DNA of 64,000 bases from an uncultured Candidatus Saccharibacteria bacterium (GTDB lineage Bacteria > Patescibacteriota > Minisyncoccia > Phycocordibacterales > CAYSCM01), in assembly GCA_964429815.1 (NCBI GenBank), contig CAYSCM010000001.1, positions 160,001 to 224,000 of the forward strand, in the 5' to 3' direction. The position numbers and the translations under genes are program-made. Below, piece by piece: positions 1 to 64,000 of the stretch. The notes under the pieces were generated by a model. It saw nothing but the letters and a program-made list of their open reading frames with translations. It was not told the DNA's origin and did no database searches. The stretch's first letter is position 1, and each line of letters starts with the position of its first letter.

Positions 1-229
1 TATGCCCAATACTTATGGGGTATACGGGAACTTCACATTGCCAAGCAATTTTAAGAATTAGAGAAATTTCTTTTTCATTTTCTGGAAGCAAAGCTCCCCC
101 GATCTGCTTACTATCTAACTCTATTGTTGACGCACCATAACGTTCCTGAGCCACATCTGGAGGCAAGACTCTTGAGTTTCCGAGTAATCCCCTCCATTGT
201 TCTAATGCCTCGGTAAGCCCCTCTGACAT
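1..229 (-). CDS. FAD-linked oxidoreductase (FAD_binding_4/PCMH-type), N-terminal fragment; the gene runs off the left window edge
   Basis: Minus-strand ATG at 229 opens MSEGLTEALEQWRGLLGNSRVLPPDVAQERYGASTIELDSKQIGGALLPENEKEISLILKIAWQCEVPVYPISIGH and continues past position 1. The ...P..E.E...I.K.A....VPV.P.G.GH pattern is typical of the N-terminus of FAD-linked oxidases. It is the last gene of the AT-rich island operon. Confidence 0.4.
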   Translation of the reverse strand, partial: MSEGLTEALEQWRGLLGNSRVLPPDVAQERYGASTIELDSKQIGGALLPENEKEISLILKIAWQCEVPVYPISIGH

Positions 230-290
230 GCAGTAAGGCTATCATGAACTCTCCTTTGCTGGGTGCGAACTAATTCGCTTGGAGATTCAA

Positions 291-1427
291 CTAAAAATTG
301 AAGCCGACGCTAAGCAAAAACGTTTTGAATTCGGAAGAAACAGCAGCTAATTTCTCTGCGCGAGCTTTCAAAAAATCTGAATCTGAACGAGTAGCGAGAT
401 CTGAGAAAAAATTACGAATTATGACATTCTGGAACGAATCTGCAGTAGCTTCACTGAATTTTTGGAGAGTCAGCTTGATGTCGGATATCCGCTCATTTCC
501 ATAAAACTCTAGAAGAAAGTTTGCATAGAAAAATCTAGCCTGCATAAAGACACCCCGCGTTTGATAACTTTCCTCATCTTCTCCCACTTTCGGTAAAGCG
601 TCCTGGAACGCCATCTCTCGCTCCTGAACTGCAATGTTTTTTAATACTCGGCTACTCGCGTTCATGCTGATAGCACGATAAAGACGCTGTCTTGCTACAT
701 GACTTGGTTCATATACCAAAGAGCTTTTGGACATATCGCCTCGTTTGATAAGTTCCTGAATTCTTGTGGCAAGAGTTTCCTTAGTCATTCCATTTGGAAT
801 AAAATTATTCGTTAGGAAACCGCTATATAGATATGCCGCTGAATAATTTGCGAGTGAATTTGGATATTTCTGGTCAGAAAGTAGGAAAAAATTAATTGCG
901 ACTAGACGCATATCTTCAGATGTAGAGGTTGCGGGCAAAAAAGAATTGTAGGGGGCTTCCTTGAAATTTGTTTCATAAAAAGTTCGGTCGCGAGAAGCTA
1001 TAAGAAAACCGATATCATCCAGAGCAGCGGCTATATTTGCAGGTGAGGAGGATGTATCGGCCAGAAAAGTTTTGTATATCTGCAGAGCCTCGGTTCGGTC
1101 ATTTCCCTCATTTCGGTTCCAAAGATCGAACGCTAGCATTGCATTTAGATGAAATTTTGTATTACTGTCCTGCGCCTCGATGATGAGGCTCCTCTCAGCA
1201 TCAATCGAACCATTCAAATCTCCACTATGATGGAGAGTGTGTGCTTCTTCATAATTTTTCCCGAACAATGTCATGGTGGCGTTACCTTTGTAGTACAAAG
1301 CATACCAATAGTAAACACCACCTGAAATCGCAACAACTAAAAGAATCAGAGTTAGGCGGAATGCTACTCTAGAGCTTTGCGGTCGTGATCCGATTGATTG
1401 CTGATCTGGAGAACTCTCCATATTCAA
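291..1427 (-). CDS. Hypothetical membrane-anchored protein (one N-terminal TM helix, large soluble domain); island operon member
   Basis: 378-aa ORF. N-terminal hydrophobic segment LTLILLVVAISGGVYYWYALYY. K/N/Y/F-rich composition matches the AT-rich island. Start lies 13 nt after the upstream peptide stop. No recognisable motif. Confidence 0.5.
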   Translation of the reverse strand: MNMESSPDQQSIGSRPQSSRVAFRLTLILLVVAISGGVYYWYALYYKGNATMTLFGKNYEEAHTLHHSGDLNGSIDAERSLIIEAQDSNTKFHLNAMLAFDLWNRNEGNDRTEALQIYKTFLADTSSSPANIAAALDDIGFLIASRDRTFYETNFKEAPYNSFLPATSTSEDMRLVAINFFLLSDQKYPNSLANYSAAYLYSGFLTNNFIPNGMTKETLATRIQELIKRGDMSKSSLVYEPSHVARQRLYRAISMNASSRVLKNIAVQEREMAFQDALPKVGEDEESYQTRGVFMQARFFYANFLLEFYGNERISDIKLTLQKFSEATADSFQNVIIRNFFSDLATRSDSDFLKARAEKLAAVSSEFKTFLLSVGFNF

Positions 1428-1439
1428 ACGCTAGATTTT

Positions 1440-1751
1440 TTAGCAACACTCAAGACCACCACCTTGCACCGACGCTTCACAACTTCCTCCTCCCCCACCC
1501 CCTTCAGCAAATCCATATCCCGATTCAGAATAATATGATGACTGGCCATAGTATCCTGACTGGCCGTAGTACGTAGATTGACTATAAGGAGTATCGGCTG
1601 AAGTAACGTTTGGAACGGCAAGTCCGCCAAGATTCCCTACTGATGGCACAGCGGCTGACGAATCTTTATTCAATAGATTAGTGAAGAAAATAAAAACTAC
1701 CAGAGAGGCAAGTGACAAAGCATTGATAACTAGTTGTCCAAGCGAACGCAT
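1440..1751 (-). CDS. Small membrane-anchored Gly/Tyr/Ser-rich peptide with a C-terminal Cys-containing tail; candidate substrate or precursor of the adjacent YcaO
   Basis: 103 aa. N-terminal TM/signal-anchor LVINALSLASLVVFIFFTNLL. Low-complexity repeats YYGQSGYYGQSSYY. C-terminus GGGGGGSCEASVQGGGLECC. It sits directly downstream of the YcaO gene in the same operon. Confidence 0.45.
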   Translation of the reverse strand: MRSLGQLVINALSLASLVVFIFFTNLLNKDSSAAVPSVGNLGGLAVPNVTSADTPYSQSTYYGQSGYYGQSSYYSESGYGFAEGGGGGGSCEASVQGGGLECC

Positions 1752-1801
1752 ATGTTAATAATACCAAGTTGGACAAAGTAGCCCAAGAACTTATGAACAC
1801 C

Positions 1802-3334
1802 CTATGGAAACGGGTGGGGTGTCACATTCACCTCAAAGTCACTGCTATCTTTATATCCGAAAGGATATAAACGAGAAGAGCCGAGAGGTGCAAACGTTTC
1901 ATTCATATAAAGAGAAATAAGCCCGGGAACACAGATTTTTACTGAATGATAGTTGAGTTTTCGTAGAATGGGATGACTAGCTTCAAATAAAAATACTTCG
2001 TAAGCAGGACCTCTCGCCTTAAATAGTTCCAGTAACTCATCGAGTCTTTCTCGTGGGGATCGGATAGTTTTATCTTTCCTCAAAAAAGGTACGGGGGTGG
2101 CTGCGATAAAAAAAGAAAACCTGTCGAGAAGTTCTGGTTTCGCCCATAAGAGCTGGCGATTGAAAGCACCCCACTCAAGCGTAAAAGGTTCTATTGAATT
2201 CAGGGAAGGAAGTTCGTCACTTGGTTCATTAACGTTTTGCCAAATGCGCACACTGAGCGCCTCAACAAGAGCTCGTAACAACGAATCTTCGTCATCACCC
2301 CCACACCCACCACCAAGACTTACTGCAGCTCCTCTCCCAGTCCTATCTAACACTGCGGCAATATACACCGGAATACCTACAGCAGAGTCTAGCTGCATAA
2401 AATGAACTTCTAGACCTGCCTCCCTACATTCTTTAAGATGGTGGGTAATACGCGGATCGGTGAATGACTCGACACTTATTTTTTTTGGGATGCGTTTGGT
2501 AAGCCAGTACAGTAAAAATGCATCACGTTGAATAAGTTCATAAAGTCCCGATAGAATCGCCTCATCTCTAGTGAACATTCCCCCCGCCCCATTAGTGTTA
2601 GATTCACGTAACACGGGCTCACCCTCTGTTGCGCGGTAGTTAAAAAAAACCAGTTGTGCGGGAATGAGAGCGTCACGACGTTTTGTCAACGAATAACCTT
2701 CAACAAAGTTAAAAATGCTGTCCCTGGTAAAAAACCGTCTGGGAAAACGTTTTTTCTGCCATGTCGAAGCATGTGAAGCAAGGAAAGGGTCGAGGAAGTG
2801 TCTTTTCCCGCGCTCCAAATCGCTAATTGAGGCTCGGCACAGATCTTTTTCGCGATAAATTGATAGCGGGTAACGCTCGAGTAGTTCCCCGAATACCTTC
2901 GAGAGTGCTTCTTGTATATCACCAGATATCCCCCTACTGTATCCTCCGCTTGCCACTTCTGGGGAACCATCGGTTGGAGAATTTGCTGCCCAGAGCCTTA
3001 CCGCGAAAAGACTTGGCTCCCCATGTAAAACCTTATCGAAGGTAATGTTCGGTTGCTTTAAAACTCCATTTGCATATAAGTACTGGCTCAATATTTGCCA
3101 TTCTGGAGGAATAGGATATTGCTGGGTCGGAAGAATTTCTGGATAAGAAGGCAACGGGTGGCCATGTTTCAGTCGAAGTATATCGGCGAAAGAAACGGGT
3201 AAATGATATCGAAAATGTGGGCCGACTGGGTAGCGCAAAGGATAATTTACCTGGTTATAAAAAGGTAGATAGGTGCCTAGACCTCGTTGGTTTTCGGAAT
3301 TTTTTTCTAAAACCGTAATCGGTTGGTTAAGCAT
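1802..3334 (-). CDS. YcaO-domain protein (ATP-dependent amide-backbone activating enzyme family)
   Basis: ORF listed 1802..3460. The internal Met at 3334 gives an ATG overlapping the upstream TAA, typical translational coupling, so I take 3334 as the probable start. YcaO N-terminal motif GYSRGISGDIQEALSKVFGELLERY. Core motif SNTNGAGGMFTRDEAILSGLYELIQRDAF (compare E. coli YcaO SNGMSAGNTRNEARVQGLSEVFERY). Pro-rich C-terminus ...VTPHPFP as in azoline-forming YcaOs. Confidence 0.75.
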   Translation of the reverse strand: MLNQPITVLEKNSENQRGLGTYLPFYNQVNYPLRYPVGPHFRYHLPVSFADILRLKHGHPLPSYPEILPTQQYPIPPEWQILSQYLYANGVLKQPNITFDKVLHGEPSLFAVRLWAANSPTDGSPEVASGGYSRGISGDIQEALSKVFGELLERYPLSIYREKDLCRASISDLERGKRHFLDPFLASHASTWQKKRFPRRFFTRDSIFNFVEGYSLTKRRDALIPAQLVFFNYRATEGEPVLRESNTNGAGGMFTRDEAILSGLYELIQRDAFLLYWLTKRIPKKISVESFTDPRITHHLKECREAGLEVHFMQLDSAVGIPVYIAAVLDRTGRGAAVSLGGGCGGDDEDSLLRALVEALSVRIWQNVNEPSDELPSLNSIEPFTLEWGAFNRQLLWAKPELLDRFSFFIAATPVPFLRKDKTIRSPRERLDELLELFKARGPAYEVFLFEASHPILRKLNYHSVKICVPGLISLYMNETFAPLGSSRLYPFGYKDSSDFEVNVTPHPFP

Positions 3335-5216
3335 GTTTTTTATATAAAAGCCTTGATATACCGAGTAAAATATGTGCGCTGGAATCAACCCACGCATCGG
3401 GGTTATTGTTATCGTGACGAAATCCTCCAACAAGCTTGTCTTGTCGTTCTTTAGGAACAAAAAAAAGATTGGTTTCGTCGTACTGCATTTTAGAAAGCCA
3501 ATCTAGCGCTCTAGCAAGGACTACTTTGTTGTTTTTCGAGTCAACAGCCAAAACCTCAAAAATTTTTCCTGTACCTCGGGTAAAAGAAAAAACAGAATTT
3601 TTTGTTCGAGGAAATGACCCGTCACTATTTTGTGAATTTTTCATCCAGAAAGTCACACGGTCCACAACCTCCATATTGTGGGGGAAGAAAAGATTTACAA
3701 GTTCAGCGTATAAAGCAAACTCAATACCTTCTCGTTTCTCTATATCTTGGTCAAATTTTTCAACCAAACGTCTCTCAAGAACCGGGGCTCCGCTTTGCTC
3801 CCACTGTGCAACAGGCATAATGAGTCGAGCCAGACCAAGCGCATGTGACAGCGTTATCACATCGTCACGCCAATAAAGTGGCAATAGGGACGCTAAAAAT
3901 TTTTCTGCAAGCTTTCTTTCACCGAGAGCCCAGGCTGCTTTGCCCAGATAAGCTCTAGTTAGATCAGCGCCGGCAATTTCTCTGGGGCGCCGATCCAATT
4001 GCTTTTCTATAGCCGCCATGCCACGATGTGCCGCCTTAACATAGTCCCGTCCAATCGATATTTTGGAAAATTCCGCAAGCGCCCACACAGCATATGCCTG
4101 CCTGGGCCAATCAGCAGTAGGAGAAGTGTCCTTTCGAGCCGAGACAATGACACGGAAATTTCCATCTGCGTCTTGATTAAAAGAAAGCCAGGTGGCAATT
4201 TTTTGTGCGACAGCAATTTCATTCTCCGCATTTTCTTGTACAATAGGCCCCTTTAGCGAATATATAGTTCCTATTCTTTGCGGAAATTCTATAAGATCTT
4301 CCACTTCGAAACTTACTGTCTCGGCTTTATCGATTGAACCCTGTATCGAAGCTTTTTCCCTGGCAAGGTTTAATAACAATTCGGGCATTCCGGAAAAATG
4401 TCGAATATTGAATATTTCCGGCAAAAACCAACCGCGATGGCTGCCGAGAGCCAAAAGATACCCCTTATCAGTGTATATGTCGCTGTTCTGTTTTTCTTTT
4501 TGTGTGAGCGGAATACGTAAATGACCCATAAGCGTAATTTCGATTACGACAGTTTCAAGCTCACTAGGGCCTATAGGTTTAAAACGTGGATCTCGAGCAG
4601 CCATCATAGCCGCCGTGGCAACTGCTTGTCCGATTTCCTTATTTTCTATGATGATGGAGCCGCGAAATTGTCCCTCAATCCAGAATGCTACATCAACATC
4701 ATTACGTAAGTGTAGACGCGTAGATCTTTGTGGAAGAATAAATTTTTCATCTCCATTATTGACATAATGTGTAAGTGCATGCCGGGCAATCCTGAATAAC
4801 TCCTTCTTTTCTTCATTTAATAAACCCCACCGTAATGGCTGCGGTGAAACGTTTCGCTTTTTCGACTCACGTATCTGGATAGTTGGCGAGGAATATAGGA
4901 TGGCCCACATTTCATCTACTTCCACGGATATCGGTGAATATTCGATAATAAATGTTATAGAGTCTTTGGAAGGAGGTGGGGGGATTTCGATAGGATGGTC
5001 ACCATACGTGAGCGGAAATGAAAAAGAAAAATATCTAACCTTCCCCTTCCCTCTTAAACAAAGGATGTCCTCTTTATTCGCCAATGTGCTAATAAAAAGA
5101 AAAGTTTCTTCAATTTGACGAGAAAAATGTTTGTTAAAAAATCTCTTATGGGGGGTGAAAAAAAAACCCTTTCGCATGATGAAGGCATCATAACACTCAG
5201 AAAATATCTGTAACAA
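3327..5216 (-). CDS. AMMECR1-domain protein fused to a C-terminal alpha/alpha-toroid (prenyltransferase/terpene-cyclase-like or LanC-like) repeat domain
   Basis: AMMECR1 signature LNEEKKELFRIARHAL ... RGSIII ... AVATAAMMAARDPRF ... YLLALGSHRGWFLPEI. C-terminal Q-x-DG-x-F type repeats (NQDADGNFRV, NSQNSDGSFPR, VGGFRHDNNNPDAWVDSSAHILLGI). The true start may be an internal Met near 4910. Confidence 0.55.
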   Translation of the reverse strand: MLQIFSECYDAFIMRKGFFFTPHKRFFNKHFSRQIEETFLFISTLANKEDILCLRGKGKVRYFSFSFPLTYGDHPIEIPPPPSKDSITFIIEYSPISVEVDEMWAILYSSPTIQIRESKKRNVSPQPLRWGLLNEEKKELFRIARHALTHYVNNGDEKFILPQRSTRLHLRNDVDVAFWIEGQFRGSIIIENKEIGQAVATAAMMAARDPRFKPIGPSELETVVIEITLMGHLRIPLTQKEKQNSDIYTDKGYLLALGSHRGWFLPEIFNIRHFSGMPELLLNLAREKASIQGSIDKAETVSFEVEDLIEFPQRIGTIYSLKGPIVQENAENEIAVAQKIATWLSFNQDADGNFRVIVSARKDTSPTADWPRQAYAVWALAEFSKISIGRDYVKAAHRGMAAIEKQLDRRPREIAGADLTRAYLGKAAWALGERKLAEKFLASLLPLYWRDDVITLSHALGLARLIMPVAQWEQSGAPVLERRLVEKFDQDIEKREGIEFALYAELVNLFFPHNMEVVDRVTFWMKNSQNSDGSFPRTKNSVFSFTRGTGKIFEVLAVDSKNNKVVLARALDWLSKMQYDETNLFFVPKERQDKLVGGFRHDNNNPDAWVDSSAHILLGISRLLYKKHA

Positions 5217-5261
5217 AACTAGAAAAAAACGCTTTGCTCTGGTAGGATTCGACCACTATCT

Positions 5262-5333
5262 GCCCTCGTCGTTCAATGGATAGGACGCAAGCTTGCGGAG
5301 CTTGTAATGTCAGTTCGATTCTGGCCGAGGGCG
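5262..5333 (+). tRNA. tRNA-Arg, anticodon GCG by manual folding
   Basis: Cloverleaf: acceptor GCCCTCG/CGAGGGC; D-arm GTTC-AATGGATA-GGAC; anticodon arm CAAGC-TTGCGGA-GCTTG; T-arm GTCAG-TTCGATT-CTGGC; discriminator G. The anticodon assignment should be confirmed with tRNAscan-SE. Confidence 0.7.
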
Positions 5334-5549
5334 CACATAGGGATTTTTGCGCCCGGCCAAAATCGAACGGGAAGGGGTCGGGGAACGGGAGTTCCCCGGG
5401 AGGAAAGCAGAGCGAAGCTCGTCGGAAACCATGGGTTTCTGAAGAGCCACCCTGCGGCGAGTGAGATAGCGAAGCGTCTGGCCGAGGGCGCCCATTTCCC
5501 AAGCGCCGCTTTTGTGGCATCATCCCGAGAGCTTAGTGAGGAGAGTTCG

Positions 5550-6152
5550 ATGCTCCGCAAAGCCGTCCCTATGGCGACGGCCGCTGGGCTCGTCGCACTT
5601 CTATCAGCCGCTGAACCCCTAGAGACCACCTACAAAACGCTGACCTACCGGACGTACCGCGTGGATCTTTCCGGTCGTGCAATGGCTCTTACCGAAGAGC
5701 GCTACGAGTTTGTGAGCCGCGACCTAAACGGAAGAACTCGACTGCGTCTCACGGTCCGAAAGCTCCCCGACGGAGAGATCCTCGAGAAAGACATCCCTGT
5801 AGTCACGACCCGCTTCGGCAACCTAGAGCGTCGCGGGGAGCTTCGGTGGAGCCCCTACCGCCCTCGCATCATCGAGCGTGAGTACGACACCCGCATCGAC
5901 TACACGACTCGAATGGGAGCGCAAAAGATGGCTACCGGTCGATCATTCATGCTTTCGTATGGACTGCGCGAAGCCACCTACGCCGGGAAAATCTACAAGG
6001 CCTTCAAGGTGCGCTCCGACATTTTCGAAAATAACGGATCAATGACGCGATACAAGTGCGTGTACGTGTTTGAACTTCGAACTATCGCTTTTTGTCGAGA
6101 ACAGGGCACCGAAGCTGACATTGAAACCCGACTCGAAAAGGTTGAGAACTAA
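5550..6152 (+). CDS. Secreted hypothetical protein
   Basis: The 5' part of listed ORF 5307..6152 overlaps the tRNA and is spurious. The internal start MLRKAVPMATAAGLVALLSAAEP is a signal peptide. A hairpin-rich terminator region follows at about 6154-6226. Confidence 0.5.
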   Translation: MLRKAVPMATAAGLVALLSAAEPLETTYKTLTYRTYRVDLSGRAMALTEERYEFVSRDLNGRTRLRLTVRKLPDGEILEKDIPVVTTRFGNLERRGELRWSPYRPRIIEREYDTRIDYTTRMGAQKMATGRSFMLSYGLREATYAGKIYKAFKVRSDIFENNGSMTRYKCVYVFELRTIAFCREQGTEADIETRLEKVEN

Positions 6153-6244
6153 AAACCGCCCCTGGCTAAAACAAAATCTTCGATTTTGTTTGCCCGATCA
6201 GCGCAGCTGATCTAGGGAGGCGGTTTTTTCTTTATGTGGAGTTT

Positions 6245-6511
6245 TTATGTGGAGTTTTTGCGTACCAAGGCGACGAGGCGGCTCTTTTTGCGGGCAGCGG
6301 CACCCGCCTTAATGACGCCACGCTTGGCTGCTTTATCGAGGGCCTGGAAAGCCTCCGGGAGGAGTTTCAGAGCATCGGCAGCTTTTCCGACAGCGACAAG
6401 ACGCCGGACCTCAGTCACGGCATCGTGCATCACGCGCTTGCGGCGCAGGTTGAAAACATACTTGCGCGAAGCATTGCGGATGGCCTTCTTGGCGTTCTTC
6501 GTAATCGGCAT
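6245..6511 (-). CDS. rpsT: 30S ribosomal protein S20
   Basis: MPITKNAKKAIRNASRKYVFNLRRKR... is typical of S20. Basic, about 88 aa. The start is the internal Met of the listed ORF. Confidence 0.85.
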   Translation of the reverse strand: MPITKNAKKAIRNASRKYVFNLRRKRVMHDAVTEVRRLVAVGKAADALKLLPEAFQALDKAAKRGVIKAGAAARKKSRLVALVRKNST

Positions 6512-6585
6512 GGGGAGCACTGTAGCCGAAAACCCGCCATGGCGCAACTACGCCGCAAGCGGGTTCTTTGCGGTATTATTGAGCC

Positions 6586-7164
6586 ATGATCGGCAGATTG
6601 CGCGGCACCGTTTCCGGAGGGACGGAGCGGGGCCTCATACTCGACGTAGGAGGTGTTGGTTATCGCGTCCACACCAACCCCCAAAGCAGCGCAAAGTGGC
6701 GCAAGGAACGCGGTGAGATTGTGCTCTACACCCACCTCGCGGTCCGCGAGGATTCCCTCGACCTCTATGGGTTTGAGACCGAAGAAGAGCTTTCTTTCTT
6801 TGAACTTCTCCTCTCCGTCTCGGGGATTGGGCCCAGGTCGGCGCTCAGCATTCTCGCGGTTGGAGACATTGGCGCGCTGCGAAGGGCAATCGGCGCGGGC
6901 GACACCTCCTACCTCACCAAGATCTCCGGGATCGGCAAAAAAACCGCGGAGCGTATTATTCTTGATCTTCGCGATAAAGCCGGTGGCGGCTCGGCAGAAG
7001 AGGCGGCACAACTGCGCGGCGACGTTGATGTGCTCGAAGCGCTCCGGGCACTGGGGTATGCCGGCAAAGAGGCCCGAGACGCCGTGGTGAAGGTGAGTCG
7101 GGAAGGTATGGATACGAACCAAAAACTCAAGGCGGCCCTGCGCGAGCTCGGCTCCGGCGTATGA
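6586..7164 (+). CDS. ruvA: Holliday junction DNA helicase subunit RuvA
   Basis: MIGRLRGTV... LDVGGVGYRV and HhH motifs LLSVSGIGPRSALSIL / LTKISGIGKKTAERIILDL. Confidence 0.9.
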   Translation: MIGRLRGTVSGGTERGLILDVGGVGYRVHTNPQSSAKWRKERGEIVLYTHLAVREDSLDLYGFETEEELSFFELLLSVSGIGPRSALSILAVGDIGALRRAIGAGDTSYLTKISGIGKKTAERIILDLRDKAGGGSAEEAAQLRGDVDVLEALRALGYAGKEARDAVVKVSREGMDTNQKLKAALRELGSGV

Positions 7165-8438
7165 GTATCGATTCTTTTCTCAACCTCATTCGACCTCTTA
7201 TCCCGAAGCCGCTCTTTCGCTTGCTCATTTCTCCCTACCACTTTCTTCTCGCGTACGCCGGCGCGCTGAAATATGGCTTTCCCTCAGGCTCTCTTGTCGT
7301 CATCGCGGTCACCGGAACGAAGGGAAAGACGAGCACCACCGAGCTTCTCAATGCCATCCTGGAAGAGGGCGGCGAAAAAACCGCGCTCGCCAACACTATC
7401 CGTTTTAAAGTAGGTACCGATAGCCGTCGCAATCTTTTCAAAATGACGATGCCGGGGCGCTTTTTCCAACAGCGCTTCCTTGCGCAGGCACGCGACGCCG
7501 GGTGCCGCTACGCGATTATGGAAATGAGCTCCGAGGGTGCGCGCCAACATCGCCATCGTTTCATTGATCTCGATGCGCTTATTGTCACCAATCTTGCGCC
7601 GGAGCATATAGAATCCCACGGTTCCTTCGAAGCCTACCGCGCTGCGAAGCTTTCGATCGGGGTACAGCTTGCGGCCTCCCGCAAAAAGCGCCACCTGCTT
7701 GCTCTCAATGCCGATGACGAAAATCTACAACCGTTTTCCAAACTCCCCGGCGTCGAACTACTTCCCTACTCTCTCGGGAAAGTGGTGCCCTACCGCGGCG
7801 ACGATTCCGGAAGTGCATTCACCCTCGAGGGTACGACTATCCTTTCTAAACTCCCCGGTGTCTTTAACATCTACAACATGCTCGGCGCGGCGACACTCGG
7901 GCGCGCACTCGGCGTTCCGCTCGAAACCGTGAAGCACGCCCTTGAGCGTGTCGACACCATCGCCGGCCGTGCCGAGCGCATCGAAGAAGGTCAAACCTTT
8001 CCCGTCATTGTCGACTACGCTCACACACCCGAATCGCTGGAAGCTCTCTACAAAGCATTCGATGGCTATCGGCGCATCTGCGTGTTAGGAAATACCGGCG
8101 GCGGCCGCGACCGCTGGAAGAGACCAAAAATGGCCGCTATTGCGGATTCCTACTGTGACGACATACTCCTCACCAACGAGGATCCCTACGATGAAAATCC
8201 GCGCGCTATTCTTGCGGATATGGAGAGCGGCATCACGAAGCGCACTCCGAAGATCGTACTCGATAGACGCGAAGCGATTGCGGAAGCACTTGCGCTCGCG
8301 AAAAGCGGCGGCGCGAAAAACGCGGTGCTCATTACCGGTAAAGGAACAGATCCCTACATCATGGAAGCTCATGGAAAAAAAACGCCCTGGAGCGACGCCA
8401 GCGTTACCCGCGAAGAACTTAAGAGGTTGCGCGCGTAG
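7161..8438 (+). CDS. Mur ligase family protein (MurE-like central and C-terminal domains; short N-terminus)
   Basis: P-loop VTGTKGKTSTT. Mur ligase motif MEMSSEGARQHRHRFIDLDALIVTNLAPEHIESHGSFEAYRAAK. Substrate specificity cannot be assigned from sequence. Confidence 0.6.
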   Translation: MSIDSFLNLIRPLIPKPLFRLLISPYHFLLAYAGALKYGFPSGSLVVIAVTGTKGKTSTTELLNAILEEGGEKTALANTIRFKVGTDSRRNLFKMTMPGRFFQQRFLAQARDAGCRYAIMEMSSEGARQHRHRFIDLDALIVTNLAPEHIESHGSFEAYRAAKLSIGVQLAASRKKRHLLALNADDENLQPFSKLPGVELLPYSLGKVVPYRGDDSGSAFTLEGTTILSKLPGVFNIYNMLGAATLGRALGVPLETVKHALERVDTIAGRAERIEEGQTFPVIVDYAHTPESLEALYKAFDGYRRICVLGNTGGGRDRWKRPKMAAIADSYCDDILLTNEDPYDENPRAILADMESGITKRTPKIVLDRREAIAEALALAKSGGAKNAVLITGKGTDPYIMEAHGKKTPWSDASVTREELKRLRA

Positions 8439-8462
8439 AGCCTCTGCGCGTAGCATAGATTC

Positions 8463-9413
8463 ATGGCAGAAGGAGGTGGTGGCAAAGGCGCGGGCAGCGA
8501 TGCACTCTTTGTCATCATGGTGCTGGTCGTCCTCTTTATCGTTTGGGCGGCAAGCGGTGGCATCGAGCGGGCCCGCCAAGACCCCGGCTACTTCTTGAAA
8601 CCTCCAGCGCCGCTCGGCTCCGGCGAGGTCTACGGCAGCTCTCTGACGCAAGGAGTGCACCAAACCGGAGACGCCATTTCTCAGAGCCTCTCGCAAGCGC
8701 AAAGCGAGCTCGGCACAAACATTCCCGTTGGAACACTCTCTCCGTATCACGGTCTCGTCCATCTCACGACCATAAGCGGTGCAGGTAGCTTCGAGCCAGC
8801 GCAGGAATACGTCGAGATCGACTACAACGGGGAGGGTTCACAATCTATACCCGTTACGGGATGGCGCATTGTAAGCGCGGTCAGTAATTTCTCCGCCGTA
8901 CTCCCGCTTGGCACCCGTATCCCCAACTCCGGCGCGCTCTCCTACACGGAGCCCATATACCTGCGCCCGGGAGAACAGGCCTATATCGTGACCGGCCGCT
9001 CGCCCATCGGCTACTCGTTCCTCACCAACAAGTGCGTGCCATACTTCCAGCAGTTCCAGAACTTTTATCCGAGCCTCTTTAATTCCTGCCCCTACCCGAC
9101 AGACGAGCTCCTGCGCTCACAAAACCAAGCCGTCCACACCGACAACGCCTGCTACGACTTTGTCTCGACGCTTTCCTCTTGCCGGATCTATCTCACACCG
9201 CTTGACCCATCGCTCTCCGGAAGCTGCCAGAATTTCGTCGCTAACACGCTCACTTATACCGGCTGCGTGGAGAATCATCGCGCCGATGCCGACTTCTACG
9301 GGCACGACTGGCGAATCTACCTCAATCGTGACCAGTCGCTCTGGCGGGATCGTCGCGAAGTCATTAAACTCCTCGACCAGAACGGCCGCACGGTCGACGT
9401 GTTGACCTACTAA
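8463..9413 (+). CDS. Membrane-anchored protein with a lamin-tail-domain-like (LTD) fold
   Basis: N-terminal TM FVIMVLVVLFIVWAA. EYVEIDYNGEGSQSIPVTGWRIVSA...GEQAYIVTG resembles LTD. Several Cys in the C-terminal part. Confidence 0.45.
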   Translation: MAEGGGGKGAGSDALFVIMVLVVLFIVWAASGGIERARQDPGYFLKPPAPLGSGEVYGSSLTQGVHQTGDAISQSLSQAQSELGTNIPVGTLSPYHGLVHLTTISGAGSFEPAQEYVEIDYNGEGSQSIPVTGWRIVSAVSNFSAVLPLGTRIPNSGALSYTEPIYLRPGEQAYIVTGRSPIGYSFLTNKCVPYFQQFQNFYPSLFNSCPYPTDELLRSQNQAVHTDNACYDFVSTLSSCRIYLTPLDPSLSGSCQNFVANTLTYTGCVENHRADADFYGHDWRIYLNRDQSLWRDRREVIKLLDQNGRTVDVLTY

Positions 9414-9448
9414 CTTTGATTTACTACTTAAAGAGACCTAACGGACGC

Positions 9449-9486
9449 ATACTCAAATTCTAAGCTATAGCTTAGAATTTGAGTAT
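9449..9486. repeat. 38-bp perfect palindrome ATACTCAAATTCTAAGCTATAGCTTAGAATTTGAGTAT (copy A)
   Basis: Exact reverse-complement symmetry read from the sequence. It lies between convergent genes (8463..9413 + and 9508..9987 -). A near-identical copy is at 40736..40773. Confidence 0.65.
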
Positions 9487-9507
9487 CGAGAAAGCTATAT
9501 TCTCTGG

Positions 9508-9987
9508 CTACACTCCCTGCACGTAAGCAAGAGCGATGCCCGCAGCGACGGAGACGTTGAGCGATTCTTTAGAACCTCGCATAGGGATTTCAGCGAGGAC
9601 GTCGGCACCCTCGAGAAGGTTCTGACTGATTCCCTCGGTCTCGCTGCCGAGTATGAGGAGAATATGTTTGCCCTTTGGCAGAGCCGACACGGAGATCGAG
9701 CCGCTCCCCTGCTCGAGCGCGGCTATGAAAAAACCTTTCGCACGGTACGTGTCGATGACGGGGAGCCCCGCCTCGGTGTGCTCCCACTTCACCGTTTGTT
9801 CGGCGCCGAGGGAAACTTTGGCGAAATCCGCTCGAGCTCTTCCGAAGCGGTCGAGCGGAGTTGGTGTAGTGCCAACGCAGTAGATTCTTAAAACAGCAAA
9901 AGCATCTGCGGTGCGGAAAATTGAGCCGACGTTGTGGACACTTCGGATATTGTCGAGTATCAGCACGGTCTTTCGCCGTTGACTCAT
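9508..9987 (-). CDS. SpoU/TrmH-family RNA 2'-O-methyltransferase
   Basis: Internal start MSQRRKTVLILDNIRSVHNVGSIFRTADAF (SpoU motif 1) ... LILGSETEGIS ... SLNVSVAAGIALA (motifs 2 and 3). The listed 230-aa ORF has a spurious N-terminal extension. Confidence 0.75.
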   Translation of the reverse strand: MSQRRKTVLILDNIRSVHNVGSIFRTADAFAVLRIYCVGTTPTPLDRFGRARADFAKVSLGAEQTVKWEHTEAGLPVIDTYRAKGFFIAALEQGSGSISVSALPKGKHILLILGSETEGISQNLLEGADVLAEIPMRGSKESLNVSVAAGIALAYVQGV

Positions 9988-10035
9988 GGGGGTTGGGCTA
10001 ATAGTATCGAAAAAAGAGATCCTGAGGAGTTGGTA

Positions 10036-10218
10036 ATGGCGAAGGGTGGGCGACGTAGCGACTGGCGCAATGGAAAACGAAAAGACCACGAGGAGTGTGA
10101 GAGGTTCAATCTCAAGCGTAAATCCTTTGAGCGTGGCTGCATCCGGTGCGGGCAAGGTCCCGTGGACCATACCCGCCGATGTGTACGATGTAAAACCCAA
10201 GAATCGAGGCCCGAATAG
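10036..10218 (+). CDS. Small basic zinc-ribbon protein (CxxC-x10-CxxC), hypothetical
   Basis: GAGGAG Shine-Dalgarno 5 nt before the ATG at 10036. MAKGGRRSDWRNGKRKDHEECERFNLKRKSFERGCIRCGQGPVDHTRRCVRCKTQESRPE. Followed by hairpin GAGGCCCGAATAGGGCCTC plus T-tract at 10206-10235. Confidence 0.4.
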   Translation: MAKGGRRSDWRNGKRKDHEECERFNLKRKSFERGCIRCGQGPVDHTRRCVRCKTQESRPE

Positions 10219-10249
10219 GGCCTCTTACTTTTTAGGGTATACTTTTCCC

Positions 10250-10651
10250 ATGCTCAACCCATTCCCCTACGTTCTCTCCTTCGGTGCATTCGCACCGCTG
10301 CTTATTCGACTTTCTGTTTCTCTCTTTCTCATGCTTGCCGCACGCCACCTCTGGCAAAATCGGCAGCGCGCAGTCGCGGAACTTCTCCCCAAACTAGGCT
10401 CGCTCGCGTGGCCAAAATTCTATGGCCTCCTCGGTATAGAAGTGGCTGCAGCGCTCTCACTTTTTCTCGGATTCTATACGCAAATCGGTGCCATAGCCGG
10501 TATGGTTGTCTTTCTGGGACTCCCCTACGCATTGAAGCGTTTCCCCTCGCTCTCTCCCTGGACCTACGCGCTTCCGCTTCTTCTTGCGCTCCTCTCTCTG
10601 ACTCTTCTCATAACTGGGGCGGGTATCTACGCCTTCGACTATCCGTTTTAA
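10250..10651 (+). CDS. DoxX-family small membrane protein
   Basis: Internal start MLNPFPYVLSFGAFAPLLIRLSVSLFLM... Four hydrophobic helices, DoxX-like size and pattern. Confidence 0.55.
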   Translation: MLNPFPYVLSFGAFAPLLIRLSVSLFLMLAARHLWQNRQRAVAELLPKLGSLAWPKFYGLLGIEVAAALSLFLGFYTQIGAIAGMVVFLGLPYALKRFPSLSPWTYALPLLLALLSLTLLITGAGIYAFDYPF

Positions 10652-10655
10652 CAAG

Positions 10656-10729
10656 TCCGCCCGGCAGGACTCGAACCTGCGACCTTCTCCTTAAAAGGGA
10701 GCGGCTCTACCAAACTGAGCTACGGGCGG
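10656..10729 (-). tRNA. tRNA-Lys (anticodon TTT)
   Basis: Minus-strand read: CCGCCCG-TA-GCTC-AGTTTGGTA-GAGC-C-GCTCC-CTTTTAA-GGAGA-AGGTC-GCAGG-TTCGAGT-CCTGC-CGGGCGG-A. Anticodon loop CU-UUU-AA. Confidence 0.8.
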
Positions 10730-10767
10730 ATGTGCGCTCACATTATAGCGAAAGGATGAATTGCTCA

Positions 10768-10800
10768 AGCGGAAAGGAAGAAACCCCACTTGCGTGGGGC
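10768..10800 (-). terminator. Rho-independent terminator of membrane-protein paralog 1
   Basis: Hairpin CCCCACTTGCGTGGGG followed, on the minus strand, by a T-rich tract. Confidence 0.5.
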
Positions 10801-10807
10801 TTCAAGG

Positions 10808-11449
10808 TTAACCTTCGTTCTCGAATCTCTCTTTAACGAAAGTAAGGAACTGTGAACTTACGACCGTCATGGCGGTCATGAGGCCGTATAAGATTACGAA
10901 GGTTATCACGGTCCAGAATGTTGACAGGGTCCTGCTGAAGATGGTCATCCAAGCGAAATAGAATACCATAACTGCGATGAGCCAGCTGCCAACATCCAAG
11001 TTGCGAAGTGTTATGGGACGAAGCCATTCGCATCGTTCGAAATACTTCGGCTTGCACTGCGCCCGAACATAAAAACGGGTAATGATCGCAGCGATGCCGA
11101 GGGCACTCATGAGAACAAACCACCAGTGTGATAATTCTCCCATTTTCAGTATCGCAGCGTACTCCAAGAAACCTAGCATGTAGGGAAATGCAACATCGGG
11201 GAAACGTGGTGTCGTTCTCATAATGAGTATCCACCAAGAGTATTCCGTTACTACCAGAAGTATTGCACACAATACTGCAAAAGCTTGAAGATAGAGCAAC
11301 ACGGACTCTTTTGTTTCTGCCATCCTCAAGATCAATCCACCAAGAGCGATGCTTTGGATTACTCCAAGCGAGGTGAGGTATGAAGAGGCAAAAAGTTCTT
11401 CAGAACGTCTCCGGAACTCGGCAGCATTTAGGGGCATGACAGCCTCCAT
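10808..11449 (-). CDS. Polytopic membrane protein, unknown family (paralog copy 1)
   Basis: 213 aa with about 6 hydrophobic helices (MPLNAAEFRRRSEELF...). A near-identical paralog lies 1 kb downstream. Confidence 0.6.
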   Translation of the reverse strand: MEAVMPLNAAEFRRRSEELFASSYLTSLGVIQSIALGGLILRMAETKESVLLYLQAFAVLCAILLVVTEYSWWILIMRTTPRFPDVAFPYMLGFLEYAAILKMGELSHWWFVLMSALGIAAIITRFYVRAQCKPKYFERCEWLRPITLRNLDVGSWLIAVMVFYFAWMTIFSRTLSTFWTVITFVILYGLMTAMTVVSSQFLTFVKERFENEG

Positions 11450-11553
11450 AGTCGGTTAGAACTTTTCGAAGCGACCTTACCGCAGAATCTTGCAAAAATC
11501 AATAAATATGTTATCATACTTTCTGGCAAGCTAGATTTTTGAAGGAGACGCAG

Positions 11554-11670
11554 ATGCAAGAAAGCCCTCAAAAGGAACAGGGGTTTTGGGATCGGTGGGG
11601 TACTCTGGTCTTCATCGGTCTACTCTTTGGGACCATGGCTGTAGTCGCGGCAAGCAAGCACTTCGCTTAG
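11554..11670 (+). CDS. Small single-TM peptide (38 aa) with GFW-x2-W motif, divergent from the membrane-protein gene
   Basis: RBS GAAGGAGA upstream. MQESPQKEQGFWDRWGTLVFIGLLFGTMAVVAASKHFA. Below the 60-aa cutoff of the ORF track. Conserved promoter-like TTGCAAAAATCAATAAATATGTTATCAT upstream. Own terminator. Confidence 0.45.
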   Translation: MQESPQKEQGFWDRWGTLVFIGLLFGTMAVVAASKHFA

Positions 11671-11683
11671 CGTCCCACGAACG

Positions 11684-11720
11684 GGCCCCGATGGTTTTTC
11701 ATTGGGGCCTTTTCTTTTTC
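11684..11720 (+). terminator. Rho-independent terminator after small peptide 1
   Basis: GGCCCCGATGGTTTTTCATTGGGGCC hairpin plus TTTTCTTTTT. Confidence 0.6.
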
Positions 11721-11751
11721 CTTAAATAGAAAGAATGAAACGCTCAAGCGC

Positions 11752-11780
11752 GAAAAAATAAGCCCCGCATACGCGGGGCT
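11752..11780 (-). terminator. Rho-independent terminator of paralog copy 2
   Basis: AGCCCCGCATACGCGGGGCT hairpin with a flanking T-tract on the minus strand. Confidence 0.5.
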
Positions 11781-11785
11781 CGGGT

Positions 11786-12416
11786 TCAGCTTTGGCGTTC
11801 AAATTCTTCCTTAAGCGACCTGAGGAAGTTTGAACTTATGATGGCCATCGAAACCATGAGGCCGTACAGGATGATGAAAGTTGTCACGGTCCAAAACGCT
11901 GACAGTGTTTTGCCAAAGATGGCCATCCATAGAAAATAGAAGGCCATCACAGCTACGAGACCACTGCCAATGTCAAGGTTGCGTAGCGTCAGTGGCCGGA
12001 CCCGGTCGCATTCTTCGAAATATTTTGGTTCGCATTGCCCTCGTACGTAGAAGCGCGTGATGATCGCTATGACGGCTGAGGCGGTCATACTGATATACCA
12101 CAGGGGTTCCTTGCCTATCAGCCAGCGCAATCGACACATACTCAAGGATTCCTAGCAGGTACGGAAAGACCGCGTCGAGAAAACTTGGTGTTTTCCTCAT
12201 AATTATTAGCCACCAAGTATATTCAGTTACCACCAGAAGTATTGCAAGTATTGCGGTCATGCCTTCTAACATGAGAACTGTTGAGGTTGGCGATTCAGCT
12301 ATTTTTAGTACGAGTCCACCAAGGGCGACACTTTGAATTACGCCGATCGAACTGAGATAAGACCCTGCAAACATTTCCTCGGAACGTCTTCTGAATTCCG
12401 CTGCGTTTAAAGGCAT
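11786..12416 (-). pseudogene. Frameshifted second copy of the polytopic membrane protein
   Basis: Two overlapping ORFs (11973..12416 and 11786..12145) together align end-to-end with copy 1. The frame switches near 12125-12135 (...EYVSIAL | GKEPLWYISMTASAVIAIITRFYVRGQC...). No homopolymer at the junction. Confidence 0.55.
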
Positions 12417-12523
12417 CGATACCTCCTTAGATCAGATTCGGGGCAAGTTTACAGGAAATATTGTAAAAATCAATAAATGTGATATAACTGGCTTGAAAGT
12501 TCTACTTCTTATTGGAGGTATCC

Positions 12524-12631
12524 ATGGCCCGTGAATCCAAAGGTTTCTGGCAAACCTGGGAAGCTCCTATTGGGGCTGCACTTATGCTCCTGGTACCCGC
12601 CATAGTGTTGGTTCTACTCATCAAATGGTGA
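12524..12631 (+). CDS. Small single-TM peptide (35 aa), paralog of 11554..11670
   Basis: RBS TTGGAGGT. MARESKGFWQTWEAPIGAALMLLVPAIVLVLLIKW. Same GFW-x2-W motif and the same upstream AAAAATCAATAAAT element. Confidence 0.45.
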   Translation: MARESKGFWQTWEAPIGAALMLLVPAIVLVLLIKW

Positions 12632-12651
12632 GGAAAACGAAACCAACTCGA

Positions 12652-12689
12652 AGAGGCCCGTCGCTTCAGCTGGGCCTTTTCTTTTTTAT
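12652..12689 (+). terminator. Rho-independent terminator after small peptide 2
   Basis: AGGCCCGTCGCTTCAGCTGGGCCT hairpin plus TTTTCTTTTTTATT. Confidence 0.6.
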
Positions 12690-13396
12690 TAAATCGATAA
12701 AATAAATTGCTCAAGCGCGACGGGGAGTTCGTGTTCTCCGCGACGAGCGTCGTGGTAGAGGCGGACAAGCTCGTGGGAGAGTGTCAAAAGCTCTTCTCGC
12801 GTGTAATTTTTCGCAAAACTATGTGCTTTTGAAAATACAAACGGCGAAAGCCCGCTCTCTTTGGCATTTTTCGAGGCGCTCGCGAGGAGCATCCCTTTCA
12901 CGATCCAAAAGAGCATTCCGTGAAGCTGCTCCTCCTCGGCGCCGGTTGCCCGCGCCTTTTGATACAAGACCCAGGCATTTTTCCGATCACGGCGACCGAG
13001 GGCGTCAGTGAACGCAAACACGTCAAACGATTCCTTCTTTCCCTTCGGCAACTCAACGATTTCTACTTTTTCTGCATGCCTTTCGATCTTTTTTTTAAGT
13101 TCGGCCTTGGGTTTGCTCTGAAGCACGATAAAAATATTTTCCGACTGCGCAAAATCAGCGATCTTCTCAGCAACAGACCCATCGGCCTCCTCTAAAAGTT
13201 CATCGAGGACAATCACAATTTTGTCGTGAAAGAGGTCCTGCGCACCCGCGTATTCTTCAAGCCTTCCGCTCTCAAGATCCTCGGGGGTTATGCGCACGAT
13301 GGATGGCTCATCGTAGCGACGACTCAGCCCTTCGGTGAGGGTATCGAGTTTTTCGAGCGCTTTCGCACGGTCATTGCCAATAATTGCGTAGAACAT
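12689..13396 (-). CDS. holA: DNA polymerase III delta subunit-like (short HolA)
   Basis: 235 aa. Delta-like N-terminus MFYAIIGNDRAKALEKLD and C-terminus LHGMLFWIVKGMLLA / ELVRLYHDARRGEHELPVALEQFIL. Much shorter than E. coli HolA. Confidence 0.4.
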   Translation of the reverse strand: MFYAIIGNDRAKALEKLDTLTEGLSRRYDEPSIVRITPEDLESGRLEEYAGAQDLFHDKIVIVLDELLEEADGSVAEKIADFAQSENIFIVLQSKPKAELKKKIERHAEKVEIVELPKGKKESFDVFAFTDALGRRDRKNAWVLYQKARATGAEEEQLHGMLFWIVKGMLLASASKNAKESGLSPFVFSKAHSFAKNYTREELLTLSHELVRLYHDARRGEHELPVALEQFILSI

Positions 13397-13397
13397 A

Positions 13398-13820
13398 CTA
13401 GTAGCAAAGATTTATACACTCTTCCAAATCACCAATAAGTGGCAGACCCTTTGCCGCCGTTGGCTTAACCCAGCGAAATGCTTTGTGAGATTTCGGATCG
13501 ATAACAATCTCTTCGGAGGGAGCACGGAGCTTATACATGTGATAGCAAAAATCGTACTCCGGATACGAAACAAAGACTTCCTGTATAAACTGCAGAGCAT
13601 CGCCCGGCACGATCATGCCCGTCTCTTCCTTAAGCTCACGCCTCAGTGCGTCGACGATTGATTCTCCCTTTTCTCGCTTGCCGGCAGGAACGCCCCAGGT
13701 GTTTCCTTGGGGCTTAGTATCCTGCCGCAGGAGGAGTAAAATTTTTCCCCTGTTTTCCACAAAACAAGAGACAACATCAAAGAGAGGGTCGAATGTTTTT
13801 GGTTTTTCTATATAGAGCAT
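13398..13820 (-). CDS. NUDIX hydrolase
   Basis: Nudix box GVPAGKREKGESIVDALRRELKEETGM. Confidence 0.75.
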   Translation of the reverse strand: MLYIEKPKTFDPLFDVVSCFVENRGKILLLLRQDTKPQGNTWGVPAGKREKGESIVDALRRELKEETGMIVPGDALQFIQEVFVSYPEYDFCYHMYKLRAPSEEIVIDPKSHKAFRWVKPTAAKGLPLIGDLEECINLCY

Positions 13821-16228
13821 CAGAGTTTAATTTTTTGAAGCTCTCCCCACGAGCGACCACTGTGCGGCACTGCTTCAAAAAGAATGCCGCTTGTTTCTTT
13901 GCGAGGAAGAATGTTTTCCATTACTTCTTTAATTGCCTTTGCGATTGCCTTTACTTTTTTTTCTTCAACTTCGTAGACCAATTCATCGTGCACCTGAAGA
14001 AGAAGGTGCGCTGCACTGGCTTCCCCCATATCCTTAAGCTTCTCCTCCCCTTTGATCATGGCGAGCTTTACGATATCGGCCTCCGTTCCCTGGATGGGGG
14101 CATTTATGGCCATGCGTTCGGCTTGTGCGCGGATATAGGGAAGCGGTGATTTGAGCCCGGCAAAATAGCGTCGGCGACCGTAGTAGGTCTCAGTATAGCC
14201 CTTACGCTCTGCATCGGCCTTGGTGTGGTCGAGGTAGCGCGCAAGAGTCGCAAAGTTTTTGAAATATTCGTTGAGAAACTTCTGCGCTTCAGCGCGGTCG
14301 GTGCCGAGGTTAGCGCGAAGCGCATTGACGCCCATACCGTAGAGAATGCCGAAGTTGATGACCTTTGCACGACGGCGCATTTCATAGTCCACCTGCTCCT
14401 CGGGAACATTAAACACCTGCGCCGCGACTACTGCGTGGACATCCCTCCCCGAGCGGAAAATATCGGTGAGCTTTTCATCCCCCGAGAGCCATGCCGCAAT
14501 GCGAAGCTCGATTTGTGAATAGTCGAAGGTGAGCAGTTTATAGCCGGATGGAGCGATGAACGCATGGCGTATCGCGCGCCCTAAATCGCTACGTATCGGT
14601 ATGTTTTGAAGACCAGGATCCTTGGTGGCCATACGACCCGTGGCGGACCCGGCTTGAAGAAAGGTCGTATGAATGCGACTTTCCCTGTCGGCAAGCTCGG
14701 GCATGGCATCGATGTAGGTGCCGAGGAGTTTGGCGAGTTCACGGTACGAGAGAATTTCGCCAATGATCGCGTGCTCCTCGCGAAGCTTCTCGAGTTCCGA
14801 TTCCTTGGTCGTGCGCTGTCCTCCTGCGGTTTTCTTGTGATTCTTGAGCGCGAGGCCGAGCTTGTCGAAGAGAATGACGCCGAGCTGCCGCGGCGAGTTA
14901 ATGTTAAATTCCTCGCCCGCGAGTTTGTAGATCTTCTTGCCGAGCGTGTCGAGCTCGTGGTGGTACTCCTTTGAAAGTTTTTTGAGGTACGGGATATCAA
15001 TAAGAACACCGCGCGCCTCCATCTTCTCAAGAATCGGTATGAGCGGCTCTTCGATTTCTTTGTATACCTTCTCGAGCTTTTGTTTTTTGAGCTCCGTAAA
15101 GATTTTTTCCTTGGCCTCCGAAAATTTTTTCGTCTTACCGTAGAGAAGGATGTCATCAAGTGTAGGATTGGTGATGTCGGAGTTGAGGAGCCACAGCGCA
15201 ACCGCCGCGCGCTTTCGCTCGCCTGCCGCAACTTCTTCGGGAGCCTCTAGAGAGCCCTCCTCTGCCCCAGCCCCGTTGGTGAGGTCGAGCGTTTTGGTGC
15301 CGAAGAGCCCTTTTGCACGGGCAACGAGCGAGCGGAATTCGAAATCAGAGAGGGTGCGCGCAACCGTATCGAGGTCGAGATTTTCTCGGAAGGATTTTTC
15401 AGGAAGCTTCCAGGCGATCGGCGCATCGCGATGAATGGTCGCGAGCATTTTGCTAAACTGCGCCTCCTCCTCGTTCTCTTTCAAGATCTCTTGAATGCGC
15501 GGTGTTATGCCCACCTTGGAAAATTTGTCCGCAGATTTTTTGTCTTTGAGCGCCTTATAAACGCCGTCGACGGTGCCAAAATTTTTGATAAGTGCTGTTG
15601 CGGTCTTCTCCCCGATGCCGCGCACGCCCACAATGTTGTCAGAGGGATCACCACGGAGCCCTTTATAGTCGGGAAGTTGCTCCGGCGAGAAGCCGAAACG
15701 CTCCACGACCGCGTCCTCATCGTAAAAGACTGTATCCTGGAGCCCTTTGCGCAGCGTAAAGACGCGCACGCGAGAGGTATCGACAAGCTGAAGCGTATCC
15801 ATATCACCGGAGGCAATGACTACGTCGAGATTTTTCTCCTTCTTTAATTTTTCAGACAGTGTACCGAGAATGTCATCGGCCTCGAATCCTTCTTTTTCAT
15901 AGATCGGAATCCCGAACGCCTCGAAAATCTCCCGCGAGCGCTTAATCTGAGAAATGAGGGCGGGATCGAGCTTCGGGCGCTTCGCTTTGTATTCCTTGTA
16001 CGCCTCATGACGATAGGTGGGGCCCGGAAGATCGTAGGCGGCGACGATGTAGTCGGGTTTGAGCTCGGAGACGATACGCATCAAAAATGCCGCAAGCCCG
16101 TAGAGCGCACCCGTCGGCTCGCCTCTGCTCGTCGTGAACTCCGGAAGGGCGTGGAAGGCGCGGTGGATGATGGCGTGCGTATCGAGGAGAACAATGCGTT
16201 TTTTTTCTTTTTTAGCGGTTTTCGGCAT
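13820..16228 (-). CDS. polA: DNA polymerase I (5'-3' exonuclease plus family A polymerase domains)
   Basis: KKRIVLLDTHAIIHRAFHAL (5' nuclease). Polymerase motifs RRRAKVINFGILYGMG and LLLQVHDELVYEV. Probable start at Met28 of the listed ORF. Confidence 0.9.
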   Translation of the reverse strand: MPKTAKKEKKRIVLLDTHAIIHRAFHALPEFTTSRGEPTGALYGLAAFLMRIVSELKPDYIVAAYDLPGPTYRHEAYKEYKAKRPKLDPALISQIKRSREIFEAFGIPIYEKEGFEADDILGTLSEKLKKEKNLDVVIASGDMDTLQLVDTSRVRVFTLRKGLQDTVFYDEDAVVERFGFSPEQLPDYKGLRGDPSDNIVGVRGIGEKTATALIKNFGTVDGVYKALKDKKSADKFSKVGITPRIQEILKENEEEAQFSKMLATIHRDAPIAWKLPEKSFRENLDLDTVARTLSDFEFRSLVARAKGLFGTKTLDLTNGAGAEEGSLEAPEEVAAGERKRAAVALWLLNSDITNPTLDDILLYGKTKKFSEAKEKIFTELKKQKLEKVYKEIEEPLIPILEKMEARGVLIDIPYLKKLSKEYHHELDTLGKKIYKLAGEEFNINSPRQLGVILFDKLGLALKNHKKTAGGQRTTKESELEKLREEHAIIGEILSYRELAKLLGTYIDAMPELADRESRIHTTFLQAGSATGRMATKDPGLQNIPIRSDLGRAIRHAFIAPSGYKLLTFDYSQIELRIAAWLSGDEKLTDIFRSGRDVHAVVAAQVFNVPEEQVDYEMRRRAKVINFGILYGMGVNALRANLGTDRAEAQKFLNEYFKNFATLARYLDHTKADAERKGYTETYYGRRRYFAGLKSPLPYIRAQAERMAINAPIQGTEADIVKLAMIKGEEKLKDMGEASAAHLLLQVHDELVYEVEEKKVKAIAKAIKEVMENILPRKETSGILFEAVPHSGRSWGELQKIKL

Positions 16229-16658
16229 AGGAAATAGCGATGTCGCGCGTGTGCTCATCGACAAAGGTAAAGGTGATGCGGTGCATTTCCTTCGGGAGCA
16301 CTTCCGCAACCCGCTCAGGCCACTCTATCAAAATGAGATTCTTCGGATCCGACAGAATTTCCTTCCACCCAAGTACCGCAAGCTCCTCTCCCCTCTCAAG
16401 ACGATAGGCATCGATGTGGATGAGTCGATCGAAGGGGCGCTTTTCAAGCTTGTATATTTTTTCAATGACGAAGGTGGGGCTCGTGACGGACTCCTCTACG
16501 CCGTAGGCTTTCGCGATGAGTTGCACAAACGCCGTCTTTCCCGAGCCGAGCTGTCCCGAGAGACCGACGACCGTGGCACCGCCCTCTCGCGGCATAAGGA
16601 GCTGTAAAAAATTGCGCGCTATGTGGTCGGTTTCCTGGAGGCTGTCCGAGCGCTTCAT
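16212..16658 (-). CDS. tsaE: tRNA threonylcarbamoyladenosine biosynthesis protein TsaE
   Basis: P-loop GQLGSGKTAFVQ and SPTFVIE motif. Internal start MKRSDSLQ. Confidence 0.8.
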   Translation of the reverse strand: MKRSDSLQETDHIARNFLQLLMPREGGATVVGLSGQLGSGKTAFVQLIAKAYGVEESVTSPTFVIEKIYKLEKRPFDRLIHIDAYRLERGEELAVLGWKEILSDPKNLILIEWPERVAEVLPKEMHRITFTFVDEHTRDIAISYAENR

Positions 16659-16699
16659 AGGGGTAATCTTCCACCAAAAGGCAAAAGAAGACAAAAGCG

Positions 16700-16730
16700 A
16701 AAACAAAAGGGCGCGCCGGAGGCGCGCCCT
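16700..16730 (-). terminator. Rho-independent terminator downstream of the lipoprotein gene
   Basis: GGGCGCGCCGGAGGCGCGCCC hairpin with a T-tract on the minus strand. Confidence 0.5.
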
Positions 16731-16748
16731 TGATAAAAGAAGAGGGAG

Positions 16749-17240
16749 TTAAAGTTGGATATCCTTCTCCCTCTGGGGAGCCGGATCCGCAACGGGCGGC
16801 GTCGGTGCGTCTTCGGAGGTGGGAGGGGGCGGTTCGAACTTGGGGACCACCCTCTTATCCGCTGGTGGCGCCTCGAAACGCGGTCGCGCTTCGGGCTCCC
16901 CCACGAACGGGATCCGCGGCTCTTCGAGCCGCGGATAGAACCGCTGTGTGAAGCAGCTCTGGTTCCACCCACGGTTCGTGGCGGTGTCGTAACGCCGATT
17001 CCCTCGTTCGTCGAACCAACGGTTCGACGAACGGTTGTAGTTTTGGTAATCAGTACATTCCCCGCGGCGGTAGCTATCGCCGCGCCACGCTTCGTAGTCC
17101 CTCGTGATGGAGTTGGAGAAGCTCGTATTGGAAGAAACGAGCCATCCCTGATCCATCAGAAAGCCGTCGACCTGCTGGTCGAAGCCGCTGCACGCGCCGA
17201 GCAAAAGCGCGACGAGTGCGAGACAGAGAGTGCGAATCAT
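16749..17240 (-). CDS. Lipoprotein, hypothetical
   Basis: Internal start MIRTLCLALVALLLGACSG (lipobox LLGAC). The listed 258-aa ORF fuses this with an upstream frame. Arg/Trp-rich and Pro-rich C-terminus. Confidence 0.5.
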   Translation of the reverse strand: MIRTLCLALVALLLGACSGFDQQVDGFLMDQGWLVSSNTSFSNSITRDYEAWRGDSYRRGECTDYQNYNRSSNRWFDERGNRRYDTATNRGWNQSCFTQRFYPRLEEPRIPFVGEPEARPRFEAPPADKRVVPKFEPPPPTSEDAPTPPVADPAPQREKDIQL

Positions 17241-17479
17241 CGATCGTCTCCTTCGAGGTCGAGGCCTGGCGCGAACTCCGCTTGGAACTGCTGCTCGGCG
17301 CGGTTGTAGAAGCCGTTGTCCTTCGGCAGCGGCGGGCGACGTTCCATTGTAAGTTTCCTGCGTAAGCGCTTGAGGCGCCGTGCGGAGAACTTCTCGAACT
17401 CCTTCCGCCGCCTCGCCCGAATAAGGGGTGAGTAGGAGATGGAGTCGAGAACGCGTTCCATATTTTCCTGCTTGCTCAT
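17237..17479 (-). CDS. Small basic hypothetical protein (80 aa)
   Basis: GGAGG 5 nt upstream of the ATG at 17479. MSKQENMERVLDSISYSPLIRARRRKEFEKFSARRLKRLRRK... The stop overlaps the lipoprotein ATG (ATGA). Confidence 0.35.
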   Translation of the reverse strand: MSKQENMERVLDSISYSPLIRARRRKEFEKFSARRLKRLRRKLTMERRPPLPKDNGFYNRAEQQFQAEFAPGLDLEGDDR

Positions 17480-17588
17480 GTGAGCCTCCACTCTGCAAAG
17501 AAAAATCTGAGTCAACTAATAGCACATCTTGGCAATTTTGTCAATAATCCCCTTGGTGCGACCCTCGAAGCGCGCTACGATTAGGAGA

Positions 17589-19259
17589 ATGGCTGTTTTC
17601 AATGAGGATAAGGAGCTCCGGAAGCTCTCCGAGCTCCGGAGCAAAGAGGAAGAGGACCTCGCGCAGCTTCTCTCCCAGAAGTACGGCACGCTCTACGCGG
17701 ACCTCACGCGCATGTCCATCAATACCGATGCCCTGCGTCTCATCAAGGAGACGGATGCGCGGGGCGGAAACATCGCCGCTTTTGCGATGGTGGGCAAGAA
17801 GCTCTCGGTCGCGGTAAAAAGCCCCCAGACGCTAAAGGTCGCGGAAATCCTCGAGGAGCTTAAAAAGCGGGGTTTCCTGGTAGACCTCTACATGGTCTCG
17901 ATGCGAAGCCTCGAGCGCGCGTTTGAGCATTACAAAGACCTCTCCTTCGCCACCGAGACCAAGGCGGGGGTGCTCGACATCTCTGGGGAGGAAATCCATC
18001 GGCTCCTCGCGGCCATCAAGAGCCTTGCCGACGCCAAGGGCCAGATCGAAGAACTCCTAAAACAGAAGAAGCTCTACCGCATCAGCCGCATCCTCGAAAC
18101 GGTGCTTGCCGGCGGCCTCTCGACCGACGCCTCCGACGTCCACATCGAGCCGCAGGAGGCTGACGTACGTCTGCGGTTCCGCCTCGATGGCGTCCTCACC
18201 GACGTTCTCACCTTCGATCGCGAGACATATCAGCTCCTCCTCTCGCGCATAAAGCTCCTCTCCGGACTCAAATTGAACATCAAAGACGCCGCTCAGGACG
18301 GGCGCTTTTCAGTAAAGATAGAAGGGAGCGATATCGAAGTGCGCACTTCGATACTTCCGGGCGCGTACGGCGAGTCGATAGTGCTGCGCATCTTAAACCC
18401 CAACACGATAGGCGTCCCCATGGAGGAGCTCGGCATTCCAAAAAATCTCCACGTAATTTTGGAGCGAGAAATACGAAAGCCGAACGGCATGATACTCAAC
18501 ACCGGCCCCACGGGCTCGGGCAAAACGACGACGCTCTACGCGTTCATGAAAAAGATCCACACGCCCGACATCAAGATAGTCACCATCGAGGACCCCATCG
18601 AATACCACCTTAAAGGTGTCGTGCAGACGCAGGTCGAGCCCAAGTCTTACACGTTCGCGCAGGGGTTGCGCAGCGCGCTGCGCCAAGACCCGGACGTCAT
18701 TATGATCGGCGAAATTCGCGACGAGGAGGTCGCGGGGGTCGCCATCAACTCCTCCCTCACCGGACATCTGGTGTTCTCAACGCTCCACACCAACGACGCC
18801 GCCGGCGCATTCCCCCGCCTCATCGACCTCGACGTAAACCCGAAAATTATCGGCTCGGCGGTCAACATCGTGATGGCGCAGCGCCTCGTGCGGCGGCTCT
18901 GTGAGCAGTGTCGAAGAGAAGTGAAGCTCACGGGAGAAGACAAAAAACTCATCGAGGAAACCCTCAAAGGCATTGTCGACTCTTCGCTCGTGCCGAAAGA
19001 AAAACCGACCGCCTGGGAGGCGGTTGGCTGCGAGGCCTGTAACGGGAGCGGCTACCGAGGGCGCATCGGCATTTTCGAGGCGATCATCATGGATAAAGGC
19101 ATCGAAGATAGAGTGGCTGCCTCGGCAAGCGAGCGTGAACTAGCCGCGGAAGCGCGTCGACAGAAGATTCTTTCGATGAAAGAGGACGGCGTGCTTAAAG
19201 TTCTCTCGGGCGTAACGACGCTTCCCGAGCTTGAGCGAGTCATCGAAATCCGCGATTAG
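17589..19259 (+). CDS. pilB: GspE/PilB-family secretion ATPase (type IV pilus/T2SS assembly ATPase)
   Basis: Walker A GPTGSGKTTTLYA. Asp and His boxes. Tetracysteine CEQCRRE...CEACNGSGYRGRIGIFE. N-terminal GSPII_E_N-like region. Confidence 0.85.
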   Translation: MAVFNEDKELRKLSELRSKEEEDLAQLLSQKYGTLYADLTRMSINTDALRLIKETDARGGNIAAFAMVGKKLSVAVKSPQTLKVAEILEELKKRGFLVDLYMVSMRSLERAFEHYKDLSFATETKAGVLDISGEEIHRLLAAIKSLADAKGQIEELLKQKKLYRISRILETVLAGGLSTDASDVHIEPQEADVRLRFRLDGVLTDVLTFDRETYQLLLSRIKLLSGLKLNIKDAAQDGRFSVKIEGSDIEVRTSILPGAYGESIVLRILNPNTIGVPMEELGIPKNLHVILEREIRKPNGMILNTGPTGSGKTTTLYAFMKKIHTPDIKIVTIEDPIEYHLKGVVQTQVEPKSYTFAQGLRSALRQDPDVIMIGEIRDEEVAGVAINSSLTGHLVFSTLHTNDAAGAFPRLIDLDVNPKIIGSAVNIVMAQRLVRRLCEQCRREVKLTGEDKKLIEETLKGIVDSSLVPKEKPTAWEAVGCEACNGSGYRGRIGIFEAIIMDKGIEDRVAASASERELAAEARRQKILSMKEDGVLKVLSGVTTLPELERVIEIRD

Positions 19260-19540
19260 TCAATTGAAATAGCCGCGTGGAAAGAGTAGCGTAAGGGAAG
19301 AGTTGAGAGCGCAACCCCCTAAGCAATACTTCTTCAACATAAGCGAAGAAGTTGGAAACCTATCTAAGGATAGTCTCCGTACGCGCCATAAAGGGCGACC
19401 GAGGCGTCCTCGATTGGCACCAGAAAGCCTAAGAGACCTATTGTTTAGGGGGCTGTGAGCTCAACTCGCGCACGTTTTAAAAATACTTTCGCAAACGTAT
19501 CGAAATCTGCGTGAAAAGACTCTAGCACGATATTAATATT

Positions 19541-20581
19541 ATGTCAAGTAAGCGGGGCGCAGCAGAAAGCGGAAACCCCTCCCCCAAGGAGGAACGCCAT
19601 CTCGACCAAACGCTACGGCCGACGAAGTTTTCCGAGTACATCGGCCAGAAGGCCGTTATGGAAAACCTCCGCATTCTCCTCACCGCGGCCAAGGAGCGCG
19701 AGCACCCACCGGAGCACCTTCTCTTTTATGGCCCACCGGGTCTTGGGAAGACGACGCTCGCACACCTCGTTGCCAAGGAGCTTGGCGTCGGATTTAAGAC
19801 GACCTCAGGACCGGCGATTGAAAAGGTGGGCGATCTGGCCGCTATTCTCTCCAACCTCACGCCAAACGATATTCTCTTTATTGATGAGGTTCACCGCCTC
19901 AACAAAGCCATCGAAGAGGTCCTCTACCCCGCAATGGAAAGCGGCGTGCTTGACATCATTATAGGTAAAGGCCCCTCCGCGCGCACCATTCAACTGGAAC
20001 TTCCTCCGTTCACACTCGTCGCGGCAACAACCCGCATCGCCGATCTCTCTGCCCCGCTGCGCTCTCGCTTTTCAGGCGGCATGTTCCGACTTGAGTTTTA
20101 TACAGAAAAAGAAATCGAGGAGATTCTCGCGCGCTCGGCAGGCATTTTAGGGATCGCGCCTTCGCGGGAGTCACTCGCTGCGATCGCTTCACGCGCTCGC
20201 GCGACACCACGTACGGGCAACTACCTACTCAAGCGCGCCCGCGACTTCGCGCAGGTGCATAAGCGCGACCTCACGCCGCAGCTTGTCGCCGAAGCGCTCA
20301 ACCTCCTCGGTATCGACGAGCTTGGTCTCACTCCGGCCGATCGGCACGTGCTCACTACCCTCATCGATAAGTTTGGTGGGGGTCCTGTGGGACTTTCGAC
20401 GATCGCTGCAGCAACCAGCGAAGAGGAGGCGACTATCGAGGAAGTCTACGAACCCTACCTTATTCAATTGGGACTTCTTGAGCGCACGCCGCGAGGGCGC
20501 AGGACCACAGCTCAGGGAGCCGCTCACATCGAAAAAGCGGCTCCGCGAGGGCGGCGCATGGGTCAGGGGAAGTTGGTGTAA
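19541..20581 (+). CDS. ruvB: Holliday junction helicase RuvB
   Basis: LRPTKFSEYIGQ... LLFYGPPGLGKTTLAHLVAKE ... ILFIDEVHRL. Confidence 0.9.
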   Translation: MSSKRGAAESGNPSPKEERHLDQTLRPTKFSEYIGQKAVMENLRILLTAAKEREHPPEHLLFYGPPGLGKTTLAHLVAKELGVGFKTTSGPAIEKVGDLAAILSNLTPNDILFIDEVHRLNKAIEEVLYPAMESGVLDIIIGKGPSARTIQLELPPFTLVAATTRIADLSAPLRSRFSGGMFRLEFYTEKEIEEILARSAGILGIAPSRESLAAIASRARATPRTGNYLLKRARDFAQVHKRDLTPQLVAEALNLLGIDELGLTPADRHVLTTLIDKFGGGPVGLSTIAAATSEEEATIEEVYEPYLIQLGLLERTPRGRRTTAQGAAHIEKAAPRGRRMGQGKLV

Positions 20582-20623
20582 GCCTAGTTGAACGAGAGAG
20601 GAATTTCCGTATACTCTATTGCC

Positions 20624-21154
20624 ATGAGCGGACACAGTAAGTGGGCCAAAATTAAGCACAAAAAAGCCATAACTGACGCTAAGAAAAGTAAGGCGTTTGG
20701 GAAGATTGTGCGTTTTCTTACCGTTGAATCAAAAAAGGCGAAGGGCGATGTAAACGCCCCAGGCCTTCGCGTTGCCATTGAAAAAGCAAAGGCCAACAAT
20801 GTGCCCGGCGATACCATTGAGCGAGCTATTTCTAAGGGTAAAACCGATACCGGAGCGATTATGAATGAGGTCACCTTCGAAGCATACGGCCCGGGAGGGG
20901 TAGCTCTCATCATCGAAGGACTTACCGACAACAATAACCGCACCAGCCAGGAGGTAAAGCAGGTGCTTAGCAAGAACGGCTCCTCACTTGCTGCACAAGG
21001 AAGCGCCAGTTGGGCATTTTCCCGTGAAGGGCGCGAGTGGAAACCTTCGACCATGGTTTCCATTTCGGAAGAAGACGGCGGAAAACTGGAAAACCTCGTC
21101 GACGCACTCGAAGATCTCGACGACATCCAGGAGGTATACACGAACGCGGAGTAA
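20624..21154 (+). CDS. yebC: YebC/PmpR-family transcriptional regulator (short form)
   Basis: MSGHSKWAKIKHKKA... conserved YebC N-terminus. About 176 aa against about 240 aa typical. Immediately upstream of ruvC, as in many bacteria. Confidence 0.75.
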   Translation: MSGHSKWAKIKHKKAITDAKKSKAFGKIVRFLTVESKKAKGDVNAPGLRVAIEKAKANNVPGDTIERAISKGKTDTGAIMNEVTFEAYGPGGVALIIEGLTDNNNRTSQEVKQVLSKNGSSLAAQGSASWAFSREGREWKPSTMVSISEEDGGKLENLVDALEDLDDIQEVYTNAE

Positions 21155-21156
21155 TC

Positions 21157-21630
21157 ATGCGCGTCATTGCCATAGACCCCGGATATGATCGCTGTGGAGT
21201 CGCGATACTCGAAAGGGCAGCGAAGGGAGAGGCGCTTCTCTTTTCGACGTGCGTAACGACCTCAAAAGAAAAACCCTTCATCGAACGCCTCGGTGAGGCC
21301 GTCGGCGCCGTGAAGCGGCTCATCAGTGCGCACCGCCCTTCCGAGATGGCTCTGGAGAAGCTTTTTTTCAATAAAAATCAAAAGACCGCGATGATGGTCG
21401 CCGAGGTGCGCGGCGCGCTCATTGAGCTCGCTCGCGGAAACGACCTCCCCGTTTCCGAGTACACGCCTGGCGAGATCAAGGTAGCGGTGACCGGAGACGG
21501 GCGCGCGGACAAGCGGCGCGTCGCACGTATGACGCAGGTGCTTTTGAAACTCGACGGACACAAACGGCTCGACGATGAGTATGACGCTATGGCAGTCGGC
21601 ATCACGCACCTCTCGCGACGCCGTCGCTAG
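21157..21630 (+). CDS. ruvC: Crossover junction endodeoxyribonuclease RuvC
   Basis: MRVIAIDPGYDRCGVAIL... and C-terminal ...DAMAVGITH. Confidence 0.85.
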   Translation: MRVIAIDPGYDRCGVAILERAAKGEALLFSTCVTTSKEKPFIERLGEAVGAVKRLISAHRPSEMALEKLFFNKNQKTAMMVAEVRGALIELARGNDLPVSEYTPGEIKVAVTGDGRADKRRVARMTQVLLKLDGHKRLDDEYDAMAVGITHLSRRRR

Positions 21631-21860
21631 CGTTATCCACACCAAAATGCCCCTCGTCTTGCCTGTAGGAATCGGGCTGTGCTAACAATGAGGTGCATAG
21701 GCTTAGCAGTTAATTTCACGGGCGCATCGTATGCGTGACGATAGGGAAAAAGAAGAGGGCGAAGAGACGGAGGAAGGGCTGGGCGAGGAAGGTGCCGACG
21801 ACGGCGAGGATGAAGATGAGGAAACTCTCCTCGATGAAGGCGATGAGATATAAAAACGAA

Positions 21861-21889
21861 ATCACCCGCGTACGCGGGTGATTTTATTT
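21861..21889. terminator. Bidirectional Rho-independent terminator (tyrS / upstream plus-strand unit)
   Basis: ATCACCCGCGTACGCGGGTGAT hairpin with T-tracts on both sides. Confidence 0.6.
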
Positions 21890-23104
21890 CGCCTTAAGCT
21901 CTATCGCGAGAAAGCGACGTTTGCCTATTTTAAGAATGAGTTCTTTCTCAAGGAGGGCTTCAGGAACGGTAATCGCTCCCCCGCCAACAACCTCAACGCC
22001 CCCTTGAGCGACGAGACGCTTCCATTCCGAGTTCGACGAGACAAGTCCGGAGCGTATGACCGCTTCGGAAAGCTTTGTGCCGAGCAAGGAGGAAACGCGA
22101 GGGAGATCGGCAGGAACGCCGCCTCCCTGAAAAGTCGTCGTGAAATCGTTCTCCGCGGCACGGGCCGCATCAGCGCCGTGGTAGAGCGTGACTATATCGC
22201 GGGCGAGGCGCATTTTGGCGTCCTTGGGGTGTAGGTTCCCCTCCTTCGTTTCCCGCGCGAGGCGCTTGGCTTCCTCGTAAGGAATCCGAGTCGCGTGTAT
22301 GAAGTAGTCCGGAACCATGTCGTCGTGCATGCTCATAATCTTCCCGTACATCTGCGAGGGAGCATCGGTGAGATTTATCGTATTGCCCCATGATGAGCTC
22401 ATTTTGCGCCCATCGAACCCCTCGATAAGGGGGTTCATGACGATGTTCTGCGGCTTTTGCTTAAAGTGTCCCTGAAGCGTCCTGCCGGCGAGAAGATTGA
22501 ACTTCTGGTCGGTGCCGCCGAGCTCGACATCGGCCGCGACGGCGACCGAGTCATAGCCTTGCATAAGCGGGTAGAGCACTTCGCGCAACGATACGCGCTT
22601 CCCCTCCGAGAGACGTTTGCCTATGTTTTCCCGTGCAACGAAGTCGGAGAGGGAAAAAAGGTCGGCGTGCTCGCCGATTTCCCTATACGAAAGCTTTTCG
22701 AGCCATTCGGAATTTCGCCGAAGCTCGGCCTCGCGCACGTCGATGAGCTTCCCGACCTGGGCAAAGTACGTTTTTTTGTTCGTCTCTATCGCTTCGCGCG
22801 AGAGCATGGGGCGCTCCGCCTCCTTGTCGGAGGTGTCGCCGATGACCGCGGTAAAATCACCAAGGATAAAGACGACCTGGTGCCCGAGCTCCTCAAAATC
22901 GCGAAGCTTGAGGAGTGAGACGGCCCGGCCGAGGTGGAGATGCGGGCTCGTGGGATCGATGCCGAGTTTTACCCGAAGTCGCCGGCCCGAGAGGAGCGCG
23001 CGACGGAGATCTTCCTTGACGATGACTTCGGAAACCCCGCGCTCCAGAAGCTCATCGATTTTGCGCACGTCGGTCGACACCGATCGGCTCTTCCTCCATA
23101 ACAT
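21884..23104 (-). CDS. tyrS: Tyrosyl-tRNA synthetase
   Basis: HIGH-like DPTSPHLHLGRAV, KMSSS (KMSKS) motif, C-terminal S4 domain. Confidence 0.9.
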   Translation of the reverse strand: MLWRKSRSVSTDVRKIDELLERGVSEVIVKEDLRRALLSGRRLRVKLGIDPTSPHLHLGRAVSLLKLRDFEELGHQVVFILGDFTAVIGDTSDKEAERPMLSREAIETNKKTYFAQVGKLIDVREAELRRNSEWLEKLSYREIGEHADLFSLSDFVARENIGKRLSEGKRVSLREVLYPLMQGYDSVAVAADVELGGTDQKFNLLAGRTLQGHFKQKPQNIVMNPLIEGFDGRKMSSSWGNTINLTDAPSQMYGKIMSMHDDMVPDYFIHATRIPYEEAKRLARETKEGNLHPKDAKMRLARDIVTLYHGADAARAAENDFTTTFQGGGVPADLPRVSSLLGTKLSEAVIRSGLVSSNSEWKRLVAQGGVEVVGGGAITVPEALLEKELILKIGKRRFLAIELKAK

Positions 23105-23169
23105 GGCCCCACTCTACCACGGACCCGCATATTTTTAAGCCCGCTCCTGCGTGTTAAAATAGCCAAACT

Positions 23170-25308
23170 GTGAGAGCTCACAAAACGAGTTTACTCCTCC
23201 TGCTCCTCTCCCTTTTCTTTTTTGCCGGGGGCATCTTCATCATCTGGGCCGCGACGCTGCCGCTCCCGGACCTGGGAAGTATCTCCGCGCGGCGCGTCGA
23301 ACAGTCGACCAAACTCTACGACCGAACAGGCAAGGTCCTCCTTTTTGATCTCCACGATGATAAACAGCGCACCCTCGTCACTTTCGACGAGATATCGCGC
23401 AACGTGAAAAACGCTACGGTCGCCATCGAGGACGCGCAATTTTATCAGCACGGCGGCATCCGTCTCCTCTCCATCGCTCGCGCCATACTCGCCGACGCGC
23501 TCGTGACGCTCCACTTGAGCGCCGGCTACGTGCAGGGCGGCTCGACTATCACGCAACAGGTCGTAAAAAACGCCCTGCTCACCCAGCAACGCTCGCTCGC
23601 ACGCAAACTCAAGGAGTGGGTGCTCGCGGTGAAGCTCGACCGCGCTCTCCCGAAGGAGAAAATCCTCGAGCTCTACCTCAATGAGACTCCCTATGGCGGC
23701 AACATCTACGGTGTCGAGGAAGCGAGCCTCGCCTATTTCGGTAAGCGTGCCGTGGATGTTGACCTCGCGGAGGCCGCCTACCTTGCGGCGCTTCCGCAGG
23801 CACCGACCTATTACAGCCCGTACGGCAACCACAAGGGCGCGCTTGAGGAGCGAAAAAACTTAGTCCTCTCAAAAATGCTCGAGAACGGATTCATAACGCA
23901 AGGGGAGTATGACTCCGCGAAAGCAGAGCAAGTAATATTTGCGGCACAGGAAGATAAGAGCATTAAAGCGCCGCACTTTGTCTTTTACATACGCGAGTAC
24001 CTCGAGAATAAGTACGGGAAGGATGCCTTGGAAAATGAAGGGCTTCGCGTCACGACGACCCTTGATTACGATCTCCAGGCCAAAGCGCAGGATATTGTGT
24101 CGCGCTACGCACAGAGCAACCAAAAAACCTTCAACGCGAGCAACGCCGGTCTCGTCGCGATAGATCCAAAAACCGGCCAAATACTTGTCATGGTAGGCTC
24201 CCGCGACTACTTCGATACGACGATCGACGGTGCGGTTAATGTGACGCTCGCCAAGCGTCAGCCGGGCTCATCGTTCAAACCCTTCGTGTACGCGACCGCG
24301 ATAGAAAAGGGCTATACGCCGGATACCGTCGTGTGGGACGTACCGACACAGTTTTCCACCTCCTGTCCCGTCGATAAACTCGAGAGTGACAAGGACCAGT
24401 GCTATGCGCCTCAAAACTACGACGGCAAGTTCCGCGGTCCGGTGACGCTCCGGAGCGCCCTGGCACAGTCGCTCAACGTCCCCTCCGTGAAGGTTTTCTA
24501 CCTTGCCGGGCTTTCCGATTCCCTCACGACCGCCAAGGCGATGGGTATCTCAACCCTCACCGATATCGGACGCTATGGGCTCACCCTGGTGCTCGGCGGC
24601 GGCGAGGTTACTCTCCTCGACGAGACGTCCGCCTACGGCGTGTTTGCCAACCAGGGCGTGCGCAACCCGCCGACCGGGATACTGCGCGTCGAGGACAGTA
24701 AGGGAAACGTGCTCGAGGAGTACGAGCAACACCCCTCCTCGGTGCTCGATCCCACAATCGCCAACACTATCTCTGATATGCTCTCGGACAACGTCGCACG
24801 TGCTCCTTCGTATGGGACGAATTCAGCACTGTATTTCCCCGGTCGTTCCGTCGCCGCAAAAACCGGTACCACCAACGACTACCGCGACGCTTGGATAATC
24901 GGCTACACGCCCTCCATCGCTGCCGGCGCATGGGCTGGCAACAACGACAATACGCCTATGCAAAAAAAGGTAGCGGGGTTCATCATCGCTCCTTTGTGGA
25001 ACGAATTCATGCGTGAAGCTCTGAAAACCCTCCCCGAAGAAGCTTTCCCCGAACCACAGTACGATGACCCCTCGACCCTTAAGCCGATTCTTCGCGGTGT
25101 GTGGCAGCCGGATGTTTCAAACGGCACCGTCCAATACCACGAGATTCTTCAGTACGTCGACCGGGGTAATCCGCGGGGCGCAGCGCCGGCAAACCCCGCG
25201 GCAGACCCACAGTACGCGTACTGGGAGTATGGACTCCAGCACTACCTTTCAAATTCGGGTGTCCCCCAGTCATTACCGACGGCGACACCGACGGTACCCA
25301 CTAACTAA
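23170..25308 (+). CDS. Class A penicillin-binding protein (glycosyltransferase plus transpeptidase)
   Basis: N-terminal TM. GT51 motif EDAQFYQHGGI. Transpeptidase SxxK GSSFKPF and KTGTT. Confidence 0.9.
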   Translation: MRAHKTSLLLLLLSLFFFAGGIFIIWAATLPLPDLGSISARRVEQSTKLYDRTGKVLLFDLHDDKQRTLVTFDEISRNVKNATVAIEDAQFYQHGGIRLLSIARAILADALVTLHLSAGYVQGGSTITQQVVKNALLTQQRSLARKLKEWVLAVKLDRALPKEKILELYLNETPYGGNIYGVEEASLAYFGKRAVDVDLAEAAYLAALPQAPTYYSPYGNHKGALEERKNLVLSKMLENGFITQGEYDSAKAEQVIFAAQEDKSIKAPHFVFYIREYLENKYGKDALENEGLRVTTTLDYDLQAKAQDIVSRYAQSNQKTFNASNAGLVAIDPKTGQILVMVGSRDYFDTTIDGAVNVTLAKRQPGSSFKPFVYATAIEKGYTPDTVVWDVPTQFSTSCPVDKLESDKDQCYAPQNYDGKFRGPVTLRSALAQSLNVPSVKVFYLAGLSDSLTTAKAMGISTLTDIGRYGLTLVLGGGEVTLLDETSAYGVFANQGVRNPPTGILRVEDSKGNVLEEYEQHPSSVLDPTIANTISDMLSDNVARAPSYGTNSALYFPGRSVAAKTGTTNDYRDAWIIGYTPSIAAGAWAGNNDNTPMQKKVAGFIIAPLWNEFMREALKTLPEEAFPEPQYDDPSTLKPILRGVWQPDVSNGTVQYHEILQYVDRGNPRGAAPANPAADPQYAYWEYGLQHYLSNSGVPQSLPTATPTVPTN

Positions 25309-25561
25309 GGTCACGCACAATGCGTTTCCCGGGGAGCGTCTCTGCGACCTCGCGTAGTATCGCTGCCTTATGGAGCATAATTTCGCTTCGTCGAACTGAA
25401 TCTATCTTGAGGTGTACCTTTGAGCCAGATAGTTTTATTTCTTCGGTGGAGACAATAAATCCACAGACCTTCTTAACCGCGGCAGCGACAACGTCCTTGA
25501 TCACTCGTTCGGGGGGTGTAAGGTTCGTAAACCTCGCGAGGTATTCTCGAAGTGGCCGCAT
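25301..25561 (-). CDS. Small protein downstream of dnaN, DUF721/DciA-like (tentative)
   Basis: 86 aa. Position after dnaN and the pattern V..VV....K.G.IVS....L.GSK..L...S... resemble DUF721. Confidence 0.35.
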   Translation of the reverse strand: MRPLREYLARFTNLTPPERVIKDVVAAAVKKVCGFIVSTEEIKLSGSKVHLKIDSVRRSEIMLHKAAILREVAETLPGKRIVRDLS

Positions 25562-25564
25562 GCC

Positions 25565-26665
25565 TTAACGATTCATCGGCATGACGAGATAAAGAAACGA
25601 TGCATCGCCCACACCTCGTATGACGAGCGGCTTGCCTGGTCCACCAAAGGTAAGGGTGAGGCTATCAGTGGAGATTGATTGGAGACAGTCGGAAAGGTAG
25701 CGATGGTTGAAGTGTATATCGAGTGATTCTCCGGATAAGGTTGCGGGTATCTGCTCCTCTATTTCACCGATATCCGCATTCCGGGAGCTTAGGGTAAATG
25801 CTTTTTTGTTTGGTTTGAGCGAGAAGGATACCTGATTGAACTTATCGGAAAATACGACAGCGCGCTTAAGAATGGCCATGAAATCGGCTTTAAGGAGCAC
25901 AGCCTCAGTGACTCCCTCTTTGGGAATTATTTGTCGATAGTCCGGGAAGGTGCCGTCGATGAGCCGTGAGGTTATGAACACCCGCTTAAAAGAGAGCGAG
26001 AGTTGGTTTTTTGAGAAGGAGATATTCAATTCAGCATCGGCTTCCTCGAGAATTTTCGCTATCTCAATGGCATTTCGTATGGGAAGTATGAGGGGATCGA
26101 AATCGACGCTCTTCTTTTCGGGAACTATTTTCTCCGCAAGCCTAAATGAATCCGTTGCTGCAAAGATGAGGCTTCCATTATGGTGATAGATATAAATACT
26201 GCAAAGCTCGGGTTTGATTGATGATGTTGAAGCGCTGTAGGCAACGGCTCGTACACCACGAGCGAGTATGTCGGGTTTTATGGAGAGCGACTTTCCGCCG
26301 GAAACGTAGGGGAGGTGAGGAAAATCGGCCGCTGCTTGTCCCTTGATTGTTGTTGTACTGCCTTTGGTTTCCACCTTAAGGTTCCCTTCAACTCCTACTA
26401 ATCGCACCGGGGTTCCTGATGGTGTGGTATTTACCACTTGTGAAAGGATGTGTCCTGGTACCGCAACTACTCCTTCGGTCGAAACTTTAGCCGGTACTTC
26501 AACCTCTATCCCAAGCTCGAGGTTGGTAGAGCGAATGAGAAGGTTGTTCTTTCCTGCAACGATACAAAGGCAGGAGAGTACCGGAAGGGTAACGTTGCGC
26601 CCCGTTGCTCGTTCTGCGAGACCAATGGCCCTCTGGAGTTCTTCGCTTCGTACCTCAACCTTCAT
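25565..26665 (-). CDS. dnaN: DNA polymerase III beta sliding clamp
   Basis: MKVEVRSEELQRAIGLAERA..., three-domain length (366 aa), immediately downstream of dnaA. Confidence 0.9.
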   Translation of the reverse strand: MKVEVRSEELQRAIGLAERATGRNVTLPVLSCLCIVAGKNNLLIRSTNLELGIEVEVPAKVSTEGVVAVPGHILSQVVNTTPSGTPVRLVGVEGNLKVETKGSTTTIKGQAAADFPHLPYVSGGKSLSIKPDILARGVRAVAYSASTSSIKPELCSIYIYHHNGSLIFAATDSFRLAEKIVPEKKSVDFDPLILPIRNAIEIAKILEEADAELNISFSKNQLSLSFKRVFITSRLIDGTFPDYRQIIPKEGVTEAVLLKADFMAILKRAVVFSDKFNQVSFSLKPNKKAFTLSSRNADIGEIEEQIPATLSGESLDIHFNHRYLSDCLQSISTDSLTLTFGGPGKPLVIRGVGDASFLYLVMPMNR

Positions 26666-26902
26666 ATATATGATTTTTAAATGAATTTAAAGAGATATTT
26701 CTATTTACTCTGTGGAAACCGTGAATAGTCATTGTAAGCTTTTATTTCAAGGGAATTTTTACGTTACTATATTCCTACTATGTGGATAGAATGCGTATTT
26801 CTCACTCAATAATCCCCACTCCCCGCTCATTTTATATTTTCAATCATCTTATGTACGCATAATTGTCGTTGTATCCATCGGCTACCAACGCACTCTCCAC
26901 AC
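26666..26902. promoter_or_regulatory. Candidate oriC (AT-rich dnaN-dnaA spacer with DnaA-box-like 9-mers)
   Basis: AT-rich unwinding-like stretch 26665-26710. DnaA-box-like 9-mers: CTATCCACA (rev. of 26783-26791, 8/9), GTTTCCACA (26711-26719 rev., 7/9), CTCTCCACA (26892-26900, 7/9). Canonical dnaA-dnaN context. Confidence 0.5.
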
Positions 26903-28288
26903 TTATTTCAACATTCCCCGTATCTGCTCTATTTCCTGGGTGAGAGTAGCATCGACCTTGAGATCGTTTTTTATCTTTTCACACGAGTGAATCACGGTCG
27001 TATGGTCGCGACCACCAAGCCGTGAGCCTATTGTGGGGAATGATACATGAAAATCCTCACGAAGAATGTACATAATGACTTGCCGCGGGCGCACCACCTC
27101 CTTTCGGCGCGTTTTTTCATAGATGGACTCTTCAGGGATGTCATAAAAATCGGCGATTTTCTTGATAATCTCCTTTGTGGAGACTAATTTTTTTGGTCGC
27201 GATGACAATTTAATAAGATTTTTTACCTCAGGGAGCGTCAAGGTGCGTCCCTTAAGTTGTGACTGCATAACGACGGCGTTGAGCATCCCCTCGAGCTCTC
27301 GGATGTTGGCGACGATGGTTCCCGCGAGGTGCTCGAGGAGCTCATGGTCGAGGAGATAGCCTTGCTGGAGCGATTTTGTCTTGAGAATTGCCATTCTCGA
27401 CTCGAAATCCGGCTCCGGTATGTCGACAATCATGCCGCCGGAGAAACGCGACTTAAGGCGGTCGTCGATATGCTGGAGCTCGGAGGGGTGCTTATCCGAG
27501 GAAAAGACTATCTGTTTGTTGTTGTCGTGGAGGACATTGAAGGTGTGGAAGAGCTCATCCATGGAGCGCTCTTTCTGCGAGATGAATTGCACGTCGTCCA
27601 TGATGAGCACATCGTACTGGCGATACTTTTCCTTAAAGCCTGTGAAATTCGTGCTCTGCACCGCAGCGAGGTAGTCCATGACGAACCGCTCCGAGGTCAC
27701 ATAGTAAATTTTTTTACCCGAATGAGCTTTTTTTATCTGGTTCCCTATTGCTTGGATGAGATGAGTTTTACCTCGGCCCGTCGCGCCGTAGATAAAGAGG
27801 GGGTTGTAAGCGATCCCGGGCTTTTTGACGACCGCTTGCGCCGCGGCGAACGCGAGCTCATTAAACGGCCCGACAACGAAGGTGTCGAAGGTATAGCGGG
27901 GGTTGAGGTTGTCGCTTTTGTTTATGTAGTACTCGGAGAGGGGCAGCTCTCCGGTAAGAAGGACATTGGGCCGTGGAGCCTCTTCTTCAGAGCGCGTGCG
28001 GCCCCGGCTTATCGTGTATTCAAGCCCGCGGATGTGAGTACTGGCGCTCCGGAGCGCCTTGAGTATGAATTTGTGGTACTTTTTTGAAAGCCAATCACGG
28101 ACGAACTGGTTCGGAACGGCCAAAAACACCACGCCGTCCTCGATGCGCGCGATCGACGTGTCTTTAAACCACGTCGTGAAGTTCGGTTTTGAGATGGAGA
28201 GCTCTATTTCGACGAGGACGTTCTGCCATAGCTCCTTCGTATCGATTTCCTCTACGACGACGCCAGCATGCGTATCAACCCCATCCAT
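26903..28288 (-). CDS. dnaA: Chromosomal replication initiator DnaA
   Basis: Walker A GATGRGKTHLIQAIGN, sensor motifs, C-terminal DNA-binding domain ...TLTQEIEQIRGMLK. Confidence 0.92.
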   Translation of the reverse strand: MDGVDTHAGVVVEEIDTKELWQNVLVEIELSISKPNFTTWFKDTSIARIEDGVVFLAVPNQFVRDWLSKKYHKFILKALRSASTHIRGLEYTISRGRTRSEEEAPRPNVLLTGELPLSEYYINKSDNLNPRYTFDTFVVGPFNELAFAAAQAVVKKPGIAYNPLFIYGATGRGKTHLIQAIGNQIKKAHSGKKIYYVTSERFVMDYLAAVQSTNFTGFKEKYRQYDVLIMDDVQFISQKERSMDELFHTFNVLHDNNKQIVFSSDKHPSELQHIDDRLKSRFSGGMIVDIPEPDFESRMAILKTKSLQQGYLLDHELLEHLAGTIVANIRELEGMLNAVVMQSQLKGRTLTLPEVKNLIKLSSRPKKLVSTKEIIKKIADFYDIPEESIYEKTRRKEVVRPRQVIMYILREDFHVSFPTIGSRLGGRDHTTVIHSCEKIKNDLKVDATLTQEIEQIRGMLK

Positions 28289-28382
28289 AGTGGTCCTAGT
28301 ATCGCACCGCCCCGCGGACCGTCAAACTTGCGTTAAAACGGCCGATATGGTACTAACGTGTGTATAACCTGTTGAAAATTTC

Positions 28383-28520
28383 GTGCCGAAACGAACCTAT
28401 CAACCCAAGAAGCGAAAACGCGCCCGTACCCACGGGTTCCTTGCTCGTACGCGTTCCCGAAAAGGAGGGAACGTTCTTGCACGCCGCCGCCGGCGCGGCC
28501 GGCGGCGTCTCTCTGTTTAG
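28383..28520 (+). CDS. rpmH: 50S ribosomal protein L34
   Basis: GTG start. [45 protein letters not shown] matches L34. Not in the ORF track (<60 aa). Precedes rnpA as usual. Confidence 0.8.
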
Positions 28521-28528
28521 GTTTTTCG

Positions 28529-28864
28529 ATGCTTCGGAAAAAAAATAGGCTAACCCGCGCCCACTTTGCGGGACTTGCCTCCGGGAGCATTTTCCAGAGA
28601 CCCTCTATGACCCTTCGTTTACGTACAGGGCAGGGAGAGAGCCGCTTCGCCGTTGTTGTTTCCTCGGCCGTTTCTAGAAATGCGACGAGTCGCAACTATT
28701 TGCGGAGAGTCCTCTACGGTGCGCTACGTTTCCACTGGCCGAAGCTAAAAAAAGGCCTCAATGGAGCCATATTTTTGAAAAAACACGCTGTGAACCTCCG
28801 GCCCAATGAGCTCAAGGAAGAGCTTAAAGATCTCTTGAACGTAAGCCGCAGCCTCACTCCGTAG
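28529..28864 (+). CDS. rnpA: RNase P protein component
   Basis: Basic 111-aa protein with RLRTGQGESRFAVVVSSAVSRNATSRNYLRR (RnpA RNR-motif region). Position after rpmH. Confidence 0.75.
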   Translation: MLRKKNRLTRAHFAGLASGSIFQRPSMTLRLRTGQGESRFAVVVSSAVSRNATSRNYLRRVLYGALRFHWPKLKKGLNGAIFLKKHAVNLRPNELKEELKDLLNVSRSLTP

Positions 28865-28917
28865 GCTACTTCCTTGGGAAAATTGTGGAATACCCTGAGA
28901 GCGGCTAGAATAGCCAA

Positions 28918-29646
28918 ATGTCGGCTCTCTTCCATGCCGCTCTCTACAACCCGCTTTACAACGGGCTTATTTTTTTGATAGGCGTCATGCCCGCGGGAGA
29001 TGCGGGGCTCGCCATCATAGCGCTCACCATCATCGTCAAGCTCATCCTCTTCCCTCTCTCGCTCCGGGCGGCACGCACCCAGATACTCATGCGCTCCCTC
29101 GAAGACGAGTTGGCGACTATAAAACAGCGCTATAAAGACCGGCGGGAACAGGCGATGAAGACCATGGAGCTCTACCGGCGCGAAAAGGTGAACCCGTTCT
29201 CAAGTTTCCTCCTCATCTTGATACAACTCCCTGTCATATTCGCGCTCTATTTCGTGTTCGTGCGCGGTGGATTGCCTACCATCCACACCGCCATTCTTTA
29301 CCCTTTCGTGCATGTACCCGGAAGCGTTGATCTCATCTTTCTAGGGCTCTTTGATCTTTCGACCCACAGCATTATTCTCGCAGTTCTTGCCGGCCTTTCT
29401 CAGTTCATCCAAGCCTCTATCAGCTTCTCGAAAGGTCCGCATGTGAAAGGCTCTGAAAGAACTGTTGCGCACGCCATGCAGCTCCAGATGAAATACCTCT
29501 TCCCCCTTCTCATCGCCTACATCGCCTACCGCTTCTTTGCCGCAGTTGCACTTTACTGGGTGACGAGTAATATCTTTGCAATCGGCCAGGAACTGTATGT
29601 GCGCGCAAAGCTCAAGCAGGTTGTCCGTCCAAACGCCGCGTCATGA
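28918..29646 (+). CDS. yidC: Membrane protein insertase YidC (short form)
   Basis: Five-TM Oxa1/YidC core, e.g. LPVIFALYF..., PLLIAYIAYRFFAAVALYWVTSNIF. Confidence 0.85.
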   Translation: MSALFHAALYNPLYNGLIFLIGVMPAGDAGLAIIALTIIVKLILFPLSLRAARTQILMRSLEDELATIKQRYKDRREQAMKTMELYRREKVNPFSSFLLILIQLPVIFALYFVFVRGGLPTIHTAILYPFVHVPGSVDLIFLGLFDLSTHSIILAVLAGLSQFIQASISFSKGPHVKGSERTVAHAMQLQMKYLFPLLIAYIAYRFFAAVALYWVTSNIFAIGQELYVRAKLKQVVRPNAAS

Positions 29647-30173
29647 ATGAAGAAAACCAGCAAAAACAACAGCATGCCAAAGAAACGCGCCGCCCTATCG
29701 ACCGGGCGCTCATTCGTAAACTTTTAACCGACGTACTGGAACGCCTCCAGATAACCGTTGAGGCGCTCGAGGAGATCGACCACCCGGCCCACCCCATTTT
29801 TTTGGTGAAGACACCCGATTCGGCGGTTCTCATAGGCAACCGGGGAGAGAGCCTCCAAGCACTCAACTATCTCTTGCGAAAAATGGTCGAGCAAGAGGGT
29901 GACGGAGAGGGCATGGAGCAGTTTCTCGTCGACGTCAATCACTACCAAAGCAAAAAAATAGACGAGCTGCGGCAAAAAGCGCTCATGCTCGCGGAGCGCG
30001 CTCGTCTCTTCAAGCACGACGTTGAAATGAGCCCCATGAGCGCCTACGAACGCATGATCGTGCACGCAACATTCGCCGATCATCCCGACGTCGGCACAGA
30101 ATCGCAAGGCGAAGGAAAGTTCCGCCGCGTGGTCATCAAATATAAGGGTTCAGGAAGCGGCGGAGGTACCTAA
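29643..30173 (+). CDS. jag: Jag/KhpB RNA-binding protein (KH plus R3H)
   Basis: R3H motif MSPMSAYERMIVHATFADHPDV. Canonical position after yidC. Confidence 0.75.
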   Translation: MNEENQQKQQHAKETRRPIDRALIRKLLTDVLERLQITVEALEEIDHPAHPIFLVKTPDSAVLIGNRGESLQALNYLLRKMVEQEGDGEGMEQFLVDVNHYQSKKIDELRQKALMLAERARLFKHDVEMSPMSAYERMIVHATFADHPDVGTESQGEGKFRRVVIKYKGSGSGGGT

Positions 30174-31438
30174 CGGGCGCCCGTCGATGTGGCACTGTCG
30201 CTGAGCCTCACGCTCCAGAGTGAGAGATCTTTTTTGTTTTGAAAGAGAAGCTCGTCTTCGTTAGGTGAGAGCGAGAGATACTGCACGTCGAAGAGACGCG
30301 TGCCTTCACTGCTGAAGCGATAGAAGAGGGTTGAAGCACCTGTTTGTGCGTCGATATGCCAAATGTTATCGGAGAAACTAGCTTGCCCCTGGTACCACAG
30401 GTCGGGATAGGTACCATTCGTATTTCCCGTAACTGCAAACGGCACCGCACAGAGTATCTCCGTTGGTTTTTTGACGCTCCAGAGGCACTTGTCGGGGATG
30501 GTGGCGACGGCTGCATCGATGACTTTCCCTGTTCTAACGTTGAGGATATGCATAAGGATGGTAGAACCGATGGTCTCGCTCCACAGAATACGCTTGCCGT
30601 CCGCGCTCGGGAGAGCTGTGAGCCCCGAAATGTCGCCAAGGAGGCGCCCCACGGTGCCCGAGGAGGGATTCACGCTGTAAAGATAGCCCGGAGTGTTTCC
30701 GGAGGGTTTGGAGAGAAGAAGCGGGGTTCCTCCGAGCCAGTAGGGAAGCCACTCGGATATAGGCGAGGAAAAGAGCTTGGTGATTTTCCCGGTAGAAATG
30801 TTGTCGACGATGACCGAAGAACCCTGATTCTCCTTGCGGATGTAGAGAAGCTGCTTTCCTTTGCTATCAGGTGCTACGGCGAGAATATTGTCTTCGAGAT
30901 AGGTGCCGCCGAGCGACCCTCCGCCCCCGTTTGCGTTTATACGGCCGAGGAACGTCTGTATGCGCTCGTCGCTCTCCGAGAGGAGACGCAAAAGCAAGAT
31001 TATCGGGCTGTCGAGCCAGAGCGCCTGGTAGATCTTAGGTATAGTTGTATTGGTAACGCGCTTCGTCTCGCTATTTTCGAAGTTAGCTTCGTAGACGTTG
31101 CCATCTTCGCGTTCAATGTAGCGAATGAACTCGTTGCCATTGGCGAGGAACGAGGCATACCCCGACACCGGCTTTCCGGATACCAGGTGCAGACGCGGTG
31201 ATGTGCTGGCCTGCCCGGAGAGTTCTGCTCCGGTGTCACCTCCTTGTGGAAAGGGCTCTCCCGAACCAGTGCCACCTTGCCCCGTTGGACTTTCAGAAAT
31301 TTGTCCGAATATAGGCTGTTGAGCTTGCGATGAGCTCCTAGAACTCGCGGTTTTCCCTAAGAAATAATAGCTGCCAACCCCAAGTAGCACGAGGCCGAAG
31401 AAAAGTCCGAGAGTGATGTAGAGGGTCTTTCGTCTCAT
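30170..31438 (-). CDS. Membrane-anchored hypothetical protein with beta-propeller-like repeats; first gene of the T4SS-like cluster region
   Basis: N-terminal TM LYITLGLFFGLVLLGVGSYYF. Ser/Gly-rich linker. Repeated TolB/WD-like strands. Confidence 0.45.
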   Translation of the reverse strand: MRRKTLYITLGLFFGLVLLGVGSYYFLGKTASSRSSSQAQQPIFGQISESPTGQGGTGSGEPFPQGGDTGAELSGQASTSPRLHLVSGKPVSGYASFLANGNEFIRYIEREDGNVYEANFENSETKRVTNTTIPKIYQALWLDSPIILLLRLLSESDERIQTFLGRINANGGGGSLGGTYLEDNILAVAPDSKGKQLLYIRKENQGSSVIVDNISTGKITKLFSSPISEWLPYWLGGTPLLLSKPSGNTPGYLYSVNPSSGTVGRLLGDISGLTALPSADGKRILWSETIGSTILMHILNVRTGKVIDAAVATIPDKCLWSVKKPTEILCAVPFAVTGNTNGTYPDLWYQGQASFSDNIWHIDAQTGASTLFYRFSSEGTRLFDVQYLSLSPNEDELLFQNKKDLSLWSVRLSDSATSTGAR

Positions 31439-31439
31439 A

Positions 31440-32393
31440 TCAAAATCCTATAGCGCTGCACCTCGGTGCTTCTCCGAATCCCGGACAATATTGCTGGCAA
31501 TCAGCGAGAGAGGAAAAGGCTACTTTCCCAGTCTCGATTCCCTTCCCCCAGGTGCAGAGTGTTTCCTGCGGGGCATTAAAAAGACTCTGTGGCTCTTGTG
31601 GCGGAGGTGGCAGGTTCGTCGTTTGTGATTGTAAAACGTCAGCCGACACCGCCGTGCATCTGCCCGAACAGGTTCGCTGGCACTCATCCATTGATGCAAC
31701 ATAGTAGCGTCGTCCTTGATATGAACCGTTATCTTCACGAAGTTCGCACGCCGCCTGAGAACTTATGCTAGTTGGAATCCCGTTTATAATCGGAGTCTTG
31801 TTTGGCTGGGTCGTTATTGTCGTCGGGCTCCCCGTCCCGGGCGTTGTGGATGGCCCGCCGAGGAGCGAATTATTTTTTACAATCTGCGGATTGATGGTGA
31901 CGAGGAGTACGTAGGAGAGAAGGATGATAAGAAGGCCGTATATCGCGGATTCAATGTAATCACGCCCACCCTCTTTCCCAAACGGCGTACTGCTCAGCAT
32001 GTACTTGAAACCGCCAAAGGTAATCATAAGAACGGCGAGAAGCGCTGCGATGCCAAGGCCAAAATCAAAAATAGTATTGAGGACACTACTGAGACTCCCG
32101 TTGTTTTTTGTGTAAAGCCCTCCAATATTTTCAAGGGGGACGAAACCTTGAGAGCCGGTTACTTGTGTTCCTAAGGGAGTAGTTTGTAAGGGGGAAGCGT
32201 CACCACATCCACCGGTTCCTTGTACATCAACGCAGGGTGTGCCCGATTGCGCTGGTTGAAGTGCAGAAGAACAATTTTCCGTATAGCCTCGAGAACAGGA
32301 GTCTCCAGATTCTGCCTTAGAAAAGGCAAACGGCAGCATCAAAAGACAGAGAATGGAGATTATTATTTGTGACTTTCTCATATCATTTACCAA
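31440..32393 (-). CDS. Cys-rich secreted protein with a central two-helix hydrophobic hairpin; possible VirB2/TrbC-like pilin
   Basis: Signal peptide. Cys-rich N-domain. Hydrophobic helices FDFGLGIAALLAVLMITFGG and AIYGLLIILLSYVLLVTINP. Cys-rich C-domain. Confidence 0.35.
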   Translation of the reverse strand: MVNDMRKSQIIISILCLLMLPFAFSKAESGDSCSRGYTENCSSALQPAQSGTPCVDVQGTGGCGDASPLQTTPLGTQVTGSQGFVPLENIGGLYTKNNGSLSSVLNTIFDFGLGIAALLAVLMITFGGFKYMLSSTPFGKEGGRDYIESAIYGLLIILLSYVLLVTINPQIVKNNSLLGGPSTTPGTGSPTTITTQPNKTPIINGIPTSISSQAACELREDNGSYQGRRYYVASMDECQRTCSGRCTAVSADVLQSQTTNLPPPPQEPQSLFNAPQETLCTWGKGIETGKVAFSSLADCQQYCPGFGEAPRCSAIGF

Positions 32394-33402
32394 AGTTTAT
32401 TTGAAGGGCTATCGATGTGGCCTGAAAAATTTGCGAAACATTTTGTAGCGAGAGAGCAAGATTTGCTGTGCCCGATGATGGGGCCGTCTGGCGCAGCACT
32501 ACATCGGCCGGATTTTTACTCGAGGGAGTCACGCTCTTGTCATTGAGCGTCCAGGCGTAGGTGAGCGCTCCTCCGCCGCGGGAATCCGTCGAGAAAAAGT
32601 ACGGGAAGGCGGAGACCGTCGCCTCGCTTTTAGTGAGATTGACACTTTCAGGAAGTGCCCGGTCGAAACGAAATCCTAGAAGTGGGTCGTTTTCATAGAG
32701 GATGACGAATGGCTCGTCTCCGTTGAACGAGAGGGAACGAGTTGCTTTGATGGAACCATCCGAACTCGCTACGTCTACCGACACATTGATCCCGCGATAG
32801 ACGCGGGCGCCGGGGATGGTAACGGACTGAGCGCCGCGCCCCGAAGAATCCCCCAGCACCTGGCCATTAAGGTGCCACGTGTAGAAAAGGGCCTCAGGCC
32901 TGATGCGCGCGCCGTTCTCGTCTACGAAAAACGGCATCGCAAAGAGGACCATCGTGGCGTCATAGGGAGCGAGAGCTTTACCGCGGTAAAAGGGCGGGGT
33001 GTAGACATTCGCTTGCCACAGCAGATCAAGGCCTGCCGGGCGAACGATGGCTGTTTTGGTAAGGGTCGAGCCATTGGGGAGTGTTGCGTTAACGCGAAGC
33101 ACATTGATGCTTCCAATACCGCCAACCGTGAAGTGGGCCGTGACGACACCAACCCCTGAGTCAATGATCTTCCCGTTAAGGCTCCACACCAAGGTGGCGC
33201 GGGCAAGGTTTTCTGCGTAACTGGCGACCTGGGCCGATACGGCTTGACCCGCTCCGGGTACCTCAGGCGAGAGGGAGAGCGAAAAATCTCCTGGCACGGT
33301 GGGCAAATTTAGCTGTGCAAAGAGCGTTGTAGGGAGCGAAAGGGCCGCGACGAGGAGTGTCGTCGCGCAGAGGCCGCGCATGATTCGGGGGGAAATAGTC
33401 AT
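32383..33402 (-). CDS. Secreted protein with repeated Ig-like beta-sandwich modules
   Basis: Signal peptide LCATTLLVAALSLPTTLFA. Repeated WxLNG...G motifs. Confidence 0.45.
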   Translation of the reverse strand: MTISPRIMRGLCATTLLVAALSLPTTLFAQLNLPTVPGDFSLSLSPEVPGAGQAVSAQVASYAENLARATLVWSLNGKIIDSGVGVVTAHFTVGGIGSINVLRVNATLPNGSTLTKTAIVRPAGLDLLWQANVYTPPFYRGKALAPYDATMVLFAMPFFVDENGARIRPEALFYTWHLNGQVLGDSSGRGAQSVTIPGARVYRGINVSVDVASSDGSIKATRSLSFNGDEPFVILYENDPLLGFRFDRALPESVNLTKSEATVSAFPYFFSTDSRGGGALTYAWTLNDKSVTPSSKNPADVVLRQTAPSSGTANLALSLQNVSQIFQATSIALQINFGK

Positions 33403-34016
33403 CAGGCTGCCTTCACTTTGGCTTGAGATTTATTATATTCCCTATCCTCCTGGTGAACGAGGCGGATTTCCGACCACACGCACATCGTCCATATAGGTAT
33501 TGCATTTAACCCAGGCGCTAATTTAACCGCGATGAGAATCAAATCTCGGATCGGGCGTTTTAGTGTCAAAAAGTTATGACCAGAAGTAGCAAACCATCCA
33601 ATGAAAATAAAGAAAATCACGATCGACAAAACCGTGTTGATGATGAGTCCAATGATGAGAAAGGTGAGAACAAGTTGGATAAGATCGAAAAACATCGCCA
33701 CTCCCATCATGGCCGCATACTGAAGTCCTCCGATGCGGTGACGTTTTTTTGCGGGTACGGAAACGCGTTGGGCCGTCGCCACTTGAGCGGGCTCCCGTGG
33801 TGAAACCCGCGTATATCCCGATGGCTGCCGTTGCCAAAACGCACGCTCTTGCGGGTCGAGTTCCTTACTCCCCATGCTCACCTTCGGGTTCCCGCCTATG
33901 CGAATGCCTCGCTTTACTCCTTCGGCTCGTAAGGCTTCGTATTCCTGTCGAGTCATGGAGGGATCCGCTCCAGCCGGAGGGGTCCACTTTTTTGATTGCG
34001 GGTCACGCGGAGGCAT
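33402..34016 (-). CDS. Membrane protein, hypothetical (T4SS-like cluster)
   Basis: Basic N-terminus followed by three hydrophobic helices. Confidence 0.45.
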   Translation of the reverse strand: MPPRDPQSKKWTPPAGADPSMTRQEYEALRAEGVKRGIRIGGNPKVSMGSKELDPQERAFWQRQPSGYTRVSPREPAQVATAQRVSVPAKKRHRIGGLQYAAMMGVAMFFDLIQLVLTFLIIGLIINTVLSIVIFFIFIGWFATSGHNFLTLKRPIRDLILIAVKLAPGLNAIPIWTMCVWSEIRLVHQEDREYNKSQAKVKAA

Positions 34017-34018
34017 GA

Positions 34019-35851
34019 CTATTTATTCGCCTCGGCCTCGAGCTCCTGGCGGGCCTTTTTAATAGCGAGAATTTGGCTCGGATCGGAGGTGATGATTTGA
34101 TCTTCGGTATAAGAGGCGATGATTTTGATGGCGACGTGTTTGAGGCCGGCAAAGAATATCCCCTCTCCCACGTCCGATTCCAGGAGCAGGTACTTTTCCT
34201 CGTCGGTGAGGTTAAACGTTTTCTGCACGTTGTCGATGGAGGTTGGCGATTGCTTCAGCAGCAGCTGAATGGAGGAGTTGGTTATCATAGGGAGCCCGTA
34301 GGGAGAGTTCAAGAAATCAGAAACGTCTTGCGTGATGGTGGCAAGACCCAGGAAGTATTTGCGCCCGCGTTTGGCGACCGAAAAGAGGAAACTCGCCGTA
34401 TCCTCGCTCTGCATCATCCAGTGCGCTTCATCGACGATAAAGAGGCGTTTCTTGAGCTCCTTGCGCACTGCGGTCCAGATGAAGTGCGTGACGATGTACA
34501 TGGCGACGGGCTTGAGCTCATCCTCCATGTCGCGCACGGAGAATACGACAAAATTTTTGTTGATATCGACATTGGTCGGGCGATTGATGAAACCTGCCCA
34601 CGTACCCTTGGTGTACTTGGAGAGGCGCTGCACGAGCGACTCGGAGCCTTCCATTCCGGCGAGCACGAGCTCGAAGTCGGAGAGGAGCGGCGGCTCGATG
34701 CTGGTGAAGTCGCTCTCCCCCGTTATGTCCTTGAGCGCATAGGTTTCCGTGATAGCCCGGTCGATGATGGAGTCTTCCTCCGGCGTTAGGCCGCCGAGCA
34801 TGATGCGGAACAGGCCCACGAGATTCACGATGTTGCTTCGAAGCACGTCGCCGGGAGCTTCGTCTTCCCGCGGGGTCGGCAGGTCGAAGGGGTTGATGTG
34901 GTGCTCGGAGGTGAGGGATATGTTGAAGTAGCGCCCACCGACGGCGTCCGCCATGTACTCGTACTCACGCTCAGGGTCGATGACAATGACCTCGGTGCCG
35001 AACATAAGGGAGCGCAAAATTTCGAGCTTTACCGCGTAGGATTTGCCGGCGCCGGATTTTGCGAACGTCACCGAGTTGTAGTTTTCGAGGCTAAAGCGAT
35101 CAAAGAGGATGAGGGAGCTGTTGTGGCGGTTGATGCCGTAGAGAATTCCCTTGTCGGAAGTGAGATCGAAGGAGACAAAGGGAAAGAGCGAGGAGAGCGG
35201 CGAGGAGTTGAGCTTCGTGTGCACGGAGAGCTCATCGGAGGCTATGGGAAGTACGGAGCGGAACCCCTGCTCCTGCTGAAAGAGCGCGGGCTTCACGTAG
35301 ATGAGGCGGCTCTCGAGCATGGTCTTTATCTCGCTCTCCACCTTGTCGAGCTCTTCCTGCGAGTTGCCATAGATAGAAATGTAAAGCCCGACATCGAAGA
35401 GTTTCTCTTGCGCCTGCTGGAGCTGGTCGCGGAGCGATTCAAGGTCACGATAGGCGGTGTCGAGCATTGGATCGCGCACGAGCCCGCGCTCCTCTCGGGT
35501 CGTGATCTGACTTTGCACCTCCGCGACCTTTTTTTGGAATTTCCGAAGCACTGTAGCGGTGTCCGCCGGATGCACGAATATGGATACGTCGAAGACCCGA
35601 TCGAGATTTATGATGGGAGCAAACCAGGAATCCGCGAGGTAGCGTGGGTAGGAAATAACAAATAGCGTGCGCACCAGCTTGTCGCCGAGATTCATCTCCC
35701 GCGGGGTGATCTTGAGCGCTGAAGGGGCGATGATGTCGTGGAACTCAAGCGCTCCCGCTTCATAGATTTCCTGCGGCAAAATGGGAGTGACCGGGACTTC
35801 CCTCCTCTTTTTCCCGCCCAAGCCTCCTGTGAGAAAATCAAGTAGAGCCAT
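34019..35851 (-). CDS. VirB4/TrbE/CagE-family type IV secretion ATPase (C-terminal ATPase portion)
   Basis: Walker A FAKSGAGKSYAVKLEIL. Walker B LFIVDEAHWMM. About 600 aa of VirB4-like sequence. Confidence 0.8.
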   Translation of the reverse strand: MALLDFLTGGLGGKKRREVPVTPILPQEIYEAGALEFHDIIAPSALKITPREMNLGDKLVRTLFVISYPRYLADSWFAPIINLDRVFDVSIFVHPADTATVLRKFQKKVAEVQSQITTREERGLVRDPMLDTAYRDLESLRDQLQQAQEKLFDVGLYISIYGNSQEELDKVESEIKTMLESRLIYVKPALFQQEQGFRSVLPIASDELSVHTKLNSSPLSSLFPFVSFDLTSDKGILYGINRHNSSLILFDRFSLENYNSVTFAKSGAGKSYAVKLEILRSLMFGTEVIVIDPEREYEYMADAVGGRYFNISLTSEHHINPFDLPTPREDEAPGDVLRSNIVNLVGLFRIMLGGLTPEEDSIIDRAITETYALKDITGESDFTSIEPPLLSDFELVLAGMEGSESLVQRLSKYTKGTWAGFINRPTNVDINKNFVVFSVRDMEDELKPVAMYIVTHFIWTAVRKELKKRLFIVDEAHWMMQSEDTASFLFSVAKRGRKYFLGLATITQDVSDFLNSPYGLPMITNSSIQLLLKQSPTSIDNVQKTFNLTDEEKYLLLESDVGEGIFFAGLKHVAIKIIASYTEDQIITSDPSQILAIKKARQELEAEANK

Positions 35852-35853
35852 AG

Positions 35854-36489
35854 CTATAGGTTCGCTGCGATCGGCTTTTCGAGCTCACCGGGGTTGAAGA
35901 GTTTGTAGTAAAGCTCGATGGCTTCCTCGGTGCCTAAGGTCGCGACCCTAACTCCGGTGCGCACGAGCCCTTGCTCGACGACCGCGACGCGTTGCTCAAG
36001 TTGGGTGCGGCTCTCTTCGAACGTCGCGGCGGCCTCCTCCTTCGTTTTTTTGCCGAAGCTCGGGAGCGTTGGGAGCCCGCTTTTTCCCACGGAGAGCACC
36101 GCCGGCGAGTACGGCACAACGATAAAGAAATTTTTCGTCATAATGTTGGCCTGCTCGACGAAGCTTTTTATGAAATCAATGTACTCGCGTGTCTGGATTT
36201 TCATAAGCTCGGTGGTCTGCTCTTTGTACTTTCCCTCAAGGAGCGCCACGTAGGGGCGGATATCGAGCTGGCGTGATTCGATGAATATCTGGATGGAAAA
36301 GTCGAGCGAGTTGAGGAAGTTTTGGAACTGCGCGAGGATGGCGGTCTGTTCGTCGGCGGATTTAAGCGCAAAATTGAGCGAGGAGGCGATGAGAATGGAG
36401 CGCAACCCTCCGTCCTTGAGGACCACGATGCCATCACGCACCTCCTTGATGGGCACGAACTCCTGGCTTGCTTTTCCGGCGACGGCCAT
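35854..36489 (-). CDS. VirB4 N-terminal domain encoded as a separate ORF
   Basis: GIVVLKDGGLRSILIASSLNFALKSADEQTAILAQFQNFLNSLDFSIQIFIESRQL matches the conserved VirB4 N-terminus. Its stop lies 2 nt before the ATG of the ATPase ORF, in a different frame. Confidence 0.6.
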   Translation of the reverse strand: MAVAGKASQEFVPIKEVRDGIVVLKDGGLRSILIASSLNFALKSADEQTAILAQFQNFLNSLDFSIQIFIESRQLDIRPYVALLEGKYKEQTTELMKIQTREYIDFIKSFVEQANIMTKNFFIVVPYSPAVLSVGKSGLPTLPSFGKKTKEEAAATFEESRTQLEQRVAVVEQGLVRTGVRVATLGTEEAIELYYKLFNPGELEKPIAANL

Positions 36490-36495
36490 GGTGAT

Positions 36496-36909
36496 TTAGC
36501 GATAGGCGCCCGTTTTCTCCTTTATATCGAGGCTCCAGGCGAGATCCTTAAGTTTGCTCTCCGAGAGCTTAGGCACGACGATAGTCGCCTCCAGTTTCGT
36601 CTCCGGAGTGGCTTTTGCGGCGGCTTTGGGAACAACCTTTTTCCAGAGGTAGAGCCGGCCGCGCATCATGTAGTAGAAGGCCGCCTCGAGAGTCTCGATG
36701 AACGGACGATTATTTATCTTATAGAACGCAAGTGCAGCGGAAAGCGCGGCGACCGGAATACCAAGGAGTATCACGAGAAAAAGTGGCAGAAAAACGTAGA
36801 GAATGGCGATCACTCCTCCACCGCCGGCGAGGTAGACAAACTGGCGGAACGTGAGGGGCCCCACTATCTTGTCTTCCACCTCAATGAACTGCGGCACCTG
36901 GAACTGCAT
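36496..36909 (-). CDS. PrgI/VirB3-like small T4SS membrane protein
   Basis: MQFQVPQFIEVEDKIVGPLTFRQFVYLAGGGGVIAILYVF... matches the PrgI-family start (..P.fi..edki.GpLT.rQ..yl) plus two TM helices. Directly upstream of VirB4. Confidence 0.55.
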   Translation of the reverse strand: MQFQVPQFIEVEDKIVGPLTFRQFVYLAGGGGVIAILYVFLPLFLVILLGIPVAALSAALAFYKINNRPFIETLEAAFYYMMRGRLYLWKKVVPKAAAKATPETKLEATIVVPKLSESKLKDLAWSLDIKEKTGAYR

Positions 36910-36982
36910 AGAAGTAGTATACCCCGCGCAAAGCCGCATCGCGGCTTTGCGCTGTAGATTCGGCGCGTACTACTATGAGTGC

Positions 36983-37273
36983 ATGAAATTCTATACGCCA
37001 AACTATGGAAACGCTTCACACGACGCCCGTCCGCAGTTTGAAATGCGCGGCAACGCCATCTACATCACCGCGCACCACCCCGGCTTTACCCCCAAAGGGG
37101 CGGTGCTCCCCTGGTATGAAAATAGGGGCGGGAAAGTCTATGCGACCGAGCATCACCCCGAGGGCAAATCACTCCATCCGGTCTATGAAATCCGGGGCGA
37201 TAGGGTGCACACTACGGTCGAACATTCTCAGCACGACCCACTACGCCACAGCTTTGAACTCCGCCTGCATTAA
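36983..37273 (+). CDS. Small His-rich protein with three ~24-aa tandem repeats
   Basis: Repeats FEMRGNAIYITAHHPGFTPKGAVLPWYE / ENRGGKVYATEHHPEGKSLHPVYE / EIRGDRVHTTVEHSQHDPLRHSFE. Opposite strand to the surrounding cluster. Confidence 0.35.
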   Translation: MKFYTPNYGNASHDARPQFEMRGNAIYITAHHPGFTPKGAVLPWYENRGGKVYATEHHPEGKSLHPVYEIRGDRVHTTVEHSQHDPLRHSFELRLH

Positions 37274-37281
37274 AGCGAGTT

Positions 37282-37680
37282 CTATTTTTTTCGATATACA
37301 AATACTGACTTTATGCCGATGATGATCAGACTGATCAAGAAGAAAAGTATCGAGAGGAAGAACGAAATCCGCCCCTTGTCATTCGGAAACATCCAGTCAG
37401 TGCTGGTATTTGGCGCGATAAGTATCAACGCCACGGAGATTGCAAGAAACCACTGGGCAAAGCGGATCCACATTCGGAAAATTTCATCTCGGAGTTTATA
37501 GGTGACTAAACTCAAGATGAACAAAATTGGAAAAAACCTAAGTAAATCAATCAACCACAAAGTCTGATCTCTACAGAAAAAAAATTTATCTTGACATCCA
37601 TTACGAAGCACGAGGCTGAGAAGGATAAGAAACATTCCCGCGCCTATTCCGGAAAAAATTAAAAGAGTTTTTTTGGTCAT
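37282..37680 (-). CDS. Small polytopic membrane protein encoded in a locally AT-rich segment
   Basis: 132 aa, four hydrophobic helices, K/F/I-rich. Composition unlike the flanking GC-rich genes. Confidence 0.45.
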   Translation of the reverse strand: MTKKTLLIFSGIGAGMFLILLSLVLRNGCQDKFFFCRDQTLWLIDLLRFFPILFILSLVTYKLRDEIFRMWIRFAQWFLAISVALILIAPNTSTDWMFPNDKGRISFFLSILFFLISLIIIGIKSVFVYRKK

Positions 37681-37682
37681 AA

Positions 37683-40679
37683 CTATCTCAATCCTACCGT
37701 CACCGAATAGGTCTTTCCATCATCTAGCTGTGCAGACACTTTATACCAGTACCCAGGAGTAACCCCCTTCGTGTTCCAGTTGTAAATATATTGCCCTGGT
37801 GCCGAGTCCCAACGAAACTCACCTCCAGAGGTGCTGGGGTCGGAATATGTTGACTCATCGATGGCGGCAGTTAAAGTCGAGCCTTTAATCGGGGTAAGCC
37901 AAACTGGATTTTTACCTGCTTGTGCTAGCATTCCATTCACTTTCTTAAGTTGGAATTTTACCGGTACGGTACTTCCTCCTTTAAAAACGCTTAGAGACTG
38001 AGTGGGATTAATCGACGGGTCGTTTATTGGCTGGAGAAAACCGCTCCACCGATAGGTGATAGTCAGTGTGCCGACAATAAAAGAGGTGAATTGGTAGGTG
38101 CTCGAAGTTAAGGTGCCTATGGTGCAAATAATTGGATAAATTCCAATACCAGTTGTTGCTGTTGCCGTGGTTGAACATTGTGGAACCCCGGCAATGTCGT
38201 TGTGTGCCGCATCATCGCCATTTACAAATCCGCTGAAACTTACCGTAAAGGAAGGAATAGGAGAACCGAGCACGATGGTTTTATTATCCACGGTGACCGT
38301 AAGGGGATTGAAAACTACTAGTCCGTCCAACTTCGGAGTGAGAGAATAAACTGTAGTTCCGTCTCCGTTTACATCGAGTGAGAGAGGACTCGCGCCAGCG
38401 ATCGTCCCGTCAGAGAAATTCATAGTCGCGATGGTAGTTGTTGCCGAAGGAATGTCTGCGAACGTTGTTGTTGCAAGAATAGAATTCCCTTCAACCTCTT
38501 CTATTTTGAGAGTAAATCCTCCAGCCGATTCTCCTTCCAACCGCAGAGTCGGGAGGTCTTCTGCAGGGACACTCACGTATTTAATGTCACCAAACTCAGT
38601 GTACGTTGCTCCTGGGATGGTATTTTCAAGAATCCTTGTACTCGTTGCTAGTTTCAGGTGGTTCCCATTTTTATCATTGATCTCAATGGAAAGTGGTGAG
38701 TGCAGGAAGTATCTTAGACGCTTTTGAATTAAATGAGAGGGAACTTCTTTGGAGATGTATTGCGGTAGCTGTGCTGCGCTATTTATAATGATACCGTCAA
38801 TCAAATCGTTGAGTTGCCCAACTTCAAGGATGTCTGCGTGGTCTCTGCCCAAAGGAATAGTGAGTCGGTTGTCCTTATTGAACTGGTTCAAATCAACCCA
38901 ATATCTGCTCACGTTAGGCGAGCTCGTACTCATCGTGAGCGCACTTGGAGTGACTACAGTTCCGTCCCCATCGACAACGATGCCAAGGTCTTCGTCGAGA
39001 CATGGGTTGTACCTGAGACAATGGTAAAAGCCACCATTTCGATAAGAAATATTACCCACTGTTTCGTTGCCCCACCCCGCAATTTGATACAACTGAATTC
39101 CCGACGGTGGAACCCACGTATCGAGATGGCTATGCAGGACGTCAGCATCATTCAAGAGCAATGCATTACCGACGAGAGGATAGGTCACATTGGAAAATGA
39201 AGGCCCAGTTCGCCCCTCGATCCCCGAGACAAATGAAGCGAGCTCATTGAAAGTATTTATATTCGAGCCATAGGCGTCAGTAAATATTTTTGTCGTGCTG
39301 CCGCTCCGAAATGATATGGGTGGAGTAATCACATCACTCCCAGGCCCGTCAAAGTACGCTCGGGACGGGAGGAGGTTGTACACCATTGGAGAATTTTGTG
39401 CGAATGCGCGCGCCGTCGCCTCGCTTAGAACGAACCCCAAGGCATGTGATTGATTGGTTCCATCCAGGAGAGCCCCTACGGCGATAGGGGTCCCCGTTTG
39501 AGGAACGGCGACAAAAATAATCTTGTCGATAAGGGAGCTAGCTTCCGGACCGAGTATTTCCATCAATCTTTTGGCCAAAAGGCCCCCGTTGGAATGGGCG
39601 ATGATAGTGACTTTTCCGGTATTCGAGGTTCCGGCCAAGCGTCGAAGTTCCTGGAGTATGTACGGGGTCGTAGTGGAGCGGAGGTTTCCCGAATAGTAGA
39701 TATGATCGCCGACCTGATGCCCATACTTTAGAATATCATCGAGCGACAATCGCCAGTCATAAGCAGCCGGCAGCCAATCCTTGATCGTGCCGGCGGTTTT
39801 GAGTTGATCCATTTCACCGATAAAACTTTTGTAAATATTCGCTCCGGTCGGCAATTCGTCGATAACGTCGCCGATTTTTGTATATATATCGCCACGCACG
39901 CTTGAACCATCCGGATTCATGAAAAGATCCCGCGCATCGGCATTGCTGAAGGGCTCCCACAGTCTATCTTCCCCTCCGCCGTCGGCCGGGCGATATAAGC
40001 GACTTGCCTCTATGCCAGGCAAAAAGAGCACGTTTGAGTTGCTTTGCGTATTGATATTACTCGTTCCGAGTTCGTCATACATCAGAAGATCGCCCAGGTC
40101 TGGGCGTGCACCGAATTCTGCCGACAAAGCGACGGTGTCGATGAAATCTCCCGCCGCATGAGCCACGGCGCCTACCCACGAGCAGTGTCCAACATCAACA
40201 TCATCTTGCTGAAAACATGTTTCCTTGGCACCTACATGATCTCGCCATGCAAAAAGATATTGATGCCACTGTCCATCGAGAGGAGTAAATCTATTTCTGA
40301 ATTCACAATTGGTTGAAGCCGAAACATTCGGCGCACCGGTACAAAGTAAAACGATGCTGCCGTACCCAAATTGAGCCCATCCGCTCTGGGCTTTTGCGTA
40401 GAATGTGATGTTTCCTTCGGTTAACGGAGTCCCTGTTTTGTAAATTCTAGGAATTTGGAAAAGCACGGTACTTTGAAGACATTGACCGGAGATACACCCG
40501 CTGCTCACTTGGGTAAACGGGCCTACACTTCCACCGTACACGTTCCAGCCAAAGTATCCGAAGGGTAAATCGAAGGAGTCGGAGACGGGAGCGGCCGCAA
40601 ACGCGTGACTGCCGGAGAGAAGAAGAAAAAATAGTCCGAAAACGAAAACGAAGAGTCGCCAGTAGCGGACTTTTTTCAT
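37683..40679 (-). CDS. Large secreted protein (998 aa) with a lipase-like alpha/beta-hydrolase domain
   Basis: Signal peptide. AHSNGG nucleophile elbow (GKVTIIAHSNGGLLAKRLMEILG; compare Bacillus LipA AHSMGG). Long beta-rich C-terminal region. Confidence 0.55.
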   Translation of the reverse strand: MKKVRYWRLFVFVFGLFFLLLSGSHAFAAAPVSDSFDLPFGYFGWNVYGGSVGPFTQVSSGCISGQCLQSTVLFQIPRIYKTGTPLTEGNITFYAKAQSGWAQFGYGSIVLLCTGAPNVSASTNCEFRNRFTPLDGQWHQYLFAWRDHVGAKETCFQQDDVDVGHCSWVGAVAHAAGDFIDTVALSAEFGARPDLGDLLMYDELGTSNINTQSNSNVLFLPGIEASRLYRPADGGGEDRLWEPFSNADARDLFMNPDGSSVRGDIYTKIGDVIDELPTGANIYKSFIGEMDQLKTAGTIKDWLPAAYDWRLSLDDILKYGHQVGDHIYYSGNLRSTTTPYILQELRRLAGTSNTGKVTIIAHSNGGLLAKRLMEILGPEASSLIDKIIFVAVPQTGTPIAVGALLDGTNQSHALGFVLSEATARAFAQNSPMVYNLLPSRAYFDGPGSDVITPPISFRSGSTTKIFTDAYGSNINTFNELASFVSGIEGRTGPSFSNVTYPLVGNALLLNDADVLHSHLDTWVPPSGIQLYQIAGWGNETVGNISYRNGGFYHCLRYNPCLDEDLGIVVDGDGTVVTPSALTMSTSSPNVSRYWVDLNQFNKDNRLTIPLGRDHADILEVGQLNDLIDGIIINSAAQLPQYISKEVPSHLIQKRLRYFLHSPLSIEINDKNGNHLKLATSTRILENTIPGATYTEFGDIKYVSVPAEDLPTLRLEGESAGGFTLKIEEVEGNSILATTTFADIPSATTTIATMNFSDGTIAGASPLSLDVNGDGTTVYSLTPKLDGLVVFNPLTVTVDNKTIVLGSPIPSFTVSFSGFVNGDDAAHNDIAGVPQCSTTATATTGIGIYPIICTIGTLTSSTYQFTSFIVGTLTITYRWSGFLQPINDPSINPTQSLSVFKGGSTVPVKFQLKKVNGMLAQAGKNPVWLTPIKGSTLTAAIDESTYSDPSTSGGEFRWDSAPGQYIYNWNTKGVTPGYWYKVSAQLDDGKTYSVTVGLR

Positions 40680-40735
40680 CCGGGAAGCCTACCATTGTCC
40701 CGCTTAGAGTCAATGCATACCGTGGCGTGCATTGA

Positions 40736-40773
40736 ATACTCAAATTATAAGCTATAGCTTATAATTTGAGTAT
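40736..40773. repeat. 38-bp perfect palindrome ATACTCAAATTATAAGCTATAGCTTATAATTTGAGTAT (copy B)
   Basis: Differs from copy A (9449..9486) by one substitution in each arm, and the two changes are complementary, so the palindrome stays perfect. Confidence 0.65.
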
Positions 40774-40829
40774 GGTGTTTTTCTGCTGCACACCGCTCTG
40801 AGCCTACAACGACATCTGGTCGGGTCTGA

Positions 40830-41732
40830 TTAGGAGAGGGGTTCGCGGTAGGGGTCGACTTTTGGCTTTTCAGGACCTGCGGAGGCGGAGGGGCCTATCG
40901 GTGGCACGATTTTTTTCTCCTGCATCGGGGAGCGCACCTGGCTTTGGAGCTTCGCCGCGGTGAAGTCTTGTCCAAAAGTGCGAAGTGGGGGAAGTGAGCT
41001 TTCCTGCACCGGCGCTCCCACCACCGGCCCTCTATTAATAGAGGGGGTCGGGGCAGGTTGCGGTGCGACCAGAGATGTGGCTTTTGTCGGAGCTGAGGAG
41101 ACCGAGGCCGGACGGACGGGAATTTCTGGCGTCTTTTGAAGAGCAGCTATCGCGTCGGCGAGAGCTTCTCTGCCGCCGGGCGCCGTCGAGGGGCGCGCAG
41201 GAATTGAACTCGAAAGTGGAGGTTTTGTCTGGGGAGGGGGCGGGGCTTGCCTTGGTACTTGCTCCCCAGGTGGCCTTTGTGGTTGCGGGGTTTGCGTCGC
41301 GGGTTGCGGTCGTGGTGTTTGTTGGGGTGCGGCTCCTCCTTCCCCACCGCGGGCATGTGCGAAGGGGGCGGATTGAAGGGAGGGCGTTATATCTCCTTTG
41401 AGAGGAGTTTGTTTTGAGGGTTCCTCGGTAATTTTTTTAAGAGAGTCGCGAATGGGTTTAAAAATCTGTTCATTAACATCCAGAACAACCGAGCCGACTT
41501 TTTCTACAGGAAAACCACGTTTTCGAAGTTCATCTGGTAGTACCTCAGCCTTAATTTCTCCAAGAATGACTAGCGTGATTACATCACTAAGAAGACCAAC
41601 CTTATCAATGAGTAGCGCCTGTTTCCTACCAATGGCTTGAATAGCTTCTGTTACTTTCTCAGAAAAAAGAACGTCTTGGAGTTCTGAAGGAAGTTGGAAT
41701 ATCCGTCTTATTTTTTGCTTAGTATCGATCAT
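40830..41732 (-). CDS. Pro/Ala-rich low-complexity protein, hypothetical
   Basis: 300 aa with long PQ/PA-rich stretches. Structured N-terminal 100 aa. Confidence 0.4.
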   Translation of the reverse strand: MIDTKQKIRRIFQLPSELQDVLFSEKVTEAIQAIGRKQALLIDKVGLLSDVITLVILGEIKAEVLPDELRKRGFPVEKVGSVVLDVNEQIFKPIRDSLKKITEEPSKQTPLKGDITPSLQSAPFAHARGGEGGAAPQQTPRPQPATQTPQPQRPPGEQVPRQAPPPPQTKPPLSSSIPARPSTAPGGREALADAIAALQKTPEIPVRPASVSSAPTKATSLVAPQPAPTPSINRGPVVGAPVQESSLPPLRTFGQDFTAAKLQSQVRSPMQEKKIVPPIGPSASAGPEKPKVDPYREPLS

Positions 41733-41737
41733 ACTTC

Positions 41738-44182
41738 TTATGGAATCCTACCGAGAGTGTGGAAGAGACGTCCCCCTTGGCTATTTCCAAAGTTTGCTAG
41801 CGCAAGTATGGCAGGATCGGTCGCACCCGCGTTTCGGCGATTAATTACTTCTTGCATAATGGCATTACCAGCACCCACATCAGCGCCTGCTTTCATCATT
41901 TCTCGAAGCGCTTCTTGTTTTAGGTGAGGAACAAGCTCGGGAAGGAGGGTGGCTCTCGTACTTGAATCGTCATAGAGACCCAGCGCCATTTTGGCCATTG
42001 CCTTGGGATCAACCCGCAACTTCTTAATATCCGTACCAAAGGTTCCAATCGCTCCATGGCCCAGAGACTCTTTAAGGAAATCCCCTCGCTGTTTACCAAG
42101 TGCCGCTTTAATACTGGCGGCGATCTTGTCGCTTTTCATAACCTCGTCGTATTTATCCTGGGACAGTGTCCTCGCCAAGGTGTCGATTTGTCCAGCGAGG
42201 GCCTTTTCAGTAATTATGAGCTCGAGCTCTTTATTGTTTACCTTGTCGAATTTCTTTATTAACTCCTCGTCTTCCGCTGAAAGATGGCCAGGAATTGCGG
42301 CCGCTGCCGCACGTGCAGCATTTTCCAGAAGTTCTTTGTGACGAGCGGTGGTTACTTTATCGCGCATTTCGTCGGTGTACTTATCATTTTTCACATCAGA
42401 TATGGATAGATACTGTGAAGAGGTAAGATTCTTCGCTACCCAGTCTTTTGTCAAAGTCTTCACCCCCAAAGAGGCCAGCTGCGTATCACTCATCGCACCA
42501 AGAGCTCGAAGACCTTTTGCTTCAGCTTCTTGTTTTTGTGCGTCTGTGTATTTTGTTGGATTCTCACTGATCTCAATCGCGCGCTCAATGTCGTCGCGGA
42601 AGTCTGCCTCCCTGCGTACCGCAGCACGCCCGAGCTTTTCCTTCTTAACCTCTTCCTTGATCGCGACTCCTGATTTAGTCGTTCCAAACTTAGCACCTGC
42701 AATTAGGCCGGTGGTGTACTTGCGGGCAAGGGAACCCAACTGGGTCCCACCAATAAGGCGTGACTGAGCGAGCCTTTGATCAAGGTTCGCAATGGGCCTG
42801 CCAATTGCATTGCGGGCCAGGAAGCCACCGCCGTATTTGCCGATAGATTTTACAGTAAAGTTGATTGCATTCAGGCCTTCATTGCCAATTTTTTTTGCAA
42901 CCGATAGGGTTAGAAGTGATAATCCAATAACAACTGCAAAGTTTATTAGCAATTGGATTGATCCGGGGGCAGTAGCCGCCGAGCTTCCGTCCGCTAGGTC
43001 CGCAAACGTTCCATTACCAATAGCGGTTTGAAATGCTGGATTTTTCATTACACCCAACACGAACCACAATAATCCAAAGTAGGCCGGTAGCATTATCGCA
43101 TTTGACCAAAGCGCCCCCCACCACTGGTTCCATAGTCCACCGAAGAAGGGTAAAAAACGAGCAAGCACAGCTAACGGAGAGGTGACCATTAGCACAAGGA
43201 ATACAATAATTCGCCCAATTATATGTAAAGCAGCGATGAGGAATGAATAGGCAAGGATTATAAAGAGAATGCAGCCAAGCATACTCAAAAGAAAACTATT
43301 GCCATTACTGAGCAGGGCGGCCGCCCTACTGCCGGTGAAGTTTTTCAAATCATATAAAGACCCCATCCGTAAAACTTGCATAAACTGTCCCGATAGCCCG
43401 ACATCCGAGTTTAGAAATTGATCAGTCTGCCCCTTCGCAAGTAACTGAGTGTAGAACTGTGTTGAAATATAATTACTTGCATCGATTACGACCCTTGTTA
43501 GAGCGAAGCTAAAATTTATCAGTAACGCCGCTATTACCACGTTCGCCAAAAGTTTTTTTGCCCCGTATTGTTGTACCCGCAATATGGTGGAAATGCCGAT
43601 AATCAAAAGGCTGAAAATAAGAACAATATTCGCCACATCACGAATGGTCATCCAAAATCCGTCGAGAGTACCGAAGGTCTTTATTGTTGTTCCAAAGTCA
43701 AGAACACCCCACACCACCACCTTGTTCAAGAAGAACCCGGCAACTCCCAGAATCCAAGCAAACAAGGTTAGGAATGCGTACCCAATACATCCGATGGAAA
43801 TATCAGGAATAAAGCCGACGTACGGGTCACAGTTGGGTGGCTTACTTCGTATATCGTCACCCTTTTTCTTTGAGGCATCGGCTGCTTGTGTATCGGTACT
43901 TTCCCTTACGTCTGCATCACTCACAGCGTCACCCTTTACGGTAATTAAGGAACCATCGGCCGCACGATAAAAATACGGATCAGTTATGTTTTTCCCTGGG
44001 CCAAGCAATGTATAGGTCTTTCCATTCCAAGTGCAAGCTGGGGGGTAGTTGTTTGCGCCAGTGGCTGTGCAAAGAGGGTCCGCGGCGAGAGCAACTTCTG
44101 TATGTAGTGAAAAGCCATACCCAACCACAAAAGACTTTAAGATGAAAATTGTGAGTAGTAATGTTGAAACAGCTTTTCTCAT
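41738..44182 (-). CDS. VirB6/TrbL-like polytopic T4SS membrane protein with extracellular N-domain and long coiled-coil C-terminal extension
   Basis: Signal peptide. Cys-containing ecto-domain. Six to eight TM helices between residues about 140 and 440. Then about 370 charged and coiled-coil residues. Confidence 0.5.
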   Translation of the reverse strand: MRKAVSTLLLTIFILKSFVVGYGFSLHTEVALAADPLCTATGANNYPPACTWNGKTYTLLGPGKNITDPYFYRAADGSLITVKGDAVSDADVRESTDTQAADASKKKGDDIRSKPPNCDPYVGFIPDISIGCIGYAFLTLFAWILGVAGFFLNKVVVWGVLDFGTTIKTFGTLDGFWMTIRDVANIVLIFSLLIIGISTILRVQQYGAKKLLANVVIAALLINFSFALTRVVIDASNYISTQFYTQLLAKGQTDQFLNSDVGLSGQFMQVLRMGSLYDLKNFTGSRAAALLSNGNSFLLSMLGCILFIILAYSFLIAALHIIGRIIVFLVLMVTSPLAVLARFLPFFGGLWNQWWGALWSNAIMLPAYFGLLWFVLGVMKNPAFQTAIGNGTFADLADGSSAATAPGSIQLLINFAVVIGLSLLTLSVAKKIGNEGLNAINFTVKSIGKYGGGFLARNAIGRPIANLDQRLAQSRLIGGTQLGSLARKYTTGLIAGAKFGTTKSGVAIKEEVKKEKLGRAAVRREADFRDDIERAIEISENPTKYTDAQKQEAEAKGLRALGAMSDTQLASLGVKTLTKDWVAKNLTSSQYLSISDVKNDKYTDEMRDKVTTARHKELLENAARAAAAAIPGHLSAEDEELIKKFDKVNNKELELIITEKALAGQIDTLARTLSQDKYDEVMKSDKIAASIKAALGKQRGDFLKESLGHGAIGTFGTDIKKLRVDPKAMAKMALGLYDDSSTRATLLPELVPHLKQEALREMMKAGADVGAGNAIMQEVINRRNAGATDPAILALANFGNSQGGRLFHTLGRIP

Positions 44183-45840
44183 ATCGTTTGTTGTTGCGGG
44201 AAGGCGTAGCAGGCATCGAGCCTCTGCAAGGCGTCCTGAATGAGCGGATTTATTTCGGCGAGCATGTCGGACTGCTCTTGCTGCGCTGTTGCGATATCGG
44301 CATCGGAGGGGAGCGCGCCGGAGGATGTGAGTGCAGTGAACTGGGCCGAAGCGGCATCGAGCTCGTCGGGAGAAGTTGCATTCTGTATCTGGGATTCAAG
44401 TTGATACGCCTGGTTGATAGCACCCTGTGTTTTGGCGATTTGAGCCGAGAGAGCCACCTTCTTGGTCGTGACGAGGCTCGCCTGCGTCGTCGAGGCGGCG
44501 AGAATGCTTCGCTGCGCCGTCGCTAGGTCGGTGGAGCTGAGGGAAGAGCTGGCAATTTTGTTCCGGTAACAGTCAATGAGGCTCCCGAAATCGCTGTCGG
44601 CGATGAGCACTTGGTTTAGCGTCGCCTGCTTGACGCTTATGTACTGCTGGGCTTTAGCGATCGAGACATCGACGAGCGAGAGACCCGCACTTTGACGCCC
44701 CGAAATTTCTGCTGATTGCGCGTTGGCGACGTAGACGTCAAGTGCGGTACCGCCGCCAAACTGGCCGTTTTGCGTCGAGAGACCCTTGACGCCGCCGAGC
44801 GCGAGAAGGCCTTGCTTGATGAGCTGTCCGACGAGCGCGGAGATGATGGAGTTTATGTCATTGGCGAGCTCGAGCTGGTCTATATCGGTGCCTAGGACTT
44901 TTGAGAGCTGATCTTGTATCGCCGCTCCCGGGGTGACGATGGTGCAATTTGCTTTCGGGTCCGTTTTATAAGGATCTTGTCCAGGATAGTAGGTCGTGAA
45001 GGTGCCGCCGGTGCCGCTTGTTCCGTCGCTGTAGGTGGTTATAGGTGATTGGCTGCTGCACTGTTTGAACGAGAAGAAGCCGCGGCCGAACTCAAGAAGC
45101 TTCGTGTTGGTGTACTGCGCGCTCGCGATACGCACGGAGAGCTCGCTCTGTGCCATGAGGTAGGAGCCATAGGGATTGTTTTGCGGATTGGTTGTCATCG
45201 CAAACCACGCGGGCCAACCGCCGGCAGCAAAATTCGTGAACGCACTGTTGACGTTTCCGACGACGCTTGAGAGTGTGCAGCGCGCTTTGTTTTGGTACGG
45301 TTGGAAATTAAGCGCGAGCGCGACGCGCACCTGGAGCTGAAAGGGGGAACACAGGAATGAGAGTTCGGAGCCGTAAATAAATTCTCCTATCACCTGGTCG
45401 GCGACGTTGGTGAGGAATCCTTGAAGGTCGGTGACGAAGGCGGGATTCCCCTGAAAGCCGTTGTTTATCCAATTGACGATGCTTCTGGTGAGCTGCGCAA
45501 GGAGCGTCTTGGCGATGAGGATGATGATGGGCTTAATAACACAGTCATGAATGGTCGCGCTTTCGGTCGCGCCCTGGATGCCACCGCTCGCGATATGGAG
45601 ATACTTGTCTACGGCTGGGACATCAGCAGCTTGAAGTCCTATAGAACTGACCCCCGTTGCCTTGCCCTGAATAAGGGAGCTTAGGCAGAAAGCCGTATCG
45701 GGGCCGGCGGGAGTCTGAGCACTCGCCCTCTGGGGGAAGAAAGAAATAGCGGCAGCCCATGGCGCCAGAAGCACGACGAGGAGGAGCCCGGCGATTTGCC
45801 TTTGCATTGAGCCACGGATTGTAGAAATAAGCCCCCTCAT
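44179..45840 (-). CDS. Secreted hypothetical protein (553 aa) with coiled-coil C-terminus
   Basis: Signal peptide LLLVVLLAPWAAAISFF. Gln/Ala-rich C-terminal coiled coil. Confidence 0.45.
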   Translation of the reverse strand: MRGLISTIRGSMQRQIAGLLLVVLLAPWAAAISFFPQRASAQTPAGPDTAFCLSSLIQGKATGVSSIGLQAADVPAVDKYLHIASGGIQGATESATIHDCVIKPIIILIAKTLLAQLTRSIVNWINNGFQGNPAFVTDLQGFLTNVADQVIGEFIYGSELSFLCSPFQLQVRVALALNFQPYQNKARCTLSSVVGNVNSAFTNFAAGGWPAWFAMTTNPQNNPYGSYLMAQSELSVRIASAQYTNTKLLEFGRGFFSFKQCSSQSPITTYSDGTSGTGGTFTTYYPGQDPYKTDPKANCTIVTPGAAIQDQLSKVLGTDIDQLELANDINSIISALVGQLIKQGLLALGGVKGLSTQNGQFGGGTALDVYVANAQSAEISGRQSAGLSLVDVSIAKAQQYISVKQATLNQVLIADSDFGSLIDCYRNKIASSSLSSTDLATAQRSILAASTTQASLVTTKKVALSAQIAKTQGAINQAYQLESQIQNATSPDELDAASAQFTALTSSGALPSDADIATAQQEQSDMLAEINPLIQDALQRLDACYAFPQQQTI

Positions 45841-46805
45841 GAAGAAAGCGTAAGCTTGAGGTTATTCACGAGCATAAAGCTTCCTAGGGTGCGGAAGGAC
45901 TGGTTGAGCGCGGCTTCTCGCGCCTCATAGCCGCTCATGGCGACGAAGGCGACGAGAGGGTCGGTCGCGATGGTCTCGAGGTCGGCGAGCGTTGCCTTCA
46001 TGCCCGAGAGAGCGTTGAGGAGTCCCACATGTGCCGAAAGTGCGTCGCGCGGAACGTTCATCGACACGAGCGCGCGGATACTTTCCCCATAGAGCGCGAC
46101 GTCGTGCTTGTAGGTCATCATCCCGTTTGGATCTTGACCGCTGATGGCATTCTGGAGCGTGAGAAGCTCGTACTCTTTGATGGAAAGGACCGGTGCGAGC
46201 GCGGCGCTGAGGGCACGGTTGTATGCGGCAAGCGTCGACGATGAGGTGCCGGTGACGGAAACGTCGCCGGCTGCGTACACCGTTGGTTTGGTCGCGACGT
46301 TGCCGCTTGCGGCTACGGCATTGACGACCGCCTGCTCATCCTCGGGGGTGAGCGTCTGGCCGCCCTGCTTTTTGCTCAAATAATTTTTGAACAGATTGAT
46401 GGCAAGCGCGTCGGTGTTGCTGAGGCCATTGCCGGGGGCGGTACGAGCGGTAAGGTCGAGCGTCGATCCTGGAGACGTGACAGACGGACTTTTTCCCTCC
46501 CCCGGTGTGAGAGGGTCGCGGCCCTGCGCGACTTCCTGTCCGTCGGAGACCCCGTCGCCGTCGGTGTCGGGATTGTGCGGATCGGTGCCGCGGAGTTGTT
46601 CTTCCCAGTCGGGAAGGCCGTCCCCGTCACTGTCCTTACTTGCCGACGCTATAAGAGCGCTACTTATAGCATCTTCCGAGCTCGCAAGTGAGGGGGAGGA
46701 TGGGGTTTTTGGTTGTAGGAGCGTGAAAAAGGCGACTAAGGCGACGAAAAGAGCCACCACAATGAAAACAAGTACCAGCCCTCTGCTTGGTAGCCACTTG
46801 TACAC
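45837..46805 (-). CDS. Membrane-anchored protein with thrombospondin-type-3-like Ca-binding repeats
   Basis: N-terminal TM. DSDGDGLPDWEE and DTDGDGVSDGQE aspartate-rich repeats. Confidence 0.45.
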   Translation of the reverse strand: MYKWLPSRGLVLVFIVVALFVALVAFFTLLQPKTPSSPSLASSEDAISSALIASASKDSDGDGLPDWEEQLRGTDPHNPDTDGDGVSDGQEVAQGRDPLTPGEGKSPSVTSPGSTLDLTARTAPGNGLSNTDALAINLFKNYLSKKQGGQTLTPEDEQAVVNAVAASGNVATKPTVYAAGDVSVTGTSSSTLAAYNRALSAALAPVLSIKEYELLTLQNAISGQDPNGMMTYKHDVALYGESIRALVSMNVPRDALSAHVGLLNALSGMKATLADLETIATDPLVAFVAMSGYEAREAALNQSFRTLGSFMLVNNLKLTLSS

Positions 46806-46877
46806 ACCTTAAGTATAAGCGCCGACCCTGTAATCCCTCGCTATTTTGCTGTGAATACCGGCGCACGTTCCACAGGA

Positions 46878-47381
46878 ATGAGCTATAGTTGGCTTATCAT
46901 GCGGAAAATCTCCCGTCTTGGAATCGTGACGCTCCTCCTCGGGGCATTTTTGCTTACGTTTTCGCCACTTTCCGGCGTTTTTGCTAAAACAGGCATGAGT
47001 ACAAACAAGGCATCGACGTTCGGCTTTATAGGGCTTGGAGCGTTAGGGCTTGGCATAGGAGCGTCTTTGTTTGGGAGCGGAGCGGGAACGGTAGCGAACG
47101 CACCAGCCGCCATCACCGCCTTCGGTGGGCTTATAACTAAAATAGTCCCTTGCACGAACGGCGGCTTCTGGATGCTTGTTGCCCAACCTCCCCCGAAACA
47201 ACCGACCATCCAAGCTCTGATCTGGACCCCCGCTACGCGGACTTATTTGTGGGGCCCTCCCCGCAAGGTGGGGCAATGGGTACTCGGCCGCTACGATATC
47301 CCCTACGCGTGCACCCAAGGACCACACATCCCAGCGCTCTATGGCTTTCGCATGACTATGGTCGGAACAAGCGCTATCTAA
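46878..47381 (+). CDS. Small secreted/membrane protein with Gly-rich hydrophobic segment (possible pilin-like)
   Basis: Signal peptide LGIVTLLLGAFLLTFSPLSGVFA, then FGFIGLGALGLGIGASLFGSGAG. Two Cys in the C-domain. Confidence 0.35.
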   Translation: MSYSWLIMRKISRLGIVTLLLGAFLLTFSPLSGVFAKTGMSTNKASTFGFIGLGALGLGIGASLFGSGAGTVANAPAAITAFGGLITKIVPCTNGGFWMLVAQPPPKQPTIQALIWTPATRTYLWGPPRKVGQWVLGRYDIPYACTQGPHIPALYGFRMTMVGTSAI

Positions 47382-47392
47382 CTGGCAATTAT

Positions 47393-48172
47393 TTAAAGCG
47401 CTTTCGCCAACGCAAGCCACGTTTCAAGTCCCACATCCTCGGCACGGGCTTTTTCGGAAAGTCTGAGGCGCGCGAAAAGCTCGAGGAGCTTTTCGCGCGG
47501 AGCAAACTTTTTCAGATTTCCAACGAGCTGTTTTCGTTTGCTCGAGAATCCCGCGCGAAGCAGTTTAAAAAATAATGCTTCGTCAGCGTCGGCGAAGTTC
47601 TTTCGTGAGATATCCTCGATATTCAAAACCGCGGAGTCGACCTTCGGAGTTGGCGCAAATGCGCCACGGGGAATTTTCGCTACGTAGCGGGGCCTTCCAA
47701 AAACTTTTACCGAAATGGAGAGAATACTTTCTTTTGTATCTTTGGCGATTCGCTTTGCCACATCGTCTTGCACGAGTAGCGTCATGCGCTCGGGAAATAT
47801 TGCGCTCGAAAGAAATGAGCGCAGAATTTCTCCCGTAATGTAGTAGGGAATGTTAGCGACCACTTTATATGCACCTGGCTTAAGGCCAAGCTTTGAAAGA
47901 GGAACATCGCGGATATCGGCGTTAATGAGCGTGAGTTTGTTACGCTCGATTTCCGTTTTAAATTTTTCTGAAAGAAGCGGAATGAGGTCGCGATCTTTTT
48001 CGATCGCGATGATATGGTGGGCCCGCAACAGTAGCTCTTGCGTAAGCACTCCCTGCCCGGGCCCGATCTCCAGAACGTTTTCTTCGGGGGTAATGTCGGC
48101 GGCGTCGACAATGCGCTTAAGCGCCGCTTGAGAGCGCAAAAAGTTTTGTCCTAAGGCCTTTTTTGCCTGCAT
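47393..48172 (-). CDS. rsmA: 16S rRNA (adenine1518/1519-N6)-dimethyltransferase
   Basis: LGQNFL motif. SAM-binding VLEIGPGQGVLT. KsgA fold length. Confidence 0.85.
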   Translation of the reverse strand: MQAKKALGQNFLRSQAALKRIVDAADITPEENVLEIGPGQGVLTQELLLRAHHIIAIEKDRDLIPLLSEKFKTEIERNKLTLINADIRDVPLSKLGLKPGAYKVVANIPYYITGEILRSFLSSAIFPERMTLLVQDDVAKRIAKDTKESILSISVKVFGRPRYVAKIPRGAFAPTPKVDSAVLNIEDISRKNFADADEALFFKLLRAGFSSKRKQLVGNLKKFAPREKLLELFARLRLSEKARAEDVGLETWLALAKAL

Positions 48173-48173
48173 G

Positions 48174-50108
48174 TCAGTCTAAATAGATCACCTTTCTCGG
48201 CATCTGCGGGTCGACCGTCTCGAGAAGATCCTCCGGTACGTCGGTGATGAACTCGGAGGGAACATTGACCTGACGTGCGCCGAACAGGGTGCGTACAGAT
48301 GCATACGAGAGGTAGAGTTTTTTGCGCGCGCGGGTGAGAGCCACGTAAAAGAGACGCCGCTCTTCCTCGTCGTCGCGTCTTTCATCGCCGAGCCCTTCGT
48401 GCGGGAAAAGCCCGTCTTCAAGGCCGGCAATGAACACGTAGTCGAACTCGAGGCCTTTGGCGGCGTGCACGGTCATAAGCCTGATGGCCGATTTCTTTTC
48501 ATCGAGCTCATCCTGCTCGCTTTGGAGCGCCGCATCGGAGAGCATCGTCTCGATGCCGGAGGGTATCGGCAGATGGTCATAGCGGCTCGCGAGCGTCGCA
48601 AGCTCGCGAATGTTCTCGAGTCGCTCGAGGTCTTCTTCCGTTCCTTTTTTCAAAAAATCCTCGATACCGGATGACTGCAGCGCTATTTTTACTACCTCGC
48701 TCGGAGATTTTGTTGCCACGGCCGCTTTTATTTTATCCAACGTGCTCGTGACAGCGGCGATTTTGGCGCGCATGTTTGCCGGTAACGTCTCTCTCTTACC
48801 TTCCAATAGTTTCAGGAGCGTCACCTTGCCGATACCGCGTGGCGGAAAACTGTACGCGCGCTTTACGTCCGAGATACTCTCACTGCCGAGCGCGAGCCGC
48901 AGATACGAGAGCACGTCCTTCACCTCCTTGCGCTCGAAGAAACGCACCCCGAGCACCTGGTAGGGAAGGTTTTCAGCCAGCATTGCCTCCTCTATAGCGC
49001 GCGACTGGAAGTTCGCGCGGTAGAGAACCGCGATTTCTTCCGGAGGGACGTACTGCAGAAGCTCTTTGGCGGTCGTCGCGATAAAGCGCGCTTCATCTAT
49101 CTCGTCATAGGCGCCATAGAGCGCCACCTTGTCCCCTTCAGGGTTGTCGGTGAAGAGGTTTTTTTCCTTTCGGCGAACGTTCTTTTTGATGATGTCGTTG
49201 GCGGCAGCAAGAATAGTCTTCGTCGAGCGATAGTTTTGTTCAAGCACTACGGTGCACACTCCAGAGTAATCCTTTTCAAAATTGAAAATGTGCTCGAGGT
49301 CCGCGCCGCGCCAGCTGTAGATGTTCTGGTCGATGTCGCCGACGACGCAAATATTCTTGTGTTTTCCGGCAAGGAGCTTTATGAGCTCGTACTGTACGCC
49401 GTTGGTGTCTTGGTATTCGTCGACATGGATGTACTTCCAGAGTCCCTGGTAGTAGTCGCGGATGGCGGAGTTTTCGCGCAGCAGGGTGAGGGTGCGCAGG
49501 AGAAGATCGTCGAAGTCGAGAGCCTTCTCTTCTCGCAGGGAGCGCTCGTACCGCTCCCACACCGCAAGAACGAGCCGTTTGAAAAAGTCGTTCCCCGGAT
49601 TCTCTCTAAACTGTGCGAGCGCAACCCCCTTCCCTTTCTCCCGCGAGATGGCCGAGAGAATACGGCGTGGCTCGAACTCCTTCGGATCGAACCCGGCTTC
49701 CGAGAGGGCTTCTTTCACCGCGCGAGTTGAGTCGGTGCGGTCGTAGATAGTGAAATTGCGGGGTATATTGAGGGCGCGGGAATTTTCTTTAAGGATGTGG
49801 ACGCCAAGGCTATGAAAGGTTGAAACAAAGGGGGCGCCCTCCGCGCGCATCAACGTGGAGCTTCGAAGGAGCGCGCGGACGCGCTCGCGCATCTCCTTGG
49901 CGGCTTTGTTGGTAAAGGTGACGGCGAGAATTTCATGGGGGGCGACGCCCGACTGAATGAGAACTCCGATACGATGTGTTATGACGCGGGTTTTGCCGGC
50001 CCCCGCTCCTGCGAGAATGAGGAGTGGGCCCTCGGTCTGAAGAACGGCCTTTTTTTGGACGGGATTGAGACCCTCGGTGAGCGAAGAAAAATCGCTTTTC
50101 ATCGGCAA
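48174..50108 (-). CDS. pcrA: ATP-dependent DNA helicase PcrA/UvrD
   Basis: LNPVQKKAV...LILAGAGAGKTRVITHRI. SF1 motifs throughout. 644 aa. Confidence 0.9.
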   Translation of the reverse strand: MPMKSDFSSLTEGLNPVQKKAVLQTEGPLLILAGAGAGKTRVITHRIGVLIQSGVAPHEILAVTFTNKAAKEMRERVRALLRSSTLMRAEGAPFVSTFHSLGVHILKENSRALNIPRNFTIYDRTDSTRAVKEALSEAGFDPKEFEPRRILSAISREKGKGVALAQFRENPGNDFFKRLVLAVWERYERSLREEKALDFDDLLLRTLTLLRENSAIRDYYQGLWKYIHVDEYQDTNGVQYELIKLLAGKHKNICVVGDIDQNIYSWRGADLEHIFNFEKDYSGVCTVVLEQNYRSTKTILAAANDIIKKNVRRKEKNLFTDNPEGDKVALYGAYDEIDEARFIATTAKELLQYVPPEEIAVLYRANFQSRAIEEAMLAENLPYQVLGVRFFERKEVKDVLSYLRLALGSESISDVKRAYSFPPRGIGKVTLLKLLEGKRETLPANMRAKIAAVTSTLDKIKAAVATKSPSEVVKIALQSSGIEDFLKKGTEEDLERLENIRELATLASRYDHLPIPSGIETMLSDAALQSEQDELDEKKSAIRLMTVHAAKGLEFDYVFIAGLEDGLFPHEGLGDERRDDEEERRLFYVALTRARKKLYLSYASVRTLFGARQVNVPSEFITDVPEDLLETVDPQMPRKVIYLD

Positions 50109-50147
50109 ACTATACCTCGCGCGACGCTCTTAAGAAAATGAGCAGCG

Positions 50148-50441
50148 CTATCCTTGAAGTTTTCTTGCGGCCACGAGAATTTTCGCGGCTTCTTCACTGA
50201 CGATGTGTTCGAAGTTTTTAAGGTGGGAGCACAAAAATTCATACACTTCCTCGGTCGAGGCGTTAGCGTCGATGAGGGAAGAAAGCTTAGAAACGTCCTT
50301 TTCTGAAAGTTCGCCAACGGAGCGCACCGAAACGGCCGCGAACACGGCCGTTGCTACGTCAGCGGATACTTCGGCCGCTCCCTCTGTAGTCAGTGTGTCG
50401 AGGGCGAGGAGTTCTGCGAGTGATTTTTGTTCGGAGTCCAT
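50148..50441 (-). CDS. Small acidic hypothetical protein
   Basis: 97-aa ORF between the large hypothetical gene and pcrA, same strand. Confidence 0.3.
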   Translation of the reverse strand: MDSEQKSLAELLALDTLTTEGAAEVSADVATAVFAAVSVRSVGELSEKDVSKLSSLIDANASTEEVYEFLCSHLKNFEHIVSEEAAKILVAARKLQG

Positions 50442-50443
50442 GA

Positions 50444-53134
50444 TTATTTCAAATAGGGCAGTCGCGAAGCGATGATGTCGAGTCGAGAAATCTGTTCAGG
50501 GGAGAGATGTTGCGCCTGGGAAAGAAATTTCCCAAATAGCGAAGGGTCTTTCAAAATCCCGGCATAGTTTATGGTGCCGCCGATATTGGCACCTTGGTTG
50601 ATGCCCTTCAAAACTTCCTCTGGCTTCAATCCCCACCTTGCGAGCTGTTCGAAGTTGCCGCTATCGAGAGCTCCTTTCACCGTCTTGCTTAGACCGTCCG
50701 CGATGTACATACGCTGGCCGGGAGAGAGGTCGAGACTATCGAGATCGGGATGCCCATGCATCGTTTTTGCGAGCGTACTCCAAAGACTGTCTCCTCGCTC
50801 GATGGTAACTCCTCCATAGATCGGATTTTCTGGAGCCGCAGGAACCTCGCCAGGGTGGGCCGGTACGCTGGGCGCTTCTGGGTGGTACGGTGGCGTTGGG
50901 GGTGATGTATCTGGATTGGCTAATGAGGATTGATCGAGCTGATGCTGCGCTTCGTTGAAACCTTCGGGAGCCGATGGGGAACCTGGTGCGATCGAACCAA
51001 CTCCTAGATCGGTCAGTGCCGCCATCGCGCCGGCTCCCCCTGCAGTGGAAACGGCACGAATTATTTTTTCATTTCGCTCGACACGTGCGGTTCTTCTTTC
51101 TATTTCCTTAAGGAGATAGTCCTTCTCGGCGATCGGAGCGCCCTGGAGAGCGAACTTAAGCTTGGCGATTTCCTGTTTTTCCTTTTCGGCACGATTTTGC
51201 CAGGCGCTATAGGAGTGCGCGGCGAATTCTCCCAAAAATCTACCACCAGCAGCTCCGAGAAGAGCACGCCCGACCAATATCGCGCCTCCAGTTAGTGATG
51301 CTCCGCCGCCAGCCGCAAGTATCGTCGCACCCGCAGCAGCCTTTGCGTAGCGATTTTGCCTCCCATACCAACTCGCCATCTTTCTAAACGCACCTGCACG
51401 TCGCGAAGGTAGAGCGGCAGCGCGTTCCTCGGCAAGTTTACGTGACTCTAGAAGTACAAGTTGTTGCACGAGGCGGCCCTCGTAGCGGCGTTTAAATATT
51501 TCCTCTGCTTCGGCCGCAGTTCTCCTTCCCGGGCCCCGATTTTTCTCAATTTTTTTCCAAAATTGCCACCAGCTTTTGTTTTCCTCCTGTCCTTGTTCGA
51601 AGGCCGCCTGGTTTGCGACAGCAGCTTTACGCAGCTTGCTCTTACGAAAATGTTCGTCAGCTTCCGCTCGGAGCCGCATAAGCATTTCTTGTCGCACGGC
51701 TTCGTGTTGATGGCGCGCCGCCGCTAACGTTTCGGGCTCCCCTCGGCTTCGCAAACCCACAAATTCAAGGGTTTTGCTAAGTCTCCCACGAGAGTTATAC
51801 CGCACCTCTTCCTGGGCAAGTTTTTTGCGTGCCTGTACGAGATGCGCCGCTCTCTCCTGGCCAAGGTATCTCTCAAGCAAATCCTCTTCCTTCACGGGGG
51901 CTCTTTCTCGAAGTTTTGCACGGGGTTCATCAGGGAGACGATCGGTAAGTTCCAAAACGTCTTCCTGTTCGCGTCGCGCCTTCTCCTCCTTTTCAAAATC
52001 AGGACGAAATTGTTCTGCGAGAACGAGCGCCTCAGCTTTCGTTGCTCGAGTATCAGCGTCTTGTGCGCGAAGTTTCTCTCGGGCCGCCTCCGCCGCAGCT
52101 CCTGCCTCGGAACTTAGCGGCGAGACTTTTTCAGCTTTGAGTTTTCGCAGATAGCGCTGGGGCACGGGTACTTCATGCGGAGGTTTTTGCTCCGTGGCGG
52201 CGTTAATCCGTACCGTACGGTAAAAATCACTTCGGTTTTGAAAACGCTGCAGTTCATTTGTGTAAGCCGCGGATGGCGCTACGAATTTGTTTTCAGGGCG
52301 CAGCTCTTTTGTGGTTGAGGTCCTTGCCGTGTCTTTCTTCATAGGTACGGTATCTTCACCTCTCCACTCACCACCAACGTTTACTCGCCGGACCATCTTC
52401 GCCCCTCCATCACGTTGACGCCGGTATTCCTGACCTTCCGGCTCTTTCGCTACCATAGGCGCGTCAATCTGCGCCTCCTCGTGCGTGGTAATGGTTTCAG
52501 TACTTTCGGTTGAGACATGGCCGGGTTGGGAATCATCCACCTCTACAGCGGGAATTTCGATTTGCGGTTCCTCGTACGTGGTGATGGTGTTGCCACGCCC
52601 TATCGTTTCATTTGCTCGGACACGATCCCCAGGAGCAACCACGGTAGAGACCTTGGACGGTTTCTTCCCATCGCGTGAGCCGCGTCCGTATCTTTTTTCG
52701 AGAACTTCCTTTTGACGACGCACACTTGTTACCCATTGGTCATGGCCAATGGACTTTTGGATGTCTTTAACCTCGTCCATGTGTCGTCGGTACTTGGTGG
52801 CCACTCCTCGCGCGACTCTCCCGAGCTTCCCAAAGCGATCCCTCCCTTGAGCGGGCTTCTCTTTGGAAGTCGCTCCAACTTCAAGGTGCTCGGTTTTATC
52901 TGACCGTTTCATTTCAACAGTCGGACGAAACCGCAGTGGCGAGCGCCTAACCGTAGTTCCCTGTTCACTTTTGGGACGCCGGATACCAACGGGGATGGGA
53001 GCACCTTTTTGGTTAACCTGGGCCTCTCGATCACCCAGGGCGTTTTTGGATGGAGAGCTGGTTAGTTTGCGGGCGTTGTTGAGGGGTGACTGACCTTTTT
53101 TCCTTGAAGAAGGAAGGTTCTCAATCCTTTTCAT
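50444..53134 (-). CDS. Large hypothetical protein (896 aa): charged low-complexity N-half, Gly-rich TM segments, C-terminal LysM-like motif
   Basis: GVTIERGDSLWSTLAKTM is LysM-like. ILAAGGGASLTGGAILVGRALLGAAGG is hydrophobic. Confidence 0.45.
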   Translation of the reverse strand: MKRIENLPSSRKKGQSPLNNARKLTSSPSKNALGDREAQVNQKGAPIPVGIRRPKSEQGTTVRRSPLRFRPTVEMKRSDKTEHLEVGATSKEKPAQGRDRFGKLGRVARGVATKYRRHMDEVKDIQKSIGHDQWVTSVRRQKEVLEKRYGRGSRDGKKPSKVSTVVAPGDRVRANETIGRGNTITTYEEPQIEIPAVEVDDSQPGHVSTESTETITTHEEAQIDAPMVAKEPEGQEYRRQRDGGAKMVRRVNVGGEWRGEDTVPMKKDTARTSTTKELRPENKFVAPSAAYTNELQRFQNRSDFYRTVRINAATEQKPPHEVPVPQRYLRKLKAEKVSPLSSEAGAAAEAAREKLRAQDADTRATKAEALVLAEQFRPDFEKEEKARREQEDVLELTDRLPDEPRAKLRERAPVKEEDLLERYLGQERAAHLVQARKKLAQEEVRYNSRGRLSKTLEFVGLRSRGEPETLAAARHQHEAVRQEMLMRLRAEADEHFRKSKLRKAAVANQAAFEQGQEENKSWWQFWKKIEKNRGPGRRTAAEAEEIFKRRYEGRLVQQLVLLESRKLAEERAAALPSRRAGAFRKMASWYGRQNRYAKAAAGATILAAGGGASLTGGAILVGRALLGAAGGRFLGEFAAHSYSAWQNRAEKEKQEIAKLKFALQGAPIAEKDYLLKEIERRTARVERNEKIIRAVSTAGGAGAMAALTDLGVGSIAPGSPSAPEGFNEAQHQLDQSSLANPDTSPPTPPYHPEAPSVPAHPGEVPAAPENPIYGGVTIERGDSLWSTLAKTMHGHPDLDSLDLSPGQRMYIADGLSKTVKGALDSGNFEQLARWGLKPEEVLKGINQGANIGGTINYAGILKDPSLFGKFLSQAQHLSPEQISRLDIIASRLPYLK

Positions 53135-53507
53135 GTCGTCAGTGTATCAGAAGGGTAAATTTTGTCGGAAAATGAGCCTACGAAAGCCCTTTTTTGACAA
53201 AATATTGCTATCCACATGTAGTTTGCATGGCAGTTGACGCGCCTACCCCGGGGGCTATAGTGGGTATATACCGAACGGAAGCTAAATCCATGGCTCAACA
53301 GAGCCATTTTTTCTGAAAAGGATCGAAATTCCGCATAAAAACAGGCCTATAGCTCACGAACGCTCAAAGCTCAGGTCAAAGCTGAAAATATGGCTTAACC
53401 GGGCCAAATACCGAGTACTACGCGCACTTTTCCTTTCCGGGGTTGTCGCTTCCCTTTCCTTTACCCCGATCATTGCAAGCGCCGGCCTTCTCTCAAATCT
53501 TAGCGGT

Positions 53508-54425
53508 ATGTTGGGCACATCCGTATCTGCTGCCTCGGCCACCGCACCGAAGACTTTCTGGAATCTCCAAACCATGCCGCTTCTCCAGGCGGCTCACAAT
53601 CAGGATCTGACGCTTGCGCGCGGCGGCGGGGACATCACCATCGTCGATAATACCTCGCTTCTCCCTGAATCAGGCCCCTCGGGAACACTTGCCGACATAG
53701 AGGATGCACAATCGACCGTGATCAGCGTCTACGTCGTACGACCAGGCGACACGCTCTCCTCGATAGCCAAACTCTTTGGCGTGACCGCCAACACCATCTT
53801 CTGGGCCAACGATCTCAAGAGCATCCGCGACATCCATCCTGGGGACACCCTCGTCATTCTCCCCATTTCGGGCGTTCGCTACACGGTGAAGAAAGGTGAT
53901 ACGGTCGCCTCCGTCGCTAAAAAATTCAAAGCCGACGCCGCCGACATTATTTCCTACAACAATCTCGGCGACGGCGGGCTCACGGTGGGTGCGGACATCA
54001 TCATCCCCGACGGCGAGCTCGCAACTCCGCCAACGCCGGTAAAAGGGAATCCTTACCGTGGTGGCAGTGGCCCTCTCTACGCGGGTTACTATATTGCACC
54101 ACTTGCGCACTACATAAAGACGCAGGGCCTCCATGGCTACAACGGCGTCGACCTGGCTGCGCCCTACGGCTCCCCTGTTCTTGCCGCAGCGGGTGGCACT
54201 GTAATCATCGTCAAAGACTTTGGCTGGAACGGCGGCTACGGCAACTACATCGTCATAAGCCATCCAAACGGCACCCAGACGCTCTACGCTCATACGTCCA
54301 AAAATATCGTTTCTGTGGGCGAGAGCGTCGTTCAGGGCCAAGTAATCGGCTACGAGGGAGCGACCGGCAAGGCGACCGGGCCTCATGTCCACTTCGAGAT
54401 ACGCGGTGCGAAAAATCCGTTCTAA
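53508..54425 (+). CDS. LysM-LysM-M23 (LytM-family) peptidoglycan endopeptidase
   Basis: Two LysM motifs (YVVRPGDTLSSIAKLFGV; YTVKKGDTVASVAKKF). M23 motifs HGYNGVDLAAPYGSPV and HVHFE. Confidence 0.8.
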   Translation: MLGTSVSAASATAPKTFWNLQTMPLLQAAHNQDLTLARGGGDITIVDNTSLLPESGPSGTLADIEDAQSTVISVYVVRPGDTLSSIAKLFGVTANTIFWANDLKSIRDIHPGDTLVILPISGVRYTVKKGDTVASVAKKFKADAADIISYNNLGDGGLTVGADIIIPDGELATPPTPVKGNPYRGGSGPLYAGYYIAPLAHYIKTQGLHGYNGVDLAAPYGSPVLAAAGGTVIIVKDFGWNGGYGNYIVISHPNGTQTLYAHTSKNIVSVGESVVQGQVIGYEGATGKATGPHVHFEIRGAKNPF

Positions 54426-54459
54426 CGAAGCGGTTTCGCCCGAGCGCGAAGAATCCGCT

Positions 54460-54987
54460 CTAGAGCCGCTCTACGTCGCGAAACTCTTCCTTTCGAGTTT
54501 CAAGCTCTTCCGGGGTTTGTTCACCATAACCTTTGATCTCAAGAAGTCCTTCTGCCACGAGATTGATTGAGGCGGGCAATTTTGACTGAACAAATTCATA
54601 TACCTGCGGACGTAGTGTATCGATAATTTCTCGTCGCACCGAAAGGGGAATGGTCGCCAGGAGGCCTTTTTTGCTGAATGCCCGCATTGGCGGATCGCAG
54701 GCAAACACTATGTCGACGTCGCTTTCCTCACTCATTTCCTTCCCAAAAGCATTTCCGCCAACGACATAGAGAGCTGTCTCCTTGGTGGTGACGCCAGCTG
54801 CGGCCTCAGCGATGGTTTTAAAAAGTTCTACTACCTCTGTGCGCTGCTCAGTCAGTACGGTAAGTACAGCTTCGAGAGTCTTTTTTCGTTCCGAAATTTT
54901 TGTTGGATCGGAATCGGCCACAGCTTCTCGAGCTTGCATTCTTTCGATAAGCGACGGAGAGGGTTTTTGTGGAAAAGATTCTTTCAT
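54460..54987 (-). CDS. Nucleotidyltransferase-fold protein, hypothetical
   Basis: LYVVGGNAFGKEMSEESDVDIVF resembles the minimal nucleotidyltransferase GS...D.D motif. Confidence 0.35.
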   Translation of the reverse strand: MKESFPQKPSPSLIERMQAREAVADSDPTKISERKKTLEAVLTVLTEQRTEVVELFKTIAEAAAGVTTKETALYVVGGNAFGKEMSEESDVDIVFACDPPMRAFSKKGLLATIPLSVRREIIDTLRPQVYEFVQSKLPASINLVAEGLLEIKGYGEQTPEELETRKEEFRDVERL

Positions 54988-56528
54988 TGGATGTTTTGTT
55001 TAGGGCGGTACCGCAGTGCTTCAAGCACGTGCACATCGGCAACCTCATCAGCGCCCTCGACATCCGCGATCGTGCGGGCGATTTTTATGACACGGTGGTA
55101 GGCGCGAGGTGAAAGATCCAGCTTTTGTGCCGATTCATTGAGAAGTCCTCGGACATTCGGCGCAAGTTCGGCGAATTCCTCTAGATCTTTCACGCCCATG
55201 TCGCTGTTTTTCGAAATAGCCCTGCCCGCAAAACGCTCACGCTGACGCTCTCGAGCTTCCGCGACGATCCTCTGCGCTCGCGTCGTTTCGCCCTCGGAGC
55301 CGCGCTTTCCCGAAAGTTTTTCGTGGTCGATATGAGGCACCTCTATCCAGAGGTCAACGCGATCGATGATGGGGCCGGAAATTTTTCTGCGATAGCGCGA
55401 GAGCGCGACTGGCGTGCACAGGCAGGGCTTCCCTGAGCCGAAATTGCCGCACGGGCAGGGATTCATCGCGGCGATAAGAGTGAAGTTCGCCGGAAAACGG
55501 GCGGAGCCTTTCGCGCGGGAGATGGAAACGACACGGTCTTCGAGCGGCTGGCGCAGGGCGTCGATGACGCGCCGGTCGAATTCGGGAAACTCGTCCATGA
55601 AAAGCACGCCGCGATGGGCGAGCGTTATCTCGCCGGGTTTAGGGAACGCGCCGCCGCCCACAAGCGACACGTAGGAGGCGGTGTGATGGGGCGAGCGAAG
55701 CGGTGGCATCGTGAGAGGTTCTCCGGATAGCGTACCGGCAACCGAGTGAATGCCGGTCACCTCGAGCACTTCCGCCGAGGAGAGCGGCGGCAGGAGGCTG
55801 ACGAACGCTTTGGCGAGCATGGATTTGCCGGTCCCCGGCGGACCGTAGAGGACGACATTGTGCCCGCCCGCAGCTGCAATGATGAGCGCGCGCTTGCCGC
55901 TTTCCTGTCCGCGAATGTCTTCAAGGGCGACGAGCGGTTCTTCATTCTTCACGTCGATCGGAGTCAGTGGAGCTGGTTGTATGCGAAATGTGCTCACGTT
56001 CCCGGATCTTTCCCCCGTAAGATGTTCGATGAGTTTACCGAGGGTTTCAAGAGGGTATACTGAAATGCCTTCGATGAGAGCGGCTTCCTCGACGTTCTCT
56101 CGAGGAACATAGAGCTCCTTGATTCCCCCCTCGCGCGCAGCACGCGCCGCGGAGAGGATTCCAGTAATTTTACGTATCGAGCCGTCAAGACCAAGCTCAC
56201 CCAAAAACAGCTTTCCCGTCGGATCGAACGTTATCTCGTCAGCCGCGAGGAGATAAGAAAGTGCGATCGGTACGTCAAACGCGGGCCCCTCTTTTTTGAG
56301 ATCGGCCGGTGCGAGGGATATCGTTATCTTATGGTTTTTTGATTTTGGGGAGACGAACCCCGAATTTTTTATCGCCGCCGAAACGCGGTCCCGCGACTCC
56401 TCAACGGCTTTATCCGGGAGGCCGACGATAGTGAACGAGTGGAGACCGCGCGCGATGTCAGCTTCGACCGAGAGCAGACACGCGCCCAGAAGTTGTGGCT
56501 GGGCACTCCCGACTTTTGCGAACGACAT
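54984..56528 (-). CDS. comM: YifB/ComM-family Mg-chelatase-like AAA+ ATPase
   Basis: Lon-like N-domain, Walker A VVLYGPPGTGKSM, VLFMDEFPEF, Cys cluster MNPCPCGNFGSGKPCLC. Confidence 0.85.
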   Translation of the reverse strand: MSFAKVGSAQPQLLGACLLSVEADIARGLHSFTIVGLPDKAVEESRDRVSAAIKNSGFVSPKSKNHKITISLAPADLKKEGPAFDVPIALSYLLAADEITFDPTGKLFLGELGLDGSIRKITGILSAARAAREGGIKELYVPRENVEEAALIEGISVYPLETLGKLIEHLTGERSGNVSTFRIQPAPLTPIDVKNEEPLVALEDIRGQESGKRALIIAAAGGHNVVLYGPPGTGKSMLAKAFVSLLPPLSSAEVLEVTGIHSVAGTLSGEPLTMPPLRSPHHTASYVSLVGGGAFPKPGEITLAHRGVLFMDEFPEFDRRVIDALRQPLEDRVVSISRAKGSARFPANFTLIAAMNPCPCGNFGSGKPCLCTPVALSRYRRKISGPIIDRVDLWIEVPHIDHEKLSGKRGSEGETTRAQRIVAEARERQRERFAGRAISKNSDMGVKDLEEFAELAPNVRGLLNESAQKLDLSPRAYHRVIKIARTIADVEGADEVADVHVLEALRYRPKQNIQ

Positions 56529-56533
56529 GGAAA

Positions 56534-56905
56534 TCAGGCGTTCATGTGCTTTATGCACGTTTGCGCCGCCGGGTCGGCATCGAGGCGCTTCTCTTCGATG
56601 GGCTCTCCGGATATTTTGCAGATGCCGTAGGTACTCTGCTCAATGCGAGCGAGTGCGTCTTTTACCTCGTTGTAGCGCGTCTCGAGCTCCTTGAGAATGG
56701 CGGAATTTTCTTCGTAGCCCTCGATGCGGTCCGCCGCTTCGTTGGTATCGGCTTCGACGTCCTCCGCGAGCGGGGCGGTCGCCTCCCAGTCGGCCGGATT
56801 CTGAGGATTCTTTCGCCCGACGCCCCGGAGCTCCTCTTCGAGCTCAGTGAGCTCTTCCTCGAGACGGCTTTTGTATTTTTTCACGTCGATCATGTGCGCC
56901 ATCAT
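56534..56905 (-). CDS. DksA/TraR-family regulator (degenerate zinc finger)
   Basis: Coiled-coil N-half and C-terminal GICKISGEPIEEKRLDADPAAQTCIKH (DksA-like, only two Cys). Confidence 0.55.
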   Translation of the reverse strand: MMAHMIDVKKYKSRLEEELTELEEELRGVGRKNPQNPADWEATAPLAEDVEADTNEAADRIEGYEENSAILKELETRYNEVKDALARIEQSTYGICKISGEPIEEKRLDADPAAQTCIKHMNA

Positions 56906-56931
56906 ACCAAGAGGGCGCGGGCACGCAAACG

Positions 56932-57987
56932 CTAAAGGCGTTTGCTTTGGAGTCGAGTGAGCACCTCGGCGAAGGTGTTTTCGTTGGTCGTGATGACAAG
57001 CGTGTTTCTGTCGACGAACGAATACACGAGACGCATCTTTCCGGTCTCGTCATAAAGCGCCCGCGCGTCGTGGTTTTTTATGATTTTATCGACGAAGGCG
57101 GGATTGAACGCCGGCGTCGTCGTGCCGCTTGCGGGGTGTGAAAGGAGTTGCGGCCCGAAAAAGCCGAAAAAGTCGTTGAGAATATTTCTCTCGAATGCGA
57201 GCATTCCTGAAAATGCCCCCTCATAGTTGTCGGTTTCAAGAATGAGGAACCCCTGATTGCCGTCGAAGACATGAACCCCGAGCATAAACGGTGCGGAAAG
57301 CGTTCGTGTAAGCTCTTGCGGCGCAGAGGTGCCGAGGAGTTTTAGAAAGCTTTGCGCGTCGATAAGTTTTTTAGTCGCATCTTCCCCCTGCGTGAAGTGG
57401 ATGTCCTCAACGCTCCCGAGCCGCAAAGTGACACTATCCCTCTCAGCAACGAGACGCTGTCCGAGATTTCTTCCGAAGAGCCCCATGACGGGGATTTCGG
57501 CTTGCTTGTCGACGAATATGAGCGGCGTATAGACGAAACCCTCTGGCGCTGAGGAAGGAAGCGACGAGAAGTAGAGCCCGATACCTATCGAAAGTCCGAC
57601 GACGACGAGCACCGTCGCCACGGTAACGGTAATGCGCCTGACACGAGTATCGTGAATTTCCCGTTTCATCTCGTCGCTCAAGACCTCGGCTTCTTTGGCG
57701 CTGTGCGTGCGTTTTTCCTGCTCTGCGGCGGCGACCTGCACGGTCGATATATGCTCGGTTTTGATGATCTCAGCGAGATCATCTTTGAAGGTGCGCAATC
57801 GCGGGATGGAACCCTCCTCGGAGGGCGTCTGCATGCGGGCCGACGTTGGTATAGATGGTCCGTTCATCGGTCCACCTGTCGGGTTTTTGAGATCGGCACT
57901 ACTAAATCGCCGCTCGAATTCGCTGCTGAGCGCTGACTTTATCTTTTCATTTTCTCCCTGGGGAGATTCTTTAATGTCGTCGGCCAT
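56932..57987 (-). CDS. Membrane-anchored hypothetical protein
   Basis: One TM (ITVTVATVLVVVGLSIGIGLYF) after a charged N-terminus. Confidence 0.45.
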   Translation of the reverse strand: MADDIKESPQGENEKIKSALSSEFERRFSSADLKNPTGGPMNGPSIPTSARMQTPSEEGSIPRLRTFKDDLAEIIKTEHISTVQVAAAEQEKRTHSAKEAEVLSDEMKREIHDTRVRRITVTVATVLVVVGLSIGIGLYFSSLPSSAPEGFVYTPLIFVDKQAEIPVMGLFGRNLGQRLVAERDSVTLRLGSVEDIHFTQGEDATKKLIDAQSFLKLLGTSAPQELTRTLSAPFMLGVHVFDGNQGFLILETDNYEGAFSGMLAFERNILNDFFGFFGPQLLSHPASGTTTPAFNPAFVDKIIKNHDARALYDETGKMRLVYSFVDRNTLVITTNENTFAEVLTRLQSKRL

Positions 57988-60157
57988 TGCCGTGTGTGGG
58001 TGGGCGCGGTGAAGTGTCGGGCTCGACTCCTTTGCGCGAGGCGAACTCCGGGTCTACGTCTTTGATCGAAAGGTTGATGCGCCCCTCCCTGTCGATCTCT
58101 CGTATGACGACTGGCACTTTCTCGCCAAGCGAGAGCGCCTGCTCGACGCGGCCGATGCGGAAGGGCGCGATCTCCGAAATGTGGACGAGTCCCTCGGCCG
58201 AATCATTGAGCCTCACGAAGGCCCCAAATGTCGCGATGCGCGACACGGTGCCTTCGAAGCGCTCCCCGGCTACGTACTGCCGGGTCATATCGACAATGAT
58301 AGCAGCAGCCTTGTTTGCCGTCCCGTTTTTTCCGGTGATAAATACCGAGCCGTCGTCCTCGATGTCGATTTCTTCGACACCGGTCTTTTCCTTGATGGCC
58401 TTGATGACTTTTCCAGCCGGCCCGATGATGGAGCCGATTTGATCGGGGCGGATCTTGAGCGCGACTATCTTCGGCGCATTCGGCGAAATATCCGGCCGCG
58501 GCGCGGCGATGGCGCGCTCGATGACGTCAAGAATTTCCATGCGCGCGGTCCTAGCCTGCGCGAGCGCTTCAGAGAGAATCCGCACCGGTATCGCACCTAC
58601 CTTGATGTCGAGTTGGATGGCCGTGACGCCGCGGCGCGTGCCGGCCACCTTGAAGTCCATGTCTCCATACTCGTCCTCCGGACCCTGAATATCGGTGAGA
58701 ATTTTGTACGCTCCGTCCGTGTGGTGCTTCGGCGAGAGCATGAGTCCCATGGCGATGCCAGCAACGGGCGCTTTAATGGGCACTCCGCCATCCATGAGCG
58801 CGAGCGTGGAGGCGCAAACTGAACCCATGGACGTAGAGCCGTTGCTGGCAAGGCATTCGGAGACGAGGCGTATGGTGTAGGGAAACGTCTCCTTGGGCGG
58901 AATGACGGCTTCGAGCGCTTTTTCCGCGAGAGCGCCGTGTCCGACCGCGCGGCGATTCGCGCCTCCAACACGGCCTGTCTCGCCCGGCGCGAACGGAGGA
59001 AAGTTGTAATGGTGCATGAAGCGCTTCTGTGCCTCGCGCGCTTCCATGGAGTCGATTATCTGAGAGTCCTGCGGACCGCCGAGGGTGAGGGTCGAGAATA
59101 CGTGCGTGCCGCCGCGATAGAAGATTCCCGAACCATGGAGCATGGGCGAAAAGTCTCCAGCCTGCGCGAAGAGTTGGCGCAGCTGCCCCATACCCCTCCC
59201 GTCGGCACGCGCGGTGCGCTTCACCGCTCCCTCGTGGATGGCAAGGTCGACGCCATCATCGAAGAGGCTTGAAGCTTGTCTAATGTTCGCATCGGGAAGT
59301 TTCTCCGTGAGCGCCGCCTTCCACTCATCCTTAAGTGCGTAAATTTTTTCCTTACTTGCGGAGTTGGAGAAGACGGCCTTTTCCATCCTCGGCGCAATGA
59401 GCTCGTCGTAGAGCGCCCGCACGTCGACTGGAATCTCGGACTTTGCGAACGCACGCTTTTCCTGCCCAAGCTCGGTACGAAGTTTCTGTTGGAATTCCTG
59501 CAGCTTCTCGATTTCTTCCGATGCGCGAGTGAGGGCGGCGATGAGCACCTCCTCCGACACCTCTTGCGCACTGACCTCGATCATATTAATAGCGGCATCC
59601 TTGCCGCAGGCGAGGAGGTCGAGCTCATAGTCCCCGTGAGCGCGGCTCGCATACGAAGGATTCACTTCGAAGCTGTCACTGCCGTGCTTTTTCCCGATGC
59701 GTACCGCGCTCGCCGGTCCACTCCAGGGTATATCACTGGTGTGGAGCGCGACCGAGGCGGCGTTGATGGCCATGACGTCCGGATCGTCCTCGTCGATGGA
59801 GAGAACGGTAATGATGGCCTGCACCTCATTTCTGATGTGATGATCGAAGAGAGGCCTAATGGTGCGATCGACGACACGCCCGGAAAGGATCGCCTCCTCA
59901 GAAGGCTTCCCTTCGCGGCGTACGAAACGCGAGCCAAGAATTTGCCCGGCAGCATAAAAGCGCTCTTCGAAATCGACCGTGAGCGGAAAATGGTCGATAT
60001 CGTCGCGTGTCTTCTCCGACAGTACTGCCGTCGCGAGCACCACAGTGTTGCCGTAGCGTACAAGGACCGAGCCGTTGGCATTCTCGGCGAGGTCCGAGAA
60101 GGTGAAAGTCATGGGTTTCCCGCCTACGGCAAGCGAGTATTCTTTTTTCTGCATCAA
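57971..60157 (-). CDS. pnp: Polynucleotide phosphorylase
   Basis: Two RNase PH domains, KH and S1 domains, about 728 aa. The first codon at 60155-60157 is TTG, with ATG at 60152-60154. Confidence 0.9.
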   Translation of the reverse strand: MMQKKEYSLAVGGKPMTFTFSDLAENANGSVLVRYGNTVVLATAVLSEKTRDDIDHFPLTVDFEERFYAAGQILGSRFVRREGKPSEEAILSGRVVDRTIRPLFDHHIRNEVQAIITVLSIDEDDPDVMAINAASVALHTSDIPWSGPASAVRIGKKHGSDSFEVNPSYASRAHGDYELDLLACGKDAAINMIEVSAQEVSEEVLIAALTRASEEIEKLQEFQQKLRTELGQEKRAFAKSEIPVDVRALYDELIAPRMEKAVFSNSASKEKIYALKDEWKAALTEKLPDANIRQASSLFDDGVDLAIHEGAVKRTARADGRGMGQLRQLFAQAGDFSPMLHGSGIFYRGGTHVFSTLTLGGPQDSQIIDSMEAREAQKRFMHHYNFPPFAPGETGRVGGANRRAVGHGALAEKALEAVIPPKETFPYTIRLVSECLASNGSTSMGSVCASTLALMDGGVPIKAPVAGIAMGLMLSPKHHTDGAYKILTDIQGPEDEYGDMDFKVAGTRRGVTAIQLDIKVGAIPVRILSEALAQARTARMEILDVIERAIAAPRPDISPNAPKIVALKIRPDQIGSIIGPAGKVIKAIKEKTGVEEIDIEDDGSVFITGKNGTANKAAAIIVDMTRQYVAGERFEGTVSRIATFGAFVRLNDSAEGLVHISEIAPFRIGRVEQALSLGEKVPVVIREIDREGRINLSIKDVDPEFASRKGVEPDTSPRPPTHGNGRRH

Positions 60158-60180
60158 AGGAGTGACCTTCGGATTCCAGA

Positions 60181-60198
60181 ATTGAACCGCGGTTCAAT
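60181..60198. promoter_or_regulatory. 18-bp perfect palindrome ATTGAACCGCGGTTCAAT in the pnp leader
   Basis: Located 24-40 nt upstream of the pnp start. Possible autoregulatory or RNase III-type hairpin. Confidence 0.35.
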
Positions 60199-60345
60199 GC
60201 TGTCTATCCAAAGGCCACGGTTACGAGTAATGATCCAACAATAACAAAATGGCAAAAAAAGAAAATTCTCGAAATTGAGGGAGTTGTGGCGATACGTTGT
60301 TTTTGGTAATTTCTTTGCAGTTGGTCTCAACGAAGGAGAAATGTC

Positions 60346-60846
60346 GTGCAACATGTGCACCCCAAAAGCGGCAAGATCGTCGAAGGACTTCGTCTCGTGC
60401 CAGGCGCTGTCTTCCGGGAGGAGGATCTCTACACTTCCACATCTGGGGACTGGGAGCCATGCCCTATGGACGTCAGCGAAGGGGTAGAGCTAAAACAGAC
60501 CCCAGCTATCTGGATTCGGCCGGGGAATCTGTCCGAACCCGCGCGAACCCTCCTCGCCGTTCTCAGTGACCCAAAAGCCTTTTATTCGTGCGCGATCGAA
60601 TCGACACGAGGAACTGTGGCAGCTCCTGCTCCTCACTGGAACCACGATGGACGCTGGGACTTGCCAATAATTCTTCACCCCGAGTGCCTCCAAGAGCTCG
60701 TCGACGTCGGCTACCTGAAATTCGGCGAACATCCGATCAAGAATTGGGAATCGGATTATGCCGTGTGCCGACCGGAGGGCACCAACAAGGCCTATACGGT
60801 CACAGAAATAGGTAAGCGAAAGGGCGAAGAGCTTCGCACTACGTGA
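60346..60846 (+). CDS. Hypothetical protein
   Basis: 166-aa ORF followed by a strong terminator. No recognisable motif. Confidence 0.35.
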   Translation: MQHVHPKSGKIVEGLRLVPGAVFREEDLYTSTSGDWEPCPMDVSEGVELKQTPAIWIRPGNLSEPARTLLAVLSDPKAFYSCAIESTRGTVAAPAPHWNHDGRWDLPIILHPECLQELVDVGYLKFGEHPIKNWESDYAVCRPEGTNKAYTVTEIGKRKGEELRTT

Positions 60847-60854
60847 ACCAAAAA

Positions 60855-60885
60855 CCCGAGCAGGACTACCTGCTCGGGTTTTCTT
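60855..60885. terminator. Bidirectional Rho-independent terminator
   Basis: CCCGAGCAGGACTACCTGCTCGGG hairpin flanked by an A-tract and TTTTC. Between convergent genes. Confidence 0.6.
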
Positions 60886-61417
60886 AAAAGTGTATGAGGG
60901 GTTTGCCTTCGGCTCGGTAGCCGATGAGGAACTTGCGCGGGTCGTCGCACATGTCGATGAAATCGTCAACTTCCTCACGCAAGCGCGAGGAAGTTGATTT
61001 GCCGAACGCCATCGCTTCCACCTGGCAGGAACCCTTCAGATACTCGACGAGCGGCACGAAGTCCCCATCCCCGGAGGCGATGATGATGGCGTCGAGCTTC
61101 GGAGCCATCTTGATGGCGTCGACCGCCATGCCCACGTCCCAGTCGGCCTTCTTGGCGCCACCGTAGAAAACCTGGAGGTCCTTTGTTTTCGTCTCGATGC
61201 CGATCTTGGTGAGCGCATCGAAAAACGCCTTCTCCTCCCCGCTCTCCGTGGTGACGACGTAGGCGACGGCGCGCACCAGAATGCGTCCGGCGAGCGCTTC
61301 TTTTAATACGTTTGCGAAATTGACCTTCGCTCGGTAGAGATTCTTGGCGGAGTGATAGAGATTCTGCGTGTCGATGAAAAGGCCGACCCGCTGCGCCTTA
61401 TGTTTAATGATAGCCAT
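60884..61417 (-). CDS. NYN-domain (LabA-like/PIN-like) protein
   Basis: Internal start MAIIKHKAQRVGLFIDTQNLY... and IIASGDGDFVPLVEYLK, typical of NYN/DUF88. Confidence 0.65.
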   Translation of the reverse strand: MAIIKHKAQRVGLFIDTQNLYHSAKNLYRAKVNFANVLKEALAGRILVRAVAYVVTTESGEEKAFFDALTKIGIETKTKDLQVFYGGAKKADWDVGMAVDAIKMAPKLDAIIIASGDGDFVPLVEYLKGSCQVEAMAFGKSTSSRLREEVDDFIDMCDDPRKFLIGYRAEGKPLIHF

Positions 61418-61529
61418 ATAAATTACTGACAAAACTGCTGTTAAAAAGTGCCTGCTGGCACGACTGCTGACGTTAAAAAACAAGAAAACCTACAAAAAGT
61501 ATACGCCCGAAGCGGCGAAAGGAGAAAAA

Positions 61530-61796
61530 CTACTTCTTAAGGTCGTGTTTCTTCAAGACCGCGTTGTAGAGACGCTTGTTGGTCTTCTCGAGGTAGCGAA
61601 GGTGTGCGCGGCGATCGGCCACCATCTGCAAAAGTCCGCGGCGGGAATGCTTATCCTTCCCATGCTTCCGGAGGTGGCTTGTAAGCTCGTCGATGCGTTT
61701 GGAGAGGAGCGCGACCTGAACCTCCGGGGAGCCGGTATCCGTGTCGTGACGCTTGGTTTCCTTGATTACGTTAGCTTTTTGTCGTTTCGTGAGCAT
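61530..61796 (-). CDS. rpsO: 30S ribosomal protein S15
   Basis: MLTKRQKANVIKETKRHDTDTGSPEVQVALLSKRIDELTSHL... Confidence 0.9.
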   Translation of the reverse strand: MLTKRQKANVIKETKRHDTDTGSPEVQVALLSKRIDELTSHLRKHGKDKHSRRGLLQMVADRRAHLRYLEKTNKRLYNAVLKKHDLKK

Positions 61797-61867
61797 AAAT
61801 GCAGAATATCACGCTTTTTTCACCTTTGCAAGACCCTCGAAAGAAAAGAGGGCTCACCGAGAGCCCT

Positions 61868-62050
61868 CTAAGCGGCACGTGGAAGCGGGATAACCTTGAT
61901 GTACTCGGCGCACCCCGGGGATTCGACCACAGTGGCGAGGCGGTGATTTGCCTCGCTGCAACCACAGTGCACACAGAGGCCTTCGCGCAGTCTCCGAGCA
62001 AGTTCGTCGAGGTATTCGGGCGACAGATCATAACCGCGGAGTTTCAGCAT
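61868..62050 (-). CDS. Small Cys-containing hypothetical protein (60 aa)
   Basis: GGAGG 6 nt upstream of the ATG at 62050. MLKLRGYDLSPEYLDELARRLREGLCVHCGCSEANHRLATVVESPGCAEY... Confidence 0.3.
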   Translation of the reverse strand: MLKLRGYDLSPEYLDELARRLREGLCVHCGCSEANHRLATVVESPGCAEYIKVIPLPRAA

Positions 62051-62220
62051 GGCCACCTCCCTCAATCCTATGTATAAGTGTAGCGCTTGGATCGTGAGCG
62101 CTCTAGATATTTGTGTGTAAAAGCAAGCGGCCCCCACCGGGTTGCTTGCAATATTTTGCATCAGATAAAAGAATTGTCAAGTATATTGTGCGACGTTTGC
62201 GTTAGCTGCACAATATCCCT

Positions 62221-63132
62221 ATGGCCGACCTTGAGACGCTCAAACGCCAGTTCCTCGAACACCTTGAGATAGAAAAGGGCCGCTCGCTCAAGACGATCGA
62301 AAATTACGATCGCTACCTCTCGCGCTTCCTCGATTTCACCAAAACGAAATCCCCCAAAAGCATCTCGGACGATTCGGTGCGAGAATTCCGGCTTTGGCTC
62401 AACCGCCAGCCAGGCGGCGGCAACGAGACGCTCAAGCGCAAGACGCAAAACTACTACCTCATCGCGCTTCGCGCGTTCCTCAAGTACTTGCGCAAGCGCG
62501 GCATTGAGTCCATCTCCCCGGAGCGCATCGAGCTTGCCAAAGTATCGCAGCGGGAACTCGATCTCATTTCAGGAAGCGAACTCGAGCGTTTGATGAAAGC
62601 ACCGGAAGAGAACACTCTCTCTTCCCTTCGCGATCGCGCCATCCTTGAGCTTCTTTTTTCGACCGGATTGCGGGTGTCAGAGCTCACCTCGCTCAATGCC
62701 GACATCGACTTGGGGAGCGACGAGCTTTCCGTGCGCGGCAAGGGCGAAAAAATACGCGTGGTGTTTCTCTCCCCCTCAGCCAAAGATGCCCTGAAAAAGT
62801 ACCTCGCGAAACGAAAGGACATGGACGAAGCGCTCTTCGTGCAGATGGGAAAAAACGCTAAAGGAGTGAGTGAACTTCGCCTCACCCCGCGCTCCGTCGA
62901 GCGGCTCGTGAAACGCTACGCGATAAAGGCCGGCATCACGCGCAAGGTGACCCCGCATGTCATCCGTCACTCCTTCGCCACCGACCTTCTTCATAATGGC
63001 GCGGACCTTCGAAGTGTGCAGGCGATGCTCGGGCACGCCAACATCGCGACGACGCAGGTCTACACACATGTTACCGACAAGCACCTACGAGACATTCACA
63101 AACATTTTCACGGGCGTAAGCGTCGCTCCTAA
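62221..63132 (+). CDS. xerC: Tyrosine site-specific recombinase XerC/XerD
   Basis: C-terminal HSFATDLLHNGADLRSVQAMLGHANIATTQVYTHV (R..H..R...Y catalytic region), 303 aa. Confidence 0.85.
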   Translation: MADLETLKRQFLEHLEIEKGRSLKTIENYDRYLSRFLDFTKTKSPKSISDDSVREFRLWLNRQPGGGNETLKRKTQNYYLIALRAFLKYLRKRGIESISPERIELAKVSQRELDLISGSELERLMKAPEENTLSSLRDRAILELLFSTGLRVSELTSLNADIDLGSDELSVRGKGEKIRVVFLSPSAKDALKKYLAKRKDMDEALFVQMGKNAKGVSELRLTPRSVERLVKRYAIKAGITRKVTPHVIRHSFATDLLHNGADLRSVQAMLGHANIATTQVYTHVTDKHLRDIHKHFHGRKRRS

Positions 63133-63209
63133 CAAAAAAACCGCGTGCCGGGGAGGGTTCCCAAAACACGCGGTGCGTCCAGTTACGGCAAGGGCGGACG
63201 CAAGTACCC

Positions 63210-63596
63210 CTACTCTATCACGCGATACGTCGGCCTCCCTTGTACGCGGGAGGGGTTGCGGACGGCTATCGTGCAGCGCGCCTTCACTGCGCCGCCTTTC
63301 TCCCAAAACGGCACGCGCTGCGATACCGCCTCGCCACGAGTGAGCGTTTGTCTAAGGAGCGGAAGTGGTCCTGTCCACATGCTGCGCGTGCCTTCCATAA
63401 CGATGCAGGTCTTGATCGATACCCTCACGGTATCGCTCGAGCCGTTTTCGAACACGAGGCGTGTCGTGCCAGAGAGCGTGCATACAAGGACGGTAATGCG
63501 GAGGTCAGTGCTCACCCCTGGTTGACAGCGCCACGAGGGCGATGCGACGGTCTGCTGCGAGAGGACGATAAGAGCGAGAATAGAGAGCGGGAACAT
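63210..63596 (-). CDS. Secreted hypothetical protein
   Basis: Signal peptide MFPLSILALIVLSQQTVASP. Several Cys. Confidence 0.35.
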   Translation of the reverse strand: MFPLSILALIVLSQQTVASPSWRCQPGVSTDLRITVLVCTLSGTTRLVFENGSSDTVRVSIKTCIVMEGTRSMWTGPLPLLRQTLTRGEAVSQRVPFWEKGGAVKARCTIAVRNPSRVQGRPTYRVIE

Positions 63597-63678
63597 ACAG
63601 CGCACGGGTACCTCCTTATGCGAACCGCTCCCACCTTACCATAGCGGCACCGTAAAAGAAGAAGCCCGCTTTCGCGGG

Positions 63679-64000
63679 CTACGTACAGGTCGGAAAGCGG
63701 CGCATTTTTTCAAGGATATGCTCCTCCCGCTCCCTGCTCTTGCCGAAAAGTTTGAGGTGCTTCTCGCTTGCGTGCAGCATCTGCTCACGGACGAGCGAGA
63801 GACGCACCATCTGGGCGAGGAGCTCTTCGAGCCCGAGGCCCTCGGGAAGGGGAACGGTCTTGTTGAGCTTCTCCAAATCGAGTCCGCGGTCGCGCGCAAG
63901 CATCCAAAAGAGGTGTGCCGCGGCGAGCATGCGGTCGGTCTCTCGCCGCTGCTCCTCGTAGTCTCTCGAGAGAAGAAACCACTCCTGGCGCTGGAAGCGA
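63679..64000 (-). CDS. Hypothetical protein, C-terminal part (gene starts beyond the right window edge); weak MazG-like resemblance
   Basis: Open frame continuous from position 64000: ...RFQRQEWFLLSRDYEEQRRETDRMLAAAHLFWMLARDRGLDLEKL... Confidence 0.3.
   Translation of the reverse strand, partial: RFQRQEWFLLSRDYEEQRRETDRMLAAAHLFWMLARDRGLDLEKLNKTVPLPEGLGLEELLAQMVRLSLVREQMLHASEKHLKLFGKSREREEHILEKMRRFPTCT

Follow-up and report, generated by a model that had tools for sequence, protein, structure and literature searches.

The closest described counterparts of the locus analyzed here are chromosomal type IV secretion systems (T4SSs) of the Patescibacteria (CPR). Quinonero-Coronel et al. (2025) describe a Paceibacteria T4SS composed of VirB4, TrsD, PrgI, VirB6, and VirB2 that is encoded near dnaA, dnaN, and ksgA without a relaxase, and they place VirD4 homologs distant from virB4 in many Patescibacteria (PMC12102498). 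For the Saccharibacteria, Wang et al. (2023) showed by Tn-seq in Southlakia epibionticum that a T4SS homolog is essential for epibiotic growth (PMC10633639), and the T4SS has been proposed to act as a conduit or in uptake (PMC12857230). A cultivated member of the phylum is reported to form tubular structures that penetrate the host and to take up host RNA (bioRxiv 10.64898/2026.06.21.733656). A nonconjugative reading of the CPR T4SS is the published one (PMC12102498, PMC10633639, PMC12857230).

Here, we analyzed a 64-kb stretch of DNA (the window) with a T4SS-like gene cluster. Taken together, the data make it likely that this locus is the chromosomal Patescibacteria-clade T4SS of a member of the ultrasmall Paceibacteria, a housekeeping-like system of MPF_FATA descent that serves host-epibiont traffic rather than conjugation. 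It is another example of the system described in the papers from 2023 to 2025 and not a discovery; because the system had already been described, its novelty was overestimated in the original prediction.

Comparison with described systems

The window locus shares with the Patescibacteria-clade T4SS (PMC12102498) the VirB4 protein, the adjoining TrsD-like ORF, PrgI/VirB3, a putative VirB6, and a VirB2-like pilin, as well as the chromosomal dnaA/dnaN/ksgA setting, the lack of a relaxase and of a nearby type IV coupling protein (T4CP), and the MPF_FATA ancestry. Nothing essential differs, and the window locus adds a lipase insertion. The three-Ig protein, the propeller protein, the TSP3 protein, the 553-aa family, and the C-terminal extensions of the pilin are not discussed in the consulted parts of the paper, in which unannotated genes are drawn in gray.

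Likened by its published description, the T4SS of S. epibionticum ML1 (SEML1_0006-0019) is also an origin-proximal chromosomal cluster with Gram-positive-like subunits and VirB2-like pilins and without a recognizable relaxase or coupling protein (PMC10633639). It belongs to another class, the Saccharimonadia, and has six short, divergent pilins in an array, where the window locus has a single long one whose C-terminal domain is variable. Peptidase and lysozyme genes adjoin its virB4 (PMC10633639); neither is present in the window operon. The CTn2/CD1110-type T4SS of the Clostridium botulinum plasmid pCDC3875 has a VirB4 of the same NCBIfam family (~32% identity), a colinear VirB6-PrgI-x-VirB4 order, and a monoderm-type composition without VirB7/9/10; unlike the window locus, it is mobile and lacks a pilin but includes a MOBP relaxase, a VirD4 coupling protein, and a large transglycosylase of the SLT type, with a VirB4 made as a single protein of 797 aa and a short VirB6 of 260 aa. 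In the trs region of the staphylococcal plasmid pGO1, which is conjugative and encodes a relaxase and a T4CP, TrsD is, as in the window, a small separate protein homologous to the VirB4 N terminus, although the window ORF scores far below the cutoff of the TrsD family. Finally, the T4CP-less T4SSs of diderms (Bordetella pertussis Ptl, Brucella VirB, and Helicobacter pylori ComB) resemble the window locus in lacking a coupling protein and a relaxase and in having a VirB2 pilin. These systems, which function in protein export or DNA uptake, differ in their diderm architecture with VirB7-10 and in a VirB4 of another clade, and they are not known to be essential for growth.

Organization of the operon and its T4SS core

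According to the ORF list of the window, 13 closely packed genes on the minus strand between 30170 and 46805 form an operon (Table 1). Neighboring ORFs overlap by 1 to 11 nt or are separated by 1 to 6 nt, except at 40680-40829 and 36940-37281, where the spacing widens to 150 and 342 nt, respectively. All ORFs listed for the cluster in the original prediction were found on the minus strand at their positions, and its start at 30170 was retained; the predicted end at 47381, however, is that of a plus-strand ORF. The small protein encoded by this ORF has no Pfam match, its position and orientation are kept in 13 of 80 related loci, and its being part of the T4SS is uncertain.

Table 1. T4SS operon, flanking genes, and other features of the window
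Feature	Position	Strand	Length (aa)	Remarks
PilB (T2SSE) ATPase	17529-19259
dnaN	25565-26665			Flank of operon
dnaA	26903-28288			Flank of operon
Probable propeller protein	30170-31438	-	422	Last operon gene; membrane-anchored, TM residues 4-28
VirB2-like T4SS pilin	31440-32393	-	317	PF18895
Three-Ig surface protein	32383-33402	-	339	N-terminal anchor or signal; three tandem Ig/FN3-like beta-sandwiches
Membrane protein	33402-34016	-	204	Basic N-terminal half; double-TM hairpin, residues 100-150 (hydropathy)
VirB4 ATPase	34019-35851	-	610	MPF_FATA/CD1110 type; NF045971
TrsD-like protein	35854-36489	-	211	VirB4 N-terminal domain as its own ORF
PrgI/VirB3-like membrane protein	36496-36939	-	147	PF12666
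Membrane protein	37282-37680	-	132	~4 TM segments (hydropathy)
LCAT-like lipase/acyltransferase	37683-40679	-	998	Sec-type signal peptide; MBG_2 and PxKF domains
Pro-rich protein	40830-41732	-	300	Conserved ~100-aa N-terminal domain; Pro-rich tail
Putative extended VirB6/TrbL-like protein	41738-44182	-	814	Polytopic membrane protein
553-aa protein	44179-45840	-	553	N-terminal anchor or signal; large unannotated family
TSP3-repeat protein	45837-46805	-	322	First operon gene; membrane-anchored; TSP3_bac
Small hydrophobic or secreted protein	46851-47381	+	176	Between operon and ksgA
ksgA	47393-48172			Flank of operon
M23/LysM peptidoglycan peptidase	53508-54425			6.7 kb upstream of operon
ComM	54984-56558
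Tyrosine recombinase	62221-63132			XerC/D domain pair; 15 kb from operon

VirB4 matched the CD1110 model of NCBIfam with 374 bits (cutoff, 325) over model positions 184-733 and matched P-loop_TraG (78 bits), AAA_10, and DUF87 in Pfam; its Walker A motif (AKSGAGKS) is at residues 263-270 and its Walker B motif (LFIVDE) is at residues 470-475. The TrsD-like ORF, which ends 2 nt upstream of virB4, matched positions 2-118 of the same VirB4 model (E = 2e-5) and positions 104-233 of the Mbov_0397 VirB4 model (E = 1e-8; NCBIfam), while its match to TrsD (NF041427; E = 6e-7) is under the family cutoff (29.5 versus 200 bits). These matches agree with the idea of separate VirB4 N-domain and ATPase ORFs, and the TrsD-like gene stands by itself, with a length of ~216 aa, in 79 of 80 related loci. 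The PrgI/VirB3 assignment also cleared its Pfam threshold (44.7 versus 27 bits), and PrgI is present in 77 of the 80 loci with a median identity of 54%.

The VirB6/TrbL-like label of the 814-aa protein stood only in part. Based on hydropathy, this protein consists of a signal peptide, a Cys-containing ecto-domain of ~100 aa, 6 to 7 TM segments (residues 122-433), and a hydrophilic, coiled-coil-like tail of ~380 aa. The window protein has no Pfam or NCBIfam match of its own and remains under every HMM threshold, and in an hhalign profile comparison, it did not match the one Firmicutes CD1112 VirB6 with which it was compared. However, the polytopic topology fits, TrbL (PF04610) is matched by 7 of 37 syntenic orthologs, and several database relatives match it as well (P0006 with 35.2 bits versus a gathering threshold of 25.9). 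These observations, together with synteny in 61 of 80 related loci, suggest that the protein is an extended VirB6 that is recognizable only via its orthologs.

The protein predicted to be a Cys-rich pilin matched T4SS_pilin above threshold (28.5 versus 26.6 bits; Pfam) and contains 13 Cys residues. A signal peptide and a Cys-rich N-terminal stretch precede a two-TM core (residues 100-173), which is followed by a Cys-rich C-terminal extension of ~145 aa. Among 49 syntenic orthologs, T4SS_pilin was matched by 44 and TrbC by 7; the C-terminal extensions are between 6 and 310 aa long, and alignment is limited to the core. Some pilin orthologs carry CHAP or NlpC/P60 hydrolase domains.

Conservation of the locus and lack of conjugation genes nearby

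A close relative of VirB4 is encoded in at least 579 GTDB species genomes, the best 80 of which are Paceibacteria, other MAGs labeled Patescibacteria, or unclassified MAGs. By pairwise identity, VirB4 clusters with Patescibacteria: the closest relatives (78 to 85% identity) are all from Paceibacteria/Patescibacteria genomes, whereas the closest non-CPR relatives are CD1110-family proteins of Firmicutes and Actinobacteria, plasmid VirB4s included (28 to 35%). The VirB6-PrgI-x-VirB4 order of these latter relatives, which include the nearest conjugative systems, is colinear with the window locus. Both the proposed CPR-like organism, which belongs to the Paceibacteria, and the proposed minimized Gram-positive-type T4SS are, thus, supported.

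Synteny comparison identified the order uvrD, ksgA, TSP3, 553-aa, VirB6, PrgI, TrsD, VirB4, Ig protein, pilin, propeller, jag, yidC, dnaA, and dnaN in dozens of species, and Paceibacteria share this placement of the cluster between ksgA/uvrD and jag/yidC/dnaA/dnaN. Among 49 loci, mean pairwise identity was 0.80 for VirB4, compared to 0.59 for DnaA and 0.44 for DnaN, and only 0.29 to 0.31 for the surface components; VirB4 and DnaA identities were correlated (Spearman, 0.75). Because the flanks are fixed and VirB4 exceeds DnaA in conservation while diverging in step with it, these sequence comparisons support that the cluster is vertically inherited, chromosomal, and strongly conserved and is not an integrative conjugative element.

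Using Pfam, we scanned all ORFs of ≥150 aa in the window as well as its gaps and 10-kb flanks on each side. We found no relaxase in the window, its gaps, or 10 kb on either side (~84 kb), no VirD4/TcpA-type T4CP and no VirB11 in the window and 10 kb on either side, and no VirB1-like SLT among the window ORFs of ≥150 aa. The scan, thus, agrees with the earlier claim that a VirD4/TraG ATPase, a relaxase, VirB11, and a VirB1-type transglycosylase are lacking in the 64 kb, and the concern that a relaxase or coupling protein might lie just outside was not borne out in the 10 kb on either side; a coupling protein may be encoded farther away on the 501,704-bp contig. The operon itself contains no SLT, CHAP, or NlpC domain and no VirB8-like (NTF2-fold) component, the 339-aa protein downstream of VirB4 having a three-Ig fold. 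Att-like direct repeats were not found around the cluster, and without the insertion described below, the GC content of the cluster equals that of the genome.

Accessory proteins and a lipase insertion

Most labels originally given to the accessory proteins held up. The TSP3 protein matched TSP3_bac in Pfam (49.9 bits), has an N-terminal TM segment at residues 2-34, and occupies the corresponding position in 37 of 80 related loci; bacterial TSP3 repeats are of the calcium-binding type. The 553-aa protein, which does have a hydrophobic N-terminal anchor or signal, consists of a conserved Cys-containing domain without a known fold and a long C-terminal helical bundle. AlphaFold2 was confident for residues 366-546 only, Foldseek gave no match with E <0.1, and none of 66 family members matched Pfam; the protein is syntenic in 53 of 80 related loci, and matches with E ≤1e-10 number at least 5,444 cluster representatives. 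The Pro-rich protein contains 15% Pro, and its N-terminal third is found in 22 of 80 loci, a small gene occupying the slot in most others. The 204-aa protein, a membrane protein as predicted, is found in 11 of 80 related loci; in loci without it, the gap from VirB4 to the Ig protein is ~0.4 to 1.0 kb in 34 of 42 measured, and about a dozen have the two genes nearly side by side.

The predicted Ig-repeat protein, present in 73 of 80 related loci, was modeled by AlphaFold2 with a mean pLDDT of 91.3 as three Ig/FN3-like domains, and Foldseek matched the model to Hoc (3shs; E = 2.7e-9), Ig1-3 of NCAM, SbsB, and SiiE. For the 422-aa protein (61 of 80 loci), the TM segment of the suggested beta-propeller membrane protein was confirmed, but the propeller part has only weak TolB/PD40 signals, i.e., a match of the family profile to the TolB propeller region (E = 9.5e-4) and weak PD40 matches in 3 of 37 orthologs; we infer that it is probably a TolB/PD40-like beta-propeller.

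The 998-aa protein was correctly recognized as lipase-like and secreted, with matches to LCAT (PF02450; 47.2 bits), MBG_2 (57.5 bits), and PxKF (97.9 bits) and an AHSNG nucleophile elbow motif, and the small membrane protein next to it likewise. Nevertheless, the many large secreted proteins attributed to the system, while present in the operon, include one that is not part of it: neither the lipase nor its 132-aa neighbor was found at any of 80 related loci, the inserted stretch has a GC content of 0.48 versus 0.535 for the remaining cluster, and the metagenomic relatives of the lipase have no T4SS neighbors. The two genes are a lineage-specific insertion of ~3.9 kb outside the conserved system.

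Function of the system and alternative explanations

We suggest that VirB4, the separate TrsD-like VirB4 N-domain, PrgI/VirB3, and the extended VirB6 would form an energized membrane core derived from MPF_FATA-class conjugation systems of monoderms, and that the DNA-processing relaxase and coupling protein would have been lost as the organelle became housekeeping-like beside the replication origin. This core may assemble a VirB2-like pilus or tube from the pilin with its hypervariable C-terminal ecto-domain, and the fast-evolving three-Ig, TolB-like propeller, TSP3, and 553-aa family proteins may build the extracellular part or aim it at the host cell. The favored function would not be conjugation but contact-dependent macromolecule traffic between epibiont and host, in which material of the host would most likely be taken up. 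The original prediction had preferred DNA uptake or host interaction over conjugation, and the lack of a relaxase and T4CP as well as the fixed dnaA-side locus point in the same direction.

Alternatively, the same machine could be a protein or effector exporter that delivers toxins or enzymes, e.g., the lipase, into or onto the host cell. T4CP-less effector-secreting T4SSs exist, i.e., Ptl and Brucella VirB (PMC12102498), and protein export or an alternative role was favored for the Saccharibacteria T4SS by Wang et al. (PMC10633639). The position of the LCAT-like lipase gene inside the operon and the hydrolase domains on some pilin orthologs would also fit. However, the lipase carries a Sec-type signal peptide of its own, is absent at the 80 related loci, and has relatives that are not T4SS linked; moreover, the locus has no conserved candidate effector and, in the window and 10 kb on either side, no coupling protein to recruit substrates. 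Overall, we regard an exporter as rather unlikely, even if it is the most serious competitor of the uptake reading.

It appears improbable to us that the system is a ComB- or Ced-like competence machinery taking up free DNA from the environment for use in transformation or nucleotide salvage. Such a role would be in line with the lack of a relaxase and a T4CP, both of which are also missing from H. pylori ComB, and with the presence of ComM and the recombination genes ruvABC and uvrD in the window; these neighbors, however, are origin-proximal housekeeping genes that are located there in many bacteria, and the hypervariable surface parts suggest recognition of cells and not of naked DNA. DNA import is one option proposed in PMC12102498; in Southlakia, however, the T4SS is essential, while competence, which requires ComEC and type IV pili, can be dispensed with (PMC12857230).

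An integrative conjugative element, either ordinary or decaying, with its relaxase and coupling protein just beyond the window, as could be suspected from the CD1110 family of VirB4, the gene order of Firmicutes conjugative elements, and the tyrosine recombinase, is highly implausible and was rejected, given the identical housekeeping genes that flank the locus at either end across dozens of species, the codivergence of VirB4 with the less conserved DnaA, the absence of a T4CP and of a relaxase from the window and the 10 kb past either end, the lack of flanking direct repeats, the native GC content, and the XerC/D domain pair of the distant recombinase, which is located among housekeeping genes.

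Elsewhere in the window, the PilB ATPase lies away from the cluster, as had been predicted, and is the sole other secretion ATPase detected in the Pfam scan of ORFs of ≥150 aa.

A compact operon for a VirB4-based type IV secretion system

[quoted passage not shown] A scan for promoters and terminators gave signals no better than those in shuffled sequence. Using profile searches, we found that nearly all ORF labels of the original prediction were borne out. The 610-aa VirB4 scored 374 bits (cut-off 325) against NCBIfam NF045971 ("VirB4-like conjugal transfer ATPase, CD1110 family"), also matches Pfam P-loop_TraG, AAA_10, and DUF87, and has intact Walker A (AKSGAGKS) and Walker B (LFIVDE) motifs. 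It aligns to positions 184 to 733 of the NF045971 model only, while the 211-aa ORF directly upstream of virB4 matches positions 2 to 118 of the same model as well as the TrsD family of NCBIfam. The VirB4 N-domain is encoded by a separate gene, as it is in 79 of 80 related loci from other genomes.

The PrgI/VirB3 assignment passed the Pfam threshold (44.7 bits vs 27). The 317-aa pilin was narrowly over the T4SS_pilin threshold (28.5 bits vs 26.6), and 44 of 49 syntenic pilin orthologues match the same family. The VirB6 label of the 814-aa protein is likely through its orthologues: the protein itself has no Pfam or NCBIfam match, a profile search of the PDB gave coiled-coil noise only, and an hhalign comparison with one CD1112 VirB6 was negative, but matches to TrbL/VirB6 come from 7 of its 37 syntenic orthologues and from several relatives in databases (top score 35.2 bits; threshold 25.9). 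The orthologue route alone succeeded. The topology of the protein is that of an "extended VirB6," with a signal peptide, a small Cys ecto-domain, six to seven transmembrane segments (TM), and a long hydrophilic tail.

Features discussed in the text, with window coordinates and strand
Feature	Coordinates	Strand
YcaO cyclodehydratase gene and 629-aa AMMECR1-domain protein gene	1802-5216	-
38-bp palindrome, copy between convergent genes	9449-9486	
pilB	17529-19259	
T4SS operon	30170-46805	-
~95-aa ORF	36990-37273	+
132-aa membrane protein gene	37282-37680	-
998-aa lipase gene	37683-40679	-
38-bp palindrome, copy at the lipase insertion	40736-40773	
176-aa ORF	46851-47381	+
896-aa protein gene	50444-53134	-

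The locus is a vertically inherited chromosomal feature without conjugation genes nearby

Based on Pfam searches with all ORFs of 150 aa or more across the 64 kb, together with inspection of the gaps, there is no coupling protein (T4CP), relaxase, VirB11, or SLT-type VirB1, as originally predicted. An M23/LysM peptidoglycan peptidase is encoded 6.7 kb upstream of the operon, and pilB is located outside it at 17529-19259. The original prediction had allowed for a relaxase or T4CP just outside the window; neither is present in the 10 kb past each window end, which we followed via contigs carrying the edge genes and which hold housekeeping or unannotated genes only.

In a GTDB scan with each species represented by one genome, at least 579 genomes carry close relatives of VirB4. 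Of these relatives, the best 80 have an identity of 78 to 85% and come from Kaiser-, Taylor-, Nomura-, Campbell-, Adler-, and Wolfebacteria, other Paceibacteria/Patescibacteria metagenome-assembled genomes (MAGs), or MAGs deposited with no phylum assigned. Using tblastn of all window proteins against these 80 loci, we found that a single gene order recurs in dozens of species, i.e., uvrD, ksgA, (small plus-strand ORF), TSP3, 553-aa, VirB6, (Pro-rich), PrgI, TrsD, VirB4, (small TM), three-Ig, pilin, propeller, jag, yidC, dnaA, and dnaN. In an all-against-all comparison of 49 loci, the mean pairwise identity was 0.80 for VirB4 (minimum 0.74) and 0.64 for TrsD. In the same genomes, it was 0.59 for DnaA and 0.44 for DnaN, far below VirB4, and around 0.30 for the surface components (0.31 for the three-Ig protein and 0.29 for the propeller). 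VirB4 identities track those of DnaA (Spearman 0.75, compared with 0.80 for DnaN vs DnaA), no att-like repeats flank the cluster, and its GC content with the lipase insertion left out (0.535) is close to that of the window (0.531). Based on the fixed synteny, the VirB4/DnaA tracking, the matching GC content, and the lack of att-like repeats, we conclude that the locus is an ancient, vertically inherited chromosomal feature with a highly constrained motor and a fast-evolving surface. The alternative, that the cluster is an integrative conjugative element, is ruled out by these same observations on gene order, tracking, and repeats, together with the absence of relaxase and T4CP genes from the window and its flanks.

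In two related loci (L076 and L056), the M23/LysM gene is directly upstream of PrgI, and the TSP3/553-aa/VirB6 module has no tblastn match in the upstream flank (~7.5 kb in L076 and only ~1.4 kb available in L056). Because the module is undetected at this position, the upstream half of the cluster may, judging from these flanks, lie elsewhere or be much diverged in some lineages.

A hydrophobic/secreted 176-aa protein is encoded between ksgA and the T4SS operon on the opposite strand, and this ORF is kept at the same place in 13 related loci. The original prediction extended the cluster to 47381, which is the end coordinate of this ORF.

Accessory proteins and pilin C-terminal extensions

The 339-aa protein encoded downstream of VirB4 gave a confident AlphaFold2 model (pLDDT 91) with an N-terminal helix and three Ig/FN3-like sandwiches, and in structure it best matches phage Hoc, NCAM Ig1-3, SbsB (an S-layer protein), and SiiE (an adhesin). 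The possibility that this protein is the missing VirB8 is ruled out by the three Ig-like beta-sandwiches and the absence of an NTF2 fold. The 422-aa protein has weak TolB/PD40 propeller signals only, and the 322-aa protein carries TSP3 repeats and a membrane anchor. Clustered at 50% identity, the 553-aa family has at least 5,444 representatives at E<=1e-10; none of 66 relatives has a Pfam match, and a profile search of the PDB with the 553-aa protein returned noise. Its conserved N-terminal domain gave a poor AlphaFold2 model, while the confidently modelled C-terminal helical bundle has no significant structural neighbour in Foldseek; a VirB5-like reading of this bundle is without support.

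Among the related loci, the Paceibacteria VirB2-like pilins, encoded downstream of the three-Ig gene, have only a signal peptide and a two-TM core in common; their C-terminal extensions do not align with one another and vary in length between 6 and 310 aa. Some of these pilin proteins also match peptidoglycan hydrolase domains (CHAP in two species and NlpC/P60 in one), which likely sit in the C-terminal extension. The C-terminal domain of the window pilin is rich in Cys and PAN-like. Once the signal peptide is cleaved, a two-TM VirB2 has its two ends outside the cell; the conjugative pili solved so far carry both pilin termini on the outer surface. The C-terminal extension should therefore face outward.

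A lineage-specific lipase insertion

The 998-aa protein belongs to the LCAT-type alpha/beta-hydrolases; it carries a signal peptide, an AHSNG elbow, and the domains MBG_2 and PxKF. None of the 80 related loci has a counterpart of the lipase or of the adjacent 132-aa membrane protein, and the VirB6-to-PrgI interval is 4.8 kb in the window vs 0.36 to 2.4 kb in the other loci. The inserted stretch has a lower GC content (0.48), and T4SS neighbours are missing from four metagenomic lipase relatives. The lipase is an add-on to the T4SS locus; the alternative of a conserved T4SS effector is ruled out by its absence from the 80 loci, the larger slot here, and relatives without T4SS neighbours.

The 342-nt gap between the PrgI and 132-aa genes, within this lineage-specific stretch, contains an opposite-strand ORF of ~95 aa with three internal repeats of "RG..(I/V)Y.T.HHP" (MKFYTPNYGN...FEMRGNAIYITAHHPGF...YENRGGKVYATEHHPEG...YEIRGDRVHTTVEHSQHD). 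We also noticed two copies of a perfect 38-bp palindrome, one bordering the lipase insertion and the other between a pair of convergent genes; one copy reads ATACTCAAATTATAAGCTA joined to TAGCTTATAATTTGAGTAT. The copies differ at a single position; since each arm carries the change in mirrored form (A>C/T>G), both remain perfect palindromes. Zero matches are expected by chance, the flanks of the two copies are unrelated, and the palindrome was not found in 89 fetched loci. Possible identities are an operator, a hairpin, and a tiny palindromic element.

Comparison with known systems and possible function

The closest relatives outside the CPR are CD1110-family VirB4s of Firmicutes and Actinobacteria (28 to 35% identity). 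The order on Clostridium botulinum pCDC3875 (VirD4, x, VirB6, PrgI, x, VirB4, x, SLT hydrolase) is colinear with the T4SS core of the window; however, pCDC3875 has a coupling protein, a hydrolase, and a MOBP relaxase, which the window's cluster lacks. A Patescibacteria survey (Quinonero-Coronel et al. [quoted passage not shown] In Southlakia epibionticum, the homologous cluster, pilins included, is essential for epibiotic growth by Tn-seq, and its missing relaxase and coupling protein were remarked upon (Wang et al. 2023, PMC10633639). A 2025 T4SS review lists these systems as notable newcomers and treats a pilus conduit for uptake as speculation (PMC12857230), and a 2026 preprint on a cultivated phylum member describes tubular, possibly T4SS, structures that penetrate the host, and host-RNA uptake (bioRxiv 10.64898/2026.06.21.733656). 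The original prediction of a minimised Gram-positive-type system with a possible nonconjugative role was right in both observation and interpretation, with which the gene labels, synteny, and local absence of conjugation genes agree, and both had already been published. The system is of biological importance but known already, and the window adds no new kind but a clean Paceibacteria example.

Mechanistically, the membrane channel would be built from PrgI/VirB3 and the extended VirB6, on which VirB4 would dock, with TrsD providing the N-domain in trans. The VirB2-like protein would be extracted and then polymerise as a pilus or tube displaying the pilin C-terminal extension on its outside, and the Ig, propeller, TSP3, and 553-aa proteins would build or aim the extracellular part. 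Between effector export and contact-dependent uptake of host material, we tentatively prefer the latter.

A broader reading, which we regard as rather unlikely in its entirety, is that the Paceibacteria T4SS combines a conserved outer module of its own, a pilin-displayed hypervariable domain, and slotted lineage-specific cargo genes. Specifically, the three-Ig protein, the TolB-like propeller, TSP3, and the 553-aa family may replace the missing VirB1, VirB8, and adhesin parts; the hypervariable C-terminal domain of the single VirB2-like pilin, on the pilus surface, may be the determinant of host specificity or wall breaching; and cargo genes in the operon, here the Sec-secreted LCAT-like lipase, may serve host-lipid harvest at the contact site.

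A very large share of bacterial diversity lives on other cells, and the Patescibacteria T4SS probably has a central part in this. As leads rather than claims, and slightly beyond the published accounts as far as their accessible portions go, we point to an ATPase core that is more constrained than DnaA while surface parts evolve fast; a fixed, unannotated accessory gene set that accompanies the core and includes a family of >5,000 diverged members without a Pfam model; a variable ecto-domain on the pilin, with CHAP or NlpC/P60 matches in a few species; and the lipase insertion.

Other genes in the window

An 896-aa protein without a Pfam match is encoded between uvrD and the M23/LysM peptidase gene, which are direct neighbours in several related species; it was not found in the 80 related loci. 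Its N-terminal half is highly charged, the middle has Gly/Ala-rich hydrophobic stretches, and the C-terminus is Pro-rich. Elsewhere, a YcaO cyclodehydratase gene adjoins the gene for a 629-aa AMMECR1-domain protein with a weakly terpene-cyclase/TED-like C-terminus, and a 41-aa ORF was called close beside these genes on a Logan contig. Together, these genes may make up a RiPP-type locus of a reduced genome.
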